A stretch of DNA of 64,000 bases from an uncultured Planctomycetia bacterium (GTDB lineage Bacteria > Omnitrophota > Gorgyraeia > Tantalellales > Tantalellaceae), in NCBI GenBank assembly GCA_964409365.1, contig CAYPCX010000002.1, positions 96,984 through 160,983 of the forward strand, written 5' to 3'. A program made the translations under genes and the position numbers. Position 1 is the stretch's first letter. Each line of letters opens with the position of its first letter. The notes beneath the pieces are model-generated. The model worked only from the letters and a program-made list of their open reading frames with translations, did not search any database and was not told where the DNA came from. Below are positions 1 through 64,000 of this stretch, one piece after another.

Positions 1-50
1 ACAGCACGCTAAGCCTGCGGCCCGCGACCGATAACCTGGCTGATTTCATA

Positions 51-3000
51 ATGTACCTCGGAGGGGAGTTCTACAGGTACAGGGATGAGGACGGGACGCA
101 TATAGTGATCTTCGACGGCGAAGAATACGAAGCCGTCCAGAGCGAAGTGGACGAGGATATATTCCTGGTCCAGATAGGTGATGAGAAGATATTGCAGCTC
201 CTCTTCGACGACGGCCAGCCCTTCCTGCGCGATACCGCGAGCGCCATAAGCGAGAGCATACCGATGGGCGAGGCCCTGGAGATGTACAGGACGGACCTAA
301 TTACCGGAGAAGAACTGGACGGCACGGCGTCATATCTCCGCGTGATGGAGAACCGGGATGCCATGGACATACCGGAACAGCTTATTACCGTGAACACCGG
401 TTCCTACGTTGCCCAGGTGACCATACAGTACGACGAGGTGACGGGCACGTTCGGCCTGGCGGAGGGGCATAGCGCCAGGGTGAACGCCGGCACGAAAGAG
501 GTCGAGGTGCTTGACGGCGAAGATAACGTTATCGGGTCGGAGCTCATACCGAGCCAGGAGTTCGAGGTCTTCAATTCAGGCGGTGAGAATGTCGGGACGG
601 TAACGGTACAGTTCGATACGATCATCGAGGGCGAGACGGCCCTGAGCGCGGGATACACCACCGAACTCGACGGGGAAGGGCGCATCGTGACTTCGAGCGA
701 CGTTTACCCGCACGTTTTCAGGTACTGGGATGACGCCCAGGACGCCAAGGTCGTGGTGACCTCGGAATATGAAGGCGACGACGAAGTGGTCTACATGGAC
801 GGGGTGAGGTTCAGGCTGAGGCTTGACGAGTACGGCCGGGTGTTCATCGCCAAGGAACGCGTGGAAAGCGTACCGTTCTGTGACCAGATACTGACGCTCA
901 ACGATAAACCTTATTACATGACCAGGAACGCCGACGGGACATTCACCTTCGAGGACGCGGAGACCGCGGCTGAATATACCAGCACCTTCGAGTCCAGCGG
1001 CGTCGTGCTGGAACCCGTAGTGGAGATAGCCGGGGTGAAGTATTCCATAATCGTGGACGAGCTTACCGGCAGCGTCACGCTTGACGAAGTGACCCAGAAG
1101 GTATCCTCCGACAAGTTCCACATGATAGAGCTGCTCGAGGAGACTTATACCGTGATGGCTGCCAAGGTGAGCGGTATTTACGGTTTCATCAACGATGGGG
1201 GCGTGACCATATGGAGCAGTATAGGCGAAGACGACGTCAAGCGGCTGCAGCTGGGCGGTGCTAACTATACGCTCGAAGCCGAGATCGGCAGACAGCTCCA
1301 GCAGCCCGCGATAGTGGCCGCCGTGGAAAGGTATGGCGACCTGGACGGAAGCGGCAAGGTGGACACGTTCGATATAGACCAGTTCAATGTCTTCGCCGCG
1401 CATTATAAGGACCTGAACGGCGACGGCGTCGTCAACGCGCTTGACGTGACGAGCCTTGAAAGGCTGATATACATAGAAAGCACCAAGGGCATTACGTCGG
1501 AGAACATAGAGGCGTTCAGGGATAAAGCCGACGTCAACCGCGACCTTGTCGTGAGCGTCAGGGACGCCAACGCTCTCTACAGCGCCATCATGAACCAGCA
1601 CGACCTTGACAAGCAGCAGTACGTAACGCTTTTTACCGACCGGTATGCGCTGGACGAAGAAGCCGGTCAGTTTACTGTCCAGGTGATCGAAGAGGGCCAG
1701 GAAGGACATCTTGTAAGAGGCGACGATACCTATCCCGTGGAATATGACGAACTGACCGGTATCTATTCCACCACGATACAGGCGAGTGAATACACTTTCA
1801 CCGCCGCGGACCTTTACTATACCACGGATGATTTTGACCTCCAGATGATGACGGATATCCTTGCCGATATAGACGTGGGCAAGATATTGCAGCCTTCGCG
1901 GCTCGATCAGGCGGACATCAACAAGAGCGGTTTCGTGACCACGAAAGACTTCACCGACCTCCAGGAAGCGTTCACTCACCTGGAGATATGGACGAAGCAC
2001 ATATACGGTGAGGGTGAGGAAATGCCGGACACGAAGCAGGGGATGGACGCCCTCAAGGGTAACATCATAAGCCGCATGAACCAGATACAGTACGCGGAGA
2101 ACCTGAGACAGCAGTATGAGATAACGTCCGTCAAGATAGACCGCGCCAACCTGGACGGCGACGATGACGTGGGCTATGACGACAGGGCCATGCTGCTGTA
2201 TTCCCTTAACGAGTACCCGTTCCTGCGATTCTATGCGGACATGAACCAGAACGCCGCTTTGGATTACGGCGACGTGGAGATATTCGAGAACGCCGTTACC
2301 GACGCCCTGATGACCGATACGCCGCAGCCCGAGTTCATGCGCAACGTCGACATCAACGGCGACGGCATATTCAACCTGCTTGATGTGGAGACCATTACCA
2401 GGGCGCTCAGGTATTACGTCAGCATGGACGCGGATGATGACGTGGACGCGGAAGACATTACGCGTATAACCGAGATAAGGGACTACGTGGACCTGGCGGT
2501 CACTCAGCAGTACGAACTCCTTTTCGCCAGGAGGACCGGCACCAGGAGCTCGCATTACGCCGACCAGAAAGTAAGGTTCAACGGCGAGGATTACTTCGTC
2601 TCCATCACCGATGAAGGCAGGTTCGTGTTCTATGACGGCAAAGAGAATATTTACAGGTCTTACATAGGCCTGGATTTCGTGGAGATAGAAGGTGTTATAG
2701 CCGACGTCTTCCTCGACGAGGACGGCAGGATCGTCCTGGAGGAAAAACACGACCAGGGTGATCCTTACATGGAGAGCGAGCACCTGGCGGACGAAGTGAT
2801 CGACCTCGGTGGAGTATTGTACGATATTACCCATGACCATGAAGAAGGGACAATTACCATAAAGATAACCGGCGGGGAGGATGTCATCATTGATAACCTC
2901 GACCGCGCCTTAAGCCAGACCATAGAGATAGACGGGGCCGGGTACGTGGCGTACACGGAAAGCGGCGATATAGACGGAGAGCTCATACTTGTCCTGGCCG

Positions 3001-6000
3001 CGGATGCCAGCTCCAGGATATCGGACCAGGTCATAGGGTTTGAAGGGGTGATCTACAAGGTGACCTGTAACGCCGATGGTACTTACACCTTCGAAGGCGA
3101 ACTGGAAACAAAGACGAGTTTTGCCGGAGATAACAGGGTGATGCTCGGCGGCGTTGTGTACGATATCCGCGAGAACCTGTTCAACGGCCGCGTCACGCTG
3201 GTGGAATCCTACATGACGAGCAGCGATATCTGCAGCCAGGTCATCGAAGCCGACGGTAAAACCTACGAGGTCGCGGCCAACCTTAATGGCACCTATACCT
3301 TCCGCGAGATAGAAGGCGTCGTTCCGACCGGTGTAACGGCGACCAGCAGCATCGAGAAAAAAGAACGGACCCAGGACAACGTGCCGTATTACCTGCAGAC
3401 GGAACACACCGTTACGCTTACAGGTGAAGAAGAAATAGAAAGGGTGTTCGATATAGAACGCGATTATGAGACGGGTAAGATAAAACTCGTCGAGCAGTAC
3501 CAGACCCTGGAATCGAGGTACGACCCGCTGACCGGCAAAGAAGAGCTCCTGGTCTATTACAAGAAGTCGACGGGCTATAACAGGTTCGAGTGGGAGGAAG
3601 TGGCCCTTTCGGTAAGCTTCAGCGCCGCCGGCATCTTCACTATCGAAGGCCTGATCAAAGAAATTGAAAGTGACGCTTATGGCAACATAACCATCGCCTA
3701 TGGCACCGGCGCCAACTCGTTCACGCAGTCTTACTACTTGAGACCCAGCGAGGACGAAGAGAGGATAGAGGGCGATTTCAAGATCGCCTTTGACGCCGAA
3801 ACGGGACACATAGAACTTACTGAGACGCACAAGACGAGCGCCACGCTTCTCGGCCAGCTTATAGAGGTCGATGATGTGCCCTACGAGGTGCTGAGGAACG
3901 CCGACGGGAGCATAACCTTCAGGGACATCGTGTACGAATCCAGGAGATACACATCGAATCCCGTACTGAACAAGGTCAATATAGAAGGGCATATATATGA
4001 TATCATCCTCAGCCCCTATACCCAGGAGATCCGTCTCGAGGAAGAACATACCGGGGTGAGCCGGCATCTTGCCGACGGCCAGATAGAAATGGAGGGCGAG
4101 GTGTTCTACGTGTTCGAGAATTCGGACGGCAGTTTCACTCTCTCCGACGTGATCGATCTCGAGGACCCGAACGCGGGAACGGTGACCATAGGCCCCGATA
4201 ACGAGTCATTCATGGAAGTTGGCGGGTTTGTGTACGACGCTTCCATCATTTTCAGGACCGAAAGCGGTATAGCCGACGTTAACGATGACGGCCTCATAAA
4301 TTCCGCGGACAAGGAAGACCTGCTCTACGCGGTCAGCAGGATGGGCGCGGTGGATATCACCGGCGACGACTATGTGGACCAGAGCGATATGGACAGGATG
4401 AAGGCCATAATTTCCGGCATTGCGCAGGGCGAGCTCCTCGATCCAATGGAATATTACCGCGTGGACATGAACGCCAACGGCGTCCTCGACGAGGAAGACT
4501 GGCAGATAATAGAGGAAGCGTTCGCCAGGATATACCTCGACGGCGACCTTAATACCGACGGCAGAATAGACTACCTTGACTGGGAAGAGCTGGTCACGAC
4601 GCACGGCACGGCGGGCGGCTACGAAGGCGTGTATACCACTATTTCTGCCCCGGCCAGGGGATACAGCGGCGAGCCGCTCTTTGAAAGGTCGGACATATAC
4701 AGAGTTCTGGAGATAGAGGAGTTCATGGAGCTCGGCGTCGGTTATTACATGCCGGAAGAGCTGGGCATCTACAGCGGCGAGTTTACCGTGTATACCGCGA
4801 CCAGTCCGGAGCTGGTCGGTACGTTCGACATCGCCGGGGATTATTCGACCGACGGCTCGGTCATTCCCGACGGTATGGTCAGCAGGAAGGATTTCAATTA
4901 CATGGACGCGATAGTGTCCAACATCTACAAGTACGACATAAGCGGTGATTCTATCCTGGACGCGGATGACCTCCCGGCCTGGGATTCGATAAAGGACTAC
5001 TGGGACCTGGCGAAGCGTATTTCCGACGAGGATATAAGTACAGCCAACCTGACCGGCGATATCGATACTGCGACCGGCGAAGAGATAGTCGACGGAGCGG
5101 ACCTTGTCCGTTACCAGGATATAAGCGGGTACAACCCGGTGAACCAGACCTTCAGGAATTTCGACGTCAATTCGGACGGCAAGGTCACCATGCTCGACGT
5201 AAGCAACATAAGCAGGGTATATAACCTTAACCAGATCATCGACGCCTGGATACTCCCGTTCGAGGTGGACAAGTTCGACGTTGACTGGAGGCCGACCACC
5301 GAAGCTACCACGGCTTCCGTAGCCCAGCACATAGACGAGATGGAACAGCTTCTCCTGGAGCCGGTGGGCGACGGCATTTACACCACCTCGTGGGCGGACG
5401 TCAACCTCGACGGCGCAATAGACGGGAAAGACCTTGCCATCTATGAGACGCTTTATCTCGATTATATTAATAATTCCGGCGTGCCGGAGAAGCTTGATAT
5501 CGCCGAACCGTCCGGCGTCTATTCGACGGACAAACAGAGGATCCTGAACGTCGCCGATTACCTGGAAGTCCTGGACCTTTACGGTGACACGGTACTTTAT
5601 GACATGAGAGGCATTCTGGCAATGGATGCCATGCTGGACGATCTTGAAGAAGCGGTCATACAGGCGGGCATTTACACCACTCTCGGCGAGTACACCACCG
5701 GCAGGACGTATCTCGGGGATGTCCTGGACATCCTCCAGCAGGCGGACTTCGATTCGGACGGCGCCGTCAGCGCGGTCGACCTGGCCAGGCTCTATGACGC
5801 TTACGAGGCGGAGCTCCTCAGGGCGGAGCTCGGCATCACGGAAAAAGCAGACCTTTACGTCGACGGGGACACGGACGGCTACGCCGATTACGATATTAAC
5901 AAGGACGGGGAGATAGACAATAAGGACCTCGCGGACCTTGAAGCGGCTTACGAGAATTTTGAATCTTATGACATCGCCAGCTACTCAGCAACTGATGTCA

Positions 6001-9000
6001 ACGGCGACGGCCAGGTCGATTCGGACGATCTGGCCGTACAGCCGGACGGCGTGGTGGACGAAGCCGACCTGGCGTACCTGGACCTGGCCCGGGAATACCA
6101 GAGACTCGATTTCACGATAGAGGACCGCGATATACTCGCCGCGAACATTATCAGGGATTTCTACGCCAACGGTTCGGTAAAAGTGGACGAGGACGATTAC
6201 CAGGCGATAGCGGCTAATATGGCTTACGCCAGGGACGTGAACGCCGATATGACGGCGAGCGCCCTGATGGAACTGACGCCGGCGGAATACGAGAGACTTA
6301 TAACCATAGTGAACGCCGGCGGCATGACGGAAGACGACGTGGAAGCCCAGGGGCTTACCGGGCTGGACCTGAACGGTGACGGGCACCTGACGGTGGACGA
6401 CCTGGTGGTCACGGAGGGCGGCGTCGATTACCGGGACGCTTTCGCGGTAGAAGCGGCGTACGATATCCTCACGCAGCACGGGTTCAGCCTCGACGACGTC
6501 CATAAGGTAGACCTTGATTACGACGGGTTCATAACCAGCGATGACATAGAGCTCTTCGAGAAGGTCCTTGGATCGAGTGACCTCCTCGACCCGGCGGTCC
6601 AGCAGGCCGTGGAATCGCTCGGCAACATACAGTTCCAGGGCACGCGCATACCGGTAAGATGGATGAAGCGGACCGACATAAATGAGGACAACCTGATAGA
6701 TACCGACGACCTGGACCTTCTTGAAAGGGCCATGGACTATCACGCGGACGTGAACCTGGACGGCGTCGTGGACGGGAATGATATCGAGGCGATACAGGCG
6801 GTGATAGATTCCGGCGTGATGGGATTCACCGCGGATGAAGTGATAGCCGCCGACCTGAACGAGGACAGCAACGTCGATACGACGGACCTTGCCCTTCTCA
6901 AGGAAGCCGTGGCGCGCGTGTCCAATTATGACATGGACGGAGACGGCCTGGTGAACGGCCTGGACCTCCTGGTGATATTTGACATACTGGGCACCGATCC
7001 GGTCGAGGTCATGGGCGCCCAGAACGAAGAGGCGGAGGCGCTCCTGCAGACGATATACAGCACGGAGTACAAGGAAGACGCCGACGCCTGTGTCGACGCC
7101 ATAGAAGAGCTGATGACCGCTATGGAAAAGCTCAGGCTGCATTCAGCTGACATGGCCGGTCTCATGGGCGCGGATGACCCGCGTAAGCAGGAGATAACTG
7201 ACGGGATAGACGAGAAGTGGCTGGAGCTGTCCGGTATTTACAGCACGGCGGTGCAGGAAGCTTCTACGAAACCGGAAAGACAGCTCACCGACCTGGAAAC
7301 GAGCGCCCTGTACGTGCAGACGATAACCGGCCTTAAGACGGAGACCGGTTCCGCCCGGCAGGCGTCCGGGGCCGAGCATCTGTTGGAAGTGGCCCAGAAC
7401 CTGCTGGGAGAGATCGAGACCATCCGTACCGATATTCACAATACGGGTACGCAGGAAGAGATAGACCAGGTGGACGCCGATTACACGACCGCCAGCGCGG
7501 ATGTCGCGATAATAGAAGGCCTGGTAGGGGATTATAATACGGCCGAAAGCGAAATGGGCTCTATCCTTTCCGCGGCCGAAGGACTTATCGCCGAGCTGGG
7601 ATCCTATCTGGCCCTGGTGGAGGAAAGCAATGACGCGGGTCTTATCCTGGCGCTTGAAGGCCTGGCTTCAGAGGCGGAATACGACATGTTCGTGTATCTT
7701 GTCGGCGCGGCGGAGCTCAAGGCCGAATATTCGCAGAATACAGTGATCGCGGGCAAGGAAACGGAAGTCAACGCCGCCTCGGCCAGCGCGGTATCGCTCC
7801 TCGAAAGGATAAGAGAAGAAGCGGTAAGGGCGGTCATAGCGGGTCTGGATACGACCGTAAATGCAGAAGGCGAGCTTGAGGTCGAGGACGGCTTCTACCC
7901 GACAAACGAGCTCGACCTGGCCGCGATCGCTTCCAAATTCCTGGCCGGCCAGACGCTCACGCTCGAGGCGATAGCGAAAGAAGAAGAGTTCGTGGAATTT
8001 CTCTACGGCGCCTGCTTCACGACGGGACACACCGCCGAAGAGATGACAGCCGCCCTCAACAAACTTTTCGGGACGGGCGATTACACGACCAGGATGGAAA
8101 GGGAACACCTGGCGGAGGAAGTGCTTACCTCGGCGGAATTCACCGCGCAGACGATGGATAATTACGACTTCATGACCATCGTTTACGAGGTGTATCTTGC
8201 CGAAGAGGCCGAATACGGCGACATAATAGCGACTGTTTTGGACCTCAATACCGGCGGCATAACCCGTGAAGAGGTGATAGAAGCATACACCGTTACCGTC
8301 ACAGCGAGAAGGTTCATAGAAGCGGCGGAACGTGATATAACCGACGCCGAGTATGTCCGGATGGTATGCAAGACGTTCATACCGGGAGAATACACCACCG
8401 GCCAGGTGTACGACTGGGTACAGGAGATCAAAGATGAAGTAAAGACCAGGGAAGAAGTCGTGTTGGAGATCTCCGGCATAACGGATCCTGGCGATGACCT
8501 CCATTACGACATATTGAACGCGGCGGACCTGGAGATACTGGATTCCGGATGGAAGGTGTTAAGCGAGAACGATTCCGTCCTGGCGGATGCCGGGCTCGAG
8601 ACGGCAGACTACGCCGCGGAACTTATCGGAATAGACAATACCACGGTAGCGGGAGAAGGCGCGTTCGACGTCGACGTATATGTCGAGACCGTAAGACGCA
8701 TCCTTTCCTCGGAGGCGGAACTCGCCGAAAGCCGGCTGGAAGCGGTCAGCGAAGAGGCCGCCGCTTACAGTTACGCTTCCGCCGTCTATACCAGCGTGTC
8801 CGAACGGTGCAGCCAGGTCGAAGGGGCATATGACATGGTCGAAGAACTCTTCCCAGCCGTAAGCGGCATCTACACGAGCCAGGACCACGACCTCGAGGGG
8901 ACGATGGAGGGATGCTACAAGATATTCAAGCTGAACCAGCTTATCACTTCGGCGGTCGAAGAGAACAGGCAGCAGATAGCGCCGGAAGTGTACGAAGCGC

Positions 9001-12000
9001 TGGCCGGATCTTTCTTCAAGATACAGGACATGGCCCTCAGGAGAGCCACCGACGCGGTGCTTGGTATAATTCCGGGGACTTGCGGTATATCCGATGAGAG
9101 GAAACTCGAACTTAAGGCGCTTTACGACGCGATACTGGACGGAAGAGCGGAAAGCGCCGGCTTCTACGCCGAGGCGGGTATAGGCGCCGACCAGGGTGCC
9201 TCGAGAAGCGATGAGGCGGCCGCACTCGCGGGTGCCGTCTCCGGTATAGAAGCGGATATGAGCCTGACCGTGAGCGCCGGCGAGGCCGGGGCCCTGGAAA
9301 GGATAGCGGAAGACGCCAAGGCGCTTCTTGAAGAATATTCCGCCCAGCTTGAGGCCGCCGCCGAGGGCCTGGATGACAACTATTATATGCTTGAGAACAA
9401 GGCCGATGTGGATACCGGCCTTGCCCAGATAAGCGCCGACCTGGATGATATAGAAGCGAGCGCGCTGGATATCTCCAAGGACGAATCCAATATAGTATCG
9501 CTGAGAGAGAGAACGGTCGCGATGAGGGACATGATCCTCGAGCTTGGCGAGAGGCTGGACGCTTCGGGATCGCTGGACGAAAAGAAAGCGCTTCTTGTCA
9601 CGCTGAATGCCGCGCTGGATGACCTGGTCGCGTACAACAGCAGCGTAAGCTCCGTGGCGATAAAATACCCGAACAATCGTGCGGTACTTACGGAATTGCG
9701 TGAGACCGCGACGATCACAGAGGAAATAGGATCGCTTATACGCGAAGCCGAAAAGGACGTAAGGATCGAGGAAGCTGTCCAGTCCAAGGGCGCGGCGATG
9801 AAAGAGGCCGCCCTCCGCGCGGCGGAGATGCTCCAGCATATCAGGGACCTCCTCGGCGAGTTCAGCCCGCAGGACACCGAAGTGACAGCCCTTATGGTGG
9901 ATATCGCCGAAGGCCTGATGGCAAGGATCGCCGAGGCGAGGGGTGAGATCCACCTTGTGGCGCTTTCCGCGCAGGATGACGCAGACATGGCGGCTAACGT
10001 CGCGGAAGTGGACGACATCTCGGCGAATACGGCCGAACCGCTCATGCGTTACATCTACACGACGCAGCAGGAGATGGCGGCGATATCTTCCGAAGGCGCT
10101 TCGTTCGTCACGCTCAGTAAGGACCTTGCCGCCGCCGTAAGAAAGCTGCGCGATATAAGCGTTACCACGGACGATGCCGAAACCCTCATGAGGCTGGCCG
10201 AGGCGGCGGAGGAAATAACCGCGGACCTCCTCGACCTTAACGGCAGGTGCCAGGCCATGGTCGCAGGCGGCTACACGTCGCAGGAATGGCTGGACAACGC
10301 GCTTGAGGTGAGCAAGAACGCCGATGTCGCGGGATACCGGAACGAGATGTTCGAAGAAGCATATACGGCCGCGGTAGTGATGATGAAAGAGACGCTTTCC
10401 ACTTATAACGAAGAATTGTCCGATATAGTAAATGAGACCGATGTTGAGAACCTCGATGAAGCCAGGGGACTTTTGATGGCCGCGGACCAGATCGTAGAGC
10501 GCCTCGTCGGTCTGACCGGTCAGGCCGTCGATGCCGGCAGGCAGCTTCCCGGTGATACGGATATGATAGGCAAAGTGGAAGAGGTCAAAGCCGAGCTCAG
10601 GGACGCTTTCGAGAAACTGGACACGATAAAAGAGAACGTGCTCTACCGGGACGGGACCGGCTCCGATCTGACCTCGTTCATCGACAGGTTGAACGTCGTC
10701 GGTGACGCCATGGATGAACTCGAGGTCATCGCCGCGAGCTGCGCGTTCGACGAAGACGGATTGCGGGACCTCCTCGCGCTCAGGGCCATGGCGGTCGCCG
10801 CGTATGACGAATACGTCATGATAGAAGAGGTGGCAAGCCAGATCGTCGCCGATAATCCGGAGGATGAAGAAACGCTGGAGCCCAGGCTGACGACCATACG
10901 GACCTTTGCGGATCCGCTGTCGGGAGGCGTGGATAACATAGAGGACACTATAGATGCGGCCCTGGTCGTGTTAAAGAGCGGCGGGTTCACCACGTTCTAT
11001 GCTGCGGCCACCGACTACGCCGATCTTTCCGAGAGGGCCGATACTATCGCCCGCTCCGTGACCGGAGGTTCGACGCTGGGCGAGCTGGAAAAGGAAGAAT
11101 GCGTCGCCCAGCTGGCTGTAAGAACGGCAGGCGAGATGCTCACGACCGCGACGACCGCCGCGGACGTCTTCAGTGAAGATTTTGAGTTCGGCACGGCGGA
11201 CTACTGGGACAGCATCTACACAACCGACGGGTCTCCGGGAGTGACCTCGCAGGCCCCGGCCAATCCCGGGATATTCGGCGGGGAATATATCCTTGAACTC
11301 AGGGGTGGCTCTTCTTACGCGATCAAGGACCTGGGCGACCTGACCGATGCCGCCAAGGTCACGGTAAGCTTCTACGGGGCGGTCTCCAGCCTGGATTACA
11401 GTTACTATAATCCGGAATACATGGACATGGATTTCTATCACCACGGCCAGTGGGAAGAGGGCATGGTCCGGTTCACCAGGAGCGACAACGACGCCGGGTA
11501 CATCCTCAAGACGTTCGAAGTGCCGGAAGAATGGCTCTCAAGCGACAACAAGATACGGTTCGCCGCCAGGGCGTCCAGCAACGGGGATTATTTCTACGTT
11601 GATAATGTCATGGTCTCCTCGAGCGCCGGACCAGGCGCGGCGTCCGTGGAAGAGATAAGCGGGACGGTCGTATCCTGCATAGAACATCTCGGGGAAGCGC
11701 GCGATACGCGCCTAGAGCTTGAAGCCGCGAGTAACACTCAGGTCCTGATGGACCTTGCCGCGAGCGACAGGGAGTCCGCGGACAAAGCGTACCTCATCGC
11801 GAATTCATCCGAGGAGATCGAGAAGGCGGTCCACCTGGCCGGCGTGATCGAGCAGGCCAAAGACGACCTTGTCGTTCTCAAGGCGATAGCCGTTGCAACC
11901 GGCGTGTTCACCCAGGATGATCTGGATATACTTGACGATTATATAGCAGATACCGAGGACGACCTCCAGGCGCTTCTCGATGATCTCCTCACGGGGAGGA

Positions 12001-15000
12001 CCGTGATGAACGGCGACTCGGCTATCACGCAGCTGGTATCCGCGCAGTCGGTCCTTGATGATGTGGATGAGAGAATAGAACTTCCGTGGAAACAGACGGA
12101 ACTGGAAGGATTCAAGCTAGCCGCGAAGCATCTCGTCGAAGAAGCTGAAGCGGACCTCGCAGAAGCCTACCTGAAAGCCGCCGAACATACCACGAGCGCC
12201 GTGGCGGAGACAATAGCGCGTCTCGCGCAGGATATCGTCAGCGACGGGTACGCTACGGCAGGAAAGATAGCCGCCCGGGCGGACCTGGCGCTGAACAGGA
12301 AGGACCGCAATTCTTCTCTCCGTGACAGGACGGAGGCGTGCAAAGAGCTGGCAAGGGTAGCCGGCATCCTGATAGGCGAGTACACCACCAGTCCGCAGCA
12401 TGGCAGGACCCTCATCTTCCTGGCCGAAAGCGCGAAGGAAGAAGCGGCCCTGGCCGCGCTTGAGGCGATAGAGACGTTCCGCACGGCGCCGCTTAATGAA
12501 ACGATCAAGGCGAACGCCCTGGAGATAAACGCGCTGAGCCGGGAAACGGCCGAGAAAGAAGCTTCCTCTAAGGAGAAGTTCGACGCGGCGTGGCTGGCCG
12601 AGATCGTACTTGAAGAGGGCGGCGATTTCACCATGACCGTGGCCGACGGTATATACACCACGGAAGTCTACAACCCGGCGGACGGCCATCTCCTTGAGTT
12701 CATCATGGTCAACAGGCAGCTGGTGCGGGTGATAGACACGGATAGTGCTGAGACAATAGAGGTAAATATTAATAATACTATGTTTAATATTAATACGGAT
12801 GGAAGTTCCGCCTGGAGGATCGAGAAAGAGGACGGCAGCGTCATAAGGCTGGTGGACAGGTACACCGGCCGCGCGACCATGCCCGGCCACGAAGACGAAC
12901 CGGAATGGTCGTGGAAGATCATGGATTTCGTGCTGGACCCGGCGAACCTGGACCTCAGCGAACTGGCGGAGGATATTACCGACTCGTTCCGCGAATTCAA
13001 GGCCGCCTCGCGGATAACCGAAGCCGTAAGTGATTTCTTCACCGCCGTGGCCGAGGCATACCAGTATTCCCTCAAGGAGACCCCGACACCGGAGGAAAGG
13101 GATGAGATCCAGTATTACATGCCGTTCATCCAGATGCTGCTCGTTGTTAACCCGCTCATCCTCGTGGCGGACGGTACCAGCACGATATGCTCCTGGCTGA
13201 TGTCGCAGGGCGCGGCGATAACCAACTGCGCCGTGAAGAGCCTCCTTGAGTATTTCACAGGGGAAGGCGTTACTATCGAGAAAGAACGCCTGGCCGCCGC
13301 GACGGCTATTTCAGATATCACGGCCGGCCTTGTGACCCCGGCCTCGGTCAGCGAAATAGAGACGAGTTTCTTCACCCTTAAGGCGGCGGCCGCGGCGAAC
13401 GATATCACGCTCCACGGCGTGAGGACGGGACTTGACGCCCTGGCTGAAAGGGACATGCCGGTCATCGCGGTGATCGAAGAGGCGTTCCAGAACCACGTGG
13501 TCCTGGTAAAATCGGTTACCACGACCGTGACCTACGTGTCGGACGAAATAGAGATCGTGGAAACGGCGGAAGAGTTCAGCGAGAAGTTCCTGGGCGTCGT
13601 GCTCGCTTCGGAAGAGGCGGACGAGGATGAAGGCGAATCGGCCCTGACCGATGAGGAGCTTCTGGATATCGCCGGGTCACTGGCCAACGTCCTCGAGACA
13701 AAGACAACGAATCTCGTGGAATACCTGACGTTCGCCAGGGACGAGATGCTGGACATCAAGCAGGCTACCACCCGCGCGATCAATTCCCAGCAGGCCACGG
13801 AAGCGAAGAACATAGCCGAAGCCATACTTTTCGAGATAGAACAGGACGCGGATTACGCGTCAAGCGAAGCGGCGAAGGAGAAGAACGCGGATAATGCCGT
13901 TATACAAAGCAATGCCGAAAAAGCGCAGGCGCTCAAGCAGGAAGCCCAGGCGATCTACGCCGAGATCTCGGCGATACGCGACGAGATAGCCCAGCTTGAA
14001 GCCCAGGCGCGCGGCTATGTCGCCTTCGCCAGGATCAGCCGGGACATGCTCGAGAGCATGCTCGCCGACACAGAGGACGCGGTGAGCCTCGTGTCTCTCG
14101 GGGTAACCTGCCTGGACAGCATCAATGACGTGAAAGACAAGATAGACGAATACTGCACGCTTTATAATTACAACACCACGCTCCTGGGTTACGCCACGGA
14201 AGTGGCCGGTTACAAGACCCGCGGCGAGGAAATAGTCCAGCTTCTCCGGAGCGCCTCGGACGAAGCCGTCAACGCGCGTTTCCTTAGCGAATCCGAGTAC
14301 AACCGTGCGGATGTTAACGGCGACGGCGCGGTGGACGAAAATGATATCGCCGATTTCGAGGCAGCCCTTAAGAGGATAACGGACCTGGACTCGGACGGCA
14401 AGATCACGGAAGACGACCTCAACAGGCTCAAGACGCTCCTGAGCTATATAGATTACAACTACTTCATGTCCAGGAGCGAGATATTGAAGGCCGATATAGA
14501 CGGTAACGGCACTATAGATAACGCGGACGCTTCGCTTCTTTCCGACCTGCAGAGCTATCGCGTGGATGTCAACGAAGACGGTTACGTTAACGAGCTGGAC
14601 GTCCTGGCCCTGGAAGAGGCTATAGAGAACAGTATCGCCAGCTACGGTACGGAACTCACGCGCAAGGAATACTATTACCACCCGGACAAGACAGGAGAGG
14701 ACGACAGGACCTATTACTCGCAGATGCCCCAGCACCAGGTCGATATAGCGTACGAAGTGGGCGTAACGGATGAATATGTGGGCCTGACCGGGGCCACCAT
14801 CACGTTCACTTTCAGCAATGTCGTGGACGCGACGGGGCTTATTGCCGGATATGAAGCCCAGCTCAATTTTGAGACCGGAGCCGTCGATATAATCAGGGTG
14901 TCCGATGAAGGCGTTGTCGGCACGCATGCCATAGCGGATCAGGTAGTGGACATATACGCCGAAGGGGAGAAGATAGGCGAAGCCACGGTGGATTACTTCG

Positions 15001-18000
15001 ACGGCATCTATACTTCCACCATACCCGGGGAGTATATCAGGCCGTATCTGAGCGAGGACAGGGACGAGATAATAACGGGTATTACCGGTCCCGACACGTT
15101 CGTGGAAGCAACTGAAGAAGCGAGGAATCTGGCCGTTACCTCGATAAGCGCCGAATCCGCCAGGGTGTTCGCCGAGATGACCGCGGAGTTCGCGGCAAGG
15201 GCCGAACAGTCCGCGCAGTTCTTTATCGCGAAGGGCGGGGAAACCGCGCATTACGAGCTTGCCATCGACAGGGTCCGGGAGCTTGCCAGGGAAGCGGAGG
15301 CCGCGGCGGACAAACTTGCCGCCGAAAGCGGAGTGGACGAACTCAAGACGCTCCTGGACCATCTCGTCGTCGAGACCGAGACCATGCTGGTGAACTTGAG
15401 GGCCAACGAGGACGTTGACCGCGACGGGACGCTGGATACAGAGGACGAGAACGCTCTTGCTGCGGCTGATAACACCACCTGGACGGCGTTCGGTTCATAT
15501 GATATCGACTTGGACGGCAACATGGACGTGGCTGAAGATTTCGACCATGACGGCGTGCTGGATTACTTTGACGACCTTAACGAGGACGGCACCCCGGACA
15601 TCGGAGAAGATGTTAATTATAACGGTGTTCTCGATGACGGGGAAGATATCGACGGTGACGATGAGATAGACCCGACCGAAGACCTGAACGGGAACGGCCA
15701 GTTCGACGAGCCCCTTGAAGACATGGACTCGGACGGCAATTTTGACGACCAGAACGAACTGCGCGGGTTCTCGGACCTTTCCGGTATCAGGTCGCAGCTC
15801 ATGTGCATACAGGCCAGTTACACGACGCTGAAGGATGCGGAAGAGAACAATTACAACCTGAAAGCCCTGGCCGTCGATAAACTCTCGAAGAGCGTCTCGG
15901 AGCTCATGAAGGCCACTACTGCCCATGAAGCCCAGGCATTATATGAAGCCATGATCAGCACGCCGACGGTGAATGACGTTTTGCGCGAAGGCATTGATCC
16001 CGCCGAGTTCCTGGAATATATGAGGGAAACGGATACGGCCATAGACGACCTCCTGATATCCTATTTCGATAACTTCGTGCTGGATACCGACGGCCTCGAG
16101 CTCCGGGTGGAGATAGAACAGCTTGAAGCGGAGATGGAGACCGCGTACCTGGAAGCCATCGGTTCGATAAAAGCGGAAGCGACCGCGCTCGTTGAAAGCG
16201 CGGAAGAGGCGGCTATATTCTCCGTCATGGATACGGAGAAGGTGCTTGAGATCTACGCGGGAGGCGAATTGATCGGCACCGTTACCGTCGAGGACGGCGC
16301 TATTACGGCGCAGAACCTCGGTTACAACTGCCTCGCGAGCATCGATTCGGGAGGCATGCTCAGCATCAGCGACCAGGACGGGACACTTATCTCGCAGGGC
16401 AGCGTTATGAGTTACATCTCCGAAGACGATCTTAAGGCTGAGATCTCCAGGGCCCAGGATAACCGCAAGACCATAAACGAGAGCCGCGACACGCTGATAA
16501 TGATGATGATGAGCACGTCCAATTCCGACGTAACTGTCGCCATAGGCAACTGCTTCAGTATGGTGGACGAGATGCTCACGGATATCAACAATTTTATCCT
16601 TGAGCTTATCGGCACGGTCTCGACGGCCAGGGGCGCCTCGTATGAAGAAAAAGCCAGGCTTTACCTGAATATCGCCGCCGCCGCGGCCGTAGAAGTGGAA
16701 ACCTTGAGGCAGGATATCATCCAGACCGAATACAGCACGATGACCAACAAGGAAGCCGTCCAGGACCTTAAAGCGCGCCTGGCCGCTCTCCAGGCCAAGA
16801 GGAACGAGATACTGGTAGCGATGGACGGGGTCACAGGGGCGTACTTCTCGGTAGACGAGGCCAGCCGGGTAGACTTATCCAGCATGCTGGGGAGCGTCGG
16901 GTACATGCTGGACTATGCTATGGAGACGATAGTGGTGGTAAGGGACACGCTTGTCCTTTATGAAGGCGCCCTGGTAGATGAAGACCTTGACGATGACGGC
17001 CGTCTCGACGTGGACGAAGACCTCGACAATGATGCCAGGCTTGACCTGTACATCGAGGATCTCGACGGCGACGGGCATCTCGACGGGTTCGAGGAAGACG
17101 TCGACGGGGACCGCAACCTGGATATAAACGAGGATCTCACGCGTAACGGCGCCTGGGACGTGACAGAGGACCTCAACGCCGACGGCGACAGGTGGTTCGA
17201 CGTGAACGAGGACATAAATGCCGACGGTACTTTTGATACCGGCGAGGACCTCGATCATGACGGGAATTTCGATAACGTCGATGAACAGGCGCTAGCCGCT
17301 AGTGGGTATACCACCGTAGCCGGGGTTTATACTGACGAATGGTACGCGCACGAGCCGGGTTGTGACCTGGACGATGACGGCCGCATGGACCTCGGCACGG
17401 AAGACATTGACGATGATGACGTGTTCGATCTTACCGAGGACCTGGACGGCGATGACAATTTTGATATCACTGACGAAGAAGCCCTGGCCGCGGGCGGTTA
17501 CACGACCACGACATTGGCCAATAACGAGTATACCACGGTGTGGTACGCGCACGAGCCCGATTGCGATATCGATGACGATGGTTTCATGGACCTCGGCATA
17601 GAGGATATAGACTCGGACGGCAACTTCGACGACCTGTTCGAGGACATAGACGGAGACGGCAAGATGGACCTCGTGAACGAGAAAGATTTCGATAACGACG
17701 GCGTGATGGATATCGTTCCCGAACTGGATCTTAACGACGATGCCGTGCCGGATAACGAGATCGAGGTTGAAGTGGAGGGCGTTGTATACATCGTTCTTGC
17801 CGAGATAGACGTCGACGGGGACAACCGTCTCGACACGGTCAACGAAGATATAGACGGCGATGAAAAGTTCGACAGGGGAGAAGATCTCGACTGGGACCTC
17901 GCTTATGACGCCACCGAAGACCTTGACGGCGACACCGTATTCGATACCGGTGAGGATATAGACCACGACCGCAATTTCGATATCATAAATGAAGCCGCGC

Positions 18001-21000
18001 TGGCCGCTGCCTGGTATACCACGATCGCGGGCCAGTACACGAATGTATGGCACGCGCACGAGCCCGACTGTGACGTTGATGACGACGGCAACATGGACCT
18101 CGGCATAGAGGATATAGACGGGGACGGGGAGTTCGACCTCACGGAGGACCTCAACGCCGACAACAATTTTGATACAGGCGAGGATATCGATCACGACGGT
18201 AATTTTGATACGGGCGAGGACACCGACCACGACGGCGAGCTTGACGGCGGCGAGGACCTTGACGGTGATGGTGAGCTCGACCTCACCGAGGACCTTGACG
18301 GCGACGGGAACTTCGATATCACGGATGAGGAGGCGCTGGCCGCTGCCTGGTATACCACGGTCGCCGGTCAGTATACGAATGTGTGGTACGCGCACGAGCC
18401 CGACTGCGACATAGATGACGATGGTCATATGGACCTCGGCATAGAGGATATAGACTCGGACGGTAGGTTCGACACGACGAACGAGGATATAAGCTCGGAC
18501 GGTATAATGCAGTCCACCGAGGACCTCGACGGTGACGAGAACTTCGATATCGTGGATGAAGAAGCGCTGGCCAGGGCGGGGTACACCACGGCCGGCGGCT
18601 CTTACACCACCGTCTGGATCGCGCACGAAAGCGGCTGCGACCCGGACAATGACGGCCGCATGGACCTCGGTATAGAGGATATAGATAATGATTCGAACTT
18701 CGATGAGGTGTTCGAGGACCTCGACCTTGACAGGCATTTTGACAGCGCGAACGAGGATATTGACGAGGATACCACGTTCGACGAATTCAACGAACTGGCG
18801 ATAGCGGGCGCCGGTTACACGACGCTGAGCAACGATTTCACCACTGTCTGGCACGCTCATGAGCCTGATTGCGACCTGGATGACGACGGTTACATGGACA
18901 GGGGAGAGGACAAGAACGCCAACGGCGCCTTCGAGCTGGACGAAGACATCGACAACGACGGCCACCTCGACGTGAACGAGGACATTGACGGAGACGGCCG
19001 CCTTGACGTCGACGAGGATATTAACGGCAACGGCGTGCTGGACAGTTTCGTCGACTTCTATACCGAAGCCACGGGTATATACACGACGTTCACCGACCTT
19101 ACCTGGGACGCGGGCGACCTGGAAAGCATACAGGAGGCAAGAAGGGTCATCTTCGACGGCCTTGACAGGCTGGTCGTCATTTACGACATCATAGACCCGG
19201 CACAGCAGGCCCAGAGGGATAACGTGGATTCGTTCATCGATTACGGTGAGGACCTCCTCGAAACGCTGGGTGATGACGCGCGGGATATCTATATCTCGGA
19301 AGCCCAGGACAATAACGACGCGCTCTTCGATGAAGTGGAAGAGATTTACTCCGCGGCGGTCGCTTTTCTTGACAGGAGCTACACGGATATTACCATGGCC
19401 CGGGAGATGAGAAAAGCCGCCCTTGACGCGGTAGACCAGATCCTCATGCTCGAGAACCTGCCGAGCCTGGGAGCTTCATACAGTACGTTCAAGGAGACCG
19501 CCGCCGGTTACAGGCATGACCTGGAAGAGAGGCTCGATGACATAGAAGACGTCATAGACGCCACCCTTGAGAACAAAGCGGGTACGTACTACCAGGATAA
19601 GATGACCGAGTATAATGACCTTCTCCTCCAGCTGCGCGAGAAGAAACAGGAATACGAAGAAAAATACGCCAACAAGGCGGACGACACGCTGTACAAGCTC
19701 CTGAAGAGGCTGGAACAGGCGTCCGGCCTTATACTTTCCGACGCCGAAGGTACGAGCGCGGTCGCCGCGATCGCCGCCAGTGAGGAAGAATACGGCCTGG
19801 TCCAGCTCCTGGAAGGCGTATACCTGCAGGAGACCAAGGTCGCGGCCTGCGATGACCTCATAAGCGCCGAGATCGAGGTAGCCAGGTCGATATTGAGGGG
19901 CGAAGACGTAGACGATGACAACGTCCTGGATGTTGACGAGAAAGCCCTGGCTGAAGCGGGATACACTACGCAGGGCGGCAGCGGCGAATATACGACAGTA
20001 TGGATCGCGCACGATCCGGGTTGCGACATGGATGACGACGGGCACATGGATAAAGAGGAAGACCTCGACGGTGACGGTGAGATAGACAGCTTCATGGACC
20101 TCCTGGACCAGAACCCGGATATGACCGCCCTTGTCGACCAGATTGAAGGATGCGCGCAGGCATCTGAATATGCCCTGACAAAAGCCCAGGCCATATCGCT
20201 GGGTAATCCTAATAATGAGCACCTGAAGAATAAGGTAAGTGCCCTCGCGCGGGAAGTGGCCGATCTCAGGAACGCGGCCGATCTCATGAAGGAAGTCCAG
20301 ACGGTCGTGGAAAATACCGCGCGCGTGGACGACCTTTCCGACGCCATAGACGTTTACGAGTCGTTCATGACAACTACGGTCACGAAAGCCGCCACAGCGG
20401 ACGATACCGACAAGGAAGCGTATCTCTCGGCGCTTGATATGGCGGAAGAGGGCCTGGAAGAAGCCCAGGATACCGTCCTGAGCGATTCCATGGAGGCCAG
20501 CGACGCGACCGACCAGATCGTGGTGATAGCCAGCGCTATCAACGAATATGTGGGACTCTTCGATTCGTTATTCACCTCGCAGGACCTGGCCGACATGGTG
20601 AACTTTGTCAGGGGAAGGGCCTCGGCGGCCGTTATAAGCGCCCAAAGCGCCTCTTCTAGGGCTATAGAGTATACCCTTGACCCGGACGCGGCGGAGACCG
20701 AAGAGCTTGAGGCATGGGGCGACCTTCTGAACGCCAGGTCCGATATATCGACCAGCTGGGACGCGTATGAACAGGACACCGGAGACCCTGTCCTGGCGCT
20801 CGATGATTACGCGGAAGCCGTCCTGGATTATGAGGAAGCTTTCTATACCATCCACTCGGCGAGGCCCGGCACTTCCGATTACACGACCGCGATGAACGAT
20901 ATCGCCGGCCTTGTCAGCCAGGAAAGGAATTTGGCGAAGGAACTCGCCAATATCCAGGAGACACTGACGCAGGGCATCCTCCCGGTCCTGAGAGAGGAGT

Positions 21001-24000
21001 ATAACGAGTTGTACGCGGCCCTGGCGGAGGGGGATGAGCTCCTTGAGAAGGAGAGAGCACAGAGGCTGGAGCTCCTTTCCCTGGAAAGCGCCCTCGAACG
21101 CGCGGAGAACAGGGTGGTGATACTCGAGGCCAAGGAAGAAGCCGCCGAAAAGGCGCAGGAAGACCTGCAGGAGGCGCTCAACAAGATGGTACAGCTTTAC
21201 CGGGAGGCGACAGCGGCTTCCAAGGAACTCGAGAAAGCTGTCACGCTGGGCGGCGATACGGGGTATGAATACAGCGGCGGTATAACTTCCGAGGATGACA
21301 GGTGGGAAGCCAATGTCGTTTACTGGTCTTATGTCCTGGACAACGCGCTGGAATCCAGCCCGATAGACAGGAACGCGGAGGCCGCCAGTGATTTCTCCGA
21401 CCTCGCCAGCCAGCTCGTGACCATCGCCGACGCCGCCATCCAGCAGGCCCAGCTTTTACAGGTGGAGGTCAATAACGCCCAGGCGGAATATACCGAGGTC
21501 CGCCAGGAACTTGACAGCGCCCAGCTTGATATGGAGAACCTGCGTATCGATACCTCCGAGGCGAAGATGCAGTACAGCGCTATAGAAGACGCTATTTCCA
21601 GCGCCGAGGCGATAACGTTGAAGCAGTTCGTGAAATGCCAGGAACTCATGAGCGAGTACTGGGACACCTATCTTGACTATGAATTTGCATGGAACAGCTG
21701 GTGGGGCACGAAGCGCGAACTAAACCAGAAACAGGCGCTTGTGACCGAGGACGTGGCCAAAGAAGAAAAACTCCGGGCGAGGAGCGATGCCGAGCAGGAT
21801 ATGGACGACGCCTGGGAAGCCTATGATATCTTCAAGGCCCAGGCCGATATGGAGAACCCGGCGGATGTCGCCCAACTGGAAATTTATTATAACGAATACC
21901 TGGCCAAGAAAGCGATATGGCAGGCGGCCGGCCGTGATTATGATAATTATATAGCGGCCAGGGAAGATGACGCTGACCTGGAGGATAAACTGGAGGCGCT
22001 CGACGCCGCGTACAGCACGATGACCAATGCTTTGGACACGCACCAGGATCGCAACCAGAACTTCACGTCCGACCTTAATAACACCGCGGGTCTCAGGAAG
22101 GACTACCTTACCCTCAAGGAAAGGGCGCGCGAGATAAGGGAGGAGTACAACGCTCGCCAGAACGCCGGCGCGATGGCCGACGATACCGCTACCGCCCTCG
22201 CCGAGATCACCACCGACGCGGACGCCGTTATCGCCGTGATGAATGACACCGCCGATTTCATAAGCGACAAGCTCGGCCAGATGCGGCAGATATCTTCGGA
22301 AGTCACGGAGATCGCCAATGCCAGCGATGACAGCGCCGGCCTCAGCATGCCGTCCTATGTCAGGGATTCATACAGCAAGGTCCAGTACACCGAACAGATA
22401 GTTGCTTCCTATGAGGCGAAGGTGTATGAGCAGATGCAGGTCGTGGCGGAAGCCTACAGCGCCATGGAACAGAAGAGGAAGGACATGCTCGACGCGGAGA
22501 TCTACGTGAAGGTGACCGAAGCGGAGCTGGACAAGGCCATAGATGAAAGCAGGGACGAGACCGGCAAGGCTAACATGAACGACCCGCGGGTCAAGAACGC
22601 GGAAAGCATACTGGAGCAGGCCCAGGAGGATTACAGCGACGCCCGGGAAGCGTTCGAGGATGCAGAGACGGCCTACGAAGAAGCTTTGGACGAATATAAT
22701 TGCAGATTGGCAGACCTGGAAGTCGCTTACGGCGACTTAAGCGGCGATCCCGATGCCGACGACGACTGGATAGAGTGGGATCCGGAAACTTCACCCAGGG
22801 ACCGATTCGGTTACGGCACCGGCGGCGCTCTGGCGGACTGCCTGGCGTCTTTTGATCCCGACTGGTGGTGGGGTGACCACAGGCCGGACCTGTACGGGAC
22901 CTATACGGACGGGACGACCCCGTGGAACACGTATGTGAAGGACGAGGATTTCCCGTGGGACAAGGAGTGGCTGGACGACCAGAAGAAAGAGAGATACATG
23001 CAGTGGAAGAAGGCCCTGGACGTCAGGTACGCTTACCAGGTCAGCGAACGCAATTACGAGACCGTGAAGAACATGGCGCTCGTCGATTACGCGCGTTCGG
23101 TGGATGACGCTGTCAGCGTGGTCGAAGGAGTAAGATCCGATCTCGAATCGGCTCTCGCGGATTACCGCCAGGCGATAGAGGAAGAGGTCCTGGCCAGGAA
23201 CCGCTTGGAACGCTTGACCAAGGTGATAACCGAAGGGGATTTCACGGGCGCGGGGACCGAAGGCGCGATATTCCTGGCCGAGCTCAACAGCCAGAAAGAC
23301 GCGGCCCAGGAAGCGGTGGACGAGGCAAAGAAGAGAGTGGACATCCTTGAAGAATATATCATAGGGCAGGGAGGGCTCGAAGATGTTTATAACGAGACGC
23401 AGGACAGGCTCTTCGAAGAAGCGCGGGATTATTGCCTGGACGCCACGTTCTTCGACGAATGGCTCGATCCGGAAAGCCTCTCCGACGGCATGTTCGAGGA
23501 CCTGAAGTCCCTTGTCGGCCAGGTCTTTGACCGCGATACCGAAGGCGATATGTCCAGCGCAGCGGCCGAAGTGATGAAGATGGTCTACAAGGCGGAAGGG
23601 GTCGCCCTGAAACTGCAGGAGATCATACACGCGAAGGTGACCGGAGCGGAAGCAAAGTCCACCGTGCAGGCCATAACCTCGCAGCTGAACGACCTGAAGG
23701 ACGGCATCAATTCCGCATGCGCCGCGTTCGTGAATTTCTGTTCCACCATGGAAATCGAGTACGATTCCGCCAGGGCGGAATGGGAAGCGGTTAAAGATGT
23801 GGGCGATGAGGGCGACGCCGACATAAGCGACATGGAAGACAAACTCGCCAAACGCTCCAAATACCTGATAATGAAAGGCGTGAACGATTTTGGCCAGGAA
23901 GCCAAGATCTACATGGAACAGATCGAGGAAAAGCTTAAAGGCTCCGATCCCAACGCCGTTATTAACCGTCTGGACGAGCTCATGCAGATACTGGCGAAAG

Positions 24001-27000
24001 TCGGCGCTGAGGACGTGGAAAAGGATGAAATATACGCCTGCGTGGTCGATACCGGAGAGATACTGAACCGCATAAACGAGAGTACCGGGAGCATTGGGAA
24101 ACTGTACGGGCATTCCCAGCGCACGCTGTATTCCATGGCCGGCGTCATAAGCGCGGGAGCGGTATCCAACAGTTATGGCTACTCCCTGATAAAAGAAGCT
24201 ATCGCCAAAGCGAACGGCCAGCCCGTGGACATCATCGAATTCAAGAACAACCTGCCCGAGGGGTGGTACAAGTATTACGACCTGTGGTCGGATTACGCCA
24301 TAGAATGCATGGCGGAAGATCTCGGCGAAGAGCTGGTAGAGTTCGGCAGCGAGCTGTACGCGCGCGCGGCGGCCGATGCCGCGGACAAATGGGAGTATAT
24401 CACGGAACTCGAGACGAGCAAGAGGAACCTCTACTCCAAACGTGAGAGGGTGAATAACCAGATCAACACGATAGAGATACAGCTTGAAAAGGCCATCGAG
24501 GAATATGAGGAGGCCTGTGAGGCCTGGGTCCAGAGCGGCGATGAAGAGGGAGACCGTTCTTCCGCCCTCGAGATAAGGATGTTGAGCCGCAGGTTCGATA
24601 AGGAACGCCTGGAGGAAAGGCTCGAAGAGCAGGAGAGGGCCCTTGAAGTCCTCGGCGAGATACCCGGGATGGGTGGCCACCTTGACGAGATAGTCGAGAT
24701 GCTGGGCGGTAAGTCCGGCGAGCCGAAGGAGTGGACCACTAAATATACTACCGGGACGCGGGAGGAATGGCTTGACGATTTCCGCGAAACGACCATGGAA
24801 AACGGTAAACTGATAAGAGGTGATTGGTATTACTGTTATGACGCGGAAGACGAACAGTACAGGATCGCCGGTGACATGGGCGGCGGGTTTGACGGGGCCT
24901 GGGAAGATTACATGACCGCGTTCGAACGGTCCAAGAACGTCAGGATAGATGTGATAGGGTTCAAGGTCGAAAAGACGGCCACCATTTACGATACCGAAGA
25001 AACGCTTGTCGAGCCCAACACCGACGACATCGCTTTCACGGAGAACCCGCGCCAGGGCGATCCGATAGATTACGTCATATCCTTTGAGGATAACCGCATA
25101 ACGAATATATGGAGGACGGAAGAGGTAGCCGGGGAGAAGGTGGTCATCGAGCAGCCGGCCACACCCAAAGACGATAAATTCAGGGTATGGCTGGTGAGCG
25201 ACGGTACCGATAACGTCATATGGAAGGGCGAATGGGACACGGATTCGCAGATGTACGAGAACTATAGCACCGGGGTCGCGATAAGCCATACGGTCGATCT
25301 CTCTTATGAAGGCGAGATGTACATGGCGAGTTTCAAGACCGGTGAGTACAAGACCCTGGCCGAAAGGGTGGGGTCGCTCTCCAACGAGCTGTATCACATG
25401 CTCGGCGAGGTCGTCGGTAGTACTGAATATGAAAAAGCCGCCTCAGACGTATCCCTCAGGACACGTTCGGTCAACAACGGCCTGATAAAGCTGAGGGCGA
25501 AAATAGAGGACGCCGATTCAAGGAACGACGATTACGTGTCAGCCTCCGACCAGGCGGCCCTCAAGAAGGCCCTCACCGACAGCCTGCTCGCCGTCCAGAA
25601 CCGCGAGGATTTTTATAACGCCCTGGGAAGAGGCGCCACCGATGACGAGACGATACAGATCCTCCATACGCGGGTCGAGAGGTACGAGGAATTGATGGAA
25701 GAGCTGGCCGCGGACGTGGAAGACACCAAAACGTTCAGCCAGAATTCCACTATTATCGGCCTTATAGAGGACCTTGCTTTCATGGCGAAAGCGGCGAATG
25801 ACAAGGCCGAAGAGATAGGAGGCGCGGGCGCGGGCGACGCGGTCACGAGGGACGTCTGCGACCTGGCAAGGTCCGTGAGCCTCCTGGAGAAGATACGCCA
25901 GCAGAAGGAGGAGGAATATGACCAGGCGAAGGCGGCCTATGAGAACTATGACAGGGAGACCCAGCTGGAATACCAGCATTACCTGAACCTTGCCAGGGCC
26001 AAAGACGAACTGGCCGAAGAATATGAAGCAAGGATAGGCGAGACCGGACGGCAGCTCGGCGTGTATATCGGATCGAGCAATGCTGATTATATCAGCAGTA
26101 CCCAGGACGTCGAAGGGCTGAAAGAGCTCCTCCTCGATGATGACAGTTTGAAGGTCGTCGTGACCGAAGGTATATTCGGCCATATGCTCAAGCAGCATAC
26201 TAATGCAGAGGAGGAGATGGAACGCCTGGAAGAGGCCGTTCAGCAGAAGAGCGGCGAACTTGACGCCCTGCTCGGGGCGATGGACTGGAGCGACTCCGGG
26301 ATGCGGGTGGACCTGCTGAAAGCGAGGAAAGAATACGAGGATACGAAACTCGCGTTCAACGAGGCGGACAGGATAATGGAAGAACTGGAAGCCGAAAAGG
26401 AAAAGATGGTAAGGGAGATAGATACCATGCTGGATGAGCAGCTCCTCAATATGGAGAACCTTGAACAGGCCATAGAGGATTCAGCCAGCGCTAAAGAAAC
26501 GGCAGAGAACCTTGATCCCGAAGCGGGCCTCGATCCCGAAAAGAAAGCCAGCCTGGAGAAAGCCCTGGATACGGCCAAATATGAGCTGGATGAGGCGAGA
26601 GAGGACTGGAAGAACGCCCTTATCGCTTTTATAGACTTTACCGAACCGGGCGGCGGCATCCAGGGCTTTACCGAGACGGAAACGGCGATAGTGGACATAT
26701 ACAAGCCGCAGCTTCTCGACAGCATAGTGACCCCGCGCGTGATCGCCACGGATAAATCGACGGCCGAGACGAACGCGCTTATCGAGTTCGCCAATGCTTA
26801 TAAAGTAGAGGCCGAGGGCGAGGAAGGTGCGAGCTATTACCTTGACGACGACATGGAACGAATGGTTACCATGCAGCTGGAAGCGATGTATGATTCATCC
26901 AGCGACATCGCCGATATCGTGGACATACTCAATACTTCCGGGTACGGTAGCGCTATTTCAGGCACGATAGCGGATAAGGTCCAGGCGTTTGAGGAGGCCC

Positions 27001-30000
27001 TCGGGAACGACCTGCCCGAGGTATGGGCGGCGCTCCAGCCGGACGGGGAAGGTATCGTTCCCGGCAGATCCGTGCTGAACCTTGACGAGACACGGCTGCC
27101 GGATATCGTGCTGGAGGCGGGCGAGATGGAAGACGCGCTCCGGCTTGTTTCCGAGGTGTCCAGCGACCTTTCGATAGAAGAGTTCGGCGCGCAGGACACG
27201 CAGACCACCAGTATCATGGACATGCTGGACAAGAAGGGCCTGGCCCTGCCCAACACCCTGGTCGGGATAGCCGCCGAGGCGGATGCCCTTACCGATAAAT
27301 ACGGTTATGCCAGTGATATGGACCTTGCCCGCAAACATTTCAAGGAACTCGAGGACCTCGCCCAGGCGGCCCGCGAACTTGCGCTCATGGTCATACATAC
27401 GCCGGTAAGCGCCGAACTTGCCGATATCTCGGAAGAACTTGCGGATATCAGGCAGCGCGCCCAGGACGCGCACTACACGACCTGCGCGTATCTCGACCTG
27501 ATACCCGACGCGTCCAGCTATTCCGGTCCGAGAGATTCCCTTAAGAACGCGGCCGATATCGCGAAAAACCGCGCCATGGGCGCCGTGGATATACTTACGG
27601 AGATCCTGGTTTCGCTGACCGAACCGCTTTCGGTAGGGGAGTACGGGGCTATCTCGAAGACCAGGACTTACAGCCACGGCCGGCTTGTGGAAGAAGCCGT
27701 GTATGACGGGATAAAAGGCAAGGAAAAGGAACTGGCCTCGGTGAAATACTATACCGGGACGACGGACGTGGAAAGCATCACCACCTCGGAATATACCACG
27801 CACGGTGTGCTTCAGGAGCAGACAAGATACCGCCGGGATTACTTTATACCAGAGGCCGAGATCGAATACCTGACGACACCGGACATTAAACAGTACCGCG
27901 GCAGGGAACTGCCTGTGAAGACCACGACATATTATGATGACGGCACCACTACGGAAAGCATTACCGCTTACTTCTACGACCAGCTCACGCGGGGCCTTAC
28001 GCAGACCCAGAACGTGAGGTATGACGAGATCTCCAACGGTCCCGAGCTGGGCAGTTTTACGGTAGCCAGTTTCACCGACGCGTTCTACCAGCCCGAGGAA
28101 CCCGGAAGGGGCAGGCTGGACCGCACCGCTACTTACGACCTGGGCGAGGGCGACTGGCTTATTTCCACCGATTCCACGGTAGCGGCGCCGTCGGAAGACC
28201 TCTTGTTGACCGAGGAGATATATCATTACAGCGCGCCGAACGTCGATGAGAGTCTGCAGGCCCTGGAGGGGCTCTTCGTCAAGGAAAGGCTCCAGAGGAA
28301 AGAGACCCACACCTTCATGCTTGACGGGAGCGAAGAGATAGGCGATACCTTCTACAGCGGTTTCCGCGGGTTCGAAAAAGCCGAGAGAACGGCGGGATAT
28401 ATCCCGGGGACCACCACTCCGAAAACGCAGACCAGTTACGAATACGGTTCGGCCATGCGGGACCTGTACCAGACGACGAGCGTCGACTTAAGGAGCAATA
28501 TCACGCGGACGTCCATATTCGTAGGGTATGAGGGCGAGGAGAAAGTGGAAACGGTAAAAGAGTTCCGCGAGAGCGCCCAGACAGACCCGGATACGGGCAA
28601 GCCCCTGGAAGAACTGGACAGGATCACGAGAAATTACTACTCCACTGACGGCCGGCTTCTGCGCAGGACGGTGGACCGTTACACGCCTTACGGCAGCCAC
28701 CTCTTCGGCAAGAAACCCGTCACCAGGACGATCTATGAATACGGCGGAGAGATCGGCCACGAGAGGATAATGAAAGAGACCGATGACAGGGGAGTAGTCC
28801 ACTATTACAGGTATTTCATGGATGATGACAAAGGCCTCATAACGGCGATCGCTACCAACCCCGAAAAGTTCGAGACGGGAGCCCTGCCCGACTTCGACAC
28901 CCAGGTGCTTTCCAGGGACCTCGTCTATGCCGTCTACCAGGACCCGAACTATATACCCACGTCCGAAGGGACGGTGGTGTTCACCAACAGGGACGGCAAT
29001 ACCATCATGATGGTCGACCAGTACGGCACCGTGCAGAAGTTCGACTACCTGACCGACGCAGACGGCATCGTCTACGACGGACGCGGCAGGATACAGGAGA
29101 CTTACGTGTACCTGCCGGACGGCACCAAGATCACCAAAGGCCCCGACGGGTTCAAGATAGCCGAAGAAAGGCGTGATACCCGCGGCAACCTGATAACCAT
29201 GACTTACAAGTATGACAGGGACGGCGACGGTGAGGCGGACGAGAACGATTGCGGGGAAGATGTCATTACCGACGAGTACGGCAACGCGGACCTCATGGTG
29301 ATAACCTGGACGGATTATATTTACGAGAAGGTCACCGACGATACGGAAGTCACCATCCAGGTCGACCATGAGCAGGTCTACAAGTACGGTATGCTCTACA
29401 TGCAGAAAGCCGTGAGGAAGGACCAGGAAGACTGGCATTCCAGGTGGGTCAAACGGTCCGACGGCGTGTGGGAGCTCCGTTTCGCTAGAAATGAGGCGGA
29501 TATAGAGGATCCGGAATCGTTCACCCTTGAAGTGGACTCGGAGACCGGCGCCATAATAAGCGCCAGGACCTGGGTAGATGAAGAGGATGAAGAAAAGGGC
29601 ACGCAGGAGAGCCGGGTAGAGCTCACGCCGGCCCAGTACGGCGGCGGTAACTACGATTTCTTCGCCAAGAAGGTCGAAGGCATTTGCGGCGGCCAGGACG
29701 GCTATGTTGTCTATGTCTACAAAGGCGAGAGCCTGAACGACAAGTCGATCTACCTCGGCATGAGGGTGATGTACCCGATAGAAGCGGACGGCACTATCGG
29801 CAACATCTACGAACTTATTGACCGCGTCGCCGGGACCGTAAGCGAGTGGAAGGACGAAGAAGGCAGGGATAAAGAACTGAAGATAGGCAACGACCCAGGC
29901 CAGAGCGAATATTACATTTTTACCCGGGCGCCGAAAACCGAGAAAGAACTTATTTATTACAGCCAGAGGGAGGACATGGACTTCCAGCTTGAAGGCGGGA

Positions 30001-33000
30001 TGGTGACGCTCGATGACGGCACTGTCGTGGAACGGGAGGCCCTGGAAGAAGCCATAAGCATGATCCAGGACGGCTTCATGACACTGGAAGCGGAAGTGCA
30101 GAACGCCAGGCTCTACAGGGATGAGCAGATCGGCGAAATTATCAGTAGTCTTGTTACCGAGACCCTGCAGCCCGAGATCGAGAAGGAGAACCGCGGCAAG
30201 AGGAAGATCACCTACACCTGGCAGTTCAACAAGGGCGGGGCCTCGACAGCCACCCAAAAAGCAACAGGCGGTGTGCTTGGCGGCAACGCGGGCGAAGTTC
30301 TTCAATGTCCGGCTTTTCCGGAGGGGACCGGAGAAAGTGGGACCGGGGGATATAATCCCAATTGGATGGTTTGGCAAGGCCTTACGACAGGTACTGTCAT
30401 GTCGGCTGTGGGGGTCTCACTGACTACGATGGATATCATGAATGCTGCTACTTTCCCGGCGGATTTCAGCCCGGTCTACCCGACGCATGACTGGTGGCCT
30501 AAGGGAAACAGTATCGAGATAGACGAAGAAGGCAACGTCGCCGGTGGCACGCTATACAGGTATGGAGCCACCGAAACGATAAAAGGGGACGAGATAGACC
30601 TCACCGAGTACAAGAACTGGCTGACGGCGCTGGAAGATTACGCGAGCGGACAGTTATGGGAAGACGTCTCGGAATATGTCGACTGGGCGGCCTACTTCAA
30701 GAGGAAGATGGCGGAGCTGAACGAGTCGGAAGATGAAAGGGAGAAAAGGCTCGCTGAAGGCAAGAGCCTTGAGGTGGAACCGCTGGAAGAGGACGAGCTC
30801 AGTTACAAAACGGAAGACGTTTTCGACGGGCGGGATGACATAATGGGTTTCGTGAACTGGCTCGTCGCTCGCGGAAGGCTTTCGGGGGTCCTCCTTGATT
30901 CCATGGTAGAACAGCTTGCCGGCGGATACCAACCGGTGCTCGATGATGAAGGGGATTATATCTGGGAAGAAGAGGATTATACGGACAGTAATGGGAACGG
31001 GACATACGATCCGGGCGAGCCTTTCGTGGATACGAACGGCAACGGCCGGCCCGATGTCGACGAAGACCTGAACGATAACCATAAACTTGACGATAACGAG
31101 ATCGATCATAACGGTGACGGTGAGCTGACCAGAGGATATAAGGTAAGGCGAGAACATATCGATCCTTATTATAAAGGCGATGTGGAAGTCCTCAACTGGA
31201 TAGAAGGCCTGGAGGGACAGCTCTCTGAGGCATTTGAGGAGATAGCCCGGATCTATATCGAGTACGAGGAAGAAAAACGCGAGATGATCTATGACTTCCT
31301 GTATTCGGACGCGTTGAGGCCCCTGTCGGAAAAGGACGACGGCAACAGCGATAACGACCCCGGCGATACGCTGAGACCGATATTCACAAAAGACCTCTTG
31401 ACCACGATCCTTGGAGGGGACGGCCAACAGGTAGAAGATCAGGATTACCTTGATGAAGGCCTTGCGTATTATAACTACCTGGTGACGCAGATGAAGGACC
31501 AGGCCAATTTTGTGATCAATACAAGGCTGGGCAGCGAGTACAGCAGGAAGGCCTCCGTCACGGGTTCTTACGCGCCCAAGGAAACGCCGGAAGAAGAGAA
31601 AGAGGCCGGGGAAGAGGAACTGGAACCGTCACCGGCGCCTGTGTGGATACCCGGCCAGATCGAATCGACGTCGACGCCGGAAGACGAGGAAGAAGACGAA
31701 GAGGAAGACGAGGCGATCAAGCGTCTTAAAGAATGGCTGGCGAGTATTGGCTATTTTGACGACGAGAACGGGGATGTCGATGAAGATGAAAAGAAAGGGT
31801 TTACCCCGGGAACACTTCAGCATTACATGTATGCTCTCCAGAAGATTTTCTGGGATTTCGAGGCATCACGACAGCAGCTGGCCGAAGACATCAGGAGGAA
31901 AGAGCTCTGGTTGGACGGATCATTTGATGAGAACGGTAACCTTGCGGGGGCCGACGATACCGAGTTCCAGGAGAACGTGATATTCCCGGTTGGTTATGAC
32001 GCCGATACCTATCTCGAAAATTACATAAAGAACGGTTTCTGGGACCAGGGCCAGATCAGCATCGAACCCGGCGAGAACCAGGCCCTTAACCAGGCCGAGG
32101 CGGCGAGCGCGGAAGCCCTCGAAACGGGCCTCATCGATATTTTTGAGGACTTCATGGCCACGAGGCCCACGGACGGCTCGCCATGGAAGGCGTTCGAATC
32201 AGAAAAGCTCGAACACCTGAGAGAGTACCTGACAAAGGCCGAACTTTACATGCGCGGCACCCTCGGTCTTGATCCGGAGCTTAACCGGCGCGAGTGGCAG
32301 CCCGGCGACTGGGACAGTTTCATAGACGAGGCCAAGGTGCCGGAGTTCTATACCGATTACGGCGACCAGAAGACCAACCTAGCCGCGTACGCCACGTTCA
32401 AGTACGTGGAACTGACCCTCGCGTTCCTCGAGACGCTGGACCAGACGCGCGAGCAGTATGACCTGCCGAACATGGCCAGGAGCCTTATAAACGAGATCAG
32501 GCAGTACAGCCCGCAGTCCGATAAGGGTTCGGAGGAAAGGGACGAGGCTCTCCAGGAACAGGGCCTGTACCCGGACAAGAACAACCCGTACGAGTATGAA
32601 AGCCTGGCGTCGTGGAAGGAAGACGTACTGGAGAGGCTTTACAACTTCCTGGACGATCCCGACCAGGCCAAGGACCCGCAATACGCGCTCGCGGAGGTCA
32701 TACACGAGGCGGCCACGCTTAAGCTGGAACTCGCCAAGGAAGAGATAGAGCGCATACAGATCAGGAAGATGCAGGAATATGAAAAGCTTTACAGCGATTT
32801 CTACAGCAACGTCTACAGCCCCGCCAAGTACGCGGTCCTGGATATGACCGAGGAGAACACCTGGCAGCCCAGGACAGAGATAGTGAAACTCAAGAAAGTG
32901 GAAGACGGCGAGCTTTATCAGTCAGGCAAGCATTTCATACTTAAGGGGAACGCCGATGTGGAGGACGGTGTAGGGGAAGCGTCCTCGGCCGGCGGCAGTT

Positions 33001-36000
33001 ACGACATCAACATAAACCAGTGCGTCGGTTTCAGTTTGACGGATGAATATGGCACCGAAAGTTACCAGCCCCAGGAGCGGAACGGCCATCTCTATGTCTG
33101 GATACTCGGGGATGAATATAAGCTTCTCTCGGTGTCTTCCGGAGAGCTCACGGACGATGAGAAGAAGAAGGACATGGGATGCAACGAGTATGAAGAGCTG
33201 CCCCTCTACGTCGGCAAACTGCACGACGAAGCTTACATGGAGCTTACTTACCTTAGAAGTGACGAGGCCAGCCGGAACGTGTTCGACCTGCGGGAAGAAG
33301 AGCTTTACAGGGAATACGCCGCCGAGATAGGCATGGGCGGCAGCGCGCTCGCCAGGCTCTATACGTTGATCGAGAAATTCTACGCCAAACGTCTCTTGGA
33401 GAACGCGGAGAGTTTTGAAGGCGGCCTTATAAGCGAAGAAGAGTTCATCCGGAACATCCTCAGGATCAAGTCCTACCGCGAGAGCTACAGGGAGCTTGTC
33501 GATAATTACCTCCTGGGCACGTCCGAGAAAATAGACCTCGAGAACCTCGTTGAAGAAGGTATAAGCGTACCCGGGCTTAACCTCGCGGATGAGGAAACCA
33601 AGGACAGGCTGTACGGCATACTGGAAGACGCCGTGACCTACATGTCCGAGCAGGAGAAGAGGGAGTTCCTGAGGGGCAAAGAGCTTACCAGTCTTCTCCA
33701 GAAGTTCGATTCCCTCTTTGAGGTCATGCTGGAGATGTACGAAGGGGCTATATATAACAACAGGTATGTCGCCGGCGAGGACGGGGCCGCGGGGCTTTGG
33801 AACCTCAAGAACGATATTTTCAGCGGTAGCCATATTATCGCGATCGATGACGCGCTGAACCTTATGCTCAATGAAGAGCAGGCGTGCAGGACGGAGTACC
33901 TTAACAGCGTACAGAACGTCAGGGGCGAGTTCGTGGAAGCTCTCGGTGAAGCCGCCGGCCAGATAGGCGGTACGGGTGCGAGGATCACTTCTTTCTTCGA
34001 TCTCGAGTCTTGGGTGCCGGATGATGATGACCTGGAAAAGTTCAAAAAAGCCGTCACGCCCGACGCCGAAGGGAACAACGATGTTGCCGAAATACTCGGT
34101 GAAGCGATCCTCAAGAAACTCGTCGGCGATGACGAGACGATAACGAAATACTGGGAGAACGACAGCGTTATGAACCAGCTCGGAGCGGGCCTTTCACAGT
34201 ATATAGCCTGGGCGAACTGGAAACTGTCTACAGCCCCCGCGGGCACTTGGAGCGGCCAGAGCCTGGTGGACTCGAAGTTCATGAGGTATTCCTGCGCCAT
34301 GGAACTGATCCAGATGATGATAACCGATTTCACCTGTGAAGCGGGCCTGAACTTCGAGAACGCGGAAGGCGACTACGTGAGGAACTGGTTCGAAAGGTAC
34401 GGCCCCGAGCAGCACCTGAGCAATTTCGCGTATAACGATATCGATCCGGAGCTGCGCAACGCCGAAGTGGGCCGCAAGGTGATAGAGTCCTTTACCGGGG
34501 ACGCCTTCCTGCAGGGCGTGACGGAGATGGAGACCGAGATACAGACCGCTCTGGCGGAGATCATAGGCTACAATGTCGGGAGCTGCGATTACAGGGAATA
34601 CCAGACCGATCCGGGTGAGGCCGGATATAACTTCAGCGTGGTCGGCGAGGACCGTTATCACGACTACCAGGGCAACCTGGCAAAGAAGACCCAGGAGATA
34701 AACGACAAGGCTTTCCTCATGGTGGGCAACGACTCCAACGATACCGATCCGGAGAAAGACAGGGACTCCCTGATCGGGCATCTTGAAGGAGAAGGCACGC
34801 TGATATCAAGCTACAATTCCGCGGTGGAAAGCGCGATAGAGTCGTTCTCCGCCGGGATACCGGAACTGGTGCAGACGGTCGATAATATGACGCTCCAGAT
34901 GCCCGGCGGTGGCGCCGTGTATTGGGACAATATCTGGGGTACGAGAGAACCCAGGTCCCACCAGTACGATCTTAACGAGGTAAGCGACGTCGATTATTCC
35001 GAATTCGATATACGGGCGAAATACAGCGACCAGATCAAGGCTTTCCAGAGCACGGTCACGACGGCGAACAACGAATTCATGAACGGCCTCATGACACTCC
35101 TGTTCGTTTCGGGCGCCGAAAGCAAGGGTGAAATAGACTGGGGTGATCTGGACGGCTTCAGGGGCACGGTCCAGCCCAACGAAAGGTACGATACTGAAGG
35201 CAATATAAGCGCCCTCCGGGAAGATGTCCTGGGTGTCATGATAACGCAGAAGGATTTCTTCGAGGAAGCCGTGACCGAGACACGTGACACTTACGAGTAC
35301 GGCATGCCCGGCACCACCTGGTCGGATGTCCAAAGCGGCCTCGGGTTCGGCAGGATGTGGACGCACCTTTACGGCAAGGACAAGTTCCTGCAGTATTACG
35401 AGCCTGACTACACCAATTTCACCAACGACAAGACCTATGACGCGCTCGAGAGGACGGGCATGAGCTACATAATGGCCATCGGCATGCTGGGCGAGAACTC
35501 GTCCGGCGAGAAGGTCACGCAGAATATCGCCTGGCAGAGCTGGGAAGCCTACCGCAAGGAGGATATGCTCGGCGACGTGGAGCATGCCTATATGGTAAGC
35601 AGCCTTTCCGACGGTGTCAAGCAGTGGCTGATGGACGAGGAGGGCGAGCGCCTGCAGGAAAAGGCCTTTACCGGCACGAGCGAGGTAAGCTACGAGACCT
35701 ACGACATCCTCGAGCATTACATGGATAAGACGCCTCAGGGCATGCGGGGTGGCCACCAGAAGATGGAGCTTCGCGCGGACCTCATGCGGCCGCAGCTCAT
35801 AAGGTCATGGAGCGATGTGGGCCTGGAGATCTTTACGCGTGCCATCGACGCGGCGCTGTATGCTGTCTGGAGCGGGAAAGAATGGGTCCTGATGCCCATA
35901 GGCGGCATAATCTCTTACGATGAGCTGACGGGCCTGACAATAGACAGGGTGTTCCACGAAGACGGCACGACGCTCGATACAATGAAGCATCTCATCGAGA

Positions 36001-39000
36001 CCACCGAGTTCGAGTCCGCGCTCCGCGAGATGGGCATCTTCGGCATAGCGCTCCTGAGCGGCCTGGACGTAGGCGCGGTAATAGGAGGGACACCGGTAAC
36101 GCGCGAGATCTCATCTCGCAGCAAAGACTCGAAAGAGAAAGAAAGCGAGCGCCTCTCGATGCTGGATGTGAAGCAGCAGGTATCCGCGCGGGACCTGGCA
36201 AAAGCAGTGCGCCTGACAGGGAAGAGCAGGCCGGCCACATCTGAAGATGTAGGTGCACGGGGAGGCGACGAACCCGGGCCCGGAGGCCTCGGTTTTCGCC
36301 TTACGGAAGGGCTGAAATACAAGCGTCCCGGAGGAGAACGCGCCGCAGAAGAAATGCCCGCGGAATACAGGAAGTACATGGGCAGTCTGACCGCCGGAGC
36401 GGCAAGCGTTGAACAGGGCTTCCTGGCGGAACTCGCCATGGACCCGGCCACGCTGGAAAAGAAAATGAGAAAGATAAGGGACGCTTTCGCGGGCGCGACG
36501 GTGTACGCCGCGATCGCCGGAGCGGCGTACAGGATAGGCGCATACGTGATGTCGGAATTTGACAAGAAAAGGATCGCTTATAGGAACAAATTAAAGCAAG
36601 AGAAAGCCCGGCGGGAACGGGCAAGCTTCCTGGACAGGATAGCGATGAAGGTCATGCAGCTCATAGAAGAAAGCAAAGAGAGGAACCAACAAGCAAAAAG
36701 GAGGGAATTAATAGCCAAAGGTATTACTGACGAAGAGGTGATCAAGAAAGAACTTGCAAAGGTCAAGGCTGACCCCGGCGCCTATACTTTTGACCGTACC
36801 AAGGGAATATATCGCATCCAGCCGACGGAAGATATCGAGGAGGCGATCAAGGAGCTGGATAAGGGATCCGCCACGGAAACGGTCCGGGAAACTCAGGCCG
36901 AAGAGCCCGTTGAACCCGGTATCTTTTCCGCGGTCGCGAAAGCTTTGCGTAAGGCCTTGGAGAGCATAACCGAGAAACTGATGGACCTGGTAGTCCCGTT
37001 ATGGGAAGCCGCTCCCATCAAGGTAGGGGAATTCCCGGCCAAACGTTTCATAGAGATGGCAGTGGGAGTGCCGCTCTCGTTCCTGGAAGGCCTTTCCAAG
37101 ATGACGGAGGTCCTGGAAAGGGTCAAGATAAGCACGGCGTTGGACAGGGAAACAGCTCTCCCGGAGAAGACTAAACTCGACGAATGGGGCGAAGAGTATG
37201 AGGTCGATATCCCCGATGCCCGCGACGTAGGAGAACGTGCCCGGGTCACGACGGAGATCGAAACGGAAGCCGGGAAAGTGACCGTTACGTTCGCCGGGAT
37301 AGAGGCGCAGGACGGCCTCGCGAAGACTACCGAGATCACCAGGAAGAACGCCGAGGTCGGGAAAGCGGTAGGAGCGGTGGAAGGTGAAGAGGGCTACATA
37401 TTCACGAGCATGATCATAGAAAAAGCCAGCAAGGACGGCGAGGTCAAGAGATACGTCCTGGATGTCCGGGGGTTCATACCGGCAGGGGACGTGGAGAGAA
37501 CGGGCGCGTTGAGCCTGGAAATGAATATGAAGGATAAACTGGTGAAAGAGATCGGGTCCTGGCTGAGTTCGGCCCAGAAGGCAGAAGGCGATGTCAGGGA
37601 AGGAGGAGCGGGCGAAGCGGGCGGCGGAGATGAAGCCAAGGCGACTGAACAGGAACTGATCAGGGACGTAGAAGCGATCTCGAATATCCTCTCCGGTATG
37701 CGCGTCAAGGGGAAGGTCGACATCATGACGGGCAAATTCGCGTTCAGGGTCGATATTGCCGAAGAAGGGGCGCGTGTTACCGGGGTGGGGATCAGAAAGG
37801 CGGCCGGGACGCCGATCGTGTTCGTACCGCTCGTAAGATCGATCGATCTTGCCAGCAGGGGAGATATGGACTCGCTGGAAAAAGCTCTCGGCGCGTTGCA
37901 GGATTTCTCTGCTACTAAAGACTTTGATGCGTTACTGGGAGGAAAAGGAACCAAAGACAAAGACGTTGTAAAAGCGGCAGAGAAGCTCCTGGACATATTT
38001 GCCGAGTTTGGCCTCGGTTCCGCCAAAGTCTGGCTGAAAGACCTTGGCGTTGTCCTGGAATCCCAGCTTTCCAACAGTAAGACGGTCGAATCATACAGGA
38101 TAACGAAGCCGATAGATATCTTTGCCGCCGATGTGCCGGAATTTCGCGGCGCGGACGTGCCGACTATCTCGATCGACGTCAGCAAGGGAGAACTCGAGAA
38201 AGTGCTTACCGATCTCCGGAAGGATCTCGAGGGTATCGTAAGGGTCGACGAAGGAAAAGTGCAGCTGAATACGGAAGCATGGAATAAGATCGCCAATGAG
38301 CTCGACCGCGAGCTTGCGGTCGAGCTTGGAGTGGGAGATATTGCCGTCAAGCTTGGAATGAGAGCTGGGACCGAAGTGGTCGTTACCGAGGTCCGGGCGG
38401 GAGATGCGGCGGCAAGGTTCAAGGCCGGGGAAAGAGTGATGATCGGCGAGGGCCTGGTGGACCTGGGATGGCTGGTGACCGTGGCTACACGGGCCGATCT
38501 CAGGGCTGAGGGAGCGGCGGGACCGGCGGCTACCCTCATGAGATTAGGGGAAGTGCTGGCCGCTCTCGGGCTTGGCCTGGGCGCGCGCGCGCCTGTCGCC
38601 GAAGTTACGCTGGTGACCCCGGGAGGATTCGAGACGAGGATGCGCGTCCGCTTCGAAGGAGTACGCGGCGACATTAAATTACGCGTCACCCATGTCATGA
38701 CCAAGGCCGGGGAAATGCGTGAGCTTGGCACGGGTATTCAGGTCGCCAGGGGCGCCGAAGGCGACAAGATGCTCACGGGATTGGCGGAAGCGGCCGCTAA
38801 GATAGATTTCCGCGTGGAAGGCAAGTTTGAAGAGACCATCAAAGCGTTACGTATTCTGGGCGAAGCGGGCGTGGAGACGGGCATGTTCGTCGGGAAGACG
38901 CTCGTGGAACTGAAAGGGGAAGGGCTCAAGCCGGTGCCGGTAGCTACGGCGCTCAGGATGGAGGTTGGCGGCGAGACGCGCGTGTTCAGGCTGCCGCAGC

Positions 39001-42000
39001 CCGTGGAAGTGACCGGGGCTAAAGTCGCAGAGATAACAAAGGCCGTTGCCGCCGCGGAAGCGAAGATCCCGGCCGGCGCGGGCGCGGCTCCCGAAATATT
39101 TGCCGCAGTGGCTCCTGTGCTCGCCAGGGAAGCGGGGATAGGTATAGTGGTCGAGGACAAAGGCCTGAGATTGGTTTCTGACGTAACTGATGGTGTAATG
39201 AGGATCTCCGTCTTGGGCCGGTTCCGTCCCTTTAAAGAAGAACGGAAGATCGGCGAGATGGCGATATCCTTGGAAAGCTTGAGAAGGCAGGAACCGGAAG
39301 ATTTTGGCAAAGGATTGTTAAAGGCAATAGCGGGCATTGAAACGATAAGTGCCAGAGTAGTGACGAAGTTGTCTGTTGCAGAAACACCGGGACTGCCGGC
39401 CGAAGGGTTAAGAGAATTAGCGGTGCAATTAAAAGATATACAGGTCGGGGAGGTCAAAGTAGAGATACCCGTGTTGGTCAGGGTTGAAGGCGAAGCTCGC
39501 GTGGGTGTCGTGCAGTTGGTAAGTCAGATCATTGAAGGTGCGCCTGAGATAAGTGTCGGGAAACTGGTGACGGCTGAGGGTGTCGAGCTAACATTTGAGG
39601 GCCTCAAAGTGGTAGAGGACGCCAAGGATCCAATAAGTGCGCATGAAAGAGCGCATATTGATGAGAAAAACCTGATGCAGGGCATCGTTGGCATATTCGA
39701 GAGCGTAGGCAGAGATGTCAAAGAAAACATAACGGGCGACCGCAAGACCCTGGGCACCCTTACCGGTGTCGCCAGGGGATTGATGGAGCTGGGTATTACC
39801 GGCGTGACAGTTACAACTGTGATCGACAGGGTCGAATATAAGATAAAGGCGGCCGCCGAGGAGGTAGAGATCAAGGTCGTGGGTATGTTGGCTAAACCGG
39901 ATGTATCCAGTTTCGTTTTTAAACCTTTCGCTCTTGGCAAGATAATGAAAGACGAACACGGGGAGCTGGTGCTTATGACTCCCGGGGGGAAGGAAGATAC
40001 GCTGCTCGATATGAGGATCGAGAGAGTGATCACGGCCGTCAGGACCATTGCCGCCAGGCCTTCCAAGGATCTTAGGGATATAGCCGGGCAGTTGATGGTC
40101 CTGGTAGCCCTGAGCGGCGAAAGCGTCACGGCGTGGACCCCCGCCGGTGTCAGGGTCAAGGCCGAAATAGAAGGGTCAAAGATAAAGCTTGCCTGGGACG
40201 CCATGAGGCTTGCTTACGGCAAGACGACGACGATAACGCCGGTCAATATACTGGAACTCAGCCTTGACAGGGTCAAGAGACAGATAAGTTACATAGTCGG
40301 GGATTCCATAATAGAAAACGTAAAGAACATGGCGGGGTTCATCGATATTCCCACCGCGGCCGGGATAGAACGGTTCATGAAACTCCTCGCTCCTGTTGCG
40401 GAGAAGATGTTAGAGACGCCCGGGGTCGCGATAGACGCGGGCAGGTTAAGGACCGGTGTGCTCACCATGGGTGAAGGCGAGGACGCCGTCCGCCTCAAGC
40501 TGGAGATAAAAGGCGAAGGTAAAGAATTCGAGGCAACTATAACCGATATAAAGAGGACCAGGGAAGAAAAAGACCTCGATATCAACATTTTCAGCAAGGT
40601 CGAAGCCTGGACGCCGGTCGGTCTCATGGTGGCCGGTAAGGAAGAGGCGATCAAGTTCGCCGATATACTCAAGGTGCGTCCCGAAGAGGTCGGCATAATG
40701 AGAGCTATCGGGATGTGCCAGGCGGGCAAACATGTCGCCTACGATGATCTCGAGAAAGCGTTAAGCGATTTCCACAGGATCATCGAGGACCCGAAGGTCT
40801 CGGCCGGCACCAGGGCCGCCTACATGGCCCTTTCATTGATACATGCGGGCGCCAGCCAGAGTGACATTATCGGTCTTTATAATTACAGCGTCAAGGAAGG
40901 CGATTTAGACAGGCTTCAGGCGGTCGTCCAGCTGTACCAGAGTAATATGACCGAGGAAGCAGACGCGATGACCAGGGGCCGCGGAAAGTTAAGCCTTACC
41001 GAAGAGAGGGTCATTGCCGATATCAAGGTGCAGAGAGCGCGACAGGTCGGCGGCAAACTGCTCTTCATGGCCAAGCATAACGTTAACGATATCAACCAGC
41101 TGGGCGTCTCTGCCGCCGATGTGAAAAGGCTTTACATCATCGGCAAGACGACCGGTAATTACGATAGGTTATACGCTCTTGCCGAGATGATGGGCGCCGT
41201 CGAGATGTGGAAGACGGATATCAACGGTGACCTCGTGGCGTCGGCGGATGATTTCAAGGCGATGGTCAAGGGCGACAAGACCGGGCTCACCATGGCGCAG
41301 AGACAGGTGGTCGGGAAAGTCCGCTTCAAGGTGATGAGCGCCATGCTGCCCGGCGCGTTACTGGAAGACGGAAGAAAGCTGCTTGACGCGTGTAACTTCA
41401 AGGAGGGCGGCTTCACGAAAGAACAGCTCATGAAAGCGGTCAAGAACGATGATCTCGACGCCATGTCCAGGATGGGCGCGGTAATAAGCGGGGTCAGGTT
41501 CGTTGACACCAGGACCGAAAAGGTCAAAGCGTTCGAGGTCAGGAAGACCGACGGCAGGTGGCTGTGCCACATCAAGATGGATTATACCGAAGGCAAGGGC
41601 CTTGAGCTGACCCTTGAGGGCCGGGCGCTCAGCCACCGGGGCATGCTGGACATTACGGTGGATTCTGCCGGGAGGGCGCTGCTTGCCAAAGATCTCACCA
41701 TGCGCGGCGGCGACGAAGGCGAGGAAATAACCCTCCTTGCCGAAAAGACCGTTATAAGTCTCTCCGGAGACTCCACGCTTAATATCCTCCAGGCGGAAGC
41801 CCGCGTCGGTAAATACAAGAAAGCTCATGTGAAAGAATTCGTTTCCATGCCGGCCCCGGCGGCCGCGGGCGTGACCGTTCCCAAACGCACCATCACGAAA
41901 CTCGAACGCGACAAGACAGGCGTGTTCGTCACGGACAGCACCCTGACTATCCGCGAGAACCAGTTCATACAGACGCCGGGCCAGGTATTCCAGCTCGGGG

Positions 42001-45000
42001 ATTCCTTCAAAGCGGCCGGGACAAGAGAAGAGTTCACGCTGGCCGGTGAGACCCTCACTATCACCGGCGACGGAAAGCAGATAATGTGCGACTACGTTGC
42101 CTGCGATTCGATAACCCGCATAGACGGCCAGATCGCCCTTGGTGAACGCCTCGACCCGGCGAGCTCTATCGGCGTTTCCGGCGGAAAATATGACGGTAAG
42201 AAGGCCGGTCAATTGTACAGCTGGAACGTGAACGGCGCCTACAGGACCGAAGGAATAATAGAAGGCACGGATGCCATATTTACCAGCTACGACAATACCT
42301 ATACCAGGAAGGATGGGACGAAGACCATAGAGACGGCATCGGGCACGATAACCGTCCGGGACAAGCGCGGGGTGGACATGCTTGCCGGCAGGGTCGTCAC
42401 GGTAGACACGGCGATGATGACGGCCACGGGGGCCCGTCATGTCAGGATAACCCAGACCGCCAAGGAGAGACTGAGCGAGACGCTCGAGAAAGGTGTCTGG
42501 ACGAAAGCGACGGTCCTGAACTGTGATTTCCACGGCTTCAGCATGAACGTTGTCATTGACGCCGAAACGGGCGAGATATTCGGCGCCGCGACAGCCGGGC
42601 GCCAGGCGCAGTCGGAGTTGAGAGGGTTGGAACATACGGCCGCCAGCGATACAAGGGCGTTCAACGGCACGTTCGCCATGCGCCAGGCCGTCAAGGTCAC
42701 CGAGAACACCGGCAGGCGCTTCTTTATCAGCGTGACAGGCTATGAAGCGTTCCATGACGGCGCCTGGACCGGAGCGAAACTCCTGAACCTCGCAGGGGTC
42801 GACGGACCTGTGGTCACGAACATGGCGGGGAAGGTCCTTGGGGATGTCTCCAAAGAACAGGCCGCCCAGTTGAGAGGGGTTACGCATACGGCTTCGGTCG
42901 AGAAGGACGTACTTGGCCTCGCGGGCAAGACCAAACTGCGCCGCAGTGCGGATGTACTGGAGGTCAAAGGCGCGTTCTTCGTGAACGTGGGCAAAGACAC
43001 CCAGCTGTTCGACGGCAAGAGCTGGAGGACCGTGGATTTCCGTGCGGCCGGAGAACACATGATAGCCATTGATCGCGATACCAAAGAAGTTATCGGGGAT
43101 ATCAATGTGATCGCCGGGGCTATCTGGAACATGCAGCTTAAGAACACCGGCACCACGATAGGCGAACTTGCCAAGGCGGGAAAGATCTCGATGTACGAAA
43201 GAGACGACAAGAAGGTCAAATTCACGCAAGAGAATATCGTGAAGGCCCTTGGCGATGTGACGGGCAAGGACAGGGATAAGCTGTTCAGCAAGGTGGATCT
43301 TATCGTGAAAGCCGATCTTGCGATCGGGAGGATGGACGAAAGGCTGTCCAATCTCGACTGGGGCCTTAAGACGATCGGCGACCTGGTCCTGCACGGGAAG
43401 TCAAAACAGGAATTCTTCGACCAGATGCTCAAGGGATTGGAGAGCGGTAACCCGAGCGAAGTGACCAGCACGTTCAATACCGTTGAAGCCCTTGTCAAGC
43501 TCAACGCCATGGACGGCGCGAAAGGCGACTGGTACGGCGCTTTTAACGCGACCAGGATGGAAGTATGGTCCTGGGCCGGGATCAGCGTGGATAAGATGAA
43601 GGATGCCGCTTTTGACGGAAGGTTCGACGAGCTGAAGCTCGCCATGAACAATGTCATCACCCTCGAAAAATTCTGTGACCTGATAAGTTCCAAGGACAAG
43701 GCCGCTGTCGCCGGCGTGAACCTGGGCAGCCTCCTGGATAAGGCCGGCTGGACGACCGGGAGGATGATAGGCCTCGTTGAATCAGGCGACCTGAAGGGCA
43801 TGGAGAACATGACCAAGTATGTCGCCGGCGCCCTGATCCAGTTCGGGGAGATGGCCGGCGTGGACGATACCGCCAAACGCAGGCTCCTGCCGCAAATAGC
43901 TGAAGCCATGGCCAAGGCGGAAACTGCCGCCGGCACCAGTACGTTCTCCGTTGATGTTAATGGCAAGGGCGCCTTTTTGAGGGTCACGGAAGAAGGGTTG
44001 TTCCTGGGCATGTTCGGCAGTGATGTGGATTTCAAGGCCGCCGGCATGATGAAGAACGCCGACAGTCAGGCCCTCATGAACGAGGTTGTTTTGTTCAGGT
44101 TCGAGGGCGAAGGCGCTTTCAGGTTGATGAACAACGCCGTCTGGCAGGATAAAAAGACCCTGAAGAAGACATACACCCTCATCGGCGGCGCCAAGGAAGG
44201 CGCGTTGATAAACATGAAGCCCGACGGGGCGCTGGATATTGTTTCCGGTAGGATGGATGTCCATGGAGACGCCGGGTTAAGGGTGGAAAGTTTGGAAAAG
44301 GTGCTTGGTCCCAGCGGTGTCGAGGAAAAGGCCACCGACCGCAGGGCCTGCATAGCGGAAGTGACCAGGGACGCGAAAGGTAATTACTATATCGGCGCTT
44401 CCACCAGGAAGGGTTTTGAGCAGGAATCGGTAAGGATCAGTATATCCAACAACAAAGCGGTCGCTTCCGAGGGCATGCTCATATTCTTCAACGTCAAGGG
44501 AAGTTTCTCCTTCTCCATCGGCGGCAGGACCTTCAACCAGAACAACATCAATGTGGCCAAAGAAGGCGTCGTCATGAGCAAGCTCGGCGCCGAGGACGGC
44601 AAGGTAAGGACCATGACCTTCAGCGAATGGAAAGCCGAAGTGGAAACGCAGATCAAGGACATAAGAAAAAGCGATACCATACCGCCGGCCGCCGAGGAAG
44701 AGCTGCAAACACTTAAGAGCAACATGGAGCATGGGCATATACTTGAAGCTGAGGGTAATGTGGAATTCATAAAGATAGCGCCCAAGGCCGCAAGCGTGCT
44801 TATGGACCTCAGTGACGCCGAGCTGGATAGCGTGGTAGAAGTGGCAAAAGCGAATGGTATAAGCGCGGATACACTGAGACTGTTCTTCAGAAAAGACGAA
44901 TTGACGACGGGAGCGCTCGCGAGGGCCGCGATGGACGACAGGACACTAGCCCGTCTTATCAATAACGTGTCGATTATCACAGCCTACAAGGCGCGGATGA

Positions 45001-48000
45001 ACATGTACGCGGCGAAAGAGCAGACGGGCAAGCTGGCCGAGGAGATGGCCGCGGCTTTCGGCGTAAGCAGCCTGGACAGGGACGATTTCGTCGCCCTCGC
45101 GACAGGCAAGTTAATGGATAGCCCCGCTCTTGCGCGGATGATGAGCGAGCAAACCCAGGAGCTCGTTAACATGTTCGAATATCATAAGGACGAGGCGACC
45201 GGTGAGATGGTCTACGGTTCGGAGACGATCGGAGGAAGGATCGGAGGAAGGCTCGGATGGTGGGCGGGGACCATAGATCATTACAAGCTCCAGATAGCGG
45301 GTGTAGCGGTCGGCCTGGTCTTCCTGCCCGCAGGCGCGATGCTTCTTGCCGCGGGTGTCGCGGCCGGGTTCAGCGCTATAGCCCATATAGGTATAAAGAT
45401 ATGGTCTAACGTGAGATACGGAAGGAGCTGGCATGCGGGTACCTTCATATGGGAGCGGGGAGGCGGATGGACCGACTTTGAGTGGGGATTCTTCAAGGCG
45501 GTCGGGGAAGGGGCCTTTAACGGCGCCGCGTTCTATGGAGGTATAGGAGTTGTAAGCAAGGTCGGGTTCGTGGGAACGTTGGTCAATAATGCTTATTCCA
45601 TGGGCAAGCTTGCTCCTGTTGTTTTTGTGGGGGCCGGGGGCATGATCAATGTCACGTGGAACATAGCGAGTGCGGAGTACGCGAACCTGGTAGGAGGAGG
45701 AAACGAGTTTTACACCAGGAGCAGGTTTGTCGGCGACTTTATAAGGGGCGGCGTGCTCGGTTTTCTTGTTTACCTTGGTTGTGGTAACGGGGCCAGCGCG
45801 GCGGCTACGGTAGGAAGCAAGATAGGAACGATCGCACTCGGCGCCGGTATAGGCGCTACAGGCTTTGTGACGGCCGACCTGGCGCAGGACTGGATGGAAG
45901 GGAAGATCACTTCCAAGGAAGAGTTGGGGAAACGCCTGCGGTCGAGCAGGACCCTGGTAAGCGCGCTTACAGGCGCGCTCTGGGGCGCTATGGCAGTGTA
46001 CGCGGCGACACCCGGGAAGGGCTTTGGCCAGGATAAGCTGAGGGGAGCTATCGCAAAAACGGGCAAGCTGGCCAGTTCCGGTAGGGCCATGGCTTGGGAG
46101 ATGGCCAAGGGCGCCGCGCATTGGCCTCTGGTAAGCATGTCGTTCGGCATTATCGGCGGCGTGGTCAATACCGTGTTTGATGCGATCAGGACAGGGTGGA
46201 ACAAGTCGGGCCTGCTCGGGGCTATCGGCCACGGCCTCCACGCGCTGGTCGTGTTTACGGACTGGAAGACGGAGAGCGGCCACCGCATGTTCAGCGGAAA
46301 AGGCCTTTTTGAGATCGCGCAGCACGGTATCGAAGGTTTCAGGACCGGTCTTTACATGGGCCCGTTCGTGGGTCTCTTCGGCGGTATCAGTCAGATGCCG
46401 GGGGCGATGGAAGCTAAAGCAGCTGAAGGAGTGGGATTGTGGGCTTCGGTAAGCGCTGGAGCGGGCAAAGCAGTGACCAGACTGGGTAAAACACTGGGTA
46501 AAATATGGGCAGGGGTAACGAAGGTAGCAGGAACGGTAGTCAACAAAGAAGCCGTACTTAACGCGTGGACCGCAGTAACGGCTGCAACAGGCGCTGCAAA
46601 AAAAGCTGTGTTAGGTGGTATGTGGAACGCGGCAAACGCGATAGCGAATAATTTCGCGACAGTGATGACGAACGCGGCATCCAGGTTCGGGATGAAGATC
46701 GCCGGCACTGCGGAGACGATCATAAAACTGAAGTTCATAAACAAGGCGCTTGAGGGTCTGGCGGCAAGGGACAAGTTCGGTGCCAGCAGGTTCGGAGGCG
46801 CGGGACTGTCGCAGGGCGCCACTTCTGTCCTGAGCTGGGCCATGCTTTTCGCCATACCGTCGGTCGTGGCTTATGTCCACCAGCGCAGGCAGCTGAGAAA
46901 GATAGCACAGATCCAGGAGAAATCGAGAGGGGCGGTTACCCGGAGCGTACACAAATTGCTTGATGGGAAGGCGAAGGAAATAGAGGCTGCCGGTAAAGCG
47001 GCATACGATAAATCAATGGAAGATACCGATGGTAAAGGTTTTTCGAGAGGATACCGGGAAGCGCTTGCAGAGAACCAGCGCCAGATCGCCAAAGGTGTGC
47101 GGATAGATTGGGCCATTCGCGAAGCAAAGCAGGAAATGGAAAAACGTACCAGTCCGAAGGAGAAAGAGGCTCTCAGGAAGCAGGGGCTGGCCAAGTGGGA
47201 AGGCATAACGACCACGGAAAGCGTGATCACCGAGGCCATAGAGAGCTATGTTAAGAAGATGGGCATAACTCCCCAGCAGTTCTTGGCCGCGGTAGCAGGG
47301 GTTGATTCTGCGATGCAAAGTATAAAAGCCGGCGAAAAAGCAAAGATGAAACCGGAAAGAATGGAAGAACTCAAGAAAGAAGCGGAAGCGCGCGGAAAAG
47401 AGATGCTTGATTTTCTGGAAGCTACCTCGCAATCCGGATTCAGTCTTTTTAACGCCATTGTTGATCCAGGGGTTAAACCGGGCGAAACAAAGGCGGAAAA
47501 GGCGGCATATGAAAAGGCTAAACAACAAAAGATTCAGGAACTACGGGGCAAACTCGGTAATGTCGGAGAAGCTGCCAGTGAGGGGCAAAGGGCGCAGTTC
47601 AGAAAGGAGATAGAGGCTGGAATTAACGCAAAGGCAAAGGGAAATGCTAAAATGCAGGCCCAGCTGAACAAGGAACTCGGGCCCAAAGGATCAGGTGTGA
47701 CCGGCTTGCAGGTTCTTACCACGGCTATCGAGACGTTCGTCAGGATACATGCATATACGGGCGGGAAATGGAACCCCCTGTGGGGTAAAGAAGCGCAGAA
47801 GGGCGGGCAGTTCAGTGCCGTGGTTGCCGGGTTATACTCTGCGATCGACTGCAACCTGCAGGGTACAAATGCGAGAGGCACTATCATAACCCTGCCTTGC
47901 GGCCAGGGTAAGACTTTCGTTAATGTGGCTCTACAGATGGCTTTCGGGACATGGCTGGTGGATGTGGCTCCATCCACTATTACCGACGCGGAAGGCAAAG

Positions 48001-51000
48001 AGCGGAAGATAGGCGCCGATTACAAGAGCGTGACGGACCTCCGGTTGATGATAGTCGTCGATACCGACGCGAACGTACAAAAAGATTTTAATATGACAAG
48101 TATTGAAAAGGGTTCGCTCGCGGAAGTACTGGTGCAATTCTGCGGCGGAAAGAAGAGCTTTATTAAGGCGGTCACGGACAAGAACCCCATGACCGATGGC
48201 AAGGGCATCTTTGTCTTGTCGGCAAAGACACTGCTTTCCACGTTCTACAATTCGCCTGACAAGCTTGAAGGGTTCAATCTTCTTACCGTGGACGAAGTCG
48301 AAGCCGTACTGCAATCCACGAACCTTACCTACAGCGCGGCTATCAACATGTTCGCGAAACAGAGCGGCGGCGCGCAGAATTTCCTCCTCCAGATGGACGG
48401 CATGACAAAAGAGGCGGCCAGGATGGTCAAGAACGCGTGGGCCGGGGGCGCGGGTTGGAAAGATTTCAATGTGGATAAGAGCACCAGCGAAAGATACCTG
48501 ACGGAAGGGGTTCATAACCAGATTGTGAATAAGCTATTGGGTAGGGCTGACATGCAGGGTGTTATAGCGACTGTCGGGGGCAAGGCTATGGCGGAGATAC
48601 TGCTTACGACTTACCTTAACCGTGCCACTCACATGTTGACCTGTAACCAGCATACCAAGGGTGAGTTCACCATCAATTATAACAAGGACGGCACGGTGAA
48701 GTCTTACACCATGCATGACAGGTCCACCGGGGCTGACATGGAAAATACCCAGTATGGTGACGCGTGGAAGGCCCTGGCCATCCATCACCGCGGCCAGTTA
48801 GAAGGTGAGGCCAAGTTGTCGACCAGCCAGGTGCAGAAGCAGACCGAGCGGGGATTGAACGCGTTCCTGTCTGTGACCAGTCGCAGTGTGAGTATCGGTC
48901 AGGCCCTTGCCCATGTGAACAAGCATTCGGCCAGCGGCGGAGATATCCTTGTAGGCCTTACGGGTACCGTAGCCGGTTGTAAGTCGACTCTGGCCGTCAT
49001 GGGTGTAAACCTGGTCCAGCTCGGCACCAGTACCTGGAACAGGGACGCGGGTTACCGGTTCTATGGTGATCATAGCAGCATGTTATCGGCTGCCGGCAGA
49101 GATATGTTGAGCATGGCAAAACAGAACGCGAACGGAAGAAAACTGGTGGTAGGGGCCTTCGGTACTGTCGATAAGATGTTGGAGGTCGCCAACAAGATGT
49201 CAGGAAAGAAACTGACGACGGCAGACGTGCTGAGGCGCGGATTTCTTGAAGTAAAGGTAGGCGGTCAGAGGATATGCCTTTACACGGACCCGAATGCGTT
49301 CATCGCGCAGAAGAATAAGGTCACCAGTAACAGAAAACGCATGAGGTTCGGTAACGCCATCCATCTTATAGCCCAGCTTGGTACGGGTTCGAACGCCTTT
49401 GAAACGCAATGGGTGGGCTTGGACAAAGCAGAGACAGGGTTTGATCCCCATAAGATAAAGACAGGTAAGAAAGGGGTATATTTTACAAGCGTTGAGATGT
49501 ATACGACCGAAATAGGTACCTCCAGCGCCATGACGCAGCAGGAAGAAAGGATAAACGCTAACGGCAGGGGCGCGGGGAATGTCCACCACTATATAAATGT
49601 AGCTGAAGTAATGGCAGAAAATGCCAACAGGACCCTTTTGAGCAAGGTTGTTGAGCAAACCGGTGGATTCGACAAAGAGATGAACGGTTACAGCAGGTCC
49701 GCCCAGTTGTTCCAGGAGTTCATGGAGAACAATAACAACAACATAGATACCGCCCAGGCGAGAGGTGCAGTCCAGGTATTGCAGCAAACCGAGGATTTTC
49801 GTTTAGGTGAAGTGATGCATACCCTTTATGGTTTGCCGGTGTTAGAGACGATCCCGGCAGGTGCTCGGGATACTGCGATCAACAGGTTCAGCCAGGCTGT
49901 GGAAGAAGCCGGTGGTATTGAAGGTGTAACCGGGGAGGATATGGATAAGATCTCCGAGTGGCTGGGGACGGAGTTCGGCGCTGAAGTCGGGGAAGGTTTC
50001 GCGGAAAGCCTTGGCGGCGCGTCTGAAAGCCTTGGTCTGAGCCCGGTCGAGACGTTCGGCCTGGTCATGGACGCTCATAAGAACCTGGCCGTGTCGGATA
50101 TCATGGGTATGGCGAAGGATGTCAGGGCACAGGCGGACAGTAAGACCATGATACCTCGCGTTACGGCCGGAAGGGAAAGCAGTTCCTTTATCGACAGCGG
50201 GTTGGCCGGTATCGAGTTTGACGGAAGGAATATAGAGACCGAGGTCGAGGTCGCGGGCAAGCGGGAGACCTATAAAGGCAGGGACGCGGTATCCAGGATC
50301 ATCGCCAATGCCTGCGCGTCCAGGGGCATGGACGTCTTTGAGGCGAATGGGACGTCATTTATCGCGGCTGAGCGTACCGGAGCTCTCCTGGGGCACGTGC
50401 AGGTAGGTAACGGTGTCCGGGACGGTATAGTTACCGTTGACGCCGAAGCGGTTTCCGGCCTGGCCGGTGAAGTTATCAGGGCCCTCCTGGAGGACAGGGG
50501 TATCGAACTCGACGCGGGCCAGAAGATGAAGGTTTTGGATATATTGCTGCAGGTAGGCATATCCCACGAGATGAGGCATGAGGCCAGGGATGCCAGCGCC
50601 CATGTCGGCGGCAGCCAGAGAGAGGAACTGATGCTTACGGTAGAGGACGCCGCCATGCTGGCGAACCTCATGCATGATGCCGGTATCGTTGAGGCAAATC
50701 CCGAAGGAGTTGAAACCCTGCGCGCTGTTGTCCCGGCGGCACTGAGAGGTCTGGTCATGCGCGCCGGCGCTGATGAACGAAAGAGCAAGTTCATCCAGGT
50801 CCTGGACAACGTTATGGCCGATAACGCAGTAATGCAGGCGCTCATGACCGGCCAGCTCAGCATAGGCATTACCAACGGCCAGCTTACTCTTGCCGCCGCC
50901 AAAGGCGCGAGCGTGGATATCATAAAAGCCGCGGCCGGGACTATTGTCAACGCGGCGAGCGCCGTGTGCGGCGTGAACAGCCTGGCGGCCGGCATGGACA

Positions 51001-54000
51001 TCAACATCGCCGCGGGGGCCGGAGTGGTCAATGACTTCCAGGCTTTTGATAACATGGTTTCCAGTATAATGGGCGAAGTGCGGGAAGGCGGGAATAATGT
51101 CAACATCGCTTCCGTAGCCGCTAACATAAAGGGAGCTGATATCGACGTGAAGATGGATACCGCGAGCAAAAAGGTCGATAACGTCGCGGTTTCCCGCCTG
51201 GGCGTGAGAATGCAACAGGCGCAGATGGGCAGGACGGTCGATCTGCAGAACGTCCTGGGCAGCGTGTACAATGCCGTCGATAACGTTATCATGACGGGCA
51301 TGGTGACTAACGCCCAGGACATGGTGAACGCGGTATCCGTAGCGAGATCGGTCCTGGGCGCGGAGCTTGGGATGGAAGCTATGAACTGTGACCTCACTGT
51401 CGAGATGCTGGACGGGACCGAGCTTACGGCAAGCCTGGATACAAGGGGCAATGTGATGAGCGCGATGGCCGCCCGGACCCGCGAAGGGGTTCGCGTGAAG
51501 CAGGACCAGCGTGACGGGAAGATAGATATCGATGGAGTGAATGATCTCGTTGTCGCGGCTAACAAGATAGCGGCGCGTTTCGGGCGTGTAGCCGCCGGCC
51601 GCGATCTCGCCAGGGCGGGCTTCGCGTCAATGGCAAAACTGCGTAACATCATCGGCACCGGGAACGCGGCGAATTGCGCCATGACCCTCACCGCTCTGAC
51701 CGGGACGGAAGTGACGCTTGTCACCGACAGGCGCGGCATGTTGACGAGCATGACCGCCATGGCAAGAGGCGTGAGCATGCAGAAGATGAAGATGGACGGC
51801 ATGATGGACCTCGAAGCGCTTAAGAGAGGGGCCAGTATGTTGAACGGCCTCGTTAACGCGGCCGAGACGGCAGGCAGGCGCGGCATGGTGACCCATAGTA
51901 ACCAGCTTGGCCGCGCGGCTATAAGGGCGACGGTCAGCATGATGGAACATATGGGCGCGGAGAACGCGGGTGATTGTACCGTGAAGGTCACGGCTATTAA
52001 CGGCACCGGGGCCATGATAGCCACCAATGAGCGTGCCGGTGTCAGGAGCGTAGGCGCGATCAGAAGCGGCGTGACCATGGAACAGCTGAGCCGTGACGGC
52101 AGGGCGGACAGTAGTGTGATAGACAGCCTCGTAAGCGCCGCGGAAACTCTCGACGCGAGCGGCAAGACGATGACCGGTGTCCAGGGGCTTGTTAACGCGG
52201 CGGAAGCGGCAAGGTCCGGCCTGCGGACGGATATCGGCGCCCAGGCGATGGACTGCATGGTCACGGTCGAGACCCTGAGCGGGACAAAGCTCACCGCGGT
52301 CACGGACATGACGGGTAACGTCACGGATGTGTCGGCGGCCCGCGAAGGAGTGATAGTCAGGCAGGCCCAGATAGAAGGCAGGATAGATGTCCAGAGAGCG
52401 GGAGAATTAGTTAATGCCGCGGAGACGATAAACGCCAGGGGCGCGGTAACGGACAGCCGGCAGCTTGCCGATACCATGAACAAGGCCATGCTGGATCTCA
52501 GGACGAGTGTGGACGGCGTGGTTAACATGGCCAACAGCGCCATTACCCTTACGGCGGCTAACGGCACGGAACTCGTCGGTACGACCGACAGTTTCGGGAA
52601 TGTCGCGAACGTGACCGCGACAAGCGGCATATTACACATGGAACAGATGCAGTTGGGCGGAAGAGTGAATATTGACAGGGTGAACAACATGGTCAATGCC
52701 ATAGAAGCGGTCAGCCCGGATATCAGCGTGACAGAGAGCAGAGAGCTCCCGGCGGCGATGGATAAGGTCATATCATACATGATCACGAGGGGTTTCAGGG
52801 ATATTAAGGATATGGCCAATAGCGCCATCACAATTACCGCTCCCAGCGGCACCGAATTGACGGTCATGACCGAGGAAAGAGGAAGCGAGATCGTGAGGAC
52901 CGGTGTCAGGTCCGGAGCGGTCCGGATAGAGCAGGCGTGGCCTGACGGCATGTTTGACGTTGAAGTAGCCGGTCGTACCGTGGATACCGCGGAAGCTATC
53001 GGCGCCGACGCTGCCCTGACCCGCAGCGATGAGCTCGGAACTGCGCTGGCCGCGGCGTTCTCGCGCTTAGGAACAGGTCTCGGAGTAGGGGAGAACATGG
53101 CAAACACCGTGCTGACCGTCACGGCCGTGAACGGGACCAAAGCCGCGGCGCTGACGGACGATCTGGGGAGGTTCGATAGTGTAGCCGTTTCGAGCGGAAT
53201 GATAAAGATCGAACAGGCCCAGGTCGACAGGAAGGTACGCGTGCCGGGGATAAACGGCCTTGTGAGGGCGATCGAGGCCGATGCCGGGCTTACCAGGATG
53301 GCTGACAGCCGCCAGCTCGGCAGTACGGCCGTTTCGGTCATTTCTAACATGAGGACGGTCCTCGATGGCAAGGAGAACACGGCCAACAGTATCGTGACCG
53401 TCATGGCCCCGAGCGGAACGGGGGTCTCGGTAAGCATGAATAATGACGGTGATATTACCCGCACGTTCGCGACGCGCGGCGGTATAAGAATAGAGCAGGC
53501 GCGGCTTGCGGAACATCTGGACAGCCGGGATGTGGACAGCCTGGTGAATATTGCGGATGCTGCCGGTCTTGCCGGTCCGGTCGCCGACAGTAGCGCGCTT
53601 GCCGAAGTGGCCGCGGTGAAGATAGCGGGCTTAAGAAGCGACATTGGCGCCGGTGAAATGGCCAACCGCACTATCGCTTTTATTGCCGAGAACGGCACGG
53701 AAGCTCAGGTAACCACCGATGATCAGGGCATGGTGGACCGGGTGGCTGCCGGGCACGAAGGGGTTCGCATGGAACAGGCCCGGCCCGGCGTGAGTGTTGA
53801 TAATGAGGCGCTGAACGGTCTTGTCGGCAAAGTGGAAGCGTTGGCCGGGATGAGAGCGGCTGACGCGATCAATGGCGCGCTTGACTTCGCCCGCGAGACA
53901 GGAATTAATACGGAATTAAGCTTTGACCTTGTTATGGATATACGGGTCGAAGCCGCCACAGTTGACAGGGGTCTGGGCCGGTTAGAGGTTATACACGCAA

Positions 54001-55961: not shown

Positions 55962-55974
55962 TGACAGGTTTGGC

Positions 55975-56045
55975 ATCTGCCAGCTACCAGCCATACTGAC
56001 AGTGCCGCAATAAGGTACCTGCCAGCTACCAGCGCTGAAGGTACC
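55975..56045 (+). repeat. Nested short direct repeats in the 3'UTR of the giant gene
   Basis: ctgccagctaccagc occurs twice (55976-55990 and 56019-56033) and aaggtacc occurs twice (56011-56018 and 56038-56045), immediately upstream of the terminator hairpin. ggtacc is self-complementary, so a small secondary stem is possible. Confidence 0.5.
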
Positions 56046-56048
56046 ATG

Positions 56049-56090
56049 CCGGAGGGGTGGGATAAGCCCACCCCTCCGGTTTAGCTCTTT
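56049..56090 (+). terminator. Rho-independent terminator downstream of giant gene
   Basis: Perfect 13-bp inverted repeat ccggaggggtggg / cccacccctccgg (56049-56061 / 56067-56079) with 5-nt loop ataag. A T-rich tract tttagctcttt follows, 88 nt after the TAA stop. Confidence 0.6.
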
Positions 56091-56330
56091 GAAACAGGAT
56101 TGGCGAATATTACGTAACTCATTATGTTTAAAGAAGAAAACCTTGAGTTAAGGTTTAAAAAATTCAGCTTTTGAGAACTAACAATCGGGCAAAATGGTGA
56201 TATACTTGAATTAAAGGTAATATAATAATGATAGTCATACAAATAGCCAAATAGCAGGGATACAGGAAGGAGGCATATTTTTTTGGATAATTATTAAAGA
56301 TATTTAATAAGAGCAAAAGAAGGTGTGCTC
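56091..56330 (+). promoter_or_regulatory. AT-rich promoter / 5'UTR region of gene 2
   Basis: About 240 nt of roughly 30% GC between the terminator and ATG56331, flanked by ~58% GC coding DNA. TATAAT at 56221-56226 with a weak -35-like GTGATA 18 nt upstream (56197-56202). SD-like GAAGGTG at 56319-56325. An orphan GGAAGGAGG at 56266-56274 has no usable start codon after it. Confidence 0.4.
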
Positions 56331-59300
56331 ATGTTTCCGTTCGGTGATGAAAAAACATATCAACGGGGCGATGGCGGTTTGGATAGATCCCCGGGGTCAT
56401 GGTTTTACAGGTATGTAAGTCATGTAAAGGGGAAGTCTGTCCCGGATCATCCCTCAAAGCCCAAAGGAGTGGCTTCGGTCTCAGCGGACAAGAATATACG
56501 GCCGTGGATCAGGCTCATCTCTGTGGTCCTTATTTTTACGTTCCTTTTCCAGCAGGTCTCTTTCGGCCAGGTGCAGCCGCCGGCGACACCACTAGTCAAA
56601 GGACGTGTCGATCTCAATCAGGTCTCGATACCCCGCGATATCGCCATTACCAAGGACATACATAGAACCTCCAGCAAGGAGCTCATCATAAACATCAAGG
56701 ATATCCACGACAACCTCGGCGCGCAGGAATCGATCGTGGCGGTCCTCGAGAACCTTGCCATGAATTATGACATCCGCTTTGTCGGCGTGGAAGGCTCGGA
56801 AGGGCTGATCGACATGAGCGTGATCAGGGATTTTCCCGACGCCGAGGCGAAAAAGATGACGGCCGAATACCTCATGAGCCAGGGCAGGATCTCGGCCGGC
56901 GAGTTCTTTGCCGCGCTCTCGGACCGCCCGGTCATGCTGTACGGGATAGACGACAGCCGGCTTTACCTGCAGAATTACCACGCGTTCATATCCGTCAATA
57001 AAAAGAAGAAGCTTAACATGAAGCTCGTGGGATCCCTGAGGAACGCGCTCGGCGCGCTCGGGGACCATATATTCTCCGACGAGCTGAAGCTGCTTAACAG
57101 CAATTCCATCCTGAACAACAATAACAAACAAAAAAGGTTCACCCAGAGGTGGCACAGCGTCGAGGAGATAGGAAGAAAATACGGCATCGGTTATTCTGAA
57201 TATCAGAACATCAACGCGCTGATGGATTCCATCGAACTGGAAAAAGAGATCAACTACGCGGCTACCAATGTCCAGAGGGACGAACTGCTCGACACGCTGG
57301 GCGGCAAGCTGAAAAGGGACCGCCTGGAAGAACTTATCCTGAAGAGCCTTTCTTTCAAGCTCGGCAAACTGTCGAAGAGCCAGTTCTATTCTTACATACT
57401 TCTCCTGGCCAAGGCCGCGGGTATCGACCCGTCGCAGTACAGCGAGCTGGAGAAGTTCTGTGATTACGTTAACCTTTACGAATCCATAGATATAGCCGGC
57501 CTCATGGACGAAATGGACGATTACGAGTGCAGGATAAGGGAGAAGCTTTTCAGGAACGACGATGAGAGGGAGCTCACGACGCTCATGAAGAACACCGAGA
57601 TACTGAACAACATCTTCTCGATCAAGCTTACCAGCGGCCAGCTTCGTTACTTCAGGGACCACATGGGCGACTTCCGATGGAAAAGGTTCCTTGATTTTAT
57701 CAGGACCCGCTATAAGAAATACCGGATACCTCTCCCTGCGGACCTGGCGGACGTAAGCGGCCTTTTTGAACAGCTTCCCCAGGCCTCGGATTTTTACGCG
57801 GCGGCGACGGACAGGAACAGGGCCATGGTGGAGAACACCATAGAATATATGAGAGAGAACGACGTGAGCGTAGCCGCCGTGGTGACCGGAGGTTTCCATA
57901 CAAGAGGTATCACCGAGATCCTCAAGTCGGATCAGCTTTCCTATATAGTTCTCCTGCCGCGCTTCAATCCCCAGAAAGGTAAACGGCCGTACGTGACCGT
58001 ACTCACCAATAAGGATAAGGAATACGAGCCTTATTCGGGATCGGGCGAATACCTGGCTACCACCTCGGAATATGCCCTTAAAAAGGCCATACTGGAAGGG
58101 ACCGGTATGAGCAAGGAGGACCTGAGGGCGGTATTCGAACCGATGGCAATGTCCCTCGGGCTCTCTTACCTTTTGAGGATGCAAAGGGGCATGGTCAATC
58201 CGGAAGTGCTGCAGGCGAGGATGCAGGACCTTTTGGACCAGTATTTCGATGACCTTATAGACAGCACGTATGAACTGGTGAAAGAAGGGAAAACAACTGA
58301 CGCCGAATTCAAAGAATTCCAAGAGGTCATAAACGGTCTGCGCGCGGGTAAACTGCAAAGAAGGGTGCTGGATGACGGCACTGTAAGGATAGGCATAGAA
58401 AGCGAAGAAGGCCTGTTCTTTGTCTATGATACCGAGCTTGTCGAGGATGAATCCGGCCAGAGAAAAATGGCATTAAAAAGATATGAGACGACCTCAAGGA
58501 AAAACTTTGATACGGCAATGAAGAGAGAAGCGCCCTTCAGGGCCGAAGCGGAAAGGATGGCGGAAGTCACCGAGATACTGGAAGAATCGCTTTTGAAGGC
58601 TAAAGAACTTCGGGAAGAGTCGGCGTTCCGGGCAAGGGAACTGCGCCTGAGGTTCTTCCTTGATCAATTAAGCAGGTACGAGGGCAGATTGGACCAGAAG
58701 TCTTCCATCAAAGTAGCGATTTTGAGGATAGCCAGGCGGAAAGGAATGGAAGAACTTTTGGAGACCGGCGAAGACGATGTGATTGCAGCAGCATTCATCA
58801 GGGCCCGGGAGGCAAAGAAAGCGGTCGAAGAAGAAGCGGCAGGGATGGTAGAAGCACTGGGGCCAGGGGTAGAGGTTGAAGCCAGAGTAGGAACGATGCA
58901 CCGCATGGGTATGGTTGAACAGGAGAATTTTTCCGCTAAAGAGGCGGATTTCATAAAGGAAGTTGGAGAACGAAGAAAAACCGGAGAACAAAAGATCGCG
59001 AAAAGGAGCATAGGATCAGAGGAAATAGGAGCAAAGGCAGAGGAGATAAAAGCGGAAATTATTTATGTCGATCTGGGCGACGAGGCCGATGGTTACCATT
59101 TTGAACATTCGGACGGGACAAAAATTATTGTTGTGGACGAAAGGTTTAAAGGGACAACTATTGAAGACGAGATAATATATCATGAAATGGCCGAGATCTA
59201 CTGGGAGAAACGGGGAATCGGTGTGCTCGATGCCCATCGTCTTGCCGCTGTCCTCCAACTCATGGAGTATGGAAGCGACGGATTGCAACTTACCCCATAC

Positions 59301-62300
59301 CATTATTCTCAGCTTACCACGGATCTAAACGCGGACCAGCTGCAGGAGATCGTTGACGAGTATGAACGCGGGAGAGAAGCGCAGCACAGCTTGTTCAGCA
59401 AACATTTCCCCGGGGGATACGTTGAAAAGATCCGGGGATATGAAGATAAGGTCTATGCGCAGGCTCAGATAAGCCTTAGCATGCGGCGCGCAGAGGAAGA
59501 AAAGATCACGCTTGCCAAAGCCGAAGAAGCGGCTAAGAAAGAAGCCGAAGAAACCCCGGCTGAGGAAGAGGTCGTTGAAGAAAAGGTAGAAGAGGAAGCG
59601 CCGGCCGAAGCCGAAGTCGAAGAAAAAGCGCCGGCCGAAGAAGAAGTGTCTGAGGAAGAAAAACAGCAGGTAGAAAAGGCCACGGAAGAGATAAAAAAGA
59701 AAGCGCCGTCACCTCTTGCAGTTGCCGCGCCCGGTCCGGTGAGAAACTTTTTGGAGGGCATCGAGAACGAGATAAACAAAGTGGAAAGTGCGCGCAAGGA
59801 GTATTTCACCCTGATGAGCAAGCTTATAGCTCACCCCGACAAGAAGATGGCCATGGCCGCGTACCAGTTCATAGATCTTGCGATAACTAAATTAAAGACA
59901 TTATATGAGTTGCTCGATAAGGCTATTGCCAAGCTAAGTGAAATACAGAACGATCTGGACGAGAAAGGCCAGCTGACTGATGAGGCCAATGATAGATTGA
60001 CCGTATACCGTTCGGGCATACTGAAGTTACAGATCCAGATCAATGACTTGGAGGAAATGTACGGTTCCGCCCTGAAGGATGAAGACCTGGAGAGGCTGGA
60101 AGAGAAGGAGGAAGAAGCCCCTGGGAAAGAAGCGGAAGAGGCGCCTGAAGAAGTAAGAGGAGAGCCCGCTGCCAGGGCCCCGCCCCCGGAAGATGTAAGG
60201 GATCATGCGACCAACCAGATCGCCAGGAATATCGCGAAAAGGTTCGGTATCCTGGCCAAAGTGAGAAGCTGGAGAAGGGCGAGGCAGGCCCGGAATATAG
60301 CAAGGAAATTCAACGAAACGCCCGAGGAAGACATACGCGATGACAGGGAGATGTTCGGCGTGGAGGTCATGGGTGCTACAGACGCAATATTGGAAAATGC
60401 TAAAAAATGGAGCGATCCCAACAATGATTTCTGGAAAGATGAAGAGAACCAGGAGCTTACCGAAGCGACCGTGGATAATATCAGGGAACAGGAAGAAGCG
60501 CTTGAGGGAGAGATCTCAAAGATAAGGGCCAATGTCCAGCCGAGTATCCAGGCGGATGCCAGCGACAGCCTGGATACGGTCATGGAGAAACTCCAGCAAA
60601 AAATCGACGCGGAAGAAGAAGATTATGAAGAGTATAAAGGTATCCTGGAGGAGCTTAAGGAGAAGAAGGCCGAGCTTGATAAATGGCGGAAGATCGTAAG
60701 GGTGGTCGAAGGCAAGGAGGTGGTAGATCATTCAAAATTGGGCATCCTTGTTACGATCATGAAAAATGACAAGGCACTTAATGATATGGTCGACAGGGGA
60801 GAGATGATAGATCCGAAGACCGGCGAGGTCAAGGACGGTTTCCTGAGGCTCGCGGGTGTTAACGTCAACCTGGCCATGCAGCTCGGGCTCGGGTTTACCC
60901 TTCGTGAGCATCAGTACAGCGGAGCCCGCGCCACTATCAGCGGCTGCATGATAAACCTGCACACGGGGCAGGGTAAAACGTACATAGATGTCCTCGACAG
61001 GTACATGGCCTCCCTTAAGAATAAGGGTATGCCCGTCGATCTCATGGCGACGGACGACAGCGAAGCGAGAAGGCTTGAATACTCGACCGGGCTCGTTTTT
61101 CGTCTGCTTGGCCGGAGTTGCGGCATCTTAAGCGCGGACCAGGGTATGGCCGCCGACGGCACGTATGTCAGGATGCGTCGCGAAAAAGGAAAGATCGACG
61201 AGCAGGAGAAACAAAAAATATTACTTGATAGAAAACGGAACGCCTCCGAAGCCCAGATCCGGTTCATAACCCCCAAGATAGCTTTTGACATCATGCATGA
61301 CATGGTCCTGGCCGACAATAAACACGGGGAACGCTATCTTCTAAGGGGATGCTATGACGTTCTGATAGACGAATCCGACAGCCTTCTGCTTGACCAGGCG
61401 CTCACCGAACTTATCATTTCCGTCTCGAGGGGCGATCTTGACCCGCATGAGGCCGTACCGTATTACGTGGCCCGCCAGGTAGGCGTTTACCTCCAGCAGC
61501 ATTCCGATGAGCTCAGGCTCGAGTCCACCACCCGGGAAAGGCCCGAAGAGGGTGATATAGAGGAAAAGGGAAAGTACACGGGGACGTGGGTGGAATATGA
61601 TAGTGATACCGGCCGGGTGTCCCTTACCGAGGAAGGAAAACGTGAAGTTAACAAAAAGATCGCTGACGCGGAGGACATAGCCCGGAAAATGGGGCTGGAA
61701 TATCCTACGAATAGAACGATCCTCTGGACAAGGCTTGTGGAGCAAAGCCTGAGCACGAGCGTGGAAAAGAATGCTTTTTACAGAGGGCGTGACATCGATA
61801 CGCAAAAGACGGGAGTCCAGCTGATAGATCTGGCGACGGGAGGCACATCATTCGGCCAGAAGAGGAGCCAGGACGGGCACCAGGCCGCGGAGGTCATAAT
61901 GGGCATCCCCAAGCTGAGCAGGCCCGGTGAGACTATGTCCAAGCTGTCGATGCTGGAGCTTGTGGACTATGTTTACGGCGGGAGTTTCTCGGGCCTCAGC
62001 GGAACGAACATAGAAGGACAGACGGAATTCTACGACAGGTTCGGTAAATCGGTAGCCAATATCCATGACTGGGACAGGGGATCCTTGCGCAAGGTGTGGG
62101 ACAGGAATGTGGCGGCCGGGGAGAGATTCGAGTACATGGTAAGGGAACTGATCAGGACGCGCGGCGATAAATATCTCAAAGACCGTCCGGTCGTTCTCAT
62201 GGTAAGCGATTTCTTGCAGGCCGAGCTTTTGGAAGACAAGATGAAGTGGATCATATTCATGGCAAAGGAAGAGAGATCGACGGCAGAAGGGAAAACGGAG

Positions 62301-64000
62301 GAGGCAAAGAAAAACGAAGAGGAAGCTAAGGCGATATTCGAAAAATTAGACCCCGGTGTCCAGGCGGAACTCAATAGGGTGTTCGGAAAATTGATGGATA
62401 CGGAGAAGGAAGCCCTGGCAGGGCAGAGTTTGGAGAACATGAAGGGGGTCCGGGCCGGCAAGGAATCGGAAAGGATAAGCGTACAGAAGACCGGCGGGAG
62501 GCTCGGCGCCCTCACGATAGCCACGAACATCCTGGGCCGCGCGACGGATATCAAGATCGAAGATTTATATGCGATCCTAAAAAGTACTGAAGAGGGCAAT
62601 GAGGGTGTTCAGGTTGTGTACAAGAAAGATCTGGTAGAGGTCCTCAAGCGTGTTCTGGGAGATAAGTTGACCGGGGATATTCTTAAGGCACTGATGGATT
62701 ATTATGACGCGGCCGATGACCCGGAGAAGGAAAGAGCCGCGCGGGAAGCTCTGGTAAAATCAGGGATAACAGGGAATATCCTCGACCTCCTTCGGGCCGC
62801 GAAGACGTTCAATTATGATGGAACGCGAACGGCCCTTGGCAATTTGGGCATAAAAACGGATGACGGTCCCGGAGCAGGTATCCTCCAGGGTATGATAAGG
62901 CTTGCCCTGTGCACGGTCCTGAACAAGAAGACCGCTAACCATCCGCGGGGAATAGAAGAGAGCAAAGCGGAATACGCGAACGCGAGAAGTTTGCTTGAAA
63001 AAAAGGGTTTGTGCTCCGAAGGCGTGGAAGGCTTTTTAAAAGCGGTCGCGGACGCCATGAATACCGGGAATTACGGGGCAGCCGAGCAGGCTCTTGTGGA
63101 TATGGGTGTGGACCGGGCATCCGCGAAGGCCATGGCCGACGGGATAAGGAGTGAAGTAGAAGCGGTGAAGAGCAGGGAACTCGGAGAACTTGAAAAACTG
63201 AGGATCGACAAGAACACCCGTGAAAATATTTTCAGGCATGTTACCGCCGGTGAGTATGCCGAAGCCGAAAGGCTTATCGTGGGGCTTGACGTTACGGCCG
63301 GCAGGAAGAGGGATGTATGGCGGGTGTACAAGAACATCAGGAAGGAGCTCCAGAGTATCAATCGAAAGGCCAGGAACGATCTTCGCGAAAAAGGCAAAAT
63401 AGACATCGCGGGAGAGATGCAGGAGATAATCGACGACCAGCTCGATATAAGCAACAGGGACGGATCGAGAGACAATACGGGCGAGAACGATGTCCGCCGG
63501 GAGCGCGAGGAAAGGTTGAAAGAGCTTTTGTCAAGGGACGAGCTCAAGGCCCAACTCGGCAATGAAGATAAATTTGTGGACGAATTCAGCCAGAAGATCA
63601 TACTCAGGTACACGAAAGGCCTTTTGTTCATGACCGAGATGGACGAGCTGATAAGGGTGGAGTGGCAGAAGATAGGACGGCCCGGCAGGGAAGGGATGCC
63701 CGGAGAGATGATATTTTTCCACGAGGTTGGCCCGGACACCCGCGAAGCCAGGAAACTGAACAGGATATTGATGCAGCGCGCTGAATACCGGAGCGAAAAA
63801 ACACAAGAGATCGAGGAGATGGAAAAAGAGCGGGACAGGCTGAGAGATGAAGGAAAGGGCCAAGAGGCGCGGGAGCTCCAGGAAAAGATCAACACTGCCT
63901 ATGACTCGCTCGGCAGGAAGGCCGACAAAACATATACCCGGAAACTCGAAGAGATAAAGTCAAAGATAGAGGAAAGAGAAGCCGCTATTGGCAGCGGAAA
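56331..64000 (+). CDS. Large (>=2,556 aa, 3'-partial) membrane-anchored protein with a long charged helical region and a SecA-like DEAD-box translocase ATPase core (NBD1+NBD2)
   Basis: ATG56331 preceded by GAAGGTG (SD-like) 5 nt upstream. Frame 3 was translated manually and is stop-free to the window end, which is why it is absent from the complete-ORF track. The translation starts MFPFGDEKTYQRGDGG. There is one hydrophobic segment (WIRLISVVLIFTFLFQQVSFG). SecA-like motifs: LREHQYSGARATISGCMINLHTGQGKTY (cf. SecA [29 protein letters not shown]), YDVLIDESDSLLLDQALTELIIS (cf. DEVDSILIDEARTPLIIS), QKRSQDGHQAAEVIMG, GLSGTN, GGRLGALTIATNILGRATDI, RVEWQKIGRPGREGMPGEMIFF (cf. [22 protein letters not shown]). 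Confidence 0.85.
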   Translation, partial: MFPFGDEKTYQRGDGGLDRSPGSWFYRYVSHVKGKSVPDHPSKPKGVASVSADKNIRPWIRLISVVLIFTFLFQQVSFGQVQPPATPLVKGRVDLNQVSIPRDIAITKDIHRTSSKELIINIKDIHDNLGAQESIVAVLENLAMNYDIRFVGVEGSEGLIDMSVIRDFPDAEAKKMTAEYLMSQGRISAGEFFAALSDRPVMLYGIDDSRLYLQNYHAFISVNKKKKLNMKLVGSLRNALGALGDHIFSDELKLLNSNSILNNNNKQKRFTQRWHSVEEIGRKYGIGYSEYQNINALMDSIELEKEINYAATNVQRDELLDTLGGKLKRDRLEELILKSLSFKLGKLSKSQFYSYILLLAKAAGIDPSQYSELEKFCDYVNLYESIDIAGLMDEMDDYECRIREKLFRNDDERELTTLMKNTEILNNIFSIKLTSGQLRYFRDHMGDFRWKRFLDFIRTRYKKYRIPLPADLADVSGLFEQLPQASDFYAAATDRNRAMVENTIEYMRENDVSVAAVVTGGFHTRGITEILKSDQLSYIVLLPRFNPQKGKRPYVTVLTNKDKEYEPYSGSGEYLATTSEYALKKAILEGTGMSKEDLRAVFEPMAMSLGLSYLLRMQRGMVNPEVLQARMQDLLDQYFDDLIDSTYELVKEGKTTDAEFKEFQEVINGLRAGKLQRRVLDDGTVRIGIESEEGLFFVYDTELVEDESGQRKMALKRYETTSRKNFDTAMKREAPFRAEAERMAEVTEILEESLLKAKELREESAFRARELRLRFFLDQLSRYEGRLDQKSSIKVAILRIARRKGMEELLETGEDDVIAAAFIRAREAKKAVEEEAAGMVEALGPGVEVEARVGTMHRMGMVEQENFSAKEADFIKEVGERRKTGEQKIAKRSIGSEEIGAKAEEIKAEIIYVDLGDEADGYHFEHSDGTKIIVVDERFKGTTIEDEIIYHEMAEIYWEKRGIGVLDAHRLAAVLQLMEYGSDGLQLTPYHYSQLTTDLNADQLQEIVDEYERGREAQHSLFSKHFPGGYVEKIRGYEDKVYAQAQISLSMRRAEEEKITLAKAEEAAKKEAEETPAEEEVVEEKVEEEAPAEAEVEEKAPAEEEVSEEEKQQVEKATEEIKKKAPSPLAVAAPGPVRNFLEGIENEINKVESARKEYFTLMSKLIAHPDKKMAMAAYQFIDLAITKLKTLYELLDKAIAKLSEIQNDLDEKGQLTDEANDRLTVYRSGILKLQIQINDLEEMYGSALKDEDLERLEEKEEEAPGKEAEEAPEEVRGEPAARAPPPEDVRDHATNQIARNIAKRFGILAKVRSWRRARQARNIARKFNETPEEDIRDDREMFGVEVMGATDAILENAKKWSDPNNDFWKDEENQELTEATVDNIREQEEALEGEISKIRANVQPSIQADASDSLDTVMEKLQQKIDAEEEDYEEYKGILEELKEKKAELDKWRKIVRVVEGKEVVDHSKLGILVTIMKNDKALNDMVDRGEMIDPKTGEVKDGFLRLAGVNVNLAMQLGLGFTLREHQYSGARATISGCMINLHTGQGKTYIDVLDRYMASLKNKGMPVDLMATDDSEARRLEYSTGLVFRLLGRSCGILSADQGMAADGTYVRMRREKGKIDEQEKQKILLDRKRNASEAQIRFITPKIAFDIMHDMVLADNKHGERYLLRGCYDVLIDESDSLLLDQALTELIISVSRGDLDPHEAVPYYVARQVGVYLQQHSDELRLESTTRERPEEGDIEEKGKYTGTWVEYDSDTGRVSLTEEGKREVNKKIADAEDIARKMGLEYPTNRTILWTRLVEQSLSTSVEKNAFYRGRDIDTQKTGVQLIDLATGGTSFGQKRSQDGHQAAEVIMGIPKLSRPGETMSKLSMLELVDYVYGGSFSGLSGTNIEGQTEFYDRFGKSVANIHDWDRGSLRKVWDRNVAAGERFEYMVRELIRTRGDKYLKDRPVVLMVSDFLQAELLEDKMKWIIFMAKEERSTAEGKTEEAKKNEEEAKAIFEKLDPGVQAELNRVFGKLMDTEKEALAGQSLENMKGVRAGKESERISVQKTGGRLGALTIATNILGRATDIKIEDLYAILKSTEEGNEGVQVVYKKDLVEVLKRVLGDKLTGDILKALMDYYDAADDPEKERAAREALVKSGITGNILDLLRAAKTFNYDGTRTALGNLGIKTDDGPGAGILQGMIRLALCTVLNKKTANHPRGIEESKAEYANARSLLEKKGLCSEGVEGFLKAVADAMNTGNYGAAEQALVDMGVDRASAKAMADGIRSEVEAVKSRELGELEKLRIDKNTRENIFRHVTAGEYAEAERLIVGLDVTAGRKRDVWRVYKNIRKELQSINRKARNDLREKGKIDIAGEMQEIIDDQLDISNRDGSRDNTGENDVRREREERLKELLSRDELKAQLGNEDKFVDEFSQKIILRYTKGLLFMTEMDELIRVEWQKIGRPGREGMPGEMIFFHEVGPDTREARKLNRILMQRAEYRSEKTQEIEEMEKERDRLRDEGKGQEARELQEKINTAYDSLGRKADKTYTRKLEEIKSKIEEREAAIGSG
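56493..56580 (+). other. Gene 2 N-proximal hydrophobic segment (signal-anchor / TM helix)
   Basis: KNIRPWIRLISVVLIFTFLFQQVSFGQVQPP. It is the only strongly hydrophobic stretch in the in-window part of gene 2. It starts about 55 residues from the N-terminus, so orientation is uncertain. Confidence 0.6.
59485..59715 (+). other. Gene 2 Glu/Lys/Ala/Pro-rich low-complexity linker
   Basis: RRAEEEKITLAKAEEAAKKEAEETPAEEEVVEEKVEEEAPAEAEVEEKAPAEEEVSEEEKQQVEKATEEIKKKAPSP. The underlying nucleotides are gaa/gag/gcc repeats. Confidence 0.6.
60880..63740 (+). other. SecA-like DEAD motor of gene 2 (NBD1, NBD2 with ~330-aa insertion before motif VI)
   Basis: GQGKT at about 60970. DESDSLLLDQALTELIIS at about 61365-61420. 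FYRGRDIDTQKTGVQLIDLATGGTSFGQKRSQDGHQAAEVIMG. LVDYVYGGSFSGLSGTN. GGRLGALTIATNILGRATDIKI at about 62495-62560. The inserted segment spans about 62600-63590. The motif-VI-like RVEWQKIGRPGREGMPGEMIFFHEVGPD lies at about 63655-63740. Confidence 0.8.

Follow-up and report, generated by a model that had tools for sequence, protein, structure and literature searches.

The protein analysed here comes closest to the dockerin-type giant proteins that West-Roberts et al. (2023; bioRxiv 10.1101/2023.11.21.568195) defined in Omnitrophota, very small bacteria with a predatory or parasitic life. Proteins of this class carry dockerin, EF-hand and TSP3 repeats, C39-like domains and long unannotated stretches, their N-terminal part is mostly without transmembrane (TM) helices, and their SecA domains lack the scaffold and wing domains. 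In the terms of that survey, a 'giant' protein has at least 30,000 aa and a 'large' one at least 10,000 aa. The same work treats the Archaeovorins, dockerin-free proteins with TM helices throughout that contain glycosyl transferases, methyltransferases, NUDIX and HEAT/TPR domains and for which a role in attack on other cells was proposed. A later catalogue (Nielsen and Lui, 2026; bioRxiv 10.64898/2026.06.07.730766) lists 916 Omnitrophota proteins of at least 10,000 aa from one collection of 229 genomes, the longest catalogued protein reaching 147,155 aa. Dockerin-bearing class 3, which corresponds to the dockerin-type class of 2023, accounts for 21 of these proteins, 15% of the catalogue is without a match in nine InterProScan member databases, and 80% of its sequence clusters are singletons.

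Proteins of such size put translation, folding and export to the test, and those of Omnitrophota are believed to let the cells attach to other microbes and attack them. We analysed a 64,000-nucleotide stretch of DNA (the window) that most likely carries the 3' 56 kb of a true protein-coding gene from an Omnitrophota bacterium, encoding a dockerin-type large or giant envelope protein. The protein is an added member of the published class. With hundreds of comparable Omnitrophota proteins already catalogued, it leaves the picture drawn by the 2023 and 2026 surveys unchanged. What it contributes is a nearly sequence-unique member of the rare dockerin-bearing class, one with unusually clear divisions between its parts. 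An extremely acidic part, presumed to lie outside, ends in a sharp charge switch at a candidate helix, and beyond it come a compact membrane region and a SecA-like motor that is seen by structure comparison only.

A 56-kb reading frame that is coding throughout

3..55961, + strand: giant ORF, frame 3, its 5' end cut off at the start of the window; 18,652 codons and TAA

The TAA at 55959-55961 is the first stop in frame 3 after nt 3, leaving 18,652 codons open, or 18,636 if the length is counted from ATG51. The base composition gives a per-codon stop probability of 0.041, corresponding to one expected stop per ~24 codons, and log10 P(no stop) for the giant ORF is -338, a chance of ~1e-338. The remaining two forward frames contain 26-87 stops per 3-kb segment, that is, per 1,000 codons. 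GC by codon position (~0.60/0.37/0.72) is constant across the giant ORF when measured in 3-kb segments, in every one of which G occupies codon position 1 at a frequency of ~0.44. This uniform composition indicates that the entire ORF is coding in one frame. An earlier, sequence-only reading of this DNA had called the 56-kb ORF genuine and beyond chance, and the stop statistics and the single uniformly coding frame bear this out. Its statement that other stop-free runs reach at most about 3.4 kb does not hold, since a 7.7-kb run occupies the same frame at 56298-64000, where it runs off the window. That the protein would rank among the largest of bacteria holds generally but is nothing unusual within Omnitrophota, given the 916 catalogued proteins of at least 10,000 aa, up to 147,155.

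The gene continues upstream of the window

A search with aa 1-1,000 against 5.8 billion proteins found only three relatives (P0001-P0003), partial proteins from Candidatus Omnitrophota MAGs with 50-56% identity. P0001 is collinear over aa 386-1,094 and P0002 over aa 645-2,318. In P0003, residue 459 pairs with window residue 1 at 50% identity, so that homology reaches the window edge, and the 458 additional residues before that point contain one further dockerin. The same protein has Ile at the position of Met17 of the window, and ATG51 is preceded by no Shine-Dalgarno match (ctggctgatttcataATG). Because of these three observations, the giant ORF very probably extends upstream of the window, as judged from sequence, and its actual start, with any export signal at the N-terminus, lies outside the window. 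The total length is therefore at least 18,652 aa in the window plus at least ~458 upstream by homology. Within the window, aa 1-1000 are acidic (D+E 20.6%, K+R 7.0%), and hydropathy found no hydrophobic leader at the in-window N-terminus. The upstream continuation, the missing Shine-Dalgarno sequence at ATG51 and the acidic, leaderless N-terminus had each been anticipated from the letters of the DNA. The alignment of N-terminal homologs yielded no tblastn-confirmed relative locus in GTDB species genomes or JGI metagenomes.

An acidic part with Ca-binding modules

3..6977, + strand: beta-rich modules (motif RNADGTFTF...TGxVTL) alternating with dockerin/EF-hand Ca-binding modules; aa 1-2,325 (Pfam, internal repeats, P0001-P0003)
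8310..8474, + strand: DUF4214; aa 2,770-2,824 (Pfam PF13946, 35.9 bits against a cutoff of 23.2)
13341..13619, + strand: peptidase C39-like domain; aa 4,447-4,539 (Pfam PF03412)
14271..14612, + strand: two further dockerin-like pairs; aa 4,757-4,870 (Pfam Dockerin_1; EF-hand loops at aa 4770, 4794, 4831 and 4855)
15393..20207, + strand: thrombospondin-type-3-like Ca-motif zone; aa 5,131-6,735, D+E ~26% (self-BLAST, DNA repeat families D1-D7)
20208..36029, + strand: acidic non-repetitive region without a recognisable domain; aa 6,736-12,009, ~5,300 residues

The first 12,009 residues carry a net charge of -1,669, or -13.9 per 100 aa. Dockerins are among the recognisable modules of this region: Pfam Dockerin_1 matches across the first 5,000 aa with an E-value of 9e-43, the best stretch being aa 468-526 and others lying near aa 1,710-1,737 and 2,248-2,302. 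Matches occur in five of the six 1,000-aa slices of aa 1-5,700, for a set of several modules between aa ~446 and ~4,870, and Pfam recognises EF-hand fragments as well. The giant ORF contains 25 strict EF-hand-type loops, and PDB sequence searches with all four of its quarters returned dockerins only (1daq, 2mte). These are type I dockerins, a point of likeness to the cellulosomal dockerin proteins and scaffoldins of Clostridia, and on sequence grounds they would imply Ca-dependent docking to a partner module. In contrast to the clostridial systems, Pfam finds no cohesin, glycoside hydrolase or CBM in the giant ORF or in the gene that follows it (ORF2, below), the phylum is a different one, and the C-terminus of the giant ORF is membrane-integrated with an ATPase.

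Further along, between aa 5,131 and 6,735, Ca motifs of 12-13 residues (E-D-x-D-x-D-G-x-F-D) sit inside larger units of ~77-110 aa that contain W-x-AHEP-x-CD, with up to 65% identity by self-BLAST. The EDxDxDGxFD motifs look like TSP3 Ca sites, although Pfam TSP3 has no match in the giant ORF. Most of the DxDxDG motifs (57 of 62) fall before aa 7,000, 33 of them in aa 5,000-6,500, and they are most crowded in aa 5,131-6,735. Beyond this zone, aa 6,736-12,009 gave no credible Pfam match at E<=1 in 1,000-aa slices and no PDB match, and a word-indexed search with aa 9,001-11,000 found no homolog among 5.8 billion proteins. Permissive Pfam thresholds applied to 1,000-aa slices of aa 5,651-18,652 produced noise only (coiled-coil families, CagE, E>1e-3).

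By self-BLAST, 16% of residues are internally repeated, in segments at aa 270-1,526, 2,223-2,325, 4,757-4,870, 5,131-6,735 and 16,967-17,960, and 84% of the protein is non-repetitive. This distribution runs against two statements of the sequence-only reading. Ca-binding repeats, said there to make up the bulk of the protein, occupy about a third of it, roughly aa 1-6,735. Nor are conserved motif families recognisable along the whole length, as had been claimed, with so few residues repeated and the DxDxDG motifs concentrated in the first 7,000 aa.

The C39-like domain is a marginal call: its score passes the cutoff of 22 bits when a 1,000-aa slice is searched (23.2 bits) and falls short of it with a 5,000-aa slice (20.5 bits). 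The PF03412 match spans only model positions 38-131, and a PDB sequence match for the domain was not found. Cys4409 (ITNCAVKSL) and His4498 (QNHVVLV), picked by eye, are candidate catalytic residues.

A charge switch and a compact membrane region

36030..36092, + strand: candidate single transmembrane helix MGIFGIALLSGLDVGAVIGGT; aa 12,010-12,030 (Kyte-Doolittle 1.86; predicted from hydropathy only)
45288..46877, + strand: Gly/Ala-rich polytopic membrane region; aa 15,096-15,625, ~9-11 hydrophobic segments (hydropathy peaks)

The composition of the protein changes abruptly at aa 12,010-12,030, from -13.9 charges per 100 aa before this segment to -1.1 after it, and both aa 12,031-15,095 and aa 15,626-18,652 are nearly balanced in charge. 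The candidate helix at the switch is flanked by acidic sequence on its N-terminal side and by more basic sequence on its C-terminal side. Before aa 12,010 there are weak hydrophobic peaks only and no strong segments. The polytopic region is closed by a basic flank (HQRRQLRK...) with 10 K/R in 35 residues, and it is homologous to N-terminal parts of P0004 (29%) and P0007, two relatives of the ATPase described below. An AF2 model of the membrane region is all-helical, with a pLDDT of 34.6 that makes it unusable for fold assignment.

Since the basic flank follows the last helix, the positive-inside rule would place the C-terminal ~3,000 residues, comprising the ATPase, nine tandem repeats and a C-terminal domain, in the cytoplasm, a topology that we infer from hydropathy and charge. 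The sidedness of aa 12,031-15,095 depends on the number of helices and is uncertain. An export signal or membrane anchor had been presumed to lie upstream of the window. The start and the N-terminal signal are indeed not in the window, but a membrane anchor is present inside it, near the C-terminus.

A cryptic SecA-like ATPase follows the membrane region

47793..49922, + strand: cryptic SecA-like (SF2 DEAD-type) ATPase; aa 15,931-16,640 (structure search)

Directly after the membrane helices, on the side marked as cytoplasmic by the basic flank, the giant ORF contains a Walker A motif (PCGQGKT), a Walker B motif (VDEVE, in LLTVDEVE) and a GLTGT motif (in LVGLTGTVAG), with an inserted domain between them. 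PCGQGKT, LLTVDEVE and LVGLTGTVAG resemble SecA motifs I-III. A phmmer search with aa 15,901-17,100 against 1.84 billion representatives found five relatives, with E-values from 1e-89 to 2e-22 and 25-28% identity to the giant ORF. Three of the five come from Candidatus Omnitrophota/Omnitrophica, one from Chitinivibrionales and one from JGI/IMG, and an alignment of the family keeps CGxGK[TS], DExE, GxxGT and later motifs. Because two of these relatives, P0004 and P0007, match the membrane region too, membrane region and ATPase form a conserved module.

Profile methods do not place this domain in a known family. The region has no match to SecA_DEAD (PF07517) or to NCBIfam SecA, even at E<=10 in a dedicated Pfam slice, and NCBIfam has no match in the last 4,252 aa of the giant ORF. 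A PDB search with a profile of the ATPase family reached XPB only, at the level of the Walker A motif, and hhalign of the family against the SecA region of ORF2 was insignificant. An AF2 model built on the family alignment (pLDDT 60.7) was searched against PDB with Foldseek, and the 19 best matches were all SecA or SecA2, with E-values from 1.7e-12 to 1e-6 over ~700 aligned columns; DinG, RIG-I and XPD rank behind them. Identities in these SecA matches are 9-15% and TM-scores are ~0.3. On the strength of this model, we regard aa 15,931-16,640 as a SecA-like SF2 ATPase, a designation that stops short of membership of SecA proper. With the SecA translocase (PF07517/PRK12904) it shares Walker A and B, the 'G-[LM]-T-G-T' motif and the domain inserted between. 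It differs from SecA in being missed by Pfam, NCBIfam and the PDB profile search and in being embedded in an 18,652-aa chain.

C-terminal repeats and a conserved end domain

51276..53888, + strand: nine tandem ~95-aa repeats of an undescribed type; aa 17,092-17,962 (self-BLAST, 36-42% identity)
53889..55958, + strand: C-terminal domain ending ...EADVAY; aa 17,963-18,652, conserved with the C-terminus of the Omnitrophota protein P0009 (...EADVAF)

The nine repeat units align with a period of 93-100 aa and found no match in Pfam, in PDB or among homologs. A word-indexed protein search with aa 16,653-18,652 returned no relatives. Direct alignment with P0009 shows the C-terminal domain to be homologous. 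The Smith-Waterman score is 158, against 52 +/- 7.6 for 200 shuffles (z = 14), the alignment is collinear to the last residue, EADVA[YF], and the stop-proximal codons align in DNA.

A second large gene downstream

56328..64000, + strand: ORF2, second large gene; at least 2,557 aa, running off the window; ATG 56328 with a good RBS

ORF2 has a single hydrophobic anchor near its N-terminus (residues 69-92 of the stop-to-stop frame from nt 56298) and a divergent SecA_DEAD domain at aa 1,424-1,766, counted from ATG 56328 (PF07517, E 7e-18; NCBIfam PRK12904, E 7e-20). A similar arrangement is found on a 101-kb contig (L003) of the Omnitrophota MAG GCA_049644745.1, which carries the giant-gene homolog P0009. 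P0009 has 5,853 aa in a frame that is open to the contig start and is thus probably truncated. The ORF that begins 185 nt after it encodes 9,423 aa and shares 42% identity with ORF2 over the first ~1,000 of them.

The window is without marker genes, so the assignment of its host is based on relatives and synteny. All three N-terminal homologs, three of the five ATPase homologs and the gene order and intergenic DNA of GCA_049644745.1 point to an Omnitrophota-type organism.

Comparison with the dockerin-type class and the Archaeovorins

The giant ORF resembles the dockerin-type class in its Omnitrophota relatives, its several Dockerin_1/EF-hand modules, its Ca motifs that look like TSP3 sites, its long TM-free N-terminal part, its C39 peptidase-like domain and its large domain-free stretches. 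T2SS and Tad loci have been reported beside genes of this kind. It also combines the membrane-free N-terminal part with a C-terminal polytopic region and a predicted SecA-like fold, as in the class. It departs from the class in several respects, however. The 18,652 aa in the window fall below the 30,000-aa threshold for 'giant', although the full protein is very probably longer. The ORF is without Pfam TSP3, discoidin, DUF1080, ILEI and GNAT domains and is far less repetitive, with 16% of residues in repeats. Pfam misses its SecA-like domain, which has diverged too far, and the second SecA_DEAD domain is carried by a separate gene downstream. The protein is nearly sequence-unique, identity to its best relatives being 50-56% in aa 1-2,318 and 25-28% in the ATPase.

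The Archaeovorins of Velamenicoccus archaeovorus and its relatives share with the giant ORF the phylum, membrane-associated giant ORFs, and C39-like and divergent SecA DEAD domains. We rejected an Archaeovorin identity because Pfam finds none of the Archaeovorin enzyme domains in the giant ORF.

A model for display and export, and its alternatives

We propose that the acidic Ca-binding part and the part encoded upstream would form a scaffold for adhesion or assembly on the outside of the cell, where the dockerins could engage partner modules carried on the surface of the same cell or by prey or host cells. Anchorage in the cytoplasmic membrane would come from the helix at aa ~12,010, the polytopic region or both. 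In the cytoplasm, the SecA-like motor, possibly acting with that of ORF2, might help to export or handle the giant polypeptide, and the C39-like domain may cleave the precursor into separate parts. Self-assisted export by the SecA-like motor or motors is thus our suggestion from the architecture, and a role in adhesion to prey or host, or in cell-wall attack, may be presumed by analogy with the literature on the class, as the domain searches turned up no catalytic domain for such a role.

A bolder version, which we regard as speculative and rather doubtful, would make the membrane domain, the cryptic SecA-like motor, the C-terminal domain, ORF2 and the leader that precedes it a dedicated, self-encoded translocation machine. 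Such a machine would move the more than 12,000 acidic residues through the membrane, either independently of the housekeeping Sec system or as an adaptor to it. If true, proteins too big to be exported in the usual way would have an autotransport route of a new kind.

The alternative that fares best is a polyprotein precursor, cut by its own C39-like peptidase, and perhaps by others, into many separate extracellular, membrane and cytoplasmic proteins, in which case no single giant protein would ever be at work. The location of the C39 peptidase-like domain midway in the extracellular part and the sharply different compositional and functional zones of the chain speak for such a precursor, and West-Roberts et al. 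(2023) raised the same possibility for the class. We consider it unlikely, as the analysis identified no cleavage motif and the C39 domain has a marginal score and a catalytic Cys that is a candidate only. Processing of this kind is compatible with, and not exclusive of, the display model that we favour.

An acidic Ca-binding repeat protein could also be a type I-secreted giant adhesin of the RTX/BAP type (like LapA, SiiE or MpIBP), exported C-terminus-first by an ABC/C39-type transporter and retained at the outer surface. The very acidic character of the giant ORF, its many Ca-binding DxDxDG motifs and its C39-like domain all fit this description, the last because C39-like domains occur in the ABC exporters of type I secretion systems (West-Roberts et al., 2023). 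The details argue strongly against it. RTX nonapeptides (GGxGxDxUx) and LPXTG motifs number zero across the giant ORF, the Ca motifs are of the dockerin, EF-hand and TSP3-like kinds and are limited to the first third, and the protein is 84% non-repetitive, unlike BAP or RTX adhesins. The charge-balanced C-terminal 6,600 residues, with a polytopic membrane region and a P-loop ATPase, likewise misfit a type I secretion signal. An adhesin of this type is accordingly very improbable.

We give equally little credence to an assembly artefact, in which several genes would have been joined by a chimeric, collapsed or mis-joined assembly with the frame kept by chance. Giant genes are error-prone in metagenome assemblies, both false splits and local errors having been reported by West-Roberts et al. 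(2023). Moreover, three public contig collections (genome, metagenome and viral) do not contain the exact 60-mer with which the window begins and so offer no independent copy. Mis-joins would, however, almost never keep a frame over 18,652 codons (P ~1e-338), and composition by codon position is uniform. The longest DNA repeat in the window measures 268 nt, with 71% identity, and the tandem repeats consist only of 36-nt units in ~2 copies; with repeats so short and diverged, collapse or a repeat-mediated mis-join is unlikely. Homolog alignments, obtained with aa 1-1,000, 9,001-11,000 and 15,901-18,652 as queries, cover 21% of giant ORF residues, and independent fragments of relatives run collinear with the giant ORF in three stretches, aa 1-2,318, aa 15,159-16,921 and the final ~700 residues. 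Synteny with another genome extends, in addition, from the end of the gene through the intergenic region into the next gene.

Three further candidates were rejected: a recoding artefact, because stop reassignment would shorten and not lengthen an ORF read with table 11; an NRPS/PKS megasynthase, because domains of such type are absent; and a phage or plasmid origin, which is without support.

The intergenic region

56049..56079, + strand: 13-bp G+C-rich hairpin with TTTAGCTCTTT after it, a candidate intrinsic terminator for the giant gene (RNA fold)
56150..56327, + strand: conserved promoter/leader region of ORF2 (DNA blocks common to L003)

The putative terminator hairpin lies ~90 nt past the giant-gene stop, and the fold of 55955-56100 has an energy of -61 kcal/mol (z = -4.1). 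A consensus terminator scan did not call this hairpin, owing to its weak T-run. Rfam has no match in the intergenic region or in the window as a whole. A promoter-like GTGATA-18-TATAAT sequence at 56197-56226 lies in an A+T-rich stretch upstream of ORF2. The window and L003 have several intergenic blocks in common, namely GGTTTAAAAAATTyAGCTTTT, GTGATATACT, a T7 tract, ATTTAATAAG and the RBS. Together with the synteny, these blocks shared with GCA_049644745.1 show that the two large genes are conserved as a pair, along with the control region between them, and pair and leader provide handles on the export and regulation of these proteins.

Conserved DNA between the two large genes

The two large genes of the window, the giant ORF and the ORF directly downstream of it (ORF2), are separated by DNA that can be aligned with the intergenic region of a related Omnitrophota locus (L003, GCA_049644745.1).

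55968-56140: extra segment of ~175 nt, missing from the related locus
56150-56327: conserved intergenic DNA, aligned with L003:17600-17767, with identical blocks in both genomes
56298-64000, + strand: ORF2, ATG at 56328, at least 2,557 aa, continuing past the window edge

The identical blocks are GGTTTAAAAAATTyAGCTTTT, GTGATATACT, TTTTTTTGG, ATTTAATAAG and AAGGTG. Their retention, despite flanking proteins that are merely 27-42% identical between the two genomes, suggests a promoter or 5' leader element kept in both; Rfam returned no match to 56150-56327. Within the extra segment, two copies of CTGCCAGCTACCAGC, starting at 55977 and 56019, form a perfect 15-nt direct repeat, and a 13-bp GC hairpin lies at 56049-56079; the segment may be an inserted terminator or small repeat element.

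The downstream gene and related loci

In ORF2, a hydrophobic segment lies at the N-terminus and aa 1,424-1,766 form a divergent SecA_DEAD domain; the homologous protein of another Omnitrophota MAG reaches 9,423 aa. Hydropathy alone would predict an extracellular location for this SecA-like ATPase, a placement that we judge implausible. In composition, ORF2 (measured over 56001-64000) has a G+C of 0.50-0.53 and a GC3 of 0.61-0.64, compared with about 0.56 and a higher GC3 of about 0.72 in the giant ORF (1-56000).

A single fragmented Omnitrophota MAG encodes homologs of both the N-terminus of the giant ORF as seen in the window (P0003, NCBI locus tag WBD17_04405) and its ATPase module (P0005, WBD17_07820), and probably holds an orthologous giant gene broken across many short contigs. 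A further homologous large protein (P0013, 6,804 aa), in the Omnitrophota MAG locus L004 (GCA_043813055.1, contig JBDRLM010000035.1), has a frame that is open to the contig start.

L004 20689-30435: genes downstream of P0013, encoding a transposase of the Y1 type, a protein resembling apolipoprotein N-acyltransferase, and a polyketide synthase of 2,224 aa

Repeats and antisense frames of the giant ORF

The presumed cytoplasmic tail of the giant ORF carries a tandem array.

51276-53888, + strand: nine tandem ~95-aa repeats, aa 17,092-17,962

Their consensus is ...MANSAITLTAxNGTELxxxTDxxGNVxxVxAxxxGVRMEQAQ..., and searches against Pfam, PDB and for homologs gave no match; they appear to form a repeat family not yet described.

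Opposite the giant ORF, the - strand contains long stop-free runs of up to 3.4 kb (for example 10297-13731, 38559-41210 and 53031-55442), all sharing one low-stop antisense frame with 1-14 stops per 3-kb window. Most probably these runs are not genes and simply mirror the strong codon bias of the sense strand.

Follow-up and report, generated by a model that had tools for sequence, protein, structure and literature searches.

A window of 64,000 nt from an uncultured Planctomycetia bacterium (GCA_964409365.1 CAYPCX010000002.1:96984-160983), which is the whole stretch of DNA analysed here, contains a giant open reading frame with numerous calcium-binding-like loops near its left edge. This locus raises the question of what these loops are: plugs for cohesins, regulatory EF-hands, structural calcium sites or a product of composition. 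The frame is open from the left edge of the window down to its stop codon (Table 1). Its first ATG is at nt 51, and residues of the giant protein are counted from this codon (51..55961, plus strand, 18,636 aa). No in-frame stop is present upstream of this ATG in nt 3-50, and the 16 preceding codons, STLSLRPATDNLADFI, align with the orthologue P0001. The two proteins are colinear over aa 1-4650 (residues 1363-5992 of P0001, 39% identity), and P0001 has at least 1,362 extra N-terminal residues, with four more loops among them. Judging from these alignments, the ATG at 51 is not the true N-terminus of the giant protein. The latter and any signal sequence lie outside the window. According to the original prediction, the loops occupied the first 2,300 residues, at the distal end of the protein. 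Because the ORF runs past the left window edge, these are not the first residues of the protein, and a distal position is not established.

The loop region corresponds to nt 1338-6995, i.e. aa 430-2315. Its motif is D-x-N-x-D-G-x-[VI]-D-x-x-D followed by a helix, which constitutes an F-hand. Using a rule of six features (D at position 1, D/N/S at 3 and 5, G at 6, a hydrophobic residue at 8 and an acidic one at 12), 16 perfect loops were observed in the first 2,400 aa, versus 0.07 +/- 0.26 (maximum 1) expected from 500 composition-preserving shuffles. At five features out of six, 27 matches were observed versus 1.97 expected, 4-5 of the 27 being beta-hairpin 'NADGTFTF' motifs and not loops. A 24-residue loop+helix HMM recognised 22 clear copies in aa 430-2315, and about 5-9 degenerate copies were also found (aa ~701, 792, 1603, 1673, 1997, 2036 and 2062). 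The earlier count of 'about 26' loops is fair because the 22 clear copies are accompanied by degenerate ones. The HMM copies span the same coordinates as the original prediction, and the loops quoted as examples were located at aa 430/454 and 1982/1997. Over its 1,886 aa the region has a net charge of -278 and only 2 Cys. As the segment contains 12.9% Asp and 8.4% Glu, it could be argued that a spurious ORF, or low-complexity sequence rich in Asp, Gly and Asn, yields DxNxDG-like strings by chance. There is practically no chance that this is right: it is refuted by the shuffles, by the positional conservation of the loops in orthologues at 35-55% identity, and by the colinearity of the ORF across 4,650 aa with P0001, an independent MAG protein. 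DNA tandem repeats, moreover, are absent from nt 1335-6995.

Pfam Dockerin_1 (PF00404) matches aa 1-2500 in 8 stretches with 106.9 bits (E 5.8e-31; gathering score 22.9). When the loop region was scanned in seven sub-windows of 251 aa, Dockerin_1 passed the gathering score in six (27.5-51.8 bits), and no EF-hand family (EF-hand_1/5/6/7) reached its cut-off in any of the seven. Of the proposed dockerin and EF-hand affinities, it is the dockerin one that the profiles bear out. The exception is aa 1980-2230, where Dockerin_1 (13.7 bits) and the EF-hand families (17-21 bits) all remain below cut-off. The only EF-hand passes were marginal: EF-hand_7 with 31.8 bits versus 30 in the whole 2,500-aa piece, and EF-hand_1 with 31.1 versus 25.4 at aa 4777-4792. 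All 26 loops carry Asp at position 12, the dockerin signature. Position 1 is likewise always Asp, and all 26 copies have N/D/T/S at position 3 and D/N/S at position 5. A dockerin-like distance of ~33-37 residues between loop starts is found for 730/767, 1435/1472, 1948/1982, 2233/2268 and 4778/4815, and 454/494 are 40 apart; the neighbours spaced by 24-27 residues and the isolated loops do not have this two-segment spacing. Adjacent pairs as in type I dockerins had also been proposed. The neighbours quoted are present, but the pairs matching the dockerin profile end to end (454+494, 730+767, 1435+1472, 1948+1982 and 2233+2268) are loops ~35-40 residues apart, not the 24-residue neighbours. By profile, ligand pattern and orthologue conservation, the loops can be assigned with confidence to the predicted dockerin / EF-hand-like calcium-binding type. 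They could alternatively act as calmodulin-like regulatory Ca2+ switches that alter the conformation of the giant protein, as might be suggested by weak EF-hand_1/5/6/7 matches in the same stretches, by the EF-hand_7 score in the 2,500-aa piece and by calmodulins among the weak PDB matches. We consider such a sensor very unlikely, given the invariant Asp12 in place of the bidentate Glu of canonical EF-hands, the higher score of Dockerin_1 over all EF-hand families in six of the seven sub-windows, and spacings (24-27 and 35-37 residues) unlike those of EF-hand pairs. A sensor role also fits poorly with the known occurrence of dockerin-type modules in secreted proteins, which face a constantly high Ca2+ level.

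The dockerin-like pairs spaced by ~36 residues sit inside four-loop modules. Such a module comprises ~115 residues, with two loop-helix segments, a linker of ~11 residues and two further loop-helix segments (loop spacing ~25/36/26). Its middle loop pair aligns with solved dockerins; for loops 2233+2268, for example, the alignment with 1DAQ, the dockerin of CelS, covers the full length (E 5e-5). Among PDB sequences, the best match of the module profile is the double-dockerin 8X39 (E 5e-12), and the dockerins 4FL4_A, 2CCL_B and 1OHZ_B are matched at ~4e-9. The AF2 model of the module at 6654..7001 has a pLDDT of 86.9. In each of its four loops the exiting helix begins at position 10, just as it does in EF-hands and dockerins. 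Foldseek detected no significant PDB structural neighbour for this model (best E 0.44). For all 936 aa of the region together, the model (pLDDT 40.5) is unusable for rod or scaffold geometry. At least 194 copies of the module are present in 98 library proteins, those looked up being mostly from Omnitrophota.

Table 1. Features of the giant ORF and its neighbour (aa numbered from the ATG at nt 51)
Feature	Position (nt)	Strand	Evidence and remarks
Giant ORF	1..55961	+	Stop codon 55959-55961; >=18,652 codons readable; 5' end cut by window edge
Three F-hand motifs, aa 430, 454, 494	1338..1601	+	454+494 full Dockerin_1 match, 51.8 bits, aa 452-510, profile 1-53/57
Single F-hand motif, aa 622	1914..1979	+	Weak EF-hand_1/5/6 matches, below cut-off
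Divergent four-loop module, aa 701 (degenerate), 730, 767, 792 (degenerate)	2151..2486	+	730+767 Dockerin_1 27.5 bits, aa 728-786; module-HMM matches aa 674-750 and 762-820
Complete four-F-hand module, aa 1409, 1435, 1472, 1499	4254..4616	+	Module HMM 87 bits; Dockerin_1 27.6 bits, aa 1435-1488; loop spacing 26/37/27; loops kept in orthologues
Divergent four-loop module, aa ~1603, ~1673 (degenerate), 1629, 1705 (clear)	4866..5231	+	Module HMM 31 bits; Dockerin_1 30.2 bits
Single F-hand motif, aa 1783	5397..5465	+	Loop+helix HMM, orthologue alignment
Loops aa 1899, 1948, 1982 and truncated 1997	5745..6089	+	1948+1982 Dockerin_1 36.7 bits, aa 1947-1995
Loops aa 2036, ~2062 (both degenerate), 2106, 2154	6156..6575	+	Partial module-HMM matches; Dockerin_1 13.7 bits, below cut-off; 2106 and 2154 kept in orthologues
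Complete four-F-hand module, aa 2209, 2233, 2268, 2294	6654..7001	+	Module HMM 107 bits; Dockerin_1 43.3 bits; loop spacing 24/35/26; chosen for AF2 model
Peptidase C39-like domain, aa 4431-4523	13341..13619	+	Pfam PF03412 24.6 bits vs cut-off 22
Complete four-F-hand module beyond loop region, aa 4754, 4778, 4815, 4839	14286..14633	+	Dockerin_1 55.3, EF-hand_1 31.1, module HMM 99 bits
Dense head-to-tail 12-residue D-x-D-x-D-G-x-x-D-x-x-E loops, aa 5121-6682	15411..20096	+	Regex map; without trailing helix
Hydrophobic, putatively membrane-spanning cluster, aa ~15082-15612	45294..46871	+	Kyte-Doolittle, peak 2.27 at aa 15082, heuristic only
Second large ORF, past right window edge	56331..63998	+	N-terminal hydrophobic segment; Pfam SecA_DEAD 65.3 bits, E 7e-18

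Conservation was analysed with seven orthologous fragments from the protein library, aligned over aa 1395-2330; the five fragments looked up originate from Omnitrophota MAGs. All 16 loops of this segment are in register across the seven fragments. Identity reaches 85% at the ligand and Gly positions versus 43% in the other columns, and at positions 1, 3, 5 and 12 the residues are able to act as oxygen ligands in 99% of cases. Rather than drifting as a repeat array, the calcium loops are conserved one by one as landmarks, and many of them form the recurrent four-loop module. The closest relatives looked up (P0001-P0003, P0005, P0006 and P0008; 35-55% identity) are all six Candidatus Omnitrophota/Omnitrophica MAG proteins, several of these relatives being named 'dockerin type I domain-containing protein'.

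Conservation is lacking at the surfaces by which a cohesin would be recognised. Conserved recognition residues were not found at positions 10, 11, 17 and 18 of each segment, the ones used for this purpose by canonical type I dockerins (Ser-Thr in C. thermocellum). Orthologues vary most at these positions, with identities of 0.11 (10), 0.28 (11), 0.34 (17) and 0.36 (18), and the 26 loop copies differ from one another at positions 10 and 11. Fast-evolving cohesin specificities could explain the variable helix surfaces equally well, and many specificities could be encoded by diverse residues at the four positions. The dockerin pairs would then be multivalent plugs for partners that carry cohesins and are encoded at other genomic loci, either fixing the giant protein on a surface anchor or recruiting enzymes onto it, like an inside-out cellulosome. 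Multi-dockerin proteins do occur in cellulosomal bacteria (PMC12484212), and the Dockerin_1 scores above cut-off as well as the end-to-end alignments with functional dockerins and the double-dockerin 8X39 also speak for docking. Nevertheless, true cohesin-dockerin docking appears unlikely. Besides the low conservation of the recognition positions, Cohesin (PF00963) has no match in the 64 kb window (giant protein in 1000-aa pieces and neighbouring ORF), aa 7301-17300 have no PDB sequence match, and the modules, internal and fused as four-loop units, do not take the form of appendages at the C-terminus of enzymes. The passages on cohesin in two Omnitrophota preprints (10.1101/2023.11.21.568195; 10.64898/2026.06.07.730766) report no cohesin partner.

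With motifs, profile membership, positional conservation and protein class as observed, it is rather probable that the loop region consists of calcium-folded extracellular scaffold modules of an Omnitrophota Dockerin-type giant protein, cohesin docking being possible but unsupported. The region would be conserved, strongly acidic and for the most part helical, and made of dockerin-type F-hand units. In each unit, the side chains of Asp1, Asn/Asp3, Asp5 and Asp12 of a 12-residue loop are predicted to bind one Ca2+, and a helix would follow. Many units appear grouped as the ~115-residue modules, whose central pair would be a canonical dockerin. The segment is probably extracellular, beyond the C-terminal membrane cluster. 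It may be unfolded at the low Ca2+ concentration of the cytoplasm and fold on external Ca2+, like isolated dockerins. The result could be a rigid Ca-stabilised scaffold with variable helix surfaces that mediate protein contacts or attachment to host or prey surfaces. A Ca-rigidified stalk, or a multivalent scaffold for cohesin binding or adhesion, had been suggested by the original prediction, and either may apply. The results on loops, modules and surfaces should be useful for experiments on partner docking versus Ca folding and fibre stiffening.

Further putative calcium loops are present downstream. Within aa 5121-6682, ~40 loops fit the thrombospondin-type-3-like (TSP3) Ca-loop motif, and at the DNA level they appear as short 36-nt repeats. 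Pfam gives no match to this stretch, TSP3 and TSP3_bac included, either at E<=1 in two pieces sampled from it or at E<=0.05 when scanned in pieces of 1000 aa. A GQGKT P-loop motif is located at aa 15950, after the hydrophobic cluster, and no Pfam match to SecA_DEAD was found inside the giant protein. A more speculative proposal, which we find doubtful, is that the four-F-hand unit is a distinct undescribed Ca-dependent domain and not a decorated dockerin, forming with the TSP3-like loops a calcium-driven folding ratchet that does not need cohesins. If true, this ratchet would direct the export of an N-terminal region of >15,000 residues, without a classical secretion signal in sight.

How does this protein compare with known systems? 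Like type I dockerins (PF00404; CelS 1DAQ, Xyn10B 1OHZ_B), the loops come as two loop-helix segments ~35 residues apart with the pattern D-[VIL]-N-G-D-G-x-[VI]-[DN]-x-x-D and Asp at position 12, alignable across the full dockerin length. Unlike type I dockerins, the modules are internal and in many copies instead of a single C-terminal appendage, extra F-hands flank the pairs at zero linker distance, the Ser-Thr recognition pair at positions 10-11 is absent, both positions being variable among orthologues, and scanning the 64 kb window revealed no cohesin partner. A single compact tandem unit with four Ca loops is also known from C. thermocellum, the double-dockerin module dDoc_0689 (PDB 8X39/8X3A; Chen et al. 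2024, cited in PMC12484212), which is the best PDB sequence match of the module profile. However, 8X39 consists of two complete dockerins in ~140 residues, each aligning to the central pair of our module (profile 31-88), whereas here the four loops occupy ~115 residues with a spacing of 24/35/26. Foldseek gave no significant structural match between the module model and 8X39 (E 1.7, TM 0.17). Functional analogues may be seen in Ca2+-rigidified giant adhesins and RTX proteins, such as MpIBP, the LapA/SiiE-type BIg extenders and RTX beta-rolls. By analogy, the loop-bearing protein would share with them great length, acidity, an extracellular location and many Ca2+ sites, being unfolded in the cell and rigid outside; the folds (beta-sandwich or beta-roll versus helical F-hands) and the secretion route (type I secretion) are unrelated.

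Omnitrophota are ultra-small, probably predatory or episymbiotic bacteria whose giant proteins are largely unannotated, and their dockerin-bearing giant class is known mainly from fragmented assemblies. Dockerin-type giant proteins of Candidatus Omnitrophota have been described by West-Roberts et al. 2023 (bioRxiv 10.1101/2023.11.21.568195) and as a PF00404+PF18884 cluster (bioRxiv 10.64898/2026.06.07.730766), with published examples of at least 30,000 aa. Like these giants, the protein studied here is encoded by a single giant ORF (>18,652 codons) with many Dockerin/EF-hand-like repeats (at least 22 loops between aa 430 and 2315, plus 4 at aa 4754-4860) and has a long N-terminal part without membrane segments, candidate thrombospondin-type-3-like Ca repeats, a C39 peptidase-like domain, putative membrane segments near the C-terminus (by a hydrophobicity heuristic), a SecA-related sequence at the locus and nearest relatives that are all Omnitrophota MAG proteins. 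Unlike the published giants, it is shorter (>18,652 aa, though its 5' end is missing), its 12-residue loops are unmatched by TSP3_bac (PF18884), SecA_DEAD is in the adjacent ORF and not inside the giant protein, and inside the window it shows no discoidin, DUF1080 or CBM35-like ladder units. Two features of the published class are thus matched only by motif or by a neighbouring gene, because Pfam finds neither TSP3_bac nor SecA_DEAD inside the protein. The giant protein can probably be placed among the already described Omnitrophota 'Dockerin-type giant proteins' rather than in a new kind of system. The current picture of this family is unchanged by our result, and the window supplies >18,600 contiguous residues of one dockerin-type giant, up to its stop codon.

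Between residues 430 and 2315 of the giant ORF (nt 1338–6995; residues are numbered from the ATG at 51), the encoded protein consists of conserved dockerin-type predicted calcium sites set in conserved spacers, within a Dockerin-type giant protein. With a loop rule requiring D at position 1, [DNS] at positions 3 and 5, G at 6, a hydrophobic residue at 8 and an acidic one at 12, 16 perfect loops were found in residues 1–2,400, versus 0.07 ± 0.26 in composition-matched shuffles (n = 500). An HMM of the 24-residue loop and its helix detected 22 clear copies in residues 430–2315, plus degenerate ones, which bears out both the "about 26" loops of the original prediction and their location. Four further clear copies were found with the same HMM in residues 4754–4860. 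The consensus of these 26 clear copies is D-[VLI]-N-G-D-G-x-[VI]-D-x-x-D-[LVI]-x-x-[LIF]-E-x-A-[IVL], and Asp is present at loop positions 1 and 12 in all 26. The dockerin assignment also holds at the profile level: Pfam Dockerin_1 matches residues 1–2500 with 106.9 bits (E 5.8e-31, 8 stretches) and is above cut-off in six of seven sub-windows of 251 residues. None of the EF-hand families reached its own cut-off in these six sub-windows, and that the segment could be a regulatory EF-hand sensor appears very improbable. The segment (1,886 residues) has a net charge of -278 and contains just two Cys. No DNA tandem repeats were found in nt 1335–6995. This rules out recent DNA duplication as the source of the loops, which are therefore old, diverged copies.

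The giant ORF (51..55961, + strand, 18,636 codons) fills nearly the entire window. There is no in-frame stop upstream of its ATG in nt 3–50, and the 16 codons located 5' of this ATG (STLSLRPATDNLADFI) align with residues 1347–1362 (STIVLRPATRKVADSV) of P0001, an orthologue fragment from an Omnitrophota MAG. P0001 is colinear with residues 1–4650 of the window protein (39% identity) and possesses at least 1,362 further residues upstream of the aligned part, including four more loops. Because an upstream in-frame stop is missing and the orthologue extends N-terminally, the ATG at 51 is, on the sequence evidence, not the real start, and the gene is cut by the left window edge and longer than 18,636 codons. 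Given the 5' extension in P0001, the loop segment therefore does not correspond to the "first 2,300 residues" of the protein, as had been claimed, and is located somewhere within its long N-terminal part.

Relatives of the segment were recovered by exhaustive HMMER search only. With residues 1395–2330 as query, 98 proteins were found at E ≤ 1e-3 and 11 at E ≤ 1e-30; for residues 1–420, no related loci were found in genome and metagenome contig collections, and protein homology searches with residues 1–2400 and 15851–17050, whose word filter was saturated at 8,000 candidates, gave no hit. The best relatives are fragments with 35–55% identity. Of these, the ones looked up belong to Candidatus Omnitrophota MAGs, are all "partial" and occupy nearly the whole of short contigs, and several carry the NCBI name "dockerin type I domain-containing protein". 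The weaker matches, which have the four-loop module alone in common, are mostly from Omnitrophota, with single cases in Uhrbacteria and Thermoplasmatota. When aligned with seven orthologous fragments, the 16 loops of residues 1395–2330 are all in register. Chance or composition is ruled out as an explanation of the loops by the shuffles together with this in-register conservation; the probability of an artefact is negligible.

Identity in this alignment is 85% at ligand and Gly positions versus 43% in non-loop columns, and 99% of the residues at positions 1, 3, 5 and 12 are able to donate oxygen. Per-position identity is 0.98, 0.92 and 1.00 at positions 1, 5 and 12, and 0.62–0.69 at helix-core positions 16 and 19. 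It is low at positions 7 (0.13), 10 (0.11), 11 (0.28), 14 (0.28), 17 (0.34) and 18 (0.36). Cohesin recognition by type I dockerins reportedly involves positions 10, 11, 17 and 18. Selection has thus maintained the predicted calcium sites and the packing of the helices, and no fixed recognition surface. True multivalent docking to cohesins is unlikely, as the recognition positions are poorly conserved (0.11–0.36) and Pfam detects no Cohesin in the giant protein, searched in 5000- and 1000-residue pieces, or in the adjoining ORF2. A PDB sequence search of residues 7301–17300 gave no match, to a cohesin or otherwise. In P0006, another Omnitrophota orthologue fragment, a beta-rich insertion of ~250 residues (residues ~390–640) with three "YxxEYTTAxGGTW" repeats is located inside the loop matching residue 1982 (orthologous to residues ~1980–2000); single loops can thus host inserted domains.

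The pairs that match the dockerin profile from end to end consist of loops 35–40 residues apart: 454+494, 730+767, 1435+1472, 1948+1982 and 2233+2268. The last of these aligns along the whole of the CelS dockerin from C. thermocellum (1DAQ, E 5e-5). The original prediction of adjacent pairs was imprecise: the dockerin-like pairs are not the neighbours at 24–27 residues that had been quoted. The latter are further loop-helix units that follow one another with no linker in between. A four-loop-unit HMM found 194 near-full-length copies, up to 13 per protein, in the 98 proteins obtained by exhaustive HMMER search. The best PDB match of a 54-copy module profile is the C. thermocellum double-dockerin 8X39/8X3A (E 5e-12), with ordinary dockerins next (about 4e-9), and the matches always run through the central loop pair. 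AF2 prediction of residues 1395–2330 from the seven-sequence alignment reached a pLDDT of 40.5, unusable as a whole-region structure.

The segment would be extracellular, and each loop would take one Ca2+, with ligands from positions 1, 3 and 5, the main-chain carbonyl at position 7 and Asp12. As isolated dockerins are unfolded without Ca2+, binding of the ion would drive folding of the segment; a chain flexible in the cell would then turn rigid outside it. Once folded, the modules would build a stable helical scaffold and make contacts through its variable surfaces. A Ca-folded structural or adhesive scaffold is the reading that we consider rather probable. The original interpretation, a calcium-rigidified stalk or a multivalent cohesin-binding or adhesion scaffold, is supported in part. 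What is added here is modest: every loop is conserved in position, a four-loop module is present, and the cohesin-recognition positions are not conserved.

Features of the giant protein and of its neighbour
Feature	Residues	Window position (nt)	Remarks
Four-loop unit	1402-1522, 2202-2317, 4746-4861		spacing ~25/36/26 residues
Divergent four-loop unit	about 701-812 and 1606-1727
DUF4214	about 2754-2808	8310-8474	Pfam 37.1 bits
Peptidase_C39-like domain	4431-4523	13341-13619	24.6 bits vs cut-off 22
DxDxDGxxDxxE loops	5121-6682	15411-20096	~40 head-to-tail 12-residue loops without helices
AH[ED][PS]xCD copies	5766, 5833, 6002, 6114, 6191, 6269, 6653
Gly/Ala-rich hydrophobic segments	about 15082-15612 (wider region 15082-15956)	45294-47918 (wider region)	~8-10 segments
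ORF2	>2,556 aa	about 56331-63998	runs past the right edge

Within the N-terminal 4,000 residues, Pfam gives DUF4214 as its sole further confident match. The Peptidase C39-like domain precedes a four-loop dockerin module by ~220 residues; in giant proteins, domains of the C39 type have been proposed in the literature to cleave the polypeptide. The DxDxDGxxDxxE loops are thrombospondin-type-3-like by motif and match no Pfam family, and seven copies of a "...EEALAAxGYTT...W(Y/H)AHEPxCD" unit, with one Cys each, are interleaved with them. The tripeptide Y-T-T occurs 30 times in the giant ORF (2.9 expected), mostly in window positions 51–21000, and G-x-Y-T-T 12 times (0.2 expected). Some Y-T-T copies are kept in orthologues and in the P0006 insertion ("EYTTxxGGTW"). 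Beta-rich stretches occur at window positions 51–1340 and 2448–4250 (residues 1–430 and 800–1400), where a hairpin-like "...G..Y.V....NADG(T/S)(F/Y)TF..." recurs in six copies. They gave no Pfam match and no significant blastp self-similarity, and may be part of the beta-helical or ladder structures described for the Dockerin-type class. Self-blast revealed no internal repeats in residues 1–1420 and 16500–17900 at the thresholds used. A Walker-A-like GQGKT motif is found at residue 15950, ~340 residues beyond the hydrophobic cluster, with no Pfam call for SecA or another NTPase domain nearby.

ORF2 encodes a divergent SecA DEAD-like domain (65 bits), a hydrophobic segment at its N-terminus and acidic stretches of low complexity. 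At E ≤ 1e-3, blastp detects no similarity between ORF2 and the giant protein's C-terminal part, and a SecA-like domain within the giant protein is therefore unconfirmed. In an Omnitrophota MAG (GCA_015231405.1, JADGBR010000015.1, 15–31046), four consecutive same-strand ORFs of 3,026, 3,985, 942 and 1,013 aa have Dockerin_1, TSP3_bac or Laminin_G_3 matches and are directly followed by a 14,271-aa product. They may represent a single dockerin-type giant gene that frameshifts or gene calling have broken up.

In a preprint by West-Roberts et al. (bioRxiv 10.1101/2023.11.21.568195), two classes of Omnitrophota giant proteins are distinguished, Archaeovorins and "Dockerin-type giant proteins". The latter are described there as rich in repeats of the Dockerin/EF-hand and thrombospondin type 3 kinds, as lacking membrane segments in most of the N-terminal part and, in one case, as having C39 peptidase-like domains, and attachment to host or prey surfaces is proposed. 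In a 2026 preprint (10.64898/2026.06.07.730766), PF00404 is counted in 21 long proteins of Omnitrophota, at most 15 copies being present in a single one. The cohesin passages of both preprints report no cohesin partner. Judged by its sequence, the window protein fits the Dockerin-type giant class, with its 5' end missing. This fit is further qualified in that its TSP3 resemblance is by motif alone, SecA_DEAD is found in the adjoining ORF2, and its assignment to Omnitrophota comes from its relatives. Cellulosomal bacteria are known to have multi-dockerin modules, from double to septuple (PMC12484212).

Follow-up and report, generated by a model that had tools for sequence, protein, structure and literature searches.

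Dockerin-type giant proteins were described in Candidatus Omnitrophota by West-Roberts et al. (2023, bioRxiv 10.1101/2023.11.21.568195), and a PF00404+PF18884 cluster of giant proteins has also been reported (bioRxiv 10.64898/2026.06.07.730766). The Dockerin-type giants are 30,000 aa or more in length and combine many dockerin/EF-hand repeats with a C39 peptidase-like domain, SecA-DEAD-like domains, a transmembrane (TM) cluster near the C-terminus, and an N-terminal part mostly without TM helices. Dockerin (PF00404) is one of the families built on the Dx[DN]xDG motif, as are the FG-GAP or calcium-blade repeats (PF01839, PF13517; Rigden et al. 2011, PMC3123361). Helix-less arrays of 12-aa 'EDxDGDGxLDxx' loops, with the same repeat and period as the array analysed below, are widespread among the surface proteins of other phyla; among the matches P0001-P0051 they occur in YadA-anchor adhesins, subtilases, FlgD-like and Ig-like proteins that are secreted or surface-located, often with at least ten loops in tandem and with no Pfam annotation. 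We know of no solved structure for such an array.

The window (the whole stretch of 64,000 nucleotides that was analysed) is dominated by a single ORF of 18,636 aa in which all of the loop arrays and modules lie in frame (Table 1). This ORF matches Dockerin_1 in five stretches (E 7.3e-32), also matches DUF4214, and contains about 20 true dockerin F-hands. The Peptidase C39-like domain scores 26.3 bits (E 7.4e-6, cut-off 22) when scanned alone and 20.6 bits within a long chunk. A multi-pass hydrophobic cluster can be read from the translation at approximately aa 15070-15610, with peaks at aa 15082 and 15589, followed by a 'PCGQGKTF' P-loop at aa 15951. The protein thus shares the overall plan of the Dockerin-type giants, including an N-terminal part largely free of TM helices, but it is shorter, PF18884 TSP3_bac, discoidin and CBM35-like units were not detected in it, and the confident SecA_DEAD match (nt 60588-61805, E 6.5e-19, 68.7 bits) lies in the adjacent ORF rather than in the giant ORF itself. 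The module region is one segment of a giant protein of an already described class, a setting that the preliminary description had missed, and the host, from an Omnitrophota-type bacterium, is a lineage-specific variant of this known kind of giant adhesin. The Cys-containing module is previously undescribed; it is unmentioned in either of the two giant-protein reports, in which the word 'cysteine' has no occurrences.

Table 1. Features of the giant ORF and its neighbourhood; all are on the forward strand.
Feature	Nucleotides	Strand	Residues (aa)	Remarks
Giant ORF	51..55961	+		Architecture of Dockerin-type giant surface protein
N-terminal zone of canonical dockerin-type F-hands	1329..7025	+		Ca loop plus helix
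Peptidase C39-like domain	13341..13616	+	4431-4522	Profile match
Second dockerin cluster	14301..14651	+	4751-4867	Directly upstream of loop arrays
Array A	15408..15758	+	5120-5236	About 9 loops and degenerate module
Degenerate module in Array A	15444..15533	+		'DENALAAADNTTWTAFGSYDIDLDGNMD'; by eye; lacks Cys and the W-x-AHEP stretch
Array B	16977..19049	+	5643-6333	691 aa, 2.07 kb; about 45 helix-less loops and six modules
Module copy 1	17280..17396	+	5744-5782	DEQALAASGYTTVAGVYTDEWYAHEPGCDLDDDGRMDLG; HMM 77.1 bits
Module copy 2	17472..17597	+	5808-5849	Hairpin turn longer by 3 aa; HMM 74.0 bits
Strand-like non-acidic insert in Array B	17718..17807	+	5890-5919	PELDLNDDAVPDNEIEVEVEGVVYIVLAEI; read from sequence
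Module copy 3	17988..18104	+	5980-6018	HMM 81.0 bits
Module copy 4	18324..18440	+	6092-6130	DEEALAAAWYTTVAGQYTNVWYAHEPDCDIDDDGHMDLG; nearest consensus; HMM 83.0 bits
Module copy 5	18555..18671	+	6169-6207	HMM 77.1 bits
Module copy 6	18789..18905	+	6247-6285	HMM 76.5 bits
Array C	19902..20093	+	6618-6681	One loop, module copy 7, two loops
Module copy 7	19935..20057	+		1.03 kb past copy 6; HMM 74.6 bits
Second very large ORF	56298..64000	+		At least 2567 aa; continues past window end

Array B is composed of 12-13-aa calcium-type loops of the form EDxDxDGx[FLM]Dxx, with sub-arrays of 36-nt period detected by TRF; over a slightly wider segment (aa 5640-6345) Asp and Glu make up 35% of residues and the net charge is approximately -226. 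It is interrupted at irregular spacings of 64 to 172 aa by modules of 39-42 aa. When the seven copies were made into a local HMM and the window was scanned with it in six frames, each copy was recovered with an E value between 1e-24 and 1e-27 and nothing else scored comparably; the degenerate module of Array A scores a non-significant -0.4 bits. Position and number agree with the preliminary description, which had reported six copies, a seventh downstream and a degenerate one upstream, each full copy with one conserved Cys and aromatic residues. By eye, the flanks of Array C are rich in Ala, Glu and Leu and apparently helical. A module-like element, 'EEAVIQAGIYTTLGEYTTGRTY', can also be seen at nt 5646-5711 in the N-terminal F-hand zone, directly 5' of a dockerin loop.

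The module copies are old and under purifying selection, with a mean pS of 0.72 against a pN of 0.20, dN/dS values of 0.06-0.33 and synonymous sites near saturation. It is barely credible that they reflect chance likeness in low-complexity acidic sequence, or collapse or expansion of repeats during assembly. The region is certainly repetitive and repeats in giant genes are known to fragment assemblies, but the copies are only 55-75% identical in their DNA and no exact repeat in the region is longer than 35 bp, making assembly collapse or expansion unlikely; together with the substitution pattern and the HMM score of each copy (E about 1e-25) this argues against an artefact of either kind. Independent recovery of the module from other genomes also shows that it is more than a chance pattern.

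The other occurrences are few. The preliminary description had proposed searching metagenomic proteins with an HMM of the seven copies, and an exhaustive search of 1.84 billion proteins yielded two further carriers, P0052 and P0053 (E 3.8e-10 and 9.4e-9), both partial proteins from Candidatus Omnitrophota MAGs, the phylum of the Dockerin-type giants, and one of them annotated as dockerin-containing. Each has a single copy flanked by the same loops. No significant match was found in Pfam, NCBIfam or PDB sequences, where the only echoes were non-significant ones to lanmodulin-type EF loops, and the suggestion that the module stands outside named domains is thus upheld. The module is rare, lineage-specific and a member of no known family. 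It is absent from all 51 of the loop-array matches P0001-P0051, and because other arrays in P0053 and in unrelated phyla do without it, it is not required for loop arrays to exist.

Nine copies from three lineages can thus be compared, and the invariant residues are E2, A4, A6, Y10, T, W, A and C, followed by D-x-D-x-DG-x-M-D. The loop that follows the module is distinctive, with Cys at position -1 and Met at position 8 in all nine copies. Of the 50 window loops that were scored, 39 carry Glu at position -1, and most have Phe or Leu at position 8; Met stands there in eleven, seven of them module loops. The single Cys per module is the only source of Cys in the 691 aa of Array B, and its codon varies (two TGT, five TGC) among the seven copies.

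Such conservation of Cys in spite of synonymous codon change, the even number (six) in the array, and the proximity of His (AHEPxC), Cys and Met in the copies of the window are consistent with thiol or metal chemistry, either as disulfides between modules or between copies of the giant protein, or as coordination of a soft metal by Cys with His and Met, giving a cross-linked or redox-gated stalk. We consider this unlikely. P0052 and P0053 retain the Cys, Trp and ALA-AGY residues, but with one module each and the nearest other Cys approximately 140 residues or more away, an intrachain disulfide between modules cannot be the conserved function. AHEPDC is replaced by ANDAC or ANDVC, so that His becomes Asn in both relatives, and the irregular module spacing also speaks against the idea. 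Omnitrophota are mostly described as anaerobes, in which extracellular disulfides are less favoured. The inter-repeat Cys chemistry and metal bridging raised in the preliminary description therefore fail as conserved traits, although both stay candidates for the protein in the window.

The same description likened the acidic loops to thrombospondin type-3 repeats. Their Dx[DN]xDG calcium-binding pattern is borne out at the sequence level, and the TSP3 label is not. The 50-loop consensus, D1-[IL]-D3-x-D5-G6-x-[FLM]8-D9-x-x-E12, fits the EF-hand/dockerin loop, which has the same 12 residues and the same ligand positions (1, 3, 5, 9 and 12), with Gly in position 6 and a hydrophobic side chain in position 8. 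The array loops differ from dockerin F-hands in being contiguous and helix-less with a 12-13-aa period, such that position 12 abuts the next position 1, and no Pfam dockerin or EF-hand score in the arrays is significant. The acidic array itself is a common repeat type.

It is highly improbable that the loops are true TSP3 repeats, whether of the eukaryotic (TSP_3) or the bacterial (TSP3_bac) type, with a divergent spacer that carries Cys. The DxDxDG-x2-D-x2-[DE] loops are superficially alike and PF18884 repeats are reported in Dockerin-type giants, but the best TSP_3 score is 7.7 bits on one fragment (cut-off 25), TSP3_bac matches no fragment, and neither profile matches the array even at E<=10. 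The 'DxDxDGxxDxxDxC' signature, the 'D[ST]DGDGLPD' pattern and intra-repeat Cys pairs are absent, and in P0011 and P0039 TSP3-type repeats and EDxDGDG-type loops occur together as clearly distinct units. In the TSP3 calcium 'wire' (Kvansakul et al. 2004) and the bacterial TSP3 repeats of OmpA-like proteins (Dai et al. 2017), contiguous Asp-rich DxDxDG loops lack regular secondary structure and are stapled within or between repeats by Cys pairs, whereas Cys is missing from the array loops; TSP3 has its hydrophobic residue at position 7 rather than 8. TSP3 identity is not supported at the level of sequence profiles, and the wire serves as a functional analogy for a putative calcium-loaded extracellular segment whose folding would depend on Ca2+.

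Structure prediction offers limited guidance. The pLDDT is 56.6 for the AlphaFold2 model of one unit, falling under 50 across the hairpin, and 36.6 for that of two units; both models predict a helix at ITDEEALAA with low overall confidence. The long calcium-loaded rod of the preliminary description is, at this level of confidence, a candidate shape. With hhalign, the preceding loop plus this helix aligns with the dockerin F-hand (Prob 20%), and the strand-Cys-loop half of the unit aligns with the strand-loop-strand of the calcium blades of L004 (Prob 82%, E 1.1e-5, 23 columns including the strand before the loop). Both likenesses exceed the generic DxDxDG background only a little; loop-only controls reach 36-72% against the blades. 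The order of strand, small residue, Dx[DN]xDG loop and hydrophobic residue is that of FG-GAP blades, and 'CDLDNDGKMD' loops, which likewise pair Cys(-1) with Met(8), are present in ordinary blades of L004 and L005. The modules, seven being the usual blade number, might then be remnants of calcium blades, six or seven of which form a propeller-like domain with the acidic loops as long inter-blade excursions. This is very unlikely, since most of the score is owed to the loop, each module has about two or three strands instead of four, and Pfam FG-GAP and FG-GAP_3 match no module-containing fragment (the sole match, 15.9 bits with a cut-off of 26.9, is to a bare loop). Spacing is irregular, copy 7 is 380 aa away beyond apparently helical sequence, and the relatives are single-copy.

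A multivalent binding site is unlikely, and would take one of two forms: an exposed aromatic/Thr hairpin (Y, Y/F, W, Y/H) recognising a prey or host glycan, or a miniature dockerin-like unit for a cohesin-like partner. Conserved aromatic and Thr residues, as found in the module, are typical of carbohydrate-binding surfaces, and the helix comes after a calcium loop as in a dockerin F-hand. A part in attachment and in the processing of cell walls has been proposed for the host class (bioRxiv 10.1101/2023.11.21.568195). However, profile searches found no likeness to a CBM, a lectin or a dockerin, the module has very few residues for a domain that binds autonomously, and each relative has only one copy.

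The reading that we prefer, at a little short of an even chance, is that the arrays form a helix-less calcium-loop stalk, presumably extracellular, of a Dockerin-type giant protein, where the module nucleates folding or serves as a rigid joint. The array would consist of back-to-back 12-residue EF-hand/dockerin-type loops without the usual flanking helices. Each module may comprise a short helix (DEEALAAAG) leaving the preceding loop in dockerin F-hand style, a beta-hairpin of aromatic and Thr residues (YTT-x2-5-G-x-[YF]T[TND]-[VE]-W), a short turn with the invariant Cys as its last residue, and a specialised calcium loop (C-D-x-D-x-DG-x-M-D). Leu/Ala, Tyr, Trp, Cys (-1) and the Met (8) of the next loop could then pack into a small hydrophobic core, nucleating or stiffening acidic loops that otherwise have none.

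The joint or nucleus role is supported by the strength and constraint of the seven copies and the retention of the module in two other MAG proteins; by the loop consensus, the Cys(-1)/Met(8) pair, the predicted helix and the strand-Cys-loop likeness to calcium blades; and by a host that matches the class in its dockerin and EF-hand repeats, C39 domain, C-terminal TM cluster and SecA-like domains. It is weakened by a Cys more conserved than is typical of a packing residue, in whose place some copies should have Ala, Val or Ser, by the low AlphaFold2 confidence, and by the existence of arrays without the module. If the joint or nucleus reading is correct, the array would be unfolded at low cytoplasmic Ca2+ and become a stiff calcium-loaded spacer outside the cell, which may hold the giant protein's adhesive or enzymatic portions clear of the cell surface.

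Six copies of a cysteine-bearing module of 39-42 residues, with the consensus DExALAAAGYTTxxGxYTTVWxAHEPDCDxDDDGxMDLG, interrupt an acidic array in a giant protein, whose gene is one of two very large plus-strand genes filling nearly the whole window; a seventh copy and a degenerate copy lie in two further arrays (see table). The segment from residue 5640 to 6345, slightly wider than the six-copy array, is 35% aspartate plus glutamate with a net charge of about -226, and the six module cysteines, one per module, are the only cysteines in that array. With a local HMM, a six-frame scan of the window gives each of the seven copies a score of 74-83 bits and no comparable match beyond them. The preliminary description of a cysteine module within an acidic calcium-type array is thus confirmed in every detail, down to the degenerate copy, and its interpretation is borne out in part: the module is real and undescribed, but the label of thrombospondin type 3 (TSP3) repeats does not appear to hold. 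Between modules 2 and 3 there is a non-acidic, strand-like insert of 30 residues (nt 17718-17807, aa 5890-5919; '...EIEVEVEGVVYIVLAEI').

Coordinates of the module-bearing segments and of the main features of the giant protein gene and its downstream neighbor
Feature	Window position (nt)	Strand	Residues (aa)	Remarks
Giant ORF	51-55961	+		18,636 aa
Peptidase_C39-like domain	13341-13616	+	4431-4522	26.3 bits against a cut-off of 22
Degenerate module copy	15444-15533	+		without Cys; in a third array
Region of the preliminary description	16977-20030	+	5643-6660	in frame
Acidic array with six module copies	16977-19049	+		691 aa; start exact
Seventh module copy	19935-20057	+		in a short separate array
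Multi-pass hydrophobic cluster		+	about 15070-15610	read from the translation; hydropathy peaks at aa 15082 and 15589
Second very large ORF	about 56298-64000	+		at least 2567 aa; continues beyond the window end
SecA_DEAD domain in second ORF	60588-61805	+		E 6.5e-19

Because DNA identity between the copies, taken with their flanks, is only 55-75%, exact repeats in the region reach 35 bp at most, synonymous sites between copies are near saturation (mean pS 0.72, against a mean pN of 0.20), and the cysteine codon changes (TGT in two copies, TGC in five), recent expansion, assembly collapse and a chance pattern all appear to be excluded, and we regard an artefact of either chance or assembly as next to impossible. 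The copy number itself rests on this divergence argument. The ratio dN/dS between copies is 0.06-0.33 where dS is computable, and the copies are evidently old duplicates maintained by purifying selection in the plus-strand frame. The minus strand of the region also has ORFs (for example 17292-18965). These were rejected as by-products of the GAC/GAT-rich plus-strand coding; the dN/dS values favor coding on the plus strand.

The loops that make up the acidic arrays, 50 in the three arrays together, follow the consensus D1-[IL]-D3-x-D5-G6-x-[FLM]8-D9-x-x-E12 with a period of 12-13 residues (D1 in 50/50, D/N3 in 48/50, D/N5 in 50/50, G6 in 34/50, F/L/M/I8 in 47/50, D9 in 48/50 and E/D12 in 31/50). 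This is the geometry of EF-hand and dockerin loops (PF00404, PF13499), with ligand residues at positions 1, 3, 5, 9 and 12, glycine at 6 and a hydrophobic residue at 8. The loops are contiguous, and because position 12 abuts position 1 of the next loop there is no room for the flanking helices of these families, for which the arrays also give no significant profile match; a nine-residue helix, seen in low-confidence AlphaFold2 models, follows pre-module loops only. Residues 5640-6345 contain 22 strict and about 42 loose Dx[DN]xDG motifs, but since this motif occurs in a dozen or more unrelated families and structural contexts (PMC3123361), it does not by itself assign a family.

Profiles for TSP3 repeats fare poorly: TSP_3 (PF02412) reaches at best 7.7 bits against a cut-off of 25, for one 62-residue piece, with nothing else at E<=10 for the region, the array or pure-loop fragments, and TSP3_bac (PF18884) is never listed for any of these. 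The array has no 'DxDxDGxxDxxDxC' pattern, and hence no stapling cysteine pairs, the signature 'D[ST]DGDGLPD' is also absent, and the calcium-type loops themselves lack cysteine. By every test applied the acidic repeats therefore read as EF-hand/dockerin-type loops, and true TSP3 repeats are most improbable. The comparisons with RTX and FG-GAP profiles, which had also been proposed, gave no better fit: GGxGxD is absent from the array and from the whole giant protein, with no Pfam match to the RTX family (HemolysinCabind), and the best score among FG-GAP and FG-GAP_3 is 15.9 bits (FG-GAP_3, for a bare loop) against a cut-off of 26.9.

When the array was used as a phmmer query, 51 proteins of many phyla were retrieved, including YadA-anchor adhesins, subtilases, FlgD-like and Ig-like proteins. 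All match through the acidic loops, none of the 51 contains the module, and they bear helix-less 12-residue arrays of the kind described here, often with at least 10 loops in tandem; in two of them (P0011 and P0039) these adjoin genuine TSP3_bac repeats as a clearly distinct unit. Helix-less arrays of the form 'EDxDGDGxLDxx' (for example in the matches P0002, P0004 and P0008) have up to about 17 strict motifs, carry no Pfam annotation, and occur widely in surface proteins across many phyla. The acidic array thus appears to be a common and poorly annotated repeat type, and the unusual part is therefore the module only.

In the register of the loops, each module begins where the preceding loop has its position 12 and proceeds through a short helix-like D-E-E-A-L-A-A-A-G segment and two 'YTT' strands in a hairpin-like arrangement about a glycine turn, ending in tryptophan; a turn of 5-7 residues with the cysteine at its end follows, and then at once a calcium-type loop. 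The module is 27 residues long ahead of its own loop, and the spacing between modules is irregular. The loop after the module is specialized, having cysteine at position -1 and methionine at position 8 in all nine copies (counting one in each of two homologues), whereas position -1 is glutamate in 39 of the 50 window loops and position 8 is mostly phenylalanine or leucine, the 11 loops with methionine including seven module loops. Both of these positions face the hydrophobic core in EF-hand-type loops, which suggests that the cysteine, methionine, tryptophan and tyrosine residues of the module form a small core.

No named family accounts for the module. At the Pfam thresholds nothing is significant for the 2067-residue region, a 706-residue array segment, single units or pure-loop pieces, and even at E<=10 the region, the array and single module units have no match; NCBIfam gives nothing for the module unit, with only compositional ClfA/ClfB/SdrD noise far under cut-off. 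Against PDB sequences the module profile has a best E of 2.2, with nothing significant, and over the two queries used, this profile and a six-loop stretch, the best E values are 0.77-2.2, the matches being lanmodulin-type EF loops and unrelated proteins. Three further candidates were rejected: a C39 double-glycine processing site (GG is not consistently present in the module), a Thr-Gln ester or thioester cross-link domain (for which the module is much too small, besides lacking a conserved glutamine), and a cupredoxin-like His/Cys/Met site (the histidine is not conserved in the homologues).

The proposed search with an HMM of the seven copies, run exhaustively (hmmsearch, E<=0.001) against 1.84 billion representative proteins, yielded two other carriers, P0052 (E 3.8e-10) and P0053 (E 9.4e-9), although at this database size the 39-position profile needs an estimated 45 bits or more for significance and divergent copies, such as the degenerate one, would escape. 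Both genes are truncated and lie on short contigs from GenBank MAGs with the label Candidatus Omnitrophota bacterium, and P0052 is recorded as 'dockerin type I domain-containing protein, partial'. Each has a single module copy between array-type loops (DEQALATAGYTSITYGEFTTVWIANDACDLDDDGRMD in P0052 and DEQALAAAGYIALGGEYTTVWIANDVCDLDKDGNMD in P0053). Scanning one genome per GTDB species for the pattern yielded no sequence besides that of P0053, present in a Candidatus Omnitrophota MAG, while a metagenome pattern scan found only two FG-GAP propeller proteins (L004 and L005), matched via 'CDxDxDGxMD'. A nine-copy profile scored none of 36 candidates, but since the known carriers P0052 and P0053 were likewise missed, this is a weak negative. 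P0052 and the giant protein also have beta-rich repeats and dockerins in common, at 23-32% identity; P0053 shares the module alone.

Across the nine copies E, A, A, Y, T, W, A and C are invariant, followed by D-x-D-x-DG-x-M-D. One conserved cysteine per module, as originally noted, therefore stands, but the inter-repeat or metal bridging proposed for it is weakened because both homologues are single-copy, with the nearest other cysteine about 140 residues or more away, and neither keeps the histidine of 'AHEPDC'; we consider thiol or metal cross-linking through this residue unlikely. P0053 (locus L002/L003) also contains a second cysteine mini-module, 'DG(V)YTTIEIACVY(S/T)TSGELxGYEMGGTFYEGKLxDYAVD', four times between calcium loops (aa 612-700, 914-1000, 1272-1360 and 1631-1720), so that small single-cysteine beta inserts in calcium-loop arrays may be a recurring theme of these Omnitrophota proteins.

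Structure prediction is of low confidence, AlphaFold2 giving a pLDDT of 56.6 for one unit with a nine-row alignment (below 50 over the hairpin) and 36.6 for two units with a three-row alignment, and the only element recurring in both models is a nine-residue helix at 'ITDEEALAA'. In profile comparisons (hhalign) the preceding loop and helix align to the giant protein's own dockerin F-hands with a Prob of 20%, and the strand-Cys-loop half aligns to FG-GAP 'calcium blades' with a Prob of 82% over 23 columns. However, bare loops or dockerins used as controls give 36-72% across 10-12 columns, so that the signal above the generic DxDxDG background seems modest, and there is limited support for either dockerin or calcium-blade parentage, neither being decisive. 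A propeller built from modules is highly unlikely in spite of the blade alignment, as the Pfam FG-GAP families fall below cut-off and as propellers consist of four-stranded blades of about 50-60 residues in sevens, whereas the module is 27 residues plus a loop, irregularly spaced, and present in one copy in the homologues. That the module is an exposed aromatic binding platform or a mini-dockerin is rather unlikely, if less so.

Elements similar to parts of the module occur elsewhere in the giant protein. The segment 'EEAVIQAGIYTTLGEYTTGRTY' (nt 5646-5711, aa 1866-1887) resembles the helix-hairpin half, with a dockerin loop about 12 residues downstream (HMM E about 0.3), and this element of the dockerin zone may be a progenitor of the module. 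'YTT' occurs 30 times between window positions 51 and 28000 (aa 200-9250), and YT[TS] 36 times compared with 5.6 +/- 2.3 in shuffles; it is usually found as G-[IVE]-Y-T-T, often right before a calcium loop (for example 'GIYTTSWADVNLDG' at aa 1777), and is also frequent in P0052 and P0053, with 5 and 9 copies.

The giant protein appears to match a published class, the Dockerin-type giants of Omnitrophota. These have been described as containing dockerin/EF-hand and calcium-binding repeats, a C39-like domain, and C-terminal transmembrane anchors followed by SecA-related domains, and have been proposed to function in attaching to host or prey cells (West-Roberts et al. 2023, bioRxiv 10.1101/2023.11.21.568195), and the same architecture class was recovered in a 2026 preprint (bioRxiv 10.64898/2026.06.07.730766). 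The protein described here is likewise encoded by a very long ORF (18,636 residues) and has multiple dockerin/EF-hand repeats, with about 20 dockerin-type F-hands by pattern (aa 427-2325 and 4751-4867) and Dockerin_1 matched in five stretches (E 7.3e-32), as well as a C39-like domain and a hydrophobic cluster; Pfam also detects DUF4214. It differs in that the SecA_DEAD domain lies in the adjacent downstream ORF, the only SecA-like trace in the giant ORF being a 'PCGQGKTF' P-loop ('CGQGKT') after the hydrophobic cluster, without a Pfam match, and in that the bacterial TSP3 repeat (PF18884), a feature of the class, has no match anywhere in the protein. The window has no phylogenetic marker gene; the only other proteins sharing the module come from Candidatus Omnitrophota MAGs, and these homologues together with the architecture suggest an origin in Omnitrophota. 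Neither publication mentions a cysteine-containing module, and it is thus the module that is undescribed and very rare, the enclosing giant-protein class having been described already.

Several other features of these two genes were noted. The giant ORF begins MYLGGEFYRYRDEDG (window 1-60) and shows no evident signal peptide or hydrophobic stretch at its N-terminus. The C39-like match spans profile positions 38-131 of 133, with a hydrophobic segment ahead of it (aa 4355-4373). Close to the C-terminus, beyond the hydrophobic cluster and P-loop, there are ten tandem repeats of about 75-105 residues each (nt 51087-53849, aa 17013-17933), whose core resembles 'NMANSAITLTAxNGTELxxxTDxxGNV' and has no Pfam match. 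The second ORF also has weak SecA P-loop and preprotein-binding matches, and a search of a 5.8-billion-protein set with its SecA-like region returned nothing at a strict E<=1e-10.

An extremely acidic array of calcium-type loops, N-terminal to the predicted membrane anchor of a putative giant surface protein, is punctuated by a mini-module that is under selection and lineage-restricted. We propose that the loops are unfolded at cytoplasmic calcium levels and after export would take up Ca2+ and fold into a stiff, highly charged spacer, in which the module, as the only hydrophobic core of the array, could nucleate folding or form a rigid joint, linking a dockerin-like loop-helix to the next loop. 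Taken whole, this is our best explanation, held tentatively and with somewhat less than even confidence, the description being much more secure than the mechanism. A pure packing role does not explain well why the cysteine is strictly invariant. A thiol-active module, in which the invariant, unpaired cysteine at the mouth of a specialized calcium loop, beside invariant methionine and tryptophan, would form calcium-gated intermolecular disulfide, thioether or metal bridges that join giant-protein stalks into a surface lattice or covalently capture a component of the prey-cell surface, is speculative and of low probability.

As it stands, the module extends a known class only incrementally. Helix-less EF-loop repeats such as those around it are widespread, at present have no Pfam annotation, and are easily mislabelled as TSP3. 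The giant proteins of Omnitrophota are largely unannotated, and the module HMM provides a usable marker for one subclass; being conserved, selected and lineage-restricted, the module is also a concrete target for structural work. If the invariant cysteine is chemically active, it would bring covalent chemistry into cell-cell attachment by these bacteria, and a thiol-active module, if real, would give predatory or episymbiotic ultra-small bacteria a covalent adhesion element of a new type.

Follow-up and report, generated by a model that had tools for sequence, protein, structure and literature searches.

The window (the whole stretch of DNA analysed, 64,000 nucleotides) contains a giant ORF whose product, judged by its domains and named homologues, is a Dockerin-type Omnitrophota giant protein. 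A Pfam scan of this protein finds Dockerin_1 (E 8.6e-43, four stretches, N-terminal), EF-hand_7 and DUF4214, along with a weak C39-like peptidase match at aa 4431-4526 (E 4.6e-4, 20.5 bits versus a cut-off of 22). Residues 5501-6500 are Asp-rich (20-22% Asp), with repeats of the EDLDGDGNFD type that look TSP3-like and calcium-binding; the Pfam TSP3 profile has no match in the giant protein at E<=0.01. Hydrophobic segments cluster solely at aa 15082-15610, and a SecA_DEAD match (E 7.4e-18) belongs to the next ORF, not to the giant ORF itself. No signal peptide is seen at the N-terminus and no in-frame stop is read upstream of the ATG at 51 as far back as window base 1, so the ORF possibly extends 5' of the window and its 5' end may be truncated by the window edge; for the same reasons, the topology of the protein is one that we infer. 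In Dockerin-type giants, whose domain architecture the present protein matches, the long N-terminal portion has been predicted to lie outside the cell (10.1101/2023.11.21.568195).

At 27640-30050 (giant aa ~9,197-10,000, + strand) lies a block, probably in the extracellular part of the protein, in which the sequence-only reading saw a shell-like segment of the kind known from Rhs, teneurin and Tc proteins. The block starts ~9,200 residues into the ORF and ~8,600 residues before its end, mid-protein as that reading had placed it, counting from the ATG at 51 of an ORF that may begin upstream of the window. The ORF and the parts of the module are listed below; pLDDT values are those of an AlphaFold2 model of the block built from an 11-sequence alignment (A3).

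51 to 55961, + strand: giant ORF containing the block; 18,636 aa (ORF listing and translation)
27642 to 28859, + strand: sub-module A; giant aa 9198-9603, block residues 15-420; predicted 25-strand beta-ribbon, the best-predicted part; conserved in 10 homologues
27696 to 27812, + strand: degenerate repeat-unit copy 1 (VYDGIKGKEKELASVKYY...); hhalign block residues 33-71, E 1e-4; HMM aa 9217-9256
28347 to 28451, + strand: degenerate repeat-unit copy 2 (TFYSGFRGFEKAERTAGY...); hhalign block residues 250-284, E 2.3e-4; HMM aa 9433-9467
28512 to 28673, + strand: degenerate repeat-unit copy 3 (SIFVGYEGEEKVETVKEF...NYYSTDGRLLRRTV); hhalign block residues 305-358, E 1.3e-4; HMM aa 9488-9506
28860 to 28970, + strand: linker with a short helix (NPEKFETGALPDFDTQVLSRDLVYAVYQDPNY); conserved columns in A3; pLDDT 29-45; helix at residues 439-446
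28971 to 29519, + strand: sub-module B; giant aa 9641-9823; pLDDT 60-85; motifs VYDGRGRIQETYVYLPDGT and RGNLITMTYKYDRDGDG
29520 to 29939, + strand: sub-module C; giant aa 9824-9963; beta-rich, conserved in A3; pLDDT mostly <50
29940 to 30179, + strand: terminal helices of the module; giant aa 9964-10043; DSSP; conserved in A3; pLDDT up to ~70

In the model, the 25 strands of sub-module A have a mean length of 9.5 aa and a composition of 14.8% Thr, 11.8% Tyr, 11.8% Glu and 8.4% Arg, and are joined by turns of 2-6 residues, commonly Y..D-x-G. Sub-module B is predicted to form shorter hairpins with x-D-G-x turns (NRDGN, DQYGT, LPDGT, GPDGF, DTRGN) followed by three long strands, and sub-module C contains the conserved motifs WVKRSDGVWELR, GNYDFFAKK and YVVYVYKG. 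By DSSP of the model, the module ends in two helices, a short one at block residues 781-798 and a long one at 815-860, with a pair of short strands between them.

Sequence comparison indicates that the block is a real conserved module of ~850 aa and no chance pattern. It is 30-52% identical to ~10-11 other proteins (giant-protein fragments), and an exhaustive HMMER profile search of 1.84 billion representatives returned 15 proteins at E<=1e-3, 11 of which possess the module or part of it. The module is taxonomically restricted: its named carriers are all Candidatus Omnitrophota, as are both GTDB loci, except for one fragment labelled Babeliales (P0002, on a 1.6-kb contig). No second copy of the block is present within the giant protein or the next ORF. 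The giant protein is colinear with P0003 (aa 6421-12138), P0004 (aa 4123-11195), P0006 (aa 9193-11843) and P0009 (aa 9712-11930), and the block is thus one module of a long conserved backbone. The ~2,000 aa C-terminal to the block are conserved and colinear in the same four proteins, at an identity (28-37%) similar to that of the block.

All four YD-type strings quoted by the sequence-only reading (RGNLITMTYKYDRDGDG, YYSTDGRLLRRTVDRYTPYG, VYDGRGRIQETYVYLPDGT and TIYEYGGEIG...HYYRYFMDDDKGLITAI) are found in the + frame of the giant ORF; the block motif YYSTDGRLLRRTVD is close to the YD consensus, and the third repeat-unit copy holds the most YD-like motif of the block. Strict YD-type regular expressions are ~5-fold enriched in the block versus the remaining giant protein, a signal that is modest by motif counts alone because there are only 4-5 instances. 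The profiles PF05593 (RHS_repeat), TIGR01643 and TIGR03696 (Rhs core) have no match at E<=1 in aa 7997-11196, nor at E<=10 in three 300-aa pieces of the block or in P0001 and P0002, and the sole RHS_repeat match among the 11 homologues has an E-value of 1.7. The RHS_repeat profile was present in the library and its weak matches were reported (for example, E 0.009 for the repeats of P0011). TIGR03696 has no match across the whole 18,636-aa protein in NCBIfam scans, and the expressions P....DP.G[LWFIVM], DP.G[LWF] and P....[DE]P.G have none in the giant ORF and the following ORF; the absence of the PxxxxDPxGL core, which the sequence-only reading had remarked upon, is thereby borne out. There is no Rhs, teneurin or Tc protein among the 15 profile-search matches, and neither the A3 profile against all PDB sequences (E<=10) nor phmmer of the block against the PDB gave a match. 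YD-repeat matches above threshold are thus absent from the block, its homologues and the remaining protein, and membership in the Rhs family is not supported by the sequence tests.

In P0011, likewise an Omnitrophota giant protein, a tandem repeat of 53 aa in ~33-35 in-register copies makes up an array of ~1,850 aa; P0011 matches block residues ~250-332, the part that includes repeat-unit copy 2, in 24-29 stretches (E 3.6e-19). For this distantly related repeat the MORN_2 score (34 bits) exceeds its threshold of 29.6, and the RHS_repeat score (16.8 bits) stays under its threshold of 22. Alignment of A3 to the repeat by hhalign finds the unit 3-5 times in the block, each time with a probability of only 45-57%, and the matches of the repeat HMM across the 18,636-aa protein, each individually non-significant, lie only inside the block. 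MORN_2 itself (PF07661) has no match in the block or its 10 homologues.

The AlphaFold2 model, from an alignment of only 11 sequences, has a pLDDT of 75-90 over block residues 15-420, a mean pLDDT of 65.7 and a pTM of 0.42; an earlier model from three sequences (pLDDT 35.7) was unusable. Residues 15-420 are modelled as an unbroken run of long hairpins with Tyr-ended strands, D-x-G turns and no domain breaks. The best 21 Foldseek matches in the PDB are all Rhs, teneurin, Tc-BC or SGS1 shells (E 1.3e-12 to 1.1e-5, probability 0.82-1.00); with targets this long and repetitive, alignment length has probably inflated the E-values. The predicted fold does not look like an unrelated one: as to local fold, the YD-like character proposed from sequence holds up, but as to family membership it does not. 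Long antiparallel beta-hairpins, Tyr-ended strands and D-x-G turns are common to the block and the Rhs/YD shells (for example the T6SS effectors Tse5 and Tse15, TcB-TcC of Tc toxins, teneurins, mosquito SGS1), which are its best and only top-ranking structural matches in the PDB. Against these same shells, however, the model gives a TM-score of only 0.09-0.16, an rmsd of 25-32 A and an identity of 9-13%, so the likeness is local and does not extend to a superimposable cocoon; TM is <=0.35 for every Foldseek match. Given the pTM of 0.42 and these low TM-scores, the open-ribbon geometry that we infer rests on failed superposition and not on a confident shape. OspA single-layer-sheet variants rank after the YD shells, MORN-repeat viral models are among the BFVD matches, and propellers, barrels and LptD-type structures are lower in the Foldseek list (propellers and barrels only at E>=7e-4).

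On balance, the block is probably a YD-like beta-hairpin module serving as scaffold or for binding in an Omnitrophota giant protein, and not a toxin capsule of the Rhs family. The prediction is of a ribbon of long antiparallel beta-hairpins over the first ~400 residues of the block, probably continuing through the following ~180; its strands are rich in Thr, Tyr, Glu and Arg and have Tyr at their ends, with D-x-G turns between them. The ribbon would be made of degenerate copies of a 'Y-x-G-x-x-G-x-E-K...Y-x-Y-D-x-x-G' unit that occurs in tandem in P0011. The motifs of the block would look YD-like because its local architecture is that of YD/Rhs shells and, more loosely, of MORN and OspA sheets. 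Polar strands and matches to OspA suggest a single-layer sheet, in which case the block, MORN_2/MORN and OspA sheets would all be single-layer antiparallel hairpin arrays with polar/aromatic strands. Unlike MORN proteins, the block has no MORN profile match, and the 22 aa of the MORN_2 profile would be too short for a hairpin with strands of its length; its fold matches to MORN and OspA (E ~1e-3 to 1e-4) are far weaker than those to Rhs shells (1e-12). Unlike Rhs shells, the block lacks PF05593, TIGR01643, TIGR03696 and DPxGL, its hairpin spacing is irregular, and its predicted strands are too few for the much larger solved shells; it is also located mid-ORF with conserved sequence after it, whereas in Rhs proteins variable toxin sequence follows the shell. 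A role as an autoproteolytic toxin capsule would thus not apply, and a structural or binding module is the likelier description of the block. Most likely it would be an open spiral or a stretch of tubule, acting as a rigid scaffold that lends the giant protein length and stiffness, and the ribbon may also offer a large polar/aromatic surface for binding.

By analogy, the same fold might have ligand binding as its primary role, the Tyr-rich polar sheet acting in a lectin-like manner on cell-wall glycans of prey or host, a reading that is possible if somewhat unlikely. A link between YD repeats and carbohydrate binding has been proposed, and the strand residues of the ribbon are 11.8% Tyr and 14.8% Thr. 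The surroundings are of the adhesion type (dockerins and the calcium-binding-looking TSP3-like repeats), and Dockerin-type giants have been assigned to attachment and the processing of cell-surface polymers (10.1101/2023.11.21.568195). On the other hand, the block matches neither a CBM or lectin profile nor, structurally, any known carbohydrate-binding site, and its conserved residues in A3 are mostly turn Gly and Asp and strand-end Tyr, which look structural, not pocket-like.

Rather doubtful is the notion that the YD likeness is superficial, the block being a string of unrelated small beta domains (a sandwich, a partial propeller, something barrel-like) and the Foldseek ranking an artefact of comparing a mediocre generic-hairpin model with long repetitive targets. 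The mean pLDDT and pTM, the poor three-sequence model, the low TM for every match and the lack of a YD profile match are consistent with it, as are the propeller and LptD-type structures further down the Foldseek list and weak matches of the WD40 proteins P0014 and P0015 to block residues 462-538 (E ~1e-4, multi-stretch and repeat-inflated); no Pfam WD40 match is found in the block. It is opposed by the uninterrupted long hairpins of residues 15-420, which are the confidently modelled part, and by the 21 best PDB matches, which are of one structural class and well ahead of propellers and barrels. The P0011 repeat, moreover, independently matches RHS_repeat (sub-threshold) and MORN_2 (above threshold), and the strands have the polar/aromatic composition of single-layer sheets and lack the alternating hydrophobicity of sandwiches.

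Improbable is a true, highly diverged Rhs/YD cocoon that encloses a cargo segment of the giant protein, closed alone or with neighbouring segments and sealed or released in a non-canonical way, for example by the C39-like peptidase: the best 21 PDB matches are all closed YD shells, a sub-threshold C39-like region exists at aa 4431-4526 and post-translational cleavage of such giants has been proposed (10.1101/2023.11.21.568195), but RHS_repeat, YD and Rhs-core matches and a DPxG[LWF] motif are absent throughout, TM and rmsd to closed shells are those of failed superposition, the well-predicted strands number only ~25-35 against target lengths of 660-2139 aa for the much larger solved shells, what follows the block stays conserved and colinear across homologues where a polymorphic toxin cargo would vary, and the 1.84 billion representatives yielded no Rhs protein. 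The degenerate cargo-carrying shell once suggested from sequence has no support either: neither a core nor a plug is evident, the downstream sequence does not vary like cargo and TM to closed shells is low. The open YD beta-spiral suggested beside it fits the data better.

The preferred reading, a hairpin scaffold or binding module, would class the block structurally with the 'antiparallel beta-helix' tubules that have been predicted in Archaeovorin-type and Dockerin-type Omnitrophota giants and likened by their authors to Rhs repeat proteins (West-Roberts et al. 2023, bioRxiv preprint, 10.1101/2023.11.21.568195). Block and tubules belong to the same protein class and phylum, and both are unannotated beta regions of antiparallel hairpins; the P0011 array (~1,850 aa) is near in size to the ~1,500-aa tubules (10.1101/2023.11.21.568195). 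The tubules, however, are long and highly symmetric and bear helix pairs or sheets on the outside at regular intervals (10.1101/2023.11.21.568195), whereas the block, compared without superposition, is shorter (~400-600 aa of hairpins), irregular and non-periodic. A further and quite speculative idea, which we think unlikely, is that the block and the 53-aa 'YSGxxGxEK' arrays of related giants make up a new branch of the YD/Rhs structural superfamily that lacks the core. Instead of a toxin capsule, this branch would form an open-ended hollow tube in a membrane-anchored giant, and the tube might link an ultra-small Omnitrophota cell of predatory or episymbiotic habit to its prey, as a conduit or as a rigid stalk.

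Sequence and model comparisons suggest that the block at window 27640-30050 is part of a module of about 850 residues almost confined to giant proteins of Omnitrophota, where it may form a hairpin ribbon architecturally resembling YD shells (the Rhs, teneurin, Tc-toxin and SGS1 structures). The ORF listing and translation give one + strand ORF of 18,636 aa (51..55961), in the frame of which all the motif strings quoted in the sequence-only reading are present within window 27640-30050. No in-frame stop codon is read from window base 1 to the ATG at 51, no signal peptide is found at the N-terminus (MYLGGEFYRYRDEDG...), and no ribosome-binding site is obvious in window 1-53; from these signs the giant protein may start upstream of the window, its ORF continuing 5' of the window edge. 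The position first reported for the block, 9,200 residues into the protein, is thus a lower bound. The giant ORF and ORF2, the large ORF that follows it, contain these features:

Near the giant protein N-terminus, + strand: Dockerin_1 (Pfam, E 8.6e-43)
Near the giant protein N-terminus, + strand: EF-hand repeats (Pfam)
Giant protein, + strand: DUF4214 (Pfam)
Window 13341-13628 (giant aa 4431-4526), + strand: C39-like peptidase region, sub-threshold
Window 16968-18650 (giant aa ~5640-6200), + strand: Asp-rich region, 20-22% Asp by composition
Window 27640-30050 (giant aa ~9,197-10,000), + strand: the block, in the giant ORF frame
Window 45294-46931 (giant aa ~15082-15610), + strand: six hydrophobic segments, the only such cluster in the giant protein
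Window 56331-64000 (start about 56331), + strand: ORF2, >2,556 aa, running past the window end
About nt 60597-61625 (ORF2 residues 1423-1765), + strand: SecA DEAD-like domain (E 7.4e-18)

The SecA-like part of ORF2, which also has a weak match to the SecA P-loop, lies in an ORF of its own that starts ~370 nt past the end of the giant gene and is not fused to the giant protein. In all 2-kb bins of window 1-64000 the coding (+) strand has a positive GC skew and a positive AT skew, cumulative skew rises monotonically, and many spurious ORFs (150-1,142 aa) lie antisense to the giant gene.

The architecture of the giant protein is the 'Dockerin-type' of West-Roberts et al. 2023 (10.1101/2023.11.21.568195), in which the long N-terminal part is predicted to be extracellular; a dockerin-bearing class of giant proteins was also recovered in a 2026 preprint. 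The C39-like region falls short of the Pfam cut-off (E 4.6e-4, 20.5 bits versus 22; NCBIfam peptidase-ABC model, E 1.1e-3), and such domains have been proposed to act in cleavage in Omnitrophota giants (10.1101/2023.11.21.568195). The Asp-rich region, for which there is no Pfam match at E<=0.01, bears thrombospondin-type-3-like repeats (EDLDGDGNFD...) that appear to be calcium-binding, alternating with six copies of the unit EEALAAxGYTTxAGxYTxxWYAHEPDCDxDDDG at giant aa 5766-6269. The hydrophobic cluster at giant aa ~15082-15610, in a glycine-rich stretch (17.6% Gly over giant aa 15001-15500), is the sole plausible candidate for a multi-pass membrane region; giant aa 11994 and 13016 also have isolated hydrophobic segments. 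Composition changes sharply near giant aa 12,000 (window ~36000-55961), where Tyr falls from 5-7% to 0.2-2.4% and Lys and Gly increase to aa 18636.

Strict YD-type regular expressions ([YF]x[YF][DNST], Y[DNST]xxG and G[RNKH][LIV]xxx[TSVI]) occur in the block at ~3-7 times their density in the remainder of the giant protein, a weak form of evidence by itself because each has only 3-5 instances. Conservation, judged from the alignments, is strong evidence that the block is more than a chance pattern. A word-index search found two homologues (48% and 42% identity) and, repeated with an 11-sequence profile, again only these (P0001 and P0002), and an exhaustive HMMER profile search of 1.84 billion representative proteins with a trimmed alignment found 15 proteins at E<=1e-3. 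The module is present, whole or in part, in 11 of the 15 (P0001-P0010 and P0012), and in the resulting 11-sequence alignment identity to the window is 30-52% across ~850 aa. The named matches are Candidatus Omnitrophota MAG proteins with the sole exception of P0002, a fragment on a 1.6-kb contig labeled Candidatus Babeliales; the short contig and the Omnitrophota assignment of all other named homologues suggest mis-binning. A locus search with another homologue alignment found two loci in GTDB species genomes, both Candidatus Omnitrophota. Self-BLAST found no paralogue of the block in the giant protein or ORF2. Several homologues are colinear with the giant protein over thousands of residues (P0003, aa 6421-12138; P0004, aa 4123-11195; P0006, aa 9193-11843; P0009, aa 9712-11930); the block is thus a single module in a conserved backbone that extends far beyond it. 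Colinearity with P0003, P0006 and P0009 ends at giant aa 11843-12138, near the change in composition, and these fragments extend thousands of residues further. The record name of P0004 is 'S8 family serine peptidase'; at least this one homologous giant has a protease domain, undetected in the giant protein of the window.

Profiles for RHS_repeat (PF05593), YD repeat (TIGR01643) and Rhs core (TIGR03696) have no matches in giant aa 7997-11196 (Pfam and NCBIfam, E<=1) or in three 300-aa pieces and two close homologues (E<=10), and the NCBIfam models TIGR03696 and TIGR01643 have none in the remainder of the giant protein. Across the 11 homologues at E<=10, RHS_repeat has a single match (E=1.7), judged to be noise. 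No Rhs, teneurin or Tc protein is among the matches from the 1.84 billion representatives, and neither phmmer with the block nor the 11-sequence profile finds anything at E<=10 in PDB sequences. By this lack of profile matches, the measure that the sequence-only reading had itself proposed, the sequence evidence refutes membership of the block in the Rhs/YD repeat family. DUF2963, a hairpin-type repeat, is sub-threshold in four of the 11 homologues (best E 0.018), and was set aside as another hairpin-repeat look-alike, every match being below threshold. The reported absence of an Rhs cleavage core is borne out: besides the lack of TIGR03696, neither PxxxxDPxG[LWFIVM] nor the bare DPxG[LWF] occurs in the giant ORF or ORF2.

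The YD-like appearance is best read through a distant match, P0011 (MDD3906240.1, a 5,104-aa Omnitrophota MAG protein), which aligns with block residues about 250-332 in 24-29 separate stretches (E 3.6e-19). P0011 has about 33-35 tandem copies of a 53-aa repeat in perfect register at aa ~600-2450 (..YSGLSGxEKISTVTTFDKSGNILTITSYSYDASGALxSTVTxDSDGVITSE..), and P0013 has a similar unit of 57 aa. Regular repeats of this type pass the Pfam cut-off for MORN_2 (34 bits versus 29.6) and fall below that for RHS_repeat (16.8 and 16.4 bits versus 22; E about 0.01). The P0011-type hairpin repeat adjoins YD and MORN repeats in the twilight zone of sequence similarity. The P0011 repeat had no matches in the word-index homologue search, and nothing meaningful among PDB sequences. 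Its hallmark, Y-x-G-x-x-G-x-E-K, recurs four times in the block (VYDGIKGKEK, FYSGFRGFEK, FVGYEGEEK and YEYGGEIGHER); hhalign of the 11-sequence alignment puts three copies in the block, at residues 33-71, 250-284 and 305-358 (each with an E of about 1e-4 and a probability of 45-57%), and weaker ones at 100-127 and 381-424; and the only matches of the repeat HMM in the whole giant protein, each individually non-significant, fall within the block. On these three grounds, the best reading of the N-terminal half of the block is a set of P0011-type repeats that have degenerated and are irregularly spaced.

AlphaFold2 gave a pLDDT of 35.7 with a 3-sequence alignment, and a mean pLDDT of 65.7 (pTM 0.42) with the 11-sequence alignment, as follows:

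Block residues 15-420: long hairpins, pLDDT about 75-90
Block residues 458-640: shorter hairpins, then long strands, pLDDT about 60-85
Block residues 640-800: beta-rich region, fold unclear in the model, low pLDDT
Block residues 815-860: long helix, pLDDT up to about 70

Residues 15-420 are modeled as 25 strands (mean 9.5 aa) joined by 2-6-residue turns (typically YDDGTT, STDGR, DDRGV, MLDGS and TTHGV), and the polar/aromatic composition of the modeled strands (14.8% Thr, 11.8% Tyr, 11.8% Glu, 8.4% Arg) fits single-layer sheets rather than sandwiches. A WD40 propeller at residues 462-538 was rejected: the match is weak and spans only ~70 residues, and Pfam finds no WD40 in the block. Foldseek returned 23 PDB matches at E<=1e-3, led by 21 that are without exception YD shells (E 1.3e-12 to 1.1e-5, probability 0.82-1.00): type VI secretion system (T6SS) Rhs cores (8qjb, 8qjc, 8qjd, 8qja; Tse15 8uy4, 8uxt; Tse5 8cp6), teneurins 2, 3 and 4, mosquito SGS1 (8fjp), TcdB2-TccC3 (4o9x, 6h6g), TcdB1-TccC2 (6l7i) and the Yersinia entomophaga BC component (4igl_B). 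OspA single-layer-sheet variants come next (probability about 0.95), and MORN-repeat proteins are among the fold matches in a viral model library, at low TM. The predicted hairpins and their local likeness to YD shells agree with the YD-like fold first proposed, but the TM-scores of the same 21 matches are low (0.09-0.16; rmsd 25-32 A, identity 9-13%), so that the likeness is local and does not amount to a superimposable cocoon.

From these observations we infer topology, open geometry, a single-layer sheet and a role. The block is probably a YD-like ribbon and not a toxin capsule that cleaves itself; it would serve as a rigid scaffold or as a segment of an open spiral or tubule in the part of the protein predicted to be extracellular, and may offer a binding surface. 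A reading in which the same fold mainly binds glycans, and which would share the modeled structure with the scaffold reading, is possible if doubtful. That the YD resemblance is superficial, the product of a mediocre model built from generic beta domains, is unlikely: the TM-scores would fit it, and the unbroken run of YD shells at the head of the Foldseek matches would not. The cargo shell suggested in the sequence-only reading is not supported, given the lack of an Rhs core and the sequence downstream of the block, which is conserved, not variable; a diverged closed cocoon, for which non-canonical sealing would have to be supposed, is very improbable.

The concept that Omnitrophota giants have Rhs-like hairpin helices lacking an Rhs core is already in the literature: West-Roberts et al. 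2023 (10.1101/2023.11.21.568195) described 'antiparallel beta-helix' tubules of ~1,500 aa in both types of giant protein and explicitly likened them to Rhs repeat proteins, which makes the present advance incremental. The P0011 array is a candidate for the sequence basis of these tubules. Neither the module as a sequence family, which has no relative in Pfam, NCBIfam or PDB, nor its connection with the 53-aa repeat appears to have been described.

Omnitrophota giant proteins consist mostly of unannotated sequence, for which three handles are gained: a ~850-aa module in about ten giants, the link to a 53-aa repeat and, as modeled, a YD/Rhs-like structural class. A YD-like architecture may exist without Rhs core and cargo, which calls for caution in inferring a 'toxin capsule' when motifs are the only sign. 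That the block belongs to a hollow YD-type tube without a core, open at its ends and used as a stalk or conduit towards prey, is quite improbable, and would be of high interest if true. Should the ribbon turn out to be a hollow tubule, this would matter for understanding how the very small Omnitrophota cells, which are probably predators, make contact with their hosts and exploit them.

Follow-up and report, generated by a model that had tools for sequence, protein, structure and literature searches.

Gene content of the locus

The stretch of DNA analysed here (the window, 64,000 nucleotides) contains two genes only, ORF1 and ORF2 (Table 1), neither of them a phylogenetic marker gene. The giant ORF1 is a single uninterrupted reading frame, at the N-terminus of which (MYLGGEFYRYRDEDG...) no signal peptide is evident on inspection by eye. 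Its N-terminal part is recognised by Pfam as Dockerin_1 (four stretches, E 8.6e-43), EF-hand_7, DUF4214 and, weakly, C39 peptidase, all within the first ~4,500 aa, and Asp-rich repeats can be followed by eye to about aa 6,650. The preliminary description of this locus, which ascribed a Ca-binding or adhesin-like character to ~15,000 residues, was therefore overstated in this respect. Hydrophobic segments are few upstream of aa 15080. The C-terminal side of the motor domain considered below comprises ~2,050 aa, including some ten repeats of ~95 aa and a conserved C-terminal domain.

ORF2, which runs off the end of the window, has a hydrophobic anchor at its N-terminus and a separate SecA_DEAD domain. 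This second and far more canonical SecA-like domain had previously been missed. The ORF2 product is a possible partner acting in trans.

Table 1. Position of genes, domains and motifs in the window (aa numbering of ORF1)
Feature	Position (nt)	Strand	Details
ORF1, complete giant gene	51..55961	+	18,636 aa
Gly/Ala-rich hydrophobic block, putative polytopic membrane domain	45288..46892	+	aa 15080-15614, 535 aa
Strongest hydrophobic stretch (first segment)	45288..45404	+	aa 15080-15118, KD 2.27; one long TM helix or two
Last TM candidate, GATSVLSWAMLFAIPSVVAYV	46815..46877	+	aa 15589-15609
Basic cluster, HQRRQLRKIAQIQEKSRG	46878..46931	+	aa 15610-15627; 5 K/R in 15 residues, directly after last TM candidate
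Linker, Ala/Lys/Glu/Gly-rich	46893..47870	+	326 aa; joins membrane block to motor
Divergent SecA-like SF2 ATPase (by structural model)	47871..49790	+	aa ~15941-16580, roughly 640 aa: NBD1, insert at PPXD position, NBD2, one conserved helix
Motif I/Walker A, LPCGQGKTF	47892..47918	+	K15954, T15955; CGxGK[TS] in 9/9 sequences covering the site
Motif II/Walker B, LLTVDEVEAVLQS	48279..48317	+	DEVE aa 16081-16084; D16081, E16082; DE invariant in 10/10
Insertion between motifs II and III	48336..48920	+	~200 aa; contains HDRSTGADMENTQYGDAWKALAIHHRGQ (aa 16222-16249); placed as the preprotein cross-linking domain (PPXD) of SecA
Motif III, LVGLTGTVAGC	48948..48980	+	GLTGT aa 16302-16306; G16305, T16306 invariant
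Motif V equivalent, AIHLIAQLGTGSNAF	49356..49400	+	TG(S/A)N instead of SecA GRGTD; without Arg in 10/10 sequences
Motif VI equivalent, TQQEERINANGRGAGN	49533..49580	+	RINANGRGAGN aa 16500-16510; Q16496, R16500, G16505, R16506 invariant, N16502 nearly so
Conserved helix after NBD2, FMENNNNNIDTAQARG	49719..49766	+	family motif N..ID.RQ; family conservation ends beyond it
ORF2, large gene adjacent to ORF1	56331..64000	+	at least 2,556 aa, runs off window end
SecA_DEAD domain of ORF2, Pfam-detectable	about 60597-62627	+	65 bits

The Gly/Ala-rich block and its linker

The region singled out in the preliminary description corresponds to aa 15080-16524 of ORF1, and each of the strings quoted from it was found at its place. 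It begins with the sole dense cluster of hydrophobic Gly/Ala-rich segments in ORF1, in which Gly makes up 16.6% and Ala 15.7% of the residues (8.2% and 10.4% in ORF1 overall). The cluster was scanned with the GES scale using our own TopPred-like re-implementation in place of a dedicated topology predictor. Ten of the 19 'certain' segments of ORF1 fall into these 535 aa, that is 2.9% of its length, and nine into the remaining ~18,100 aa, a concentration far beyond chance within ORF1. The hydrophobic cluster is thus real, but the proposed number of nine to eleven segments depends on the scale: ten are counted with GES and 2-3 with a strict Kyte-Doolittle (KD) cut-off of >= 1.6, which is passed only by the first segment or segments (aa 15082-15117) and the last (aa 15589-15609), the majority of the segments being Gly-rich with KD values of 1.0-1.5.

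The C-terminal half of the block contains the conserved motifs GAL.G..VA.Y, KGA..W..VS.F, G..MGP..GLFG and SWA.LF.(K)P. Of the eight family members in which this region is present, seven, namely ORF1 and six homologues, keep the SWA.LF motif of the last helix. The distance between the last TM segment and Walker A is 246-633 aa in the homologues. Because a basic cluster follows the last TM candidate, the positive-inside rule suggests a putative topology in which the part downstream of it is cytoplasmic.

The low KD values of most segments, the few that pass the strict cut-off and the lack of a match to any membrane-protein family in Pfam or NCBIfam would also be in line with a block that is not a membrane domain of the producing cell, namely a glycine-zipper pore-former or inserter into prey membranes, or a soluble Gly-rich domain. 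If so, the picture of an anchor plus a cytoplasmic motor would be wrong. We regard this as very unlikely, since the homologues are strongly hydrophobic at the equivalent relative place (up to eight segments with KD >= 1.6, reaching 2.5-2.75), ten segments are 'certain' by GES, the conserved last helix is followed by the basic cluster, and an ATPase requires cytoplasmic ATP.

The motor domain and its relation to SecA

An exhaustive search among 1.84 billion cluster representatives yielded nine homologues of the domain following the linker (E 7e-90 to 4e-13), all of them embedded in large proteins and with 24-34% overall identity to ORF1. The motor is therefore a real, conserved domain. Its relation to SecA escaped all sequence and profile methods used. 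The Pfam models SecA_DEAD (PF07517), P-loop_SecA (PF21090), SecA_PP_bind and SecA_SW gave no match at E <= 1 in aa 14801-16800 of ORF1, and the SecA models of Pfam gave none at this threshold in any of the 10 motor-family members; the SecA_DEAD model recognised ORF2 as positive control with 65 bits. In addition, an NCBIfam search of the motor returned no SecA match, phmmer and hmmsearch against the PDB did not link it to SecA, hhalign against a 20-sequence SecA profile gave a probability of 0.7-1.4%, and hmmsearch --max between motor and SecA stayed at <= 5 bits in both directions. Hence the profiles named in the preliminary description (SecA_DEAD, SecA_PP_bind and SecA_SW) find nothing in ORF1 or its homologues, and an annotation by domains would score ORF1 as having no SecA domain.

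The relation becomes visible at the level of structure only, namely in one AlphaFold (AF2) model calculated from the shallow alignment with the nine homologues (pLDDT 76, pTM 0.73). With this model SecA/SecA2 ranked first in both fold searches; in Foldseek they occupy ranks 1-21 with E-values down to 2e-11, and the SecA2 structures 6sxh and 4uaq are among the top matches. By this model the earlier SecA-like call holds, in that the motor is predicted to be an SF2 ATPase with two RecA domains, structurally closest to SecA and SecA2. The polytopic anchor, long low-complexity linker and ATP-driven translocase of FtsK/SpoIIIE show the same layout, by analogy only: FtsK pumps DNA with a hexameric RecA/ASCE motor rather than an SF2 one, and the fold search does not support this family for the ORF1 motor.

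The spacing of the motifs also resembles that of SecA. In the motor, K15954 and D16081 are 127 aa apart and D16081 and T16306 are 225 aa apart, compared with 131 and 212 aa in the bona fide SecA domain of ORF2. The strand-strand-helix core of the insert, EFTINY..VKSYTMH..DAWKALAIHH, is alike to SecA DYVV..VVIVDE..GLHQAIEAKE by eye only, and neither in ORF1 nor in the homologues is the insert matched by SecA_PP_bind in Pfam (E <= 1). In DEAD/DEAH helicases the spacing between motifs II and III is short.

These data bear on a rival reading in which the membrane-tethered motor is a generic SF2 helicase or translocase acting on nucleic acids and not on polypeptides, e.g. for the handling of DNA or RNA during predation. 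This appears distinctly unlikely, given that the E-value of the first helicase in Foldseek is 4-5 orders of magnitude worse than those of the 21 SecA/SecA2 entries ahead of it, that motifs II and III are separated by ~225 aa at the position of the PPXD in SecA, that Pfam and NCBIfam found no nuclease or nucleic-acid-binding domain in the ORF1 regions scanned, and that being joined to a polytopic membrane domain is a conserved feature of the motor. DEAD/DEAH, DinG/XPD or Snf2 helicases are marked by a short spacing between motifs II and III and by motifs or accessory domains that bind nucleic acid, traits not seen in the motor.

The assignments of Walker A and B, motif III and motif VI made from the sequence alone hold, and motifs I-III are intact in all homologues covering them. 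Across the family motif VI follows the pattern Q..R.N..G..R, so that two motif-VI Arg are kept family-wide along with Walker A and B; the motif-V Arg, on the other hand, is absent. The claim of a complete SecA-like motor is overstated in this point and in a second one, as scaffold and wing are undetectable (no Pfam match to SecA_SW, PF07516; hhalign against the C-terminal part of SecA also empty).

The lost motif-V Arg, a poorly conserved motif IV and the extreme divergence of the family, with nine relatives in 1.84 billion clusters, could point to a degenerate pseudo-ATPase retained as a structural or docking module. We consider this highly improbable, because the Walker A Lys, the Walker B Asp-Glu, the Gly-Thr of motif III and the two Arg of motif VI are invariant despite only 24-34% identity to ORF1, the signature of selection on catalysis. 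With the residues for ATP binding and hydrolysis intact, the motor is most likely an active ATPase.

Compared with canonical SecA (B. subtilis 1tf5, 5eul; E. coli 3bxz), the motor shares two RecA-like SF2 domains, a motif I of the xxxGxGKT type, Walker B DE(V/A)(E/D), the GT of motif III, the motif-VI Arg and an extended insert separating motif II from motif III, where SecA has its PPXD. It differs by the absence of significant sequence or profile similarity, of a detectable helical scaffold (except perhaps its first helix), wing and C-terminal zinc-binding domain, and of the Arg in motif V. Moreover, SecA is soluble and peripherally bound, whereas the ORF1 motor is covalently joined through the linker to the polytopic membrane domain.

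A collinear module of giant proteins and its possible role

Membrane block, linker and motor are inherited as one collinear unit. Aa 14522-16579 of ORF1 are collinear with aa 1635-3584 of P0043 (E 5e-110), a protein that seems to correspond to the giant ORF found in Candidatus Tantalella remota, and the alignment with P0042 spans block, linker and motor. The proposed fusion in cis is thereby corroborated. Candidatus Tantalella remota (phylum Omnitrophota, 28% identity) is the sole relative assigned to a genome, in agreement with the class of Omnitrophota giant genes named in the preliminary description. For these 'Dockerin-type' giants, West-Roberts et al. 2023 (10.1101/2023.11.21.568195) described C-proximal TM anchors followed by SecA-related domains, likewise without scaffold or wing, and proposed self-export, while also allowing for that 'or of accessory proteins'. 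The idea put forward in the preliminary description is thus not new, and ORF1 is a new, unusually divergent example of a published arrangement rather than a new kind of system.

ORF1 shares with these giants the N-terminal dockerin/EF-hand Ca-binding domains, an N-terminal part mostly without TM segments, a weak C39-peptidase-like region and the C-proximal TM anchor followed by a SecA-related domain (in ORF1 a structure-level relation). It is shorter than the examples of at least 30,000 aa in West-Roberts et al. 2023, its SecA-like domain is unseen by the Pfam SecA_DEAD model, and it is directly followed by a further gene whose SecA_DEAD domain is detectable. The accessory Sec system of Gram-positive bacteria (SecA2/SecY2) likewise dedicates a SecA paralogue to a large surface adhesin, there with serine-rich repeats. 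Its motor, channel (SecY2) and substrate are however separate proteins and its substrate has an N-terminal signal peptide, whereas in ORF1 motor and membrane domain would lie within the presumed substrate, for which none is evident.

ORF1 may represent a giant of the 'Dockerin-type' from an Omnitrophota-like bacterium, anchored in the cytoplasmic membrane by its Gly/Ala-rich polytopic domain (aa 15080-15614). After the last TM helix and the basic cluster, the 326-aa linker would tether at the cytoplasmic face an ATPase made of NBD1, the insert at the PPXD position and NBD2, without the scaffold and wing of SecA. Its most likely job would be to thread polypeptide through the membrane with the energy of ATP, in the service of the giant protein. 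The substrate would be either the Ca-binding N-terminal part of this protein or, in trans, freshly synthesised copies of it, and the route would be SecYEG or the membrane domain of ORF1, possibly aided by the SecA-like ORF2 protein. We hold this reading of a membrane-anchored SecA-type motor threading a giant protein to be about equally likely to be right or wrong as a whole; that the protein exports or retracts itself is something we purely infer.

Several observations run counter to this reading. The motor sits after ~15,900 residues and is translated last, so it could give no co-translational help to its own N-terminus; no sequence or profile method ties it to SecA, the structural call coming from one AF2 model of a shallow alignment; scaffold and wing escape detection; and the motif-V Arg is missing across the family. 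An additional possible TM segment at aa 11994-12014 complicates any putative placing of the N-terminal 15,000 aa on one side of the membrane, which would depend on the number and parity of the TM helices.

The late translation of the motor, the ~2,050 aa beyond it, the wording of West-Roberts et al. with respect to accessory proteins and the further SecA-like ATPase provided by ORF2 would suit an active motor that does not export the giant protein. It would either serve other clients, acting on secreted proteins encoded nearby in the manner of an accessory Sec ATPase, or unfold or remodel the ~2,000 aa on its C-terminal side. This is unlikely, if less than remote, as positive evidence for a different client is absent and the strict cis linkage of motor and membrane block in every homologue ties the role to the giant protein itself.

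As to the route taken in the threading reading, SecA is coupled to SecY by its wing and by its scaffold, the latter with the two-helix finger. Their lack in the motor would fit independence from SecYEG, and it is conceivable, albeit improbable, that the Gly-rich polytopic domain is itself a protein-conducting channel with the tethered ATPase as its private motor, a SecYEG-independent 'auto-translocon'. If true, this would be a secretion device of a new type, able to thread an adhesin of megadalton size that has no signal peptide.

The putative membrane block and its inheritance with the motor

The coordinates given in the preliminary description for the SecA-like motor and the hydrophobic block translate to aa 15080-16524 of the giant gene product ORF1, and all of the peptide strings quoted in it occur in this range. 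In a Kyte-Doolittle scan (19 residues), clustered hydrophobic segments occur in ORF1 only at aa 15082-15609, with the highest peaks at aa 15082-15117 (2.27) and aa 15589-15609 (1.69) and seven or eight Gly-rich segments of 1.0-1.5 between them. A TopPred-like GES scan, re-implemented for this analysis, gave 10 'certain' segments inside the block versus 9 in the other ~18,100 aa. The earlier count of 9-11 segments is reproduced by the GES scan, but it varies with the scale used, as with Kyte-Doolittle.

Because the last segment is followed by the basic stretch HQRRQLRK (5 K/R in 15 residues), a cytoplasmic location of the downstream part fits the sequence; much less probably, the block would be something other than an anchor in the membrane of the producing cell. 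In homologues a hydrophobic block occupies the corresponding place and contains as many as eight segments of KD >= 1.6, and its C-terminal half can be aligned in eight proteins, which share the motifs GAL.G..VA.Y, KGA..W..VS.F, G..MGP..GLFG and SWA.LF.(K)P. The block is a family trait and no peculiarity of ORF1.

ORF1 aa 14522-16579 is collinear with aa 1635-3584 of P0043, one of the large proteins with a motor homologue (BLASTP, E 5e-110), and another of these, P0042, spans block, linker and motor. The C-terminal 250 aa of ORF1 are also common to P0043 (40.5% identity). In Candidatus Tantalella remota, a member of the Omnitrophota, contig JAVCCB010000012.1 encodes a relative of at least 5,912 aa that is apparently the same protein as P0043, since the C-terminal sequence is identical. 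The gene downstream of this relative is unrelated to ORF2, the gene adjacent to ORF1. Judged from these alignments, block, linker and motor are one collinear inherited unit with conserved motifs, which delimits a compact construct of ~1,500 aa for possible expression.

Two further observations concern the topology. The isolated hydrophobic segment MGIFGIALLSGLDVGAVIGGT, behind which the sequence is very rich in K, R and E, could be an extra single TM helix ~3,000 aa before the main block, and the topology model would then change. Three homologues possess a strongly hydrophobic Gly/Ala/Val-rich segment past the motor, roughly 680-830 aa after Walker A (P0042 aa ~1429, P0043 aa ~3706, P0049 aa ~2568), which ORF1 lacks; topology after the motor therefore varies within the family.

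Features of ORF1 and of the adjacent gene ORF2
Feature	Window (nt)	Strand	Residues	Remarks
ORF1, giant gene	51-55961	+	18,636 aa	Occupies nearly the whole window
G/A-x-Y-T-(T/S) motif, range	about 650-27800		200-9250	35 of 36 in first half of ORF1
Hydrophobic segment and adjoining sub-threshold Peptidase_C39 match	about 13113-13616		4355-4380; 4431-4522	C39: E 4.6e-4, 20.5 bits, cut-off 22 (Pfam)
MGIFGIALLSGLDVGAVIGGT segment	36030-36092		11994-12014	KD 1.86
Gly/Ala-rich hydrophobic block			15080-15614	
SecA-like motor			~15941-16580	326-aa linker to block
ISHEMRHEA, HExxH-type	50559-50585		16837-16845	~260 aa past motor
Tandem repeats	~51126-53849		~17026-17933	About ten, ~95-100 aa each
Extreme C-terminus, ...EADVAY	55917-55958			
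ORF2	about 56331-64000	+	at least 2,556 aa	Runs past window end
SecA-like part of ORF2	about 60597-62627	+		Pfam SecA_DEAD 65 bits (cut-off 24.6)

Sequence, motifs and predicted structure of the motor

The SecA_DEAD, SecA_PP_bind and SecA_SW profiles, by which the preliminary description had expected the motor to be recognized, gave no Pfam match at E <= 1, and neither did helicase models. NCBIfam and a single-sequence phmmer search of the PDB likewise returned neither SecA nor helicases, and the SecA and helicase Pfam models matched none of the ten members of the family alignment (ORF1 and nine relatives). Profile methods are able to find SecA in this setting, because ORF2, serving as positive control, matched SecA_DEAD and the NCBIfam SecA models (E 7e-20) and retrieved canonical SecA proteins. 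The BLASTP comparison of the ORF1 motor with the SecA domain of ORF2 was confined to the Walker A neighbourhood (E 0.018).

Relatives were equally scarce. A word-indexed protein search found none, with the motor alone or with the family alignment, and in an exhaustive phmmer search no more than nine came to light among 1.84 billion cluster representatives (E 7e-90 to 4e-13), all within proteins of 2,162-6,853 aa. No match was obtained in a genome contig collection scanned with a single protein or in a metagenome contig collection scanned with a three-sequence alignment. Alignment of the family with a 20-sequence SecA alignment by hhalign reached 0.7% probability, alike in local, low-mact, global and alternative-alignment modes, with weak, non-significant sub-hits at Walker A and Walker B in collinear order; hmmsearch --max between family and SecA stayed at <= 5 bits in both directions. 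A pairing of the family helix GG..A..LLTNY.NRAT with SecA motif V in hhalign was non-collinear and judged spurious, and a match to CagE_TrbE_VirB close to the C-terminal end (E 0.011, under the cut-off) was dismissed as noise.

The catalytic motifs are nevertheless well kept. Motif I (Walker A, CGxGK[TS]) is present in all nine sequences covering it and motif II (Walker B, DE[VAF][ED]) in 10/10; G16305 and T16306 of motif III ([TSGA]GT) are invariant, as are R16500 and R16506 of motif VI (Q..R.N..G..R). Motif V reads TG(S/A)N versus GRGTD in SecA, and the loss of its arginine in every member is the family's single consistent departure from SecA among the motifs. A decayed pseudo-ATPase would be the alternative to a functional enzyme, and the conservation of the motifs across the family argues for an active ATPase. 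Past NBD2 there is one conserved helix with the family motif N..ID.RQ, where family conservation stops, and a SecA scaffold/wing domain was not detectable after the motor by Pfam or by comparison with the C-terminal part of SecA.

AlphaFold gave an unusable model from the single motor sequence (pLDDT 34.6) and a model of pLDDT 76.2 and pTM 0.73 from the ten-sequence alignment. With the latter, Foldseek placed SecA or SecA2 at ranks 1-21 of the PDB (E 2e-11 to 3e-7), the top TM-score of 0.51 belonging to 5eul_A, the SecA chain of a SecA-SecY complex with engaged substrate; next came DinG (9e-7) and DEAD-box proteins (near 1e-3). By these matches the predicted model can be assigned securely to the SF2 two-RecA fold; among subtypes, SecA comes first in both fold-search programs, with a wide margin in Foldseek only.

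A PDB search with the family HMM gave only Walker-A stretches of XPB/Rad25 (E 0.19-1). A nucleic-acid helicase would be a rival, much less probable reading of such a fold. In ordinary SF2 helicases, motifs II and III lie close together. In the motor, 127 aa separate K15954 (Walker A) from D16081 (Walker B) and 225 aa separate D16081 from T16306 (motif III), the matching spacings in the SecA domain of ORF2 being 131 and 212 aa, and a ~200-aa insert between motifs II and III lies at the position of the SecA preprotein cross-linking domain. Both the order and spacing of the motifs, which resemble those of SecA, and the place of the insert favour SecA from the sequence itself. The feature very probably combines a SecA-like SF2 ATPase and a conserved membrane domain in one polypeptide.

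The adjacent gene and the remainder of ORF1

ORF2 shows the canonical motifs TGQGKT, DESD, GLSGT and TNILGRATDI and, by eye, an insert of roughly 380 aa from motif V to the motif-VI-like GRPGREGMPG. Its sole strongly hydrophobic segment is N-terminal (aa ~55-80) behind a K/R-rich start, and on a naive reading this would place its ATPase outside the cytoplasm. The presence of two differing SecA-like motors in adjacent giant genes hints at cooperation.

In ORF1 no signal peptide is evident at the N-terminus by eye. Pfam matched Dockerin_1 (E 8.6e-43, four stretches), EF-hand_7 and DUF4214, and nothing in aa 5001-14800. C39-like domains have been reported in Omnitrophota giants, with propeptide cleavage as the proposed role; in ORF1 a hydrophobic segment adjoins the sub-threshold match. 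The motif G/A-x-Y-T-(T/S) (GIYTT, GEYTT, GGYTT, AWYTT) occurs 36 times versus ~5 expected from composition and might mark processing sites, glycosylation sites or the borders of repeats.

Past the motor, the ISHEMRHEA string is nearly identical in P0044 (FTHEMRHEAG) and absent from other homologues, and no metalloprotease Pfam model matches the region. The tandem repeats between motor and C-terminal domain, with the recurring core MANS(A/I)(I/L)T(L/I)TA..GTE, exist at the protein level only (phmmer E down to 1e-20; TRF found no DNA tandem repeats of note in nt 44000-56000), and resembling repeats were seen by eye in P0049 and P0042. The extreme C-terminus recurs as EADTAF, EAEIAY, AAELAY and EADIAF in P0043, P0045, P0048 and P0049, with an aromatic last residue in all full-length relatives compared, and is preceded in ORF1 and P0043 by a common ~250-aa domain; such conservation might indicate a sorting or secretion signal. 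In P0050 (6,853 aa) the family motor is N-terminal and a candidate second P-loop/DExD-like region was noticed by eye at aa ~2700-3300 (GCGSTSMGKT ... IRIDEQDKF).

Proposed function and relation to known giant proteins

On the preferred reading, the motor would be active, tethered to the membrane and of the SecA type, and would translocate polypeptide in the service of the giant protein; as a whole, this reading is about as likely as not. Against it stand the synthesis of the motor as the last part, the absence of SecY-coupling elements, the lack of a sequence-level link of the motor to SecA and the possible extra TM helix at MGIFGIALLSGLDVGAVIGGT, which bears on TM parity. That its cargo would be the giant protein itself is somewhat less likely than not, and service to another client is a rival, less probable reading.

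Giant genes of Omnitrophota have been described as encoding many TM regions as well as SecA DEAD domains that are mostly divergent and, as in the ORF1 motor, without scaffold and wing; neighbouring TM regions may serve as an anchor for the SecA domain, whose task may be secretion of either the giant protein or accessory ones (West-Roberts et al., bioRxiv 10.1101/2023.11.21.568195). In long Omnitrophota proteins, SecA_DEAD and C39 architecture clusters and near-universal TM content were seen again (2026 preprint, 10.64898/2026.06.07.730766). What the preliminary description said of such genes was right, and both its architecture and its hypothesis are already published; its feature is real, rightly placed and SecA-like by predicted structure, but the profile tests failed, so that its interpretation is supported in part. 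New here are a motor subfamily invisible to domain annotation, a defined conserved module and a second, canonical-looking SecA-like gene directly downstream.

The present case, with its function predicted only, leaves the existing picture of giant proteins unchanged. The fused module of membrane domain and SecA-like motor is the only mechanistic lead on how proteins without signal peptides, tens of thousands of residues long, are inserted or exported. Pfam, NCBIfam and HH-suite are blind to some motors of giant proteins because of their divergence, and structure prediction alone reveals them; therefore the published statement that 'most' giants carry SecA domains may be an underestimate.
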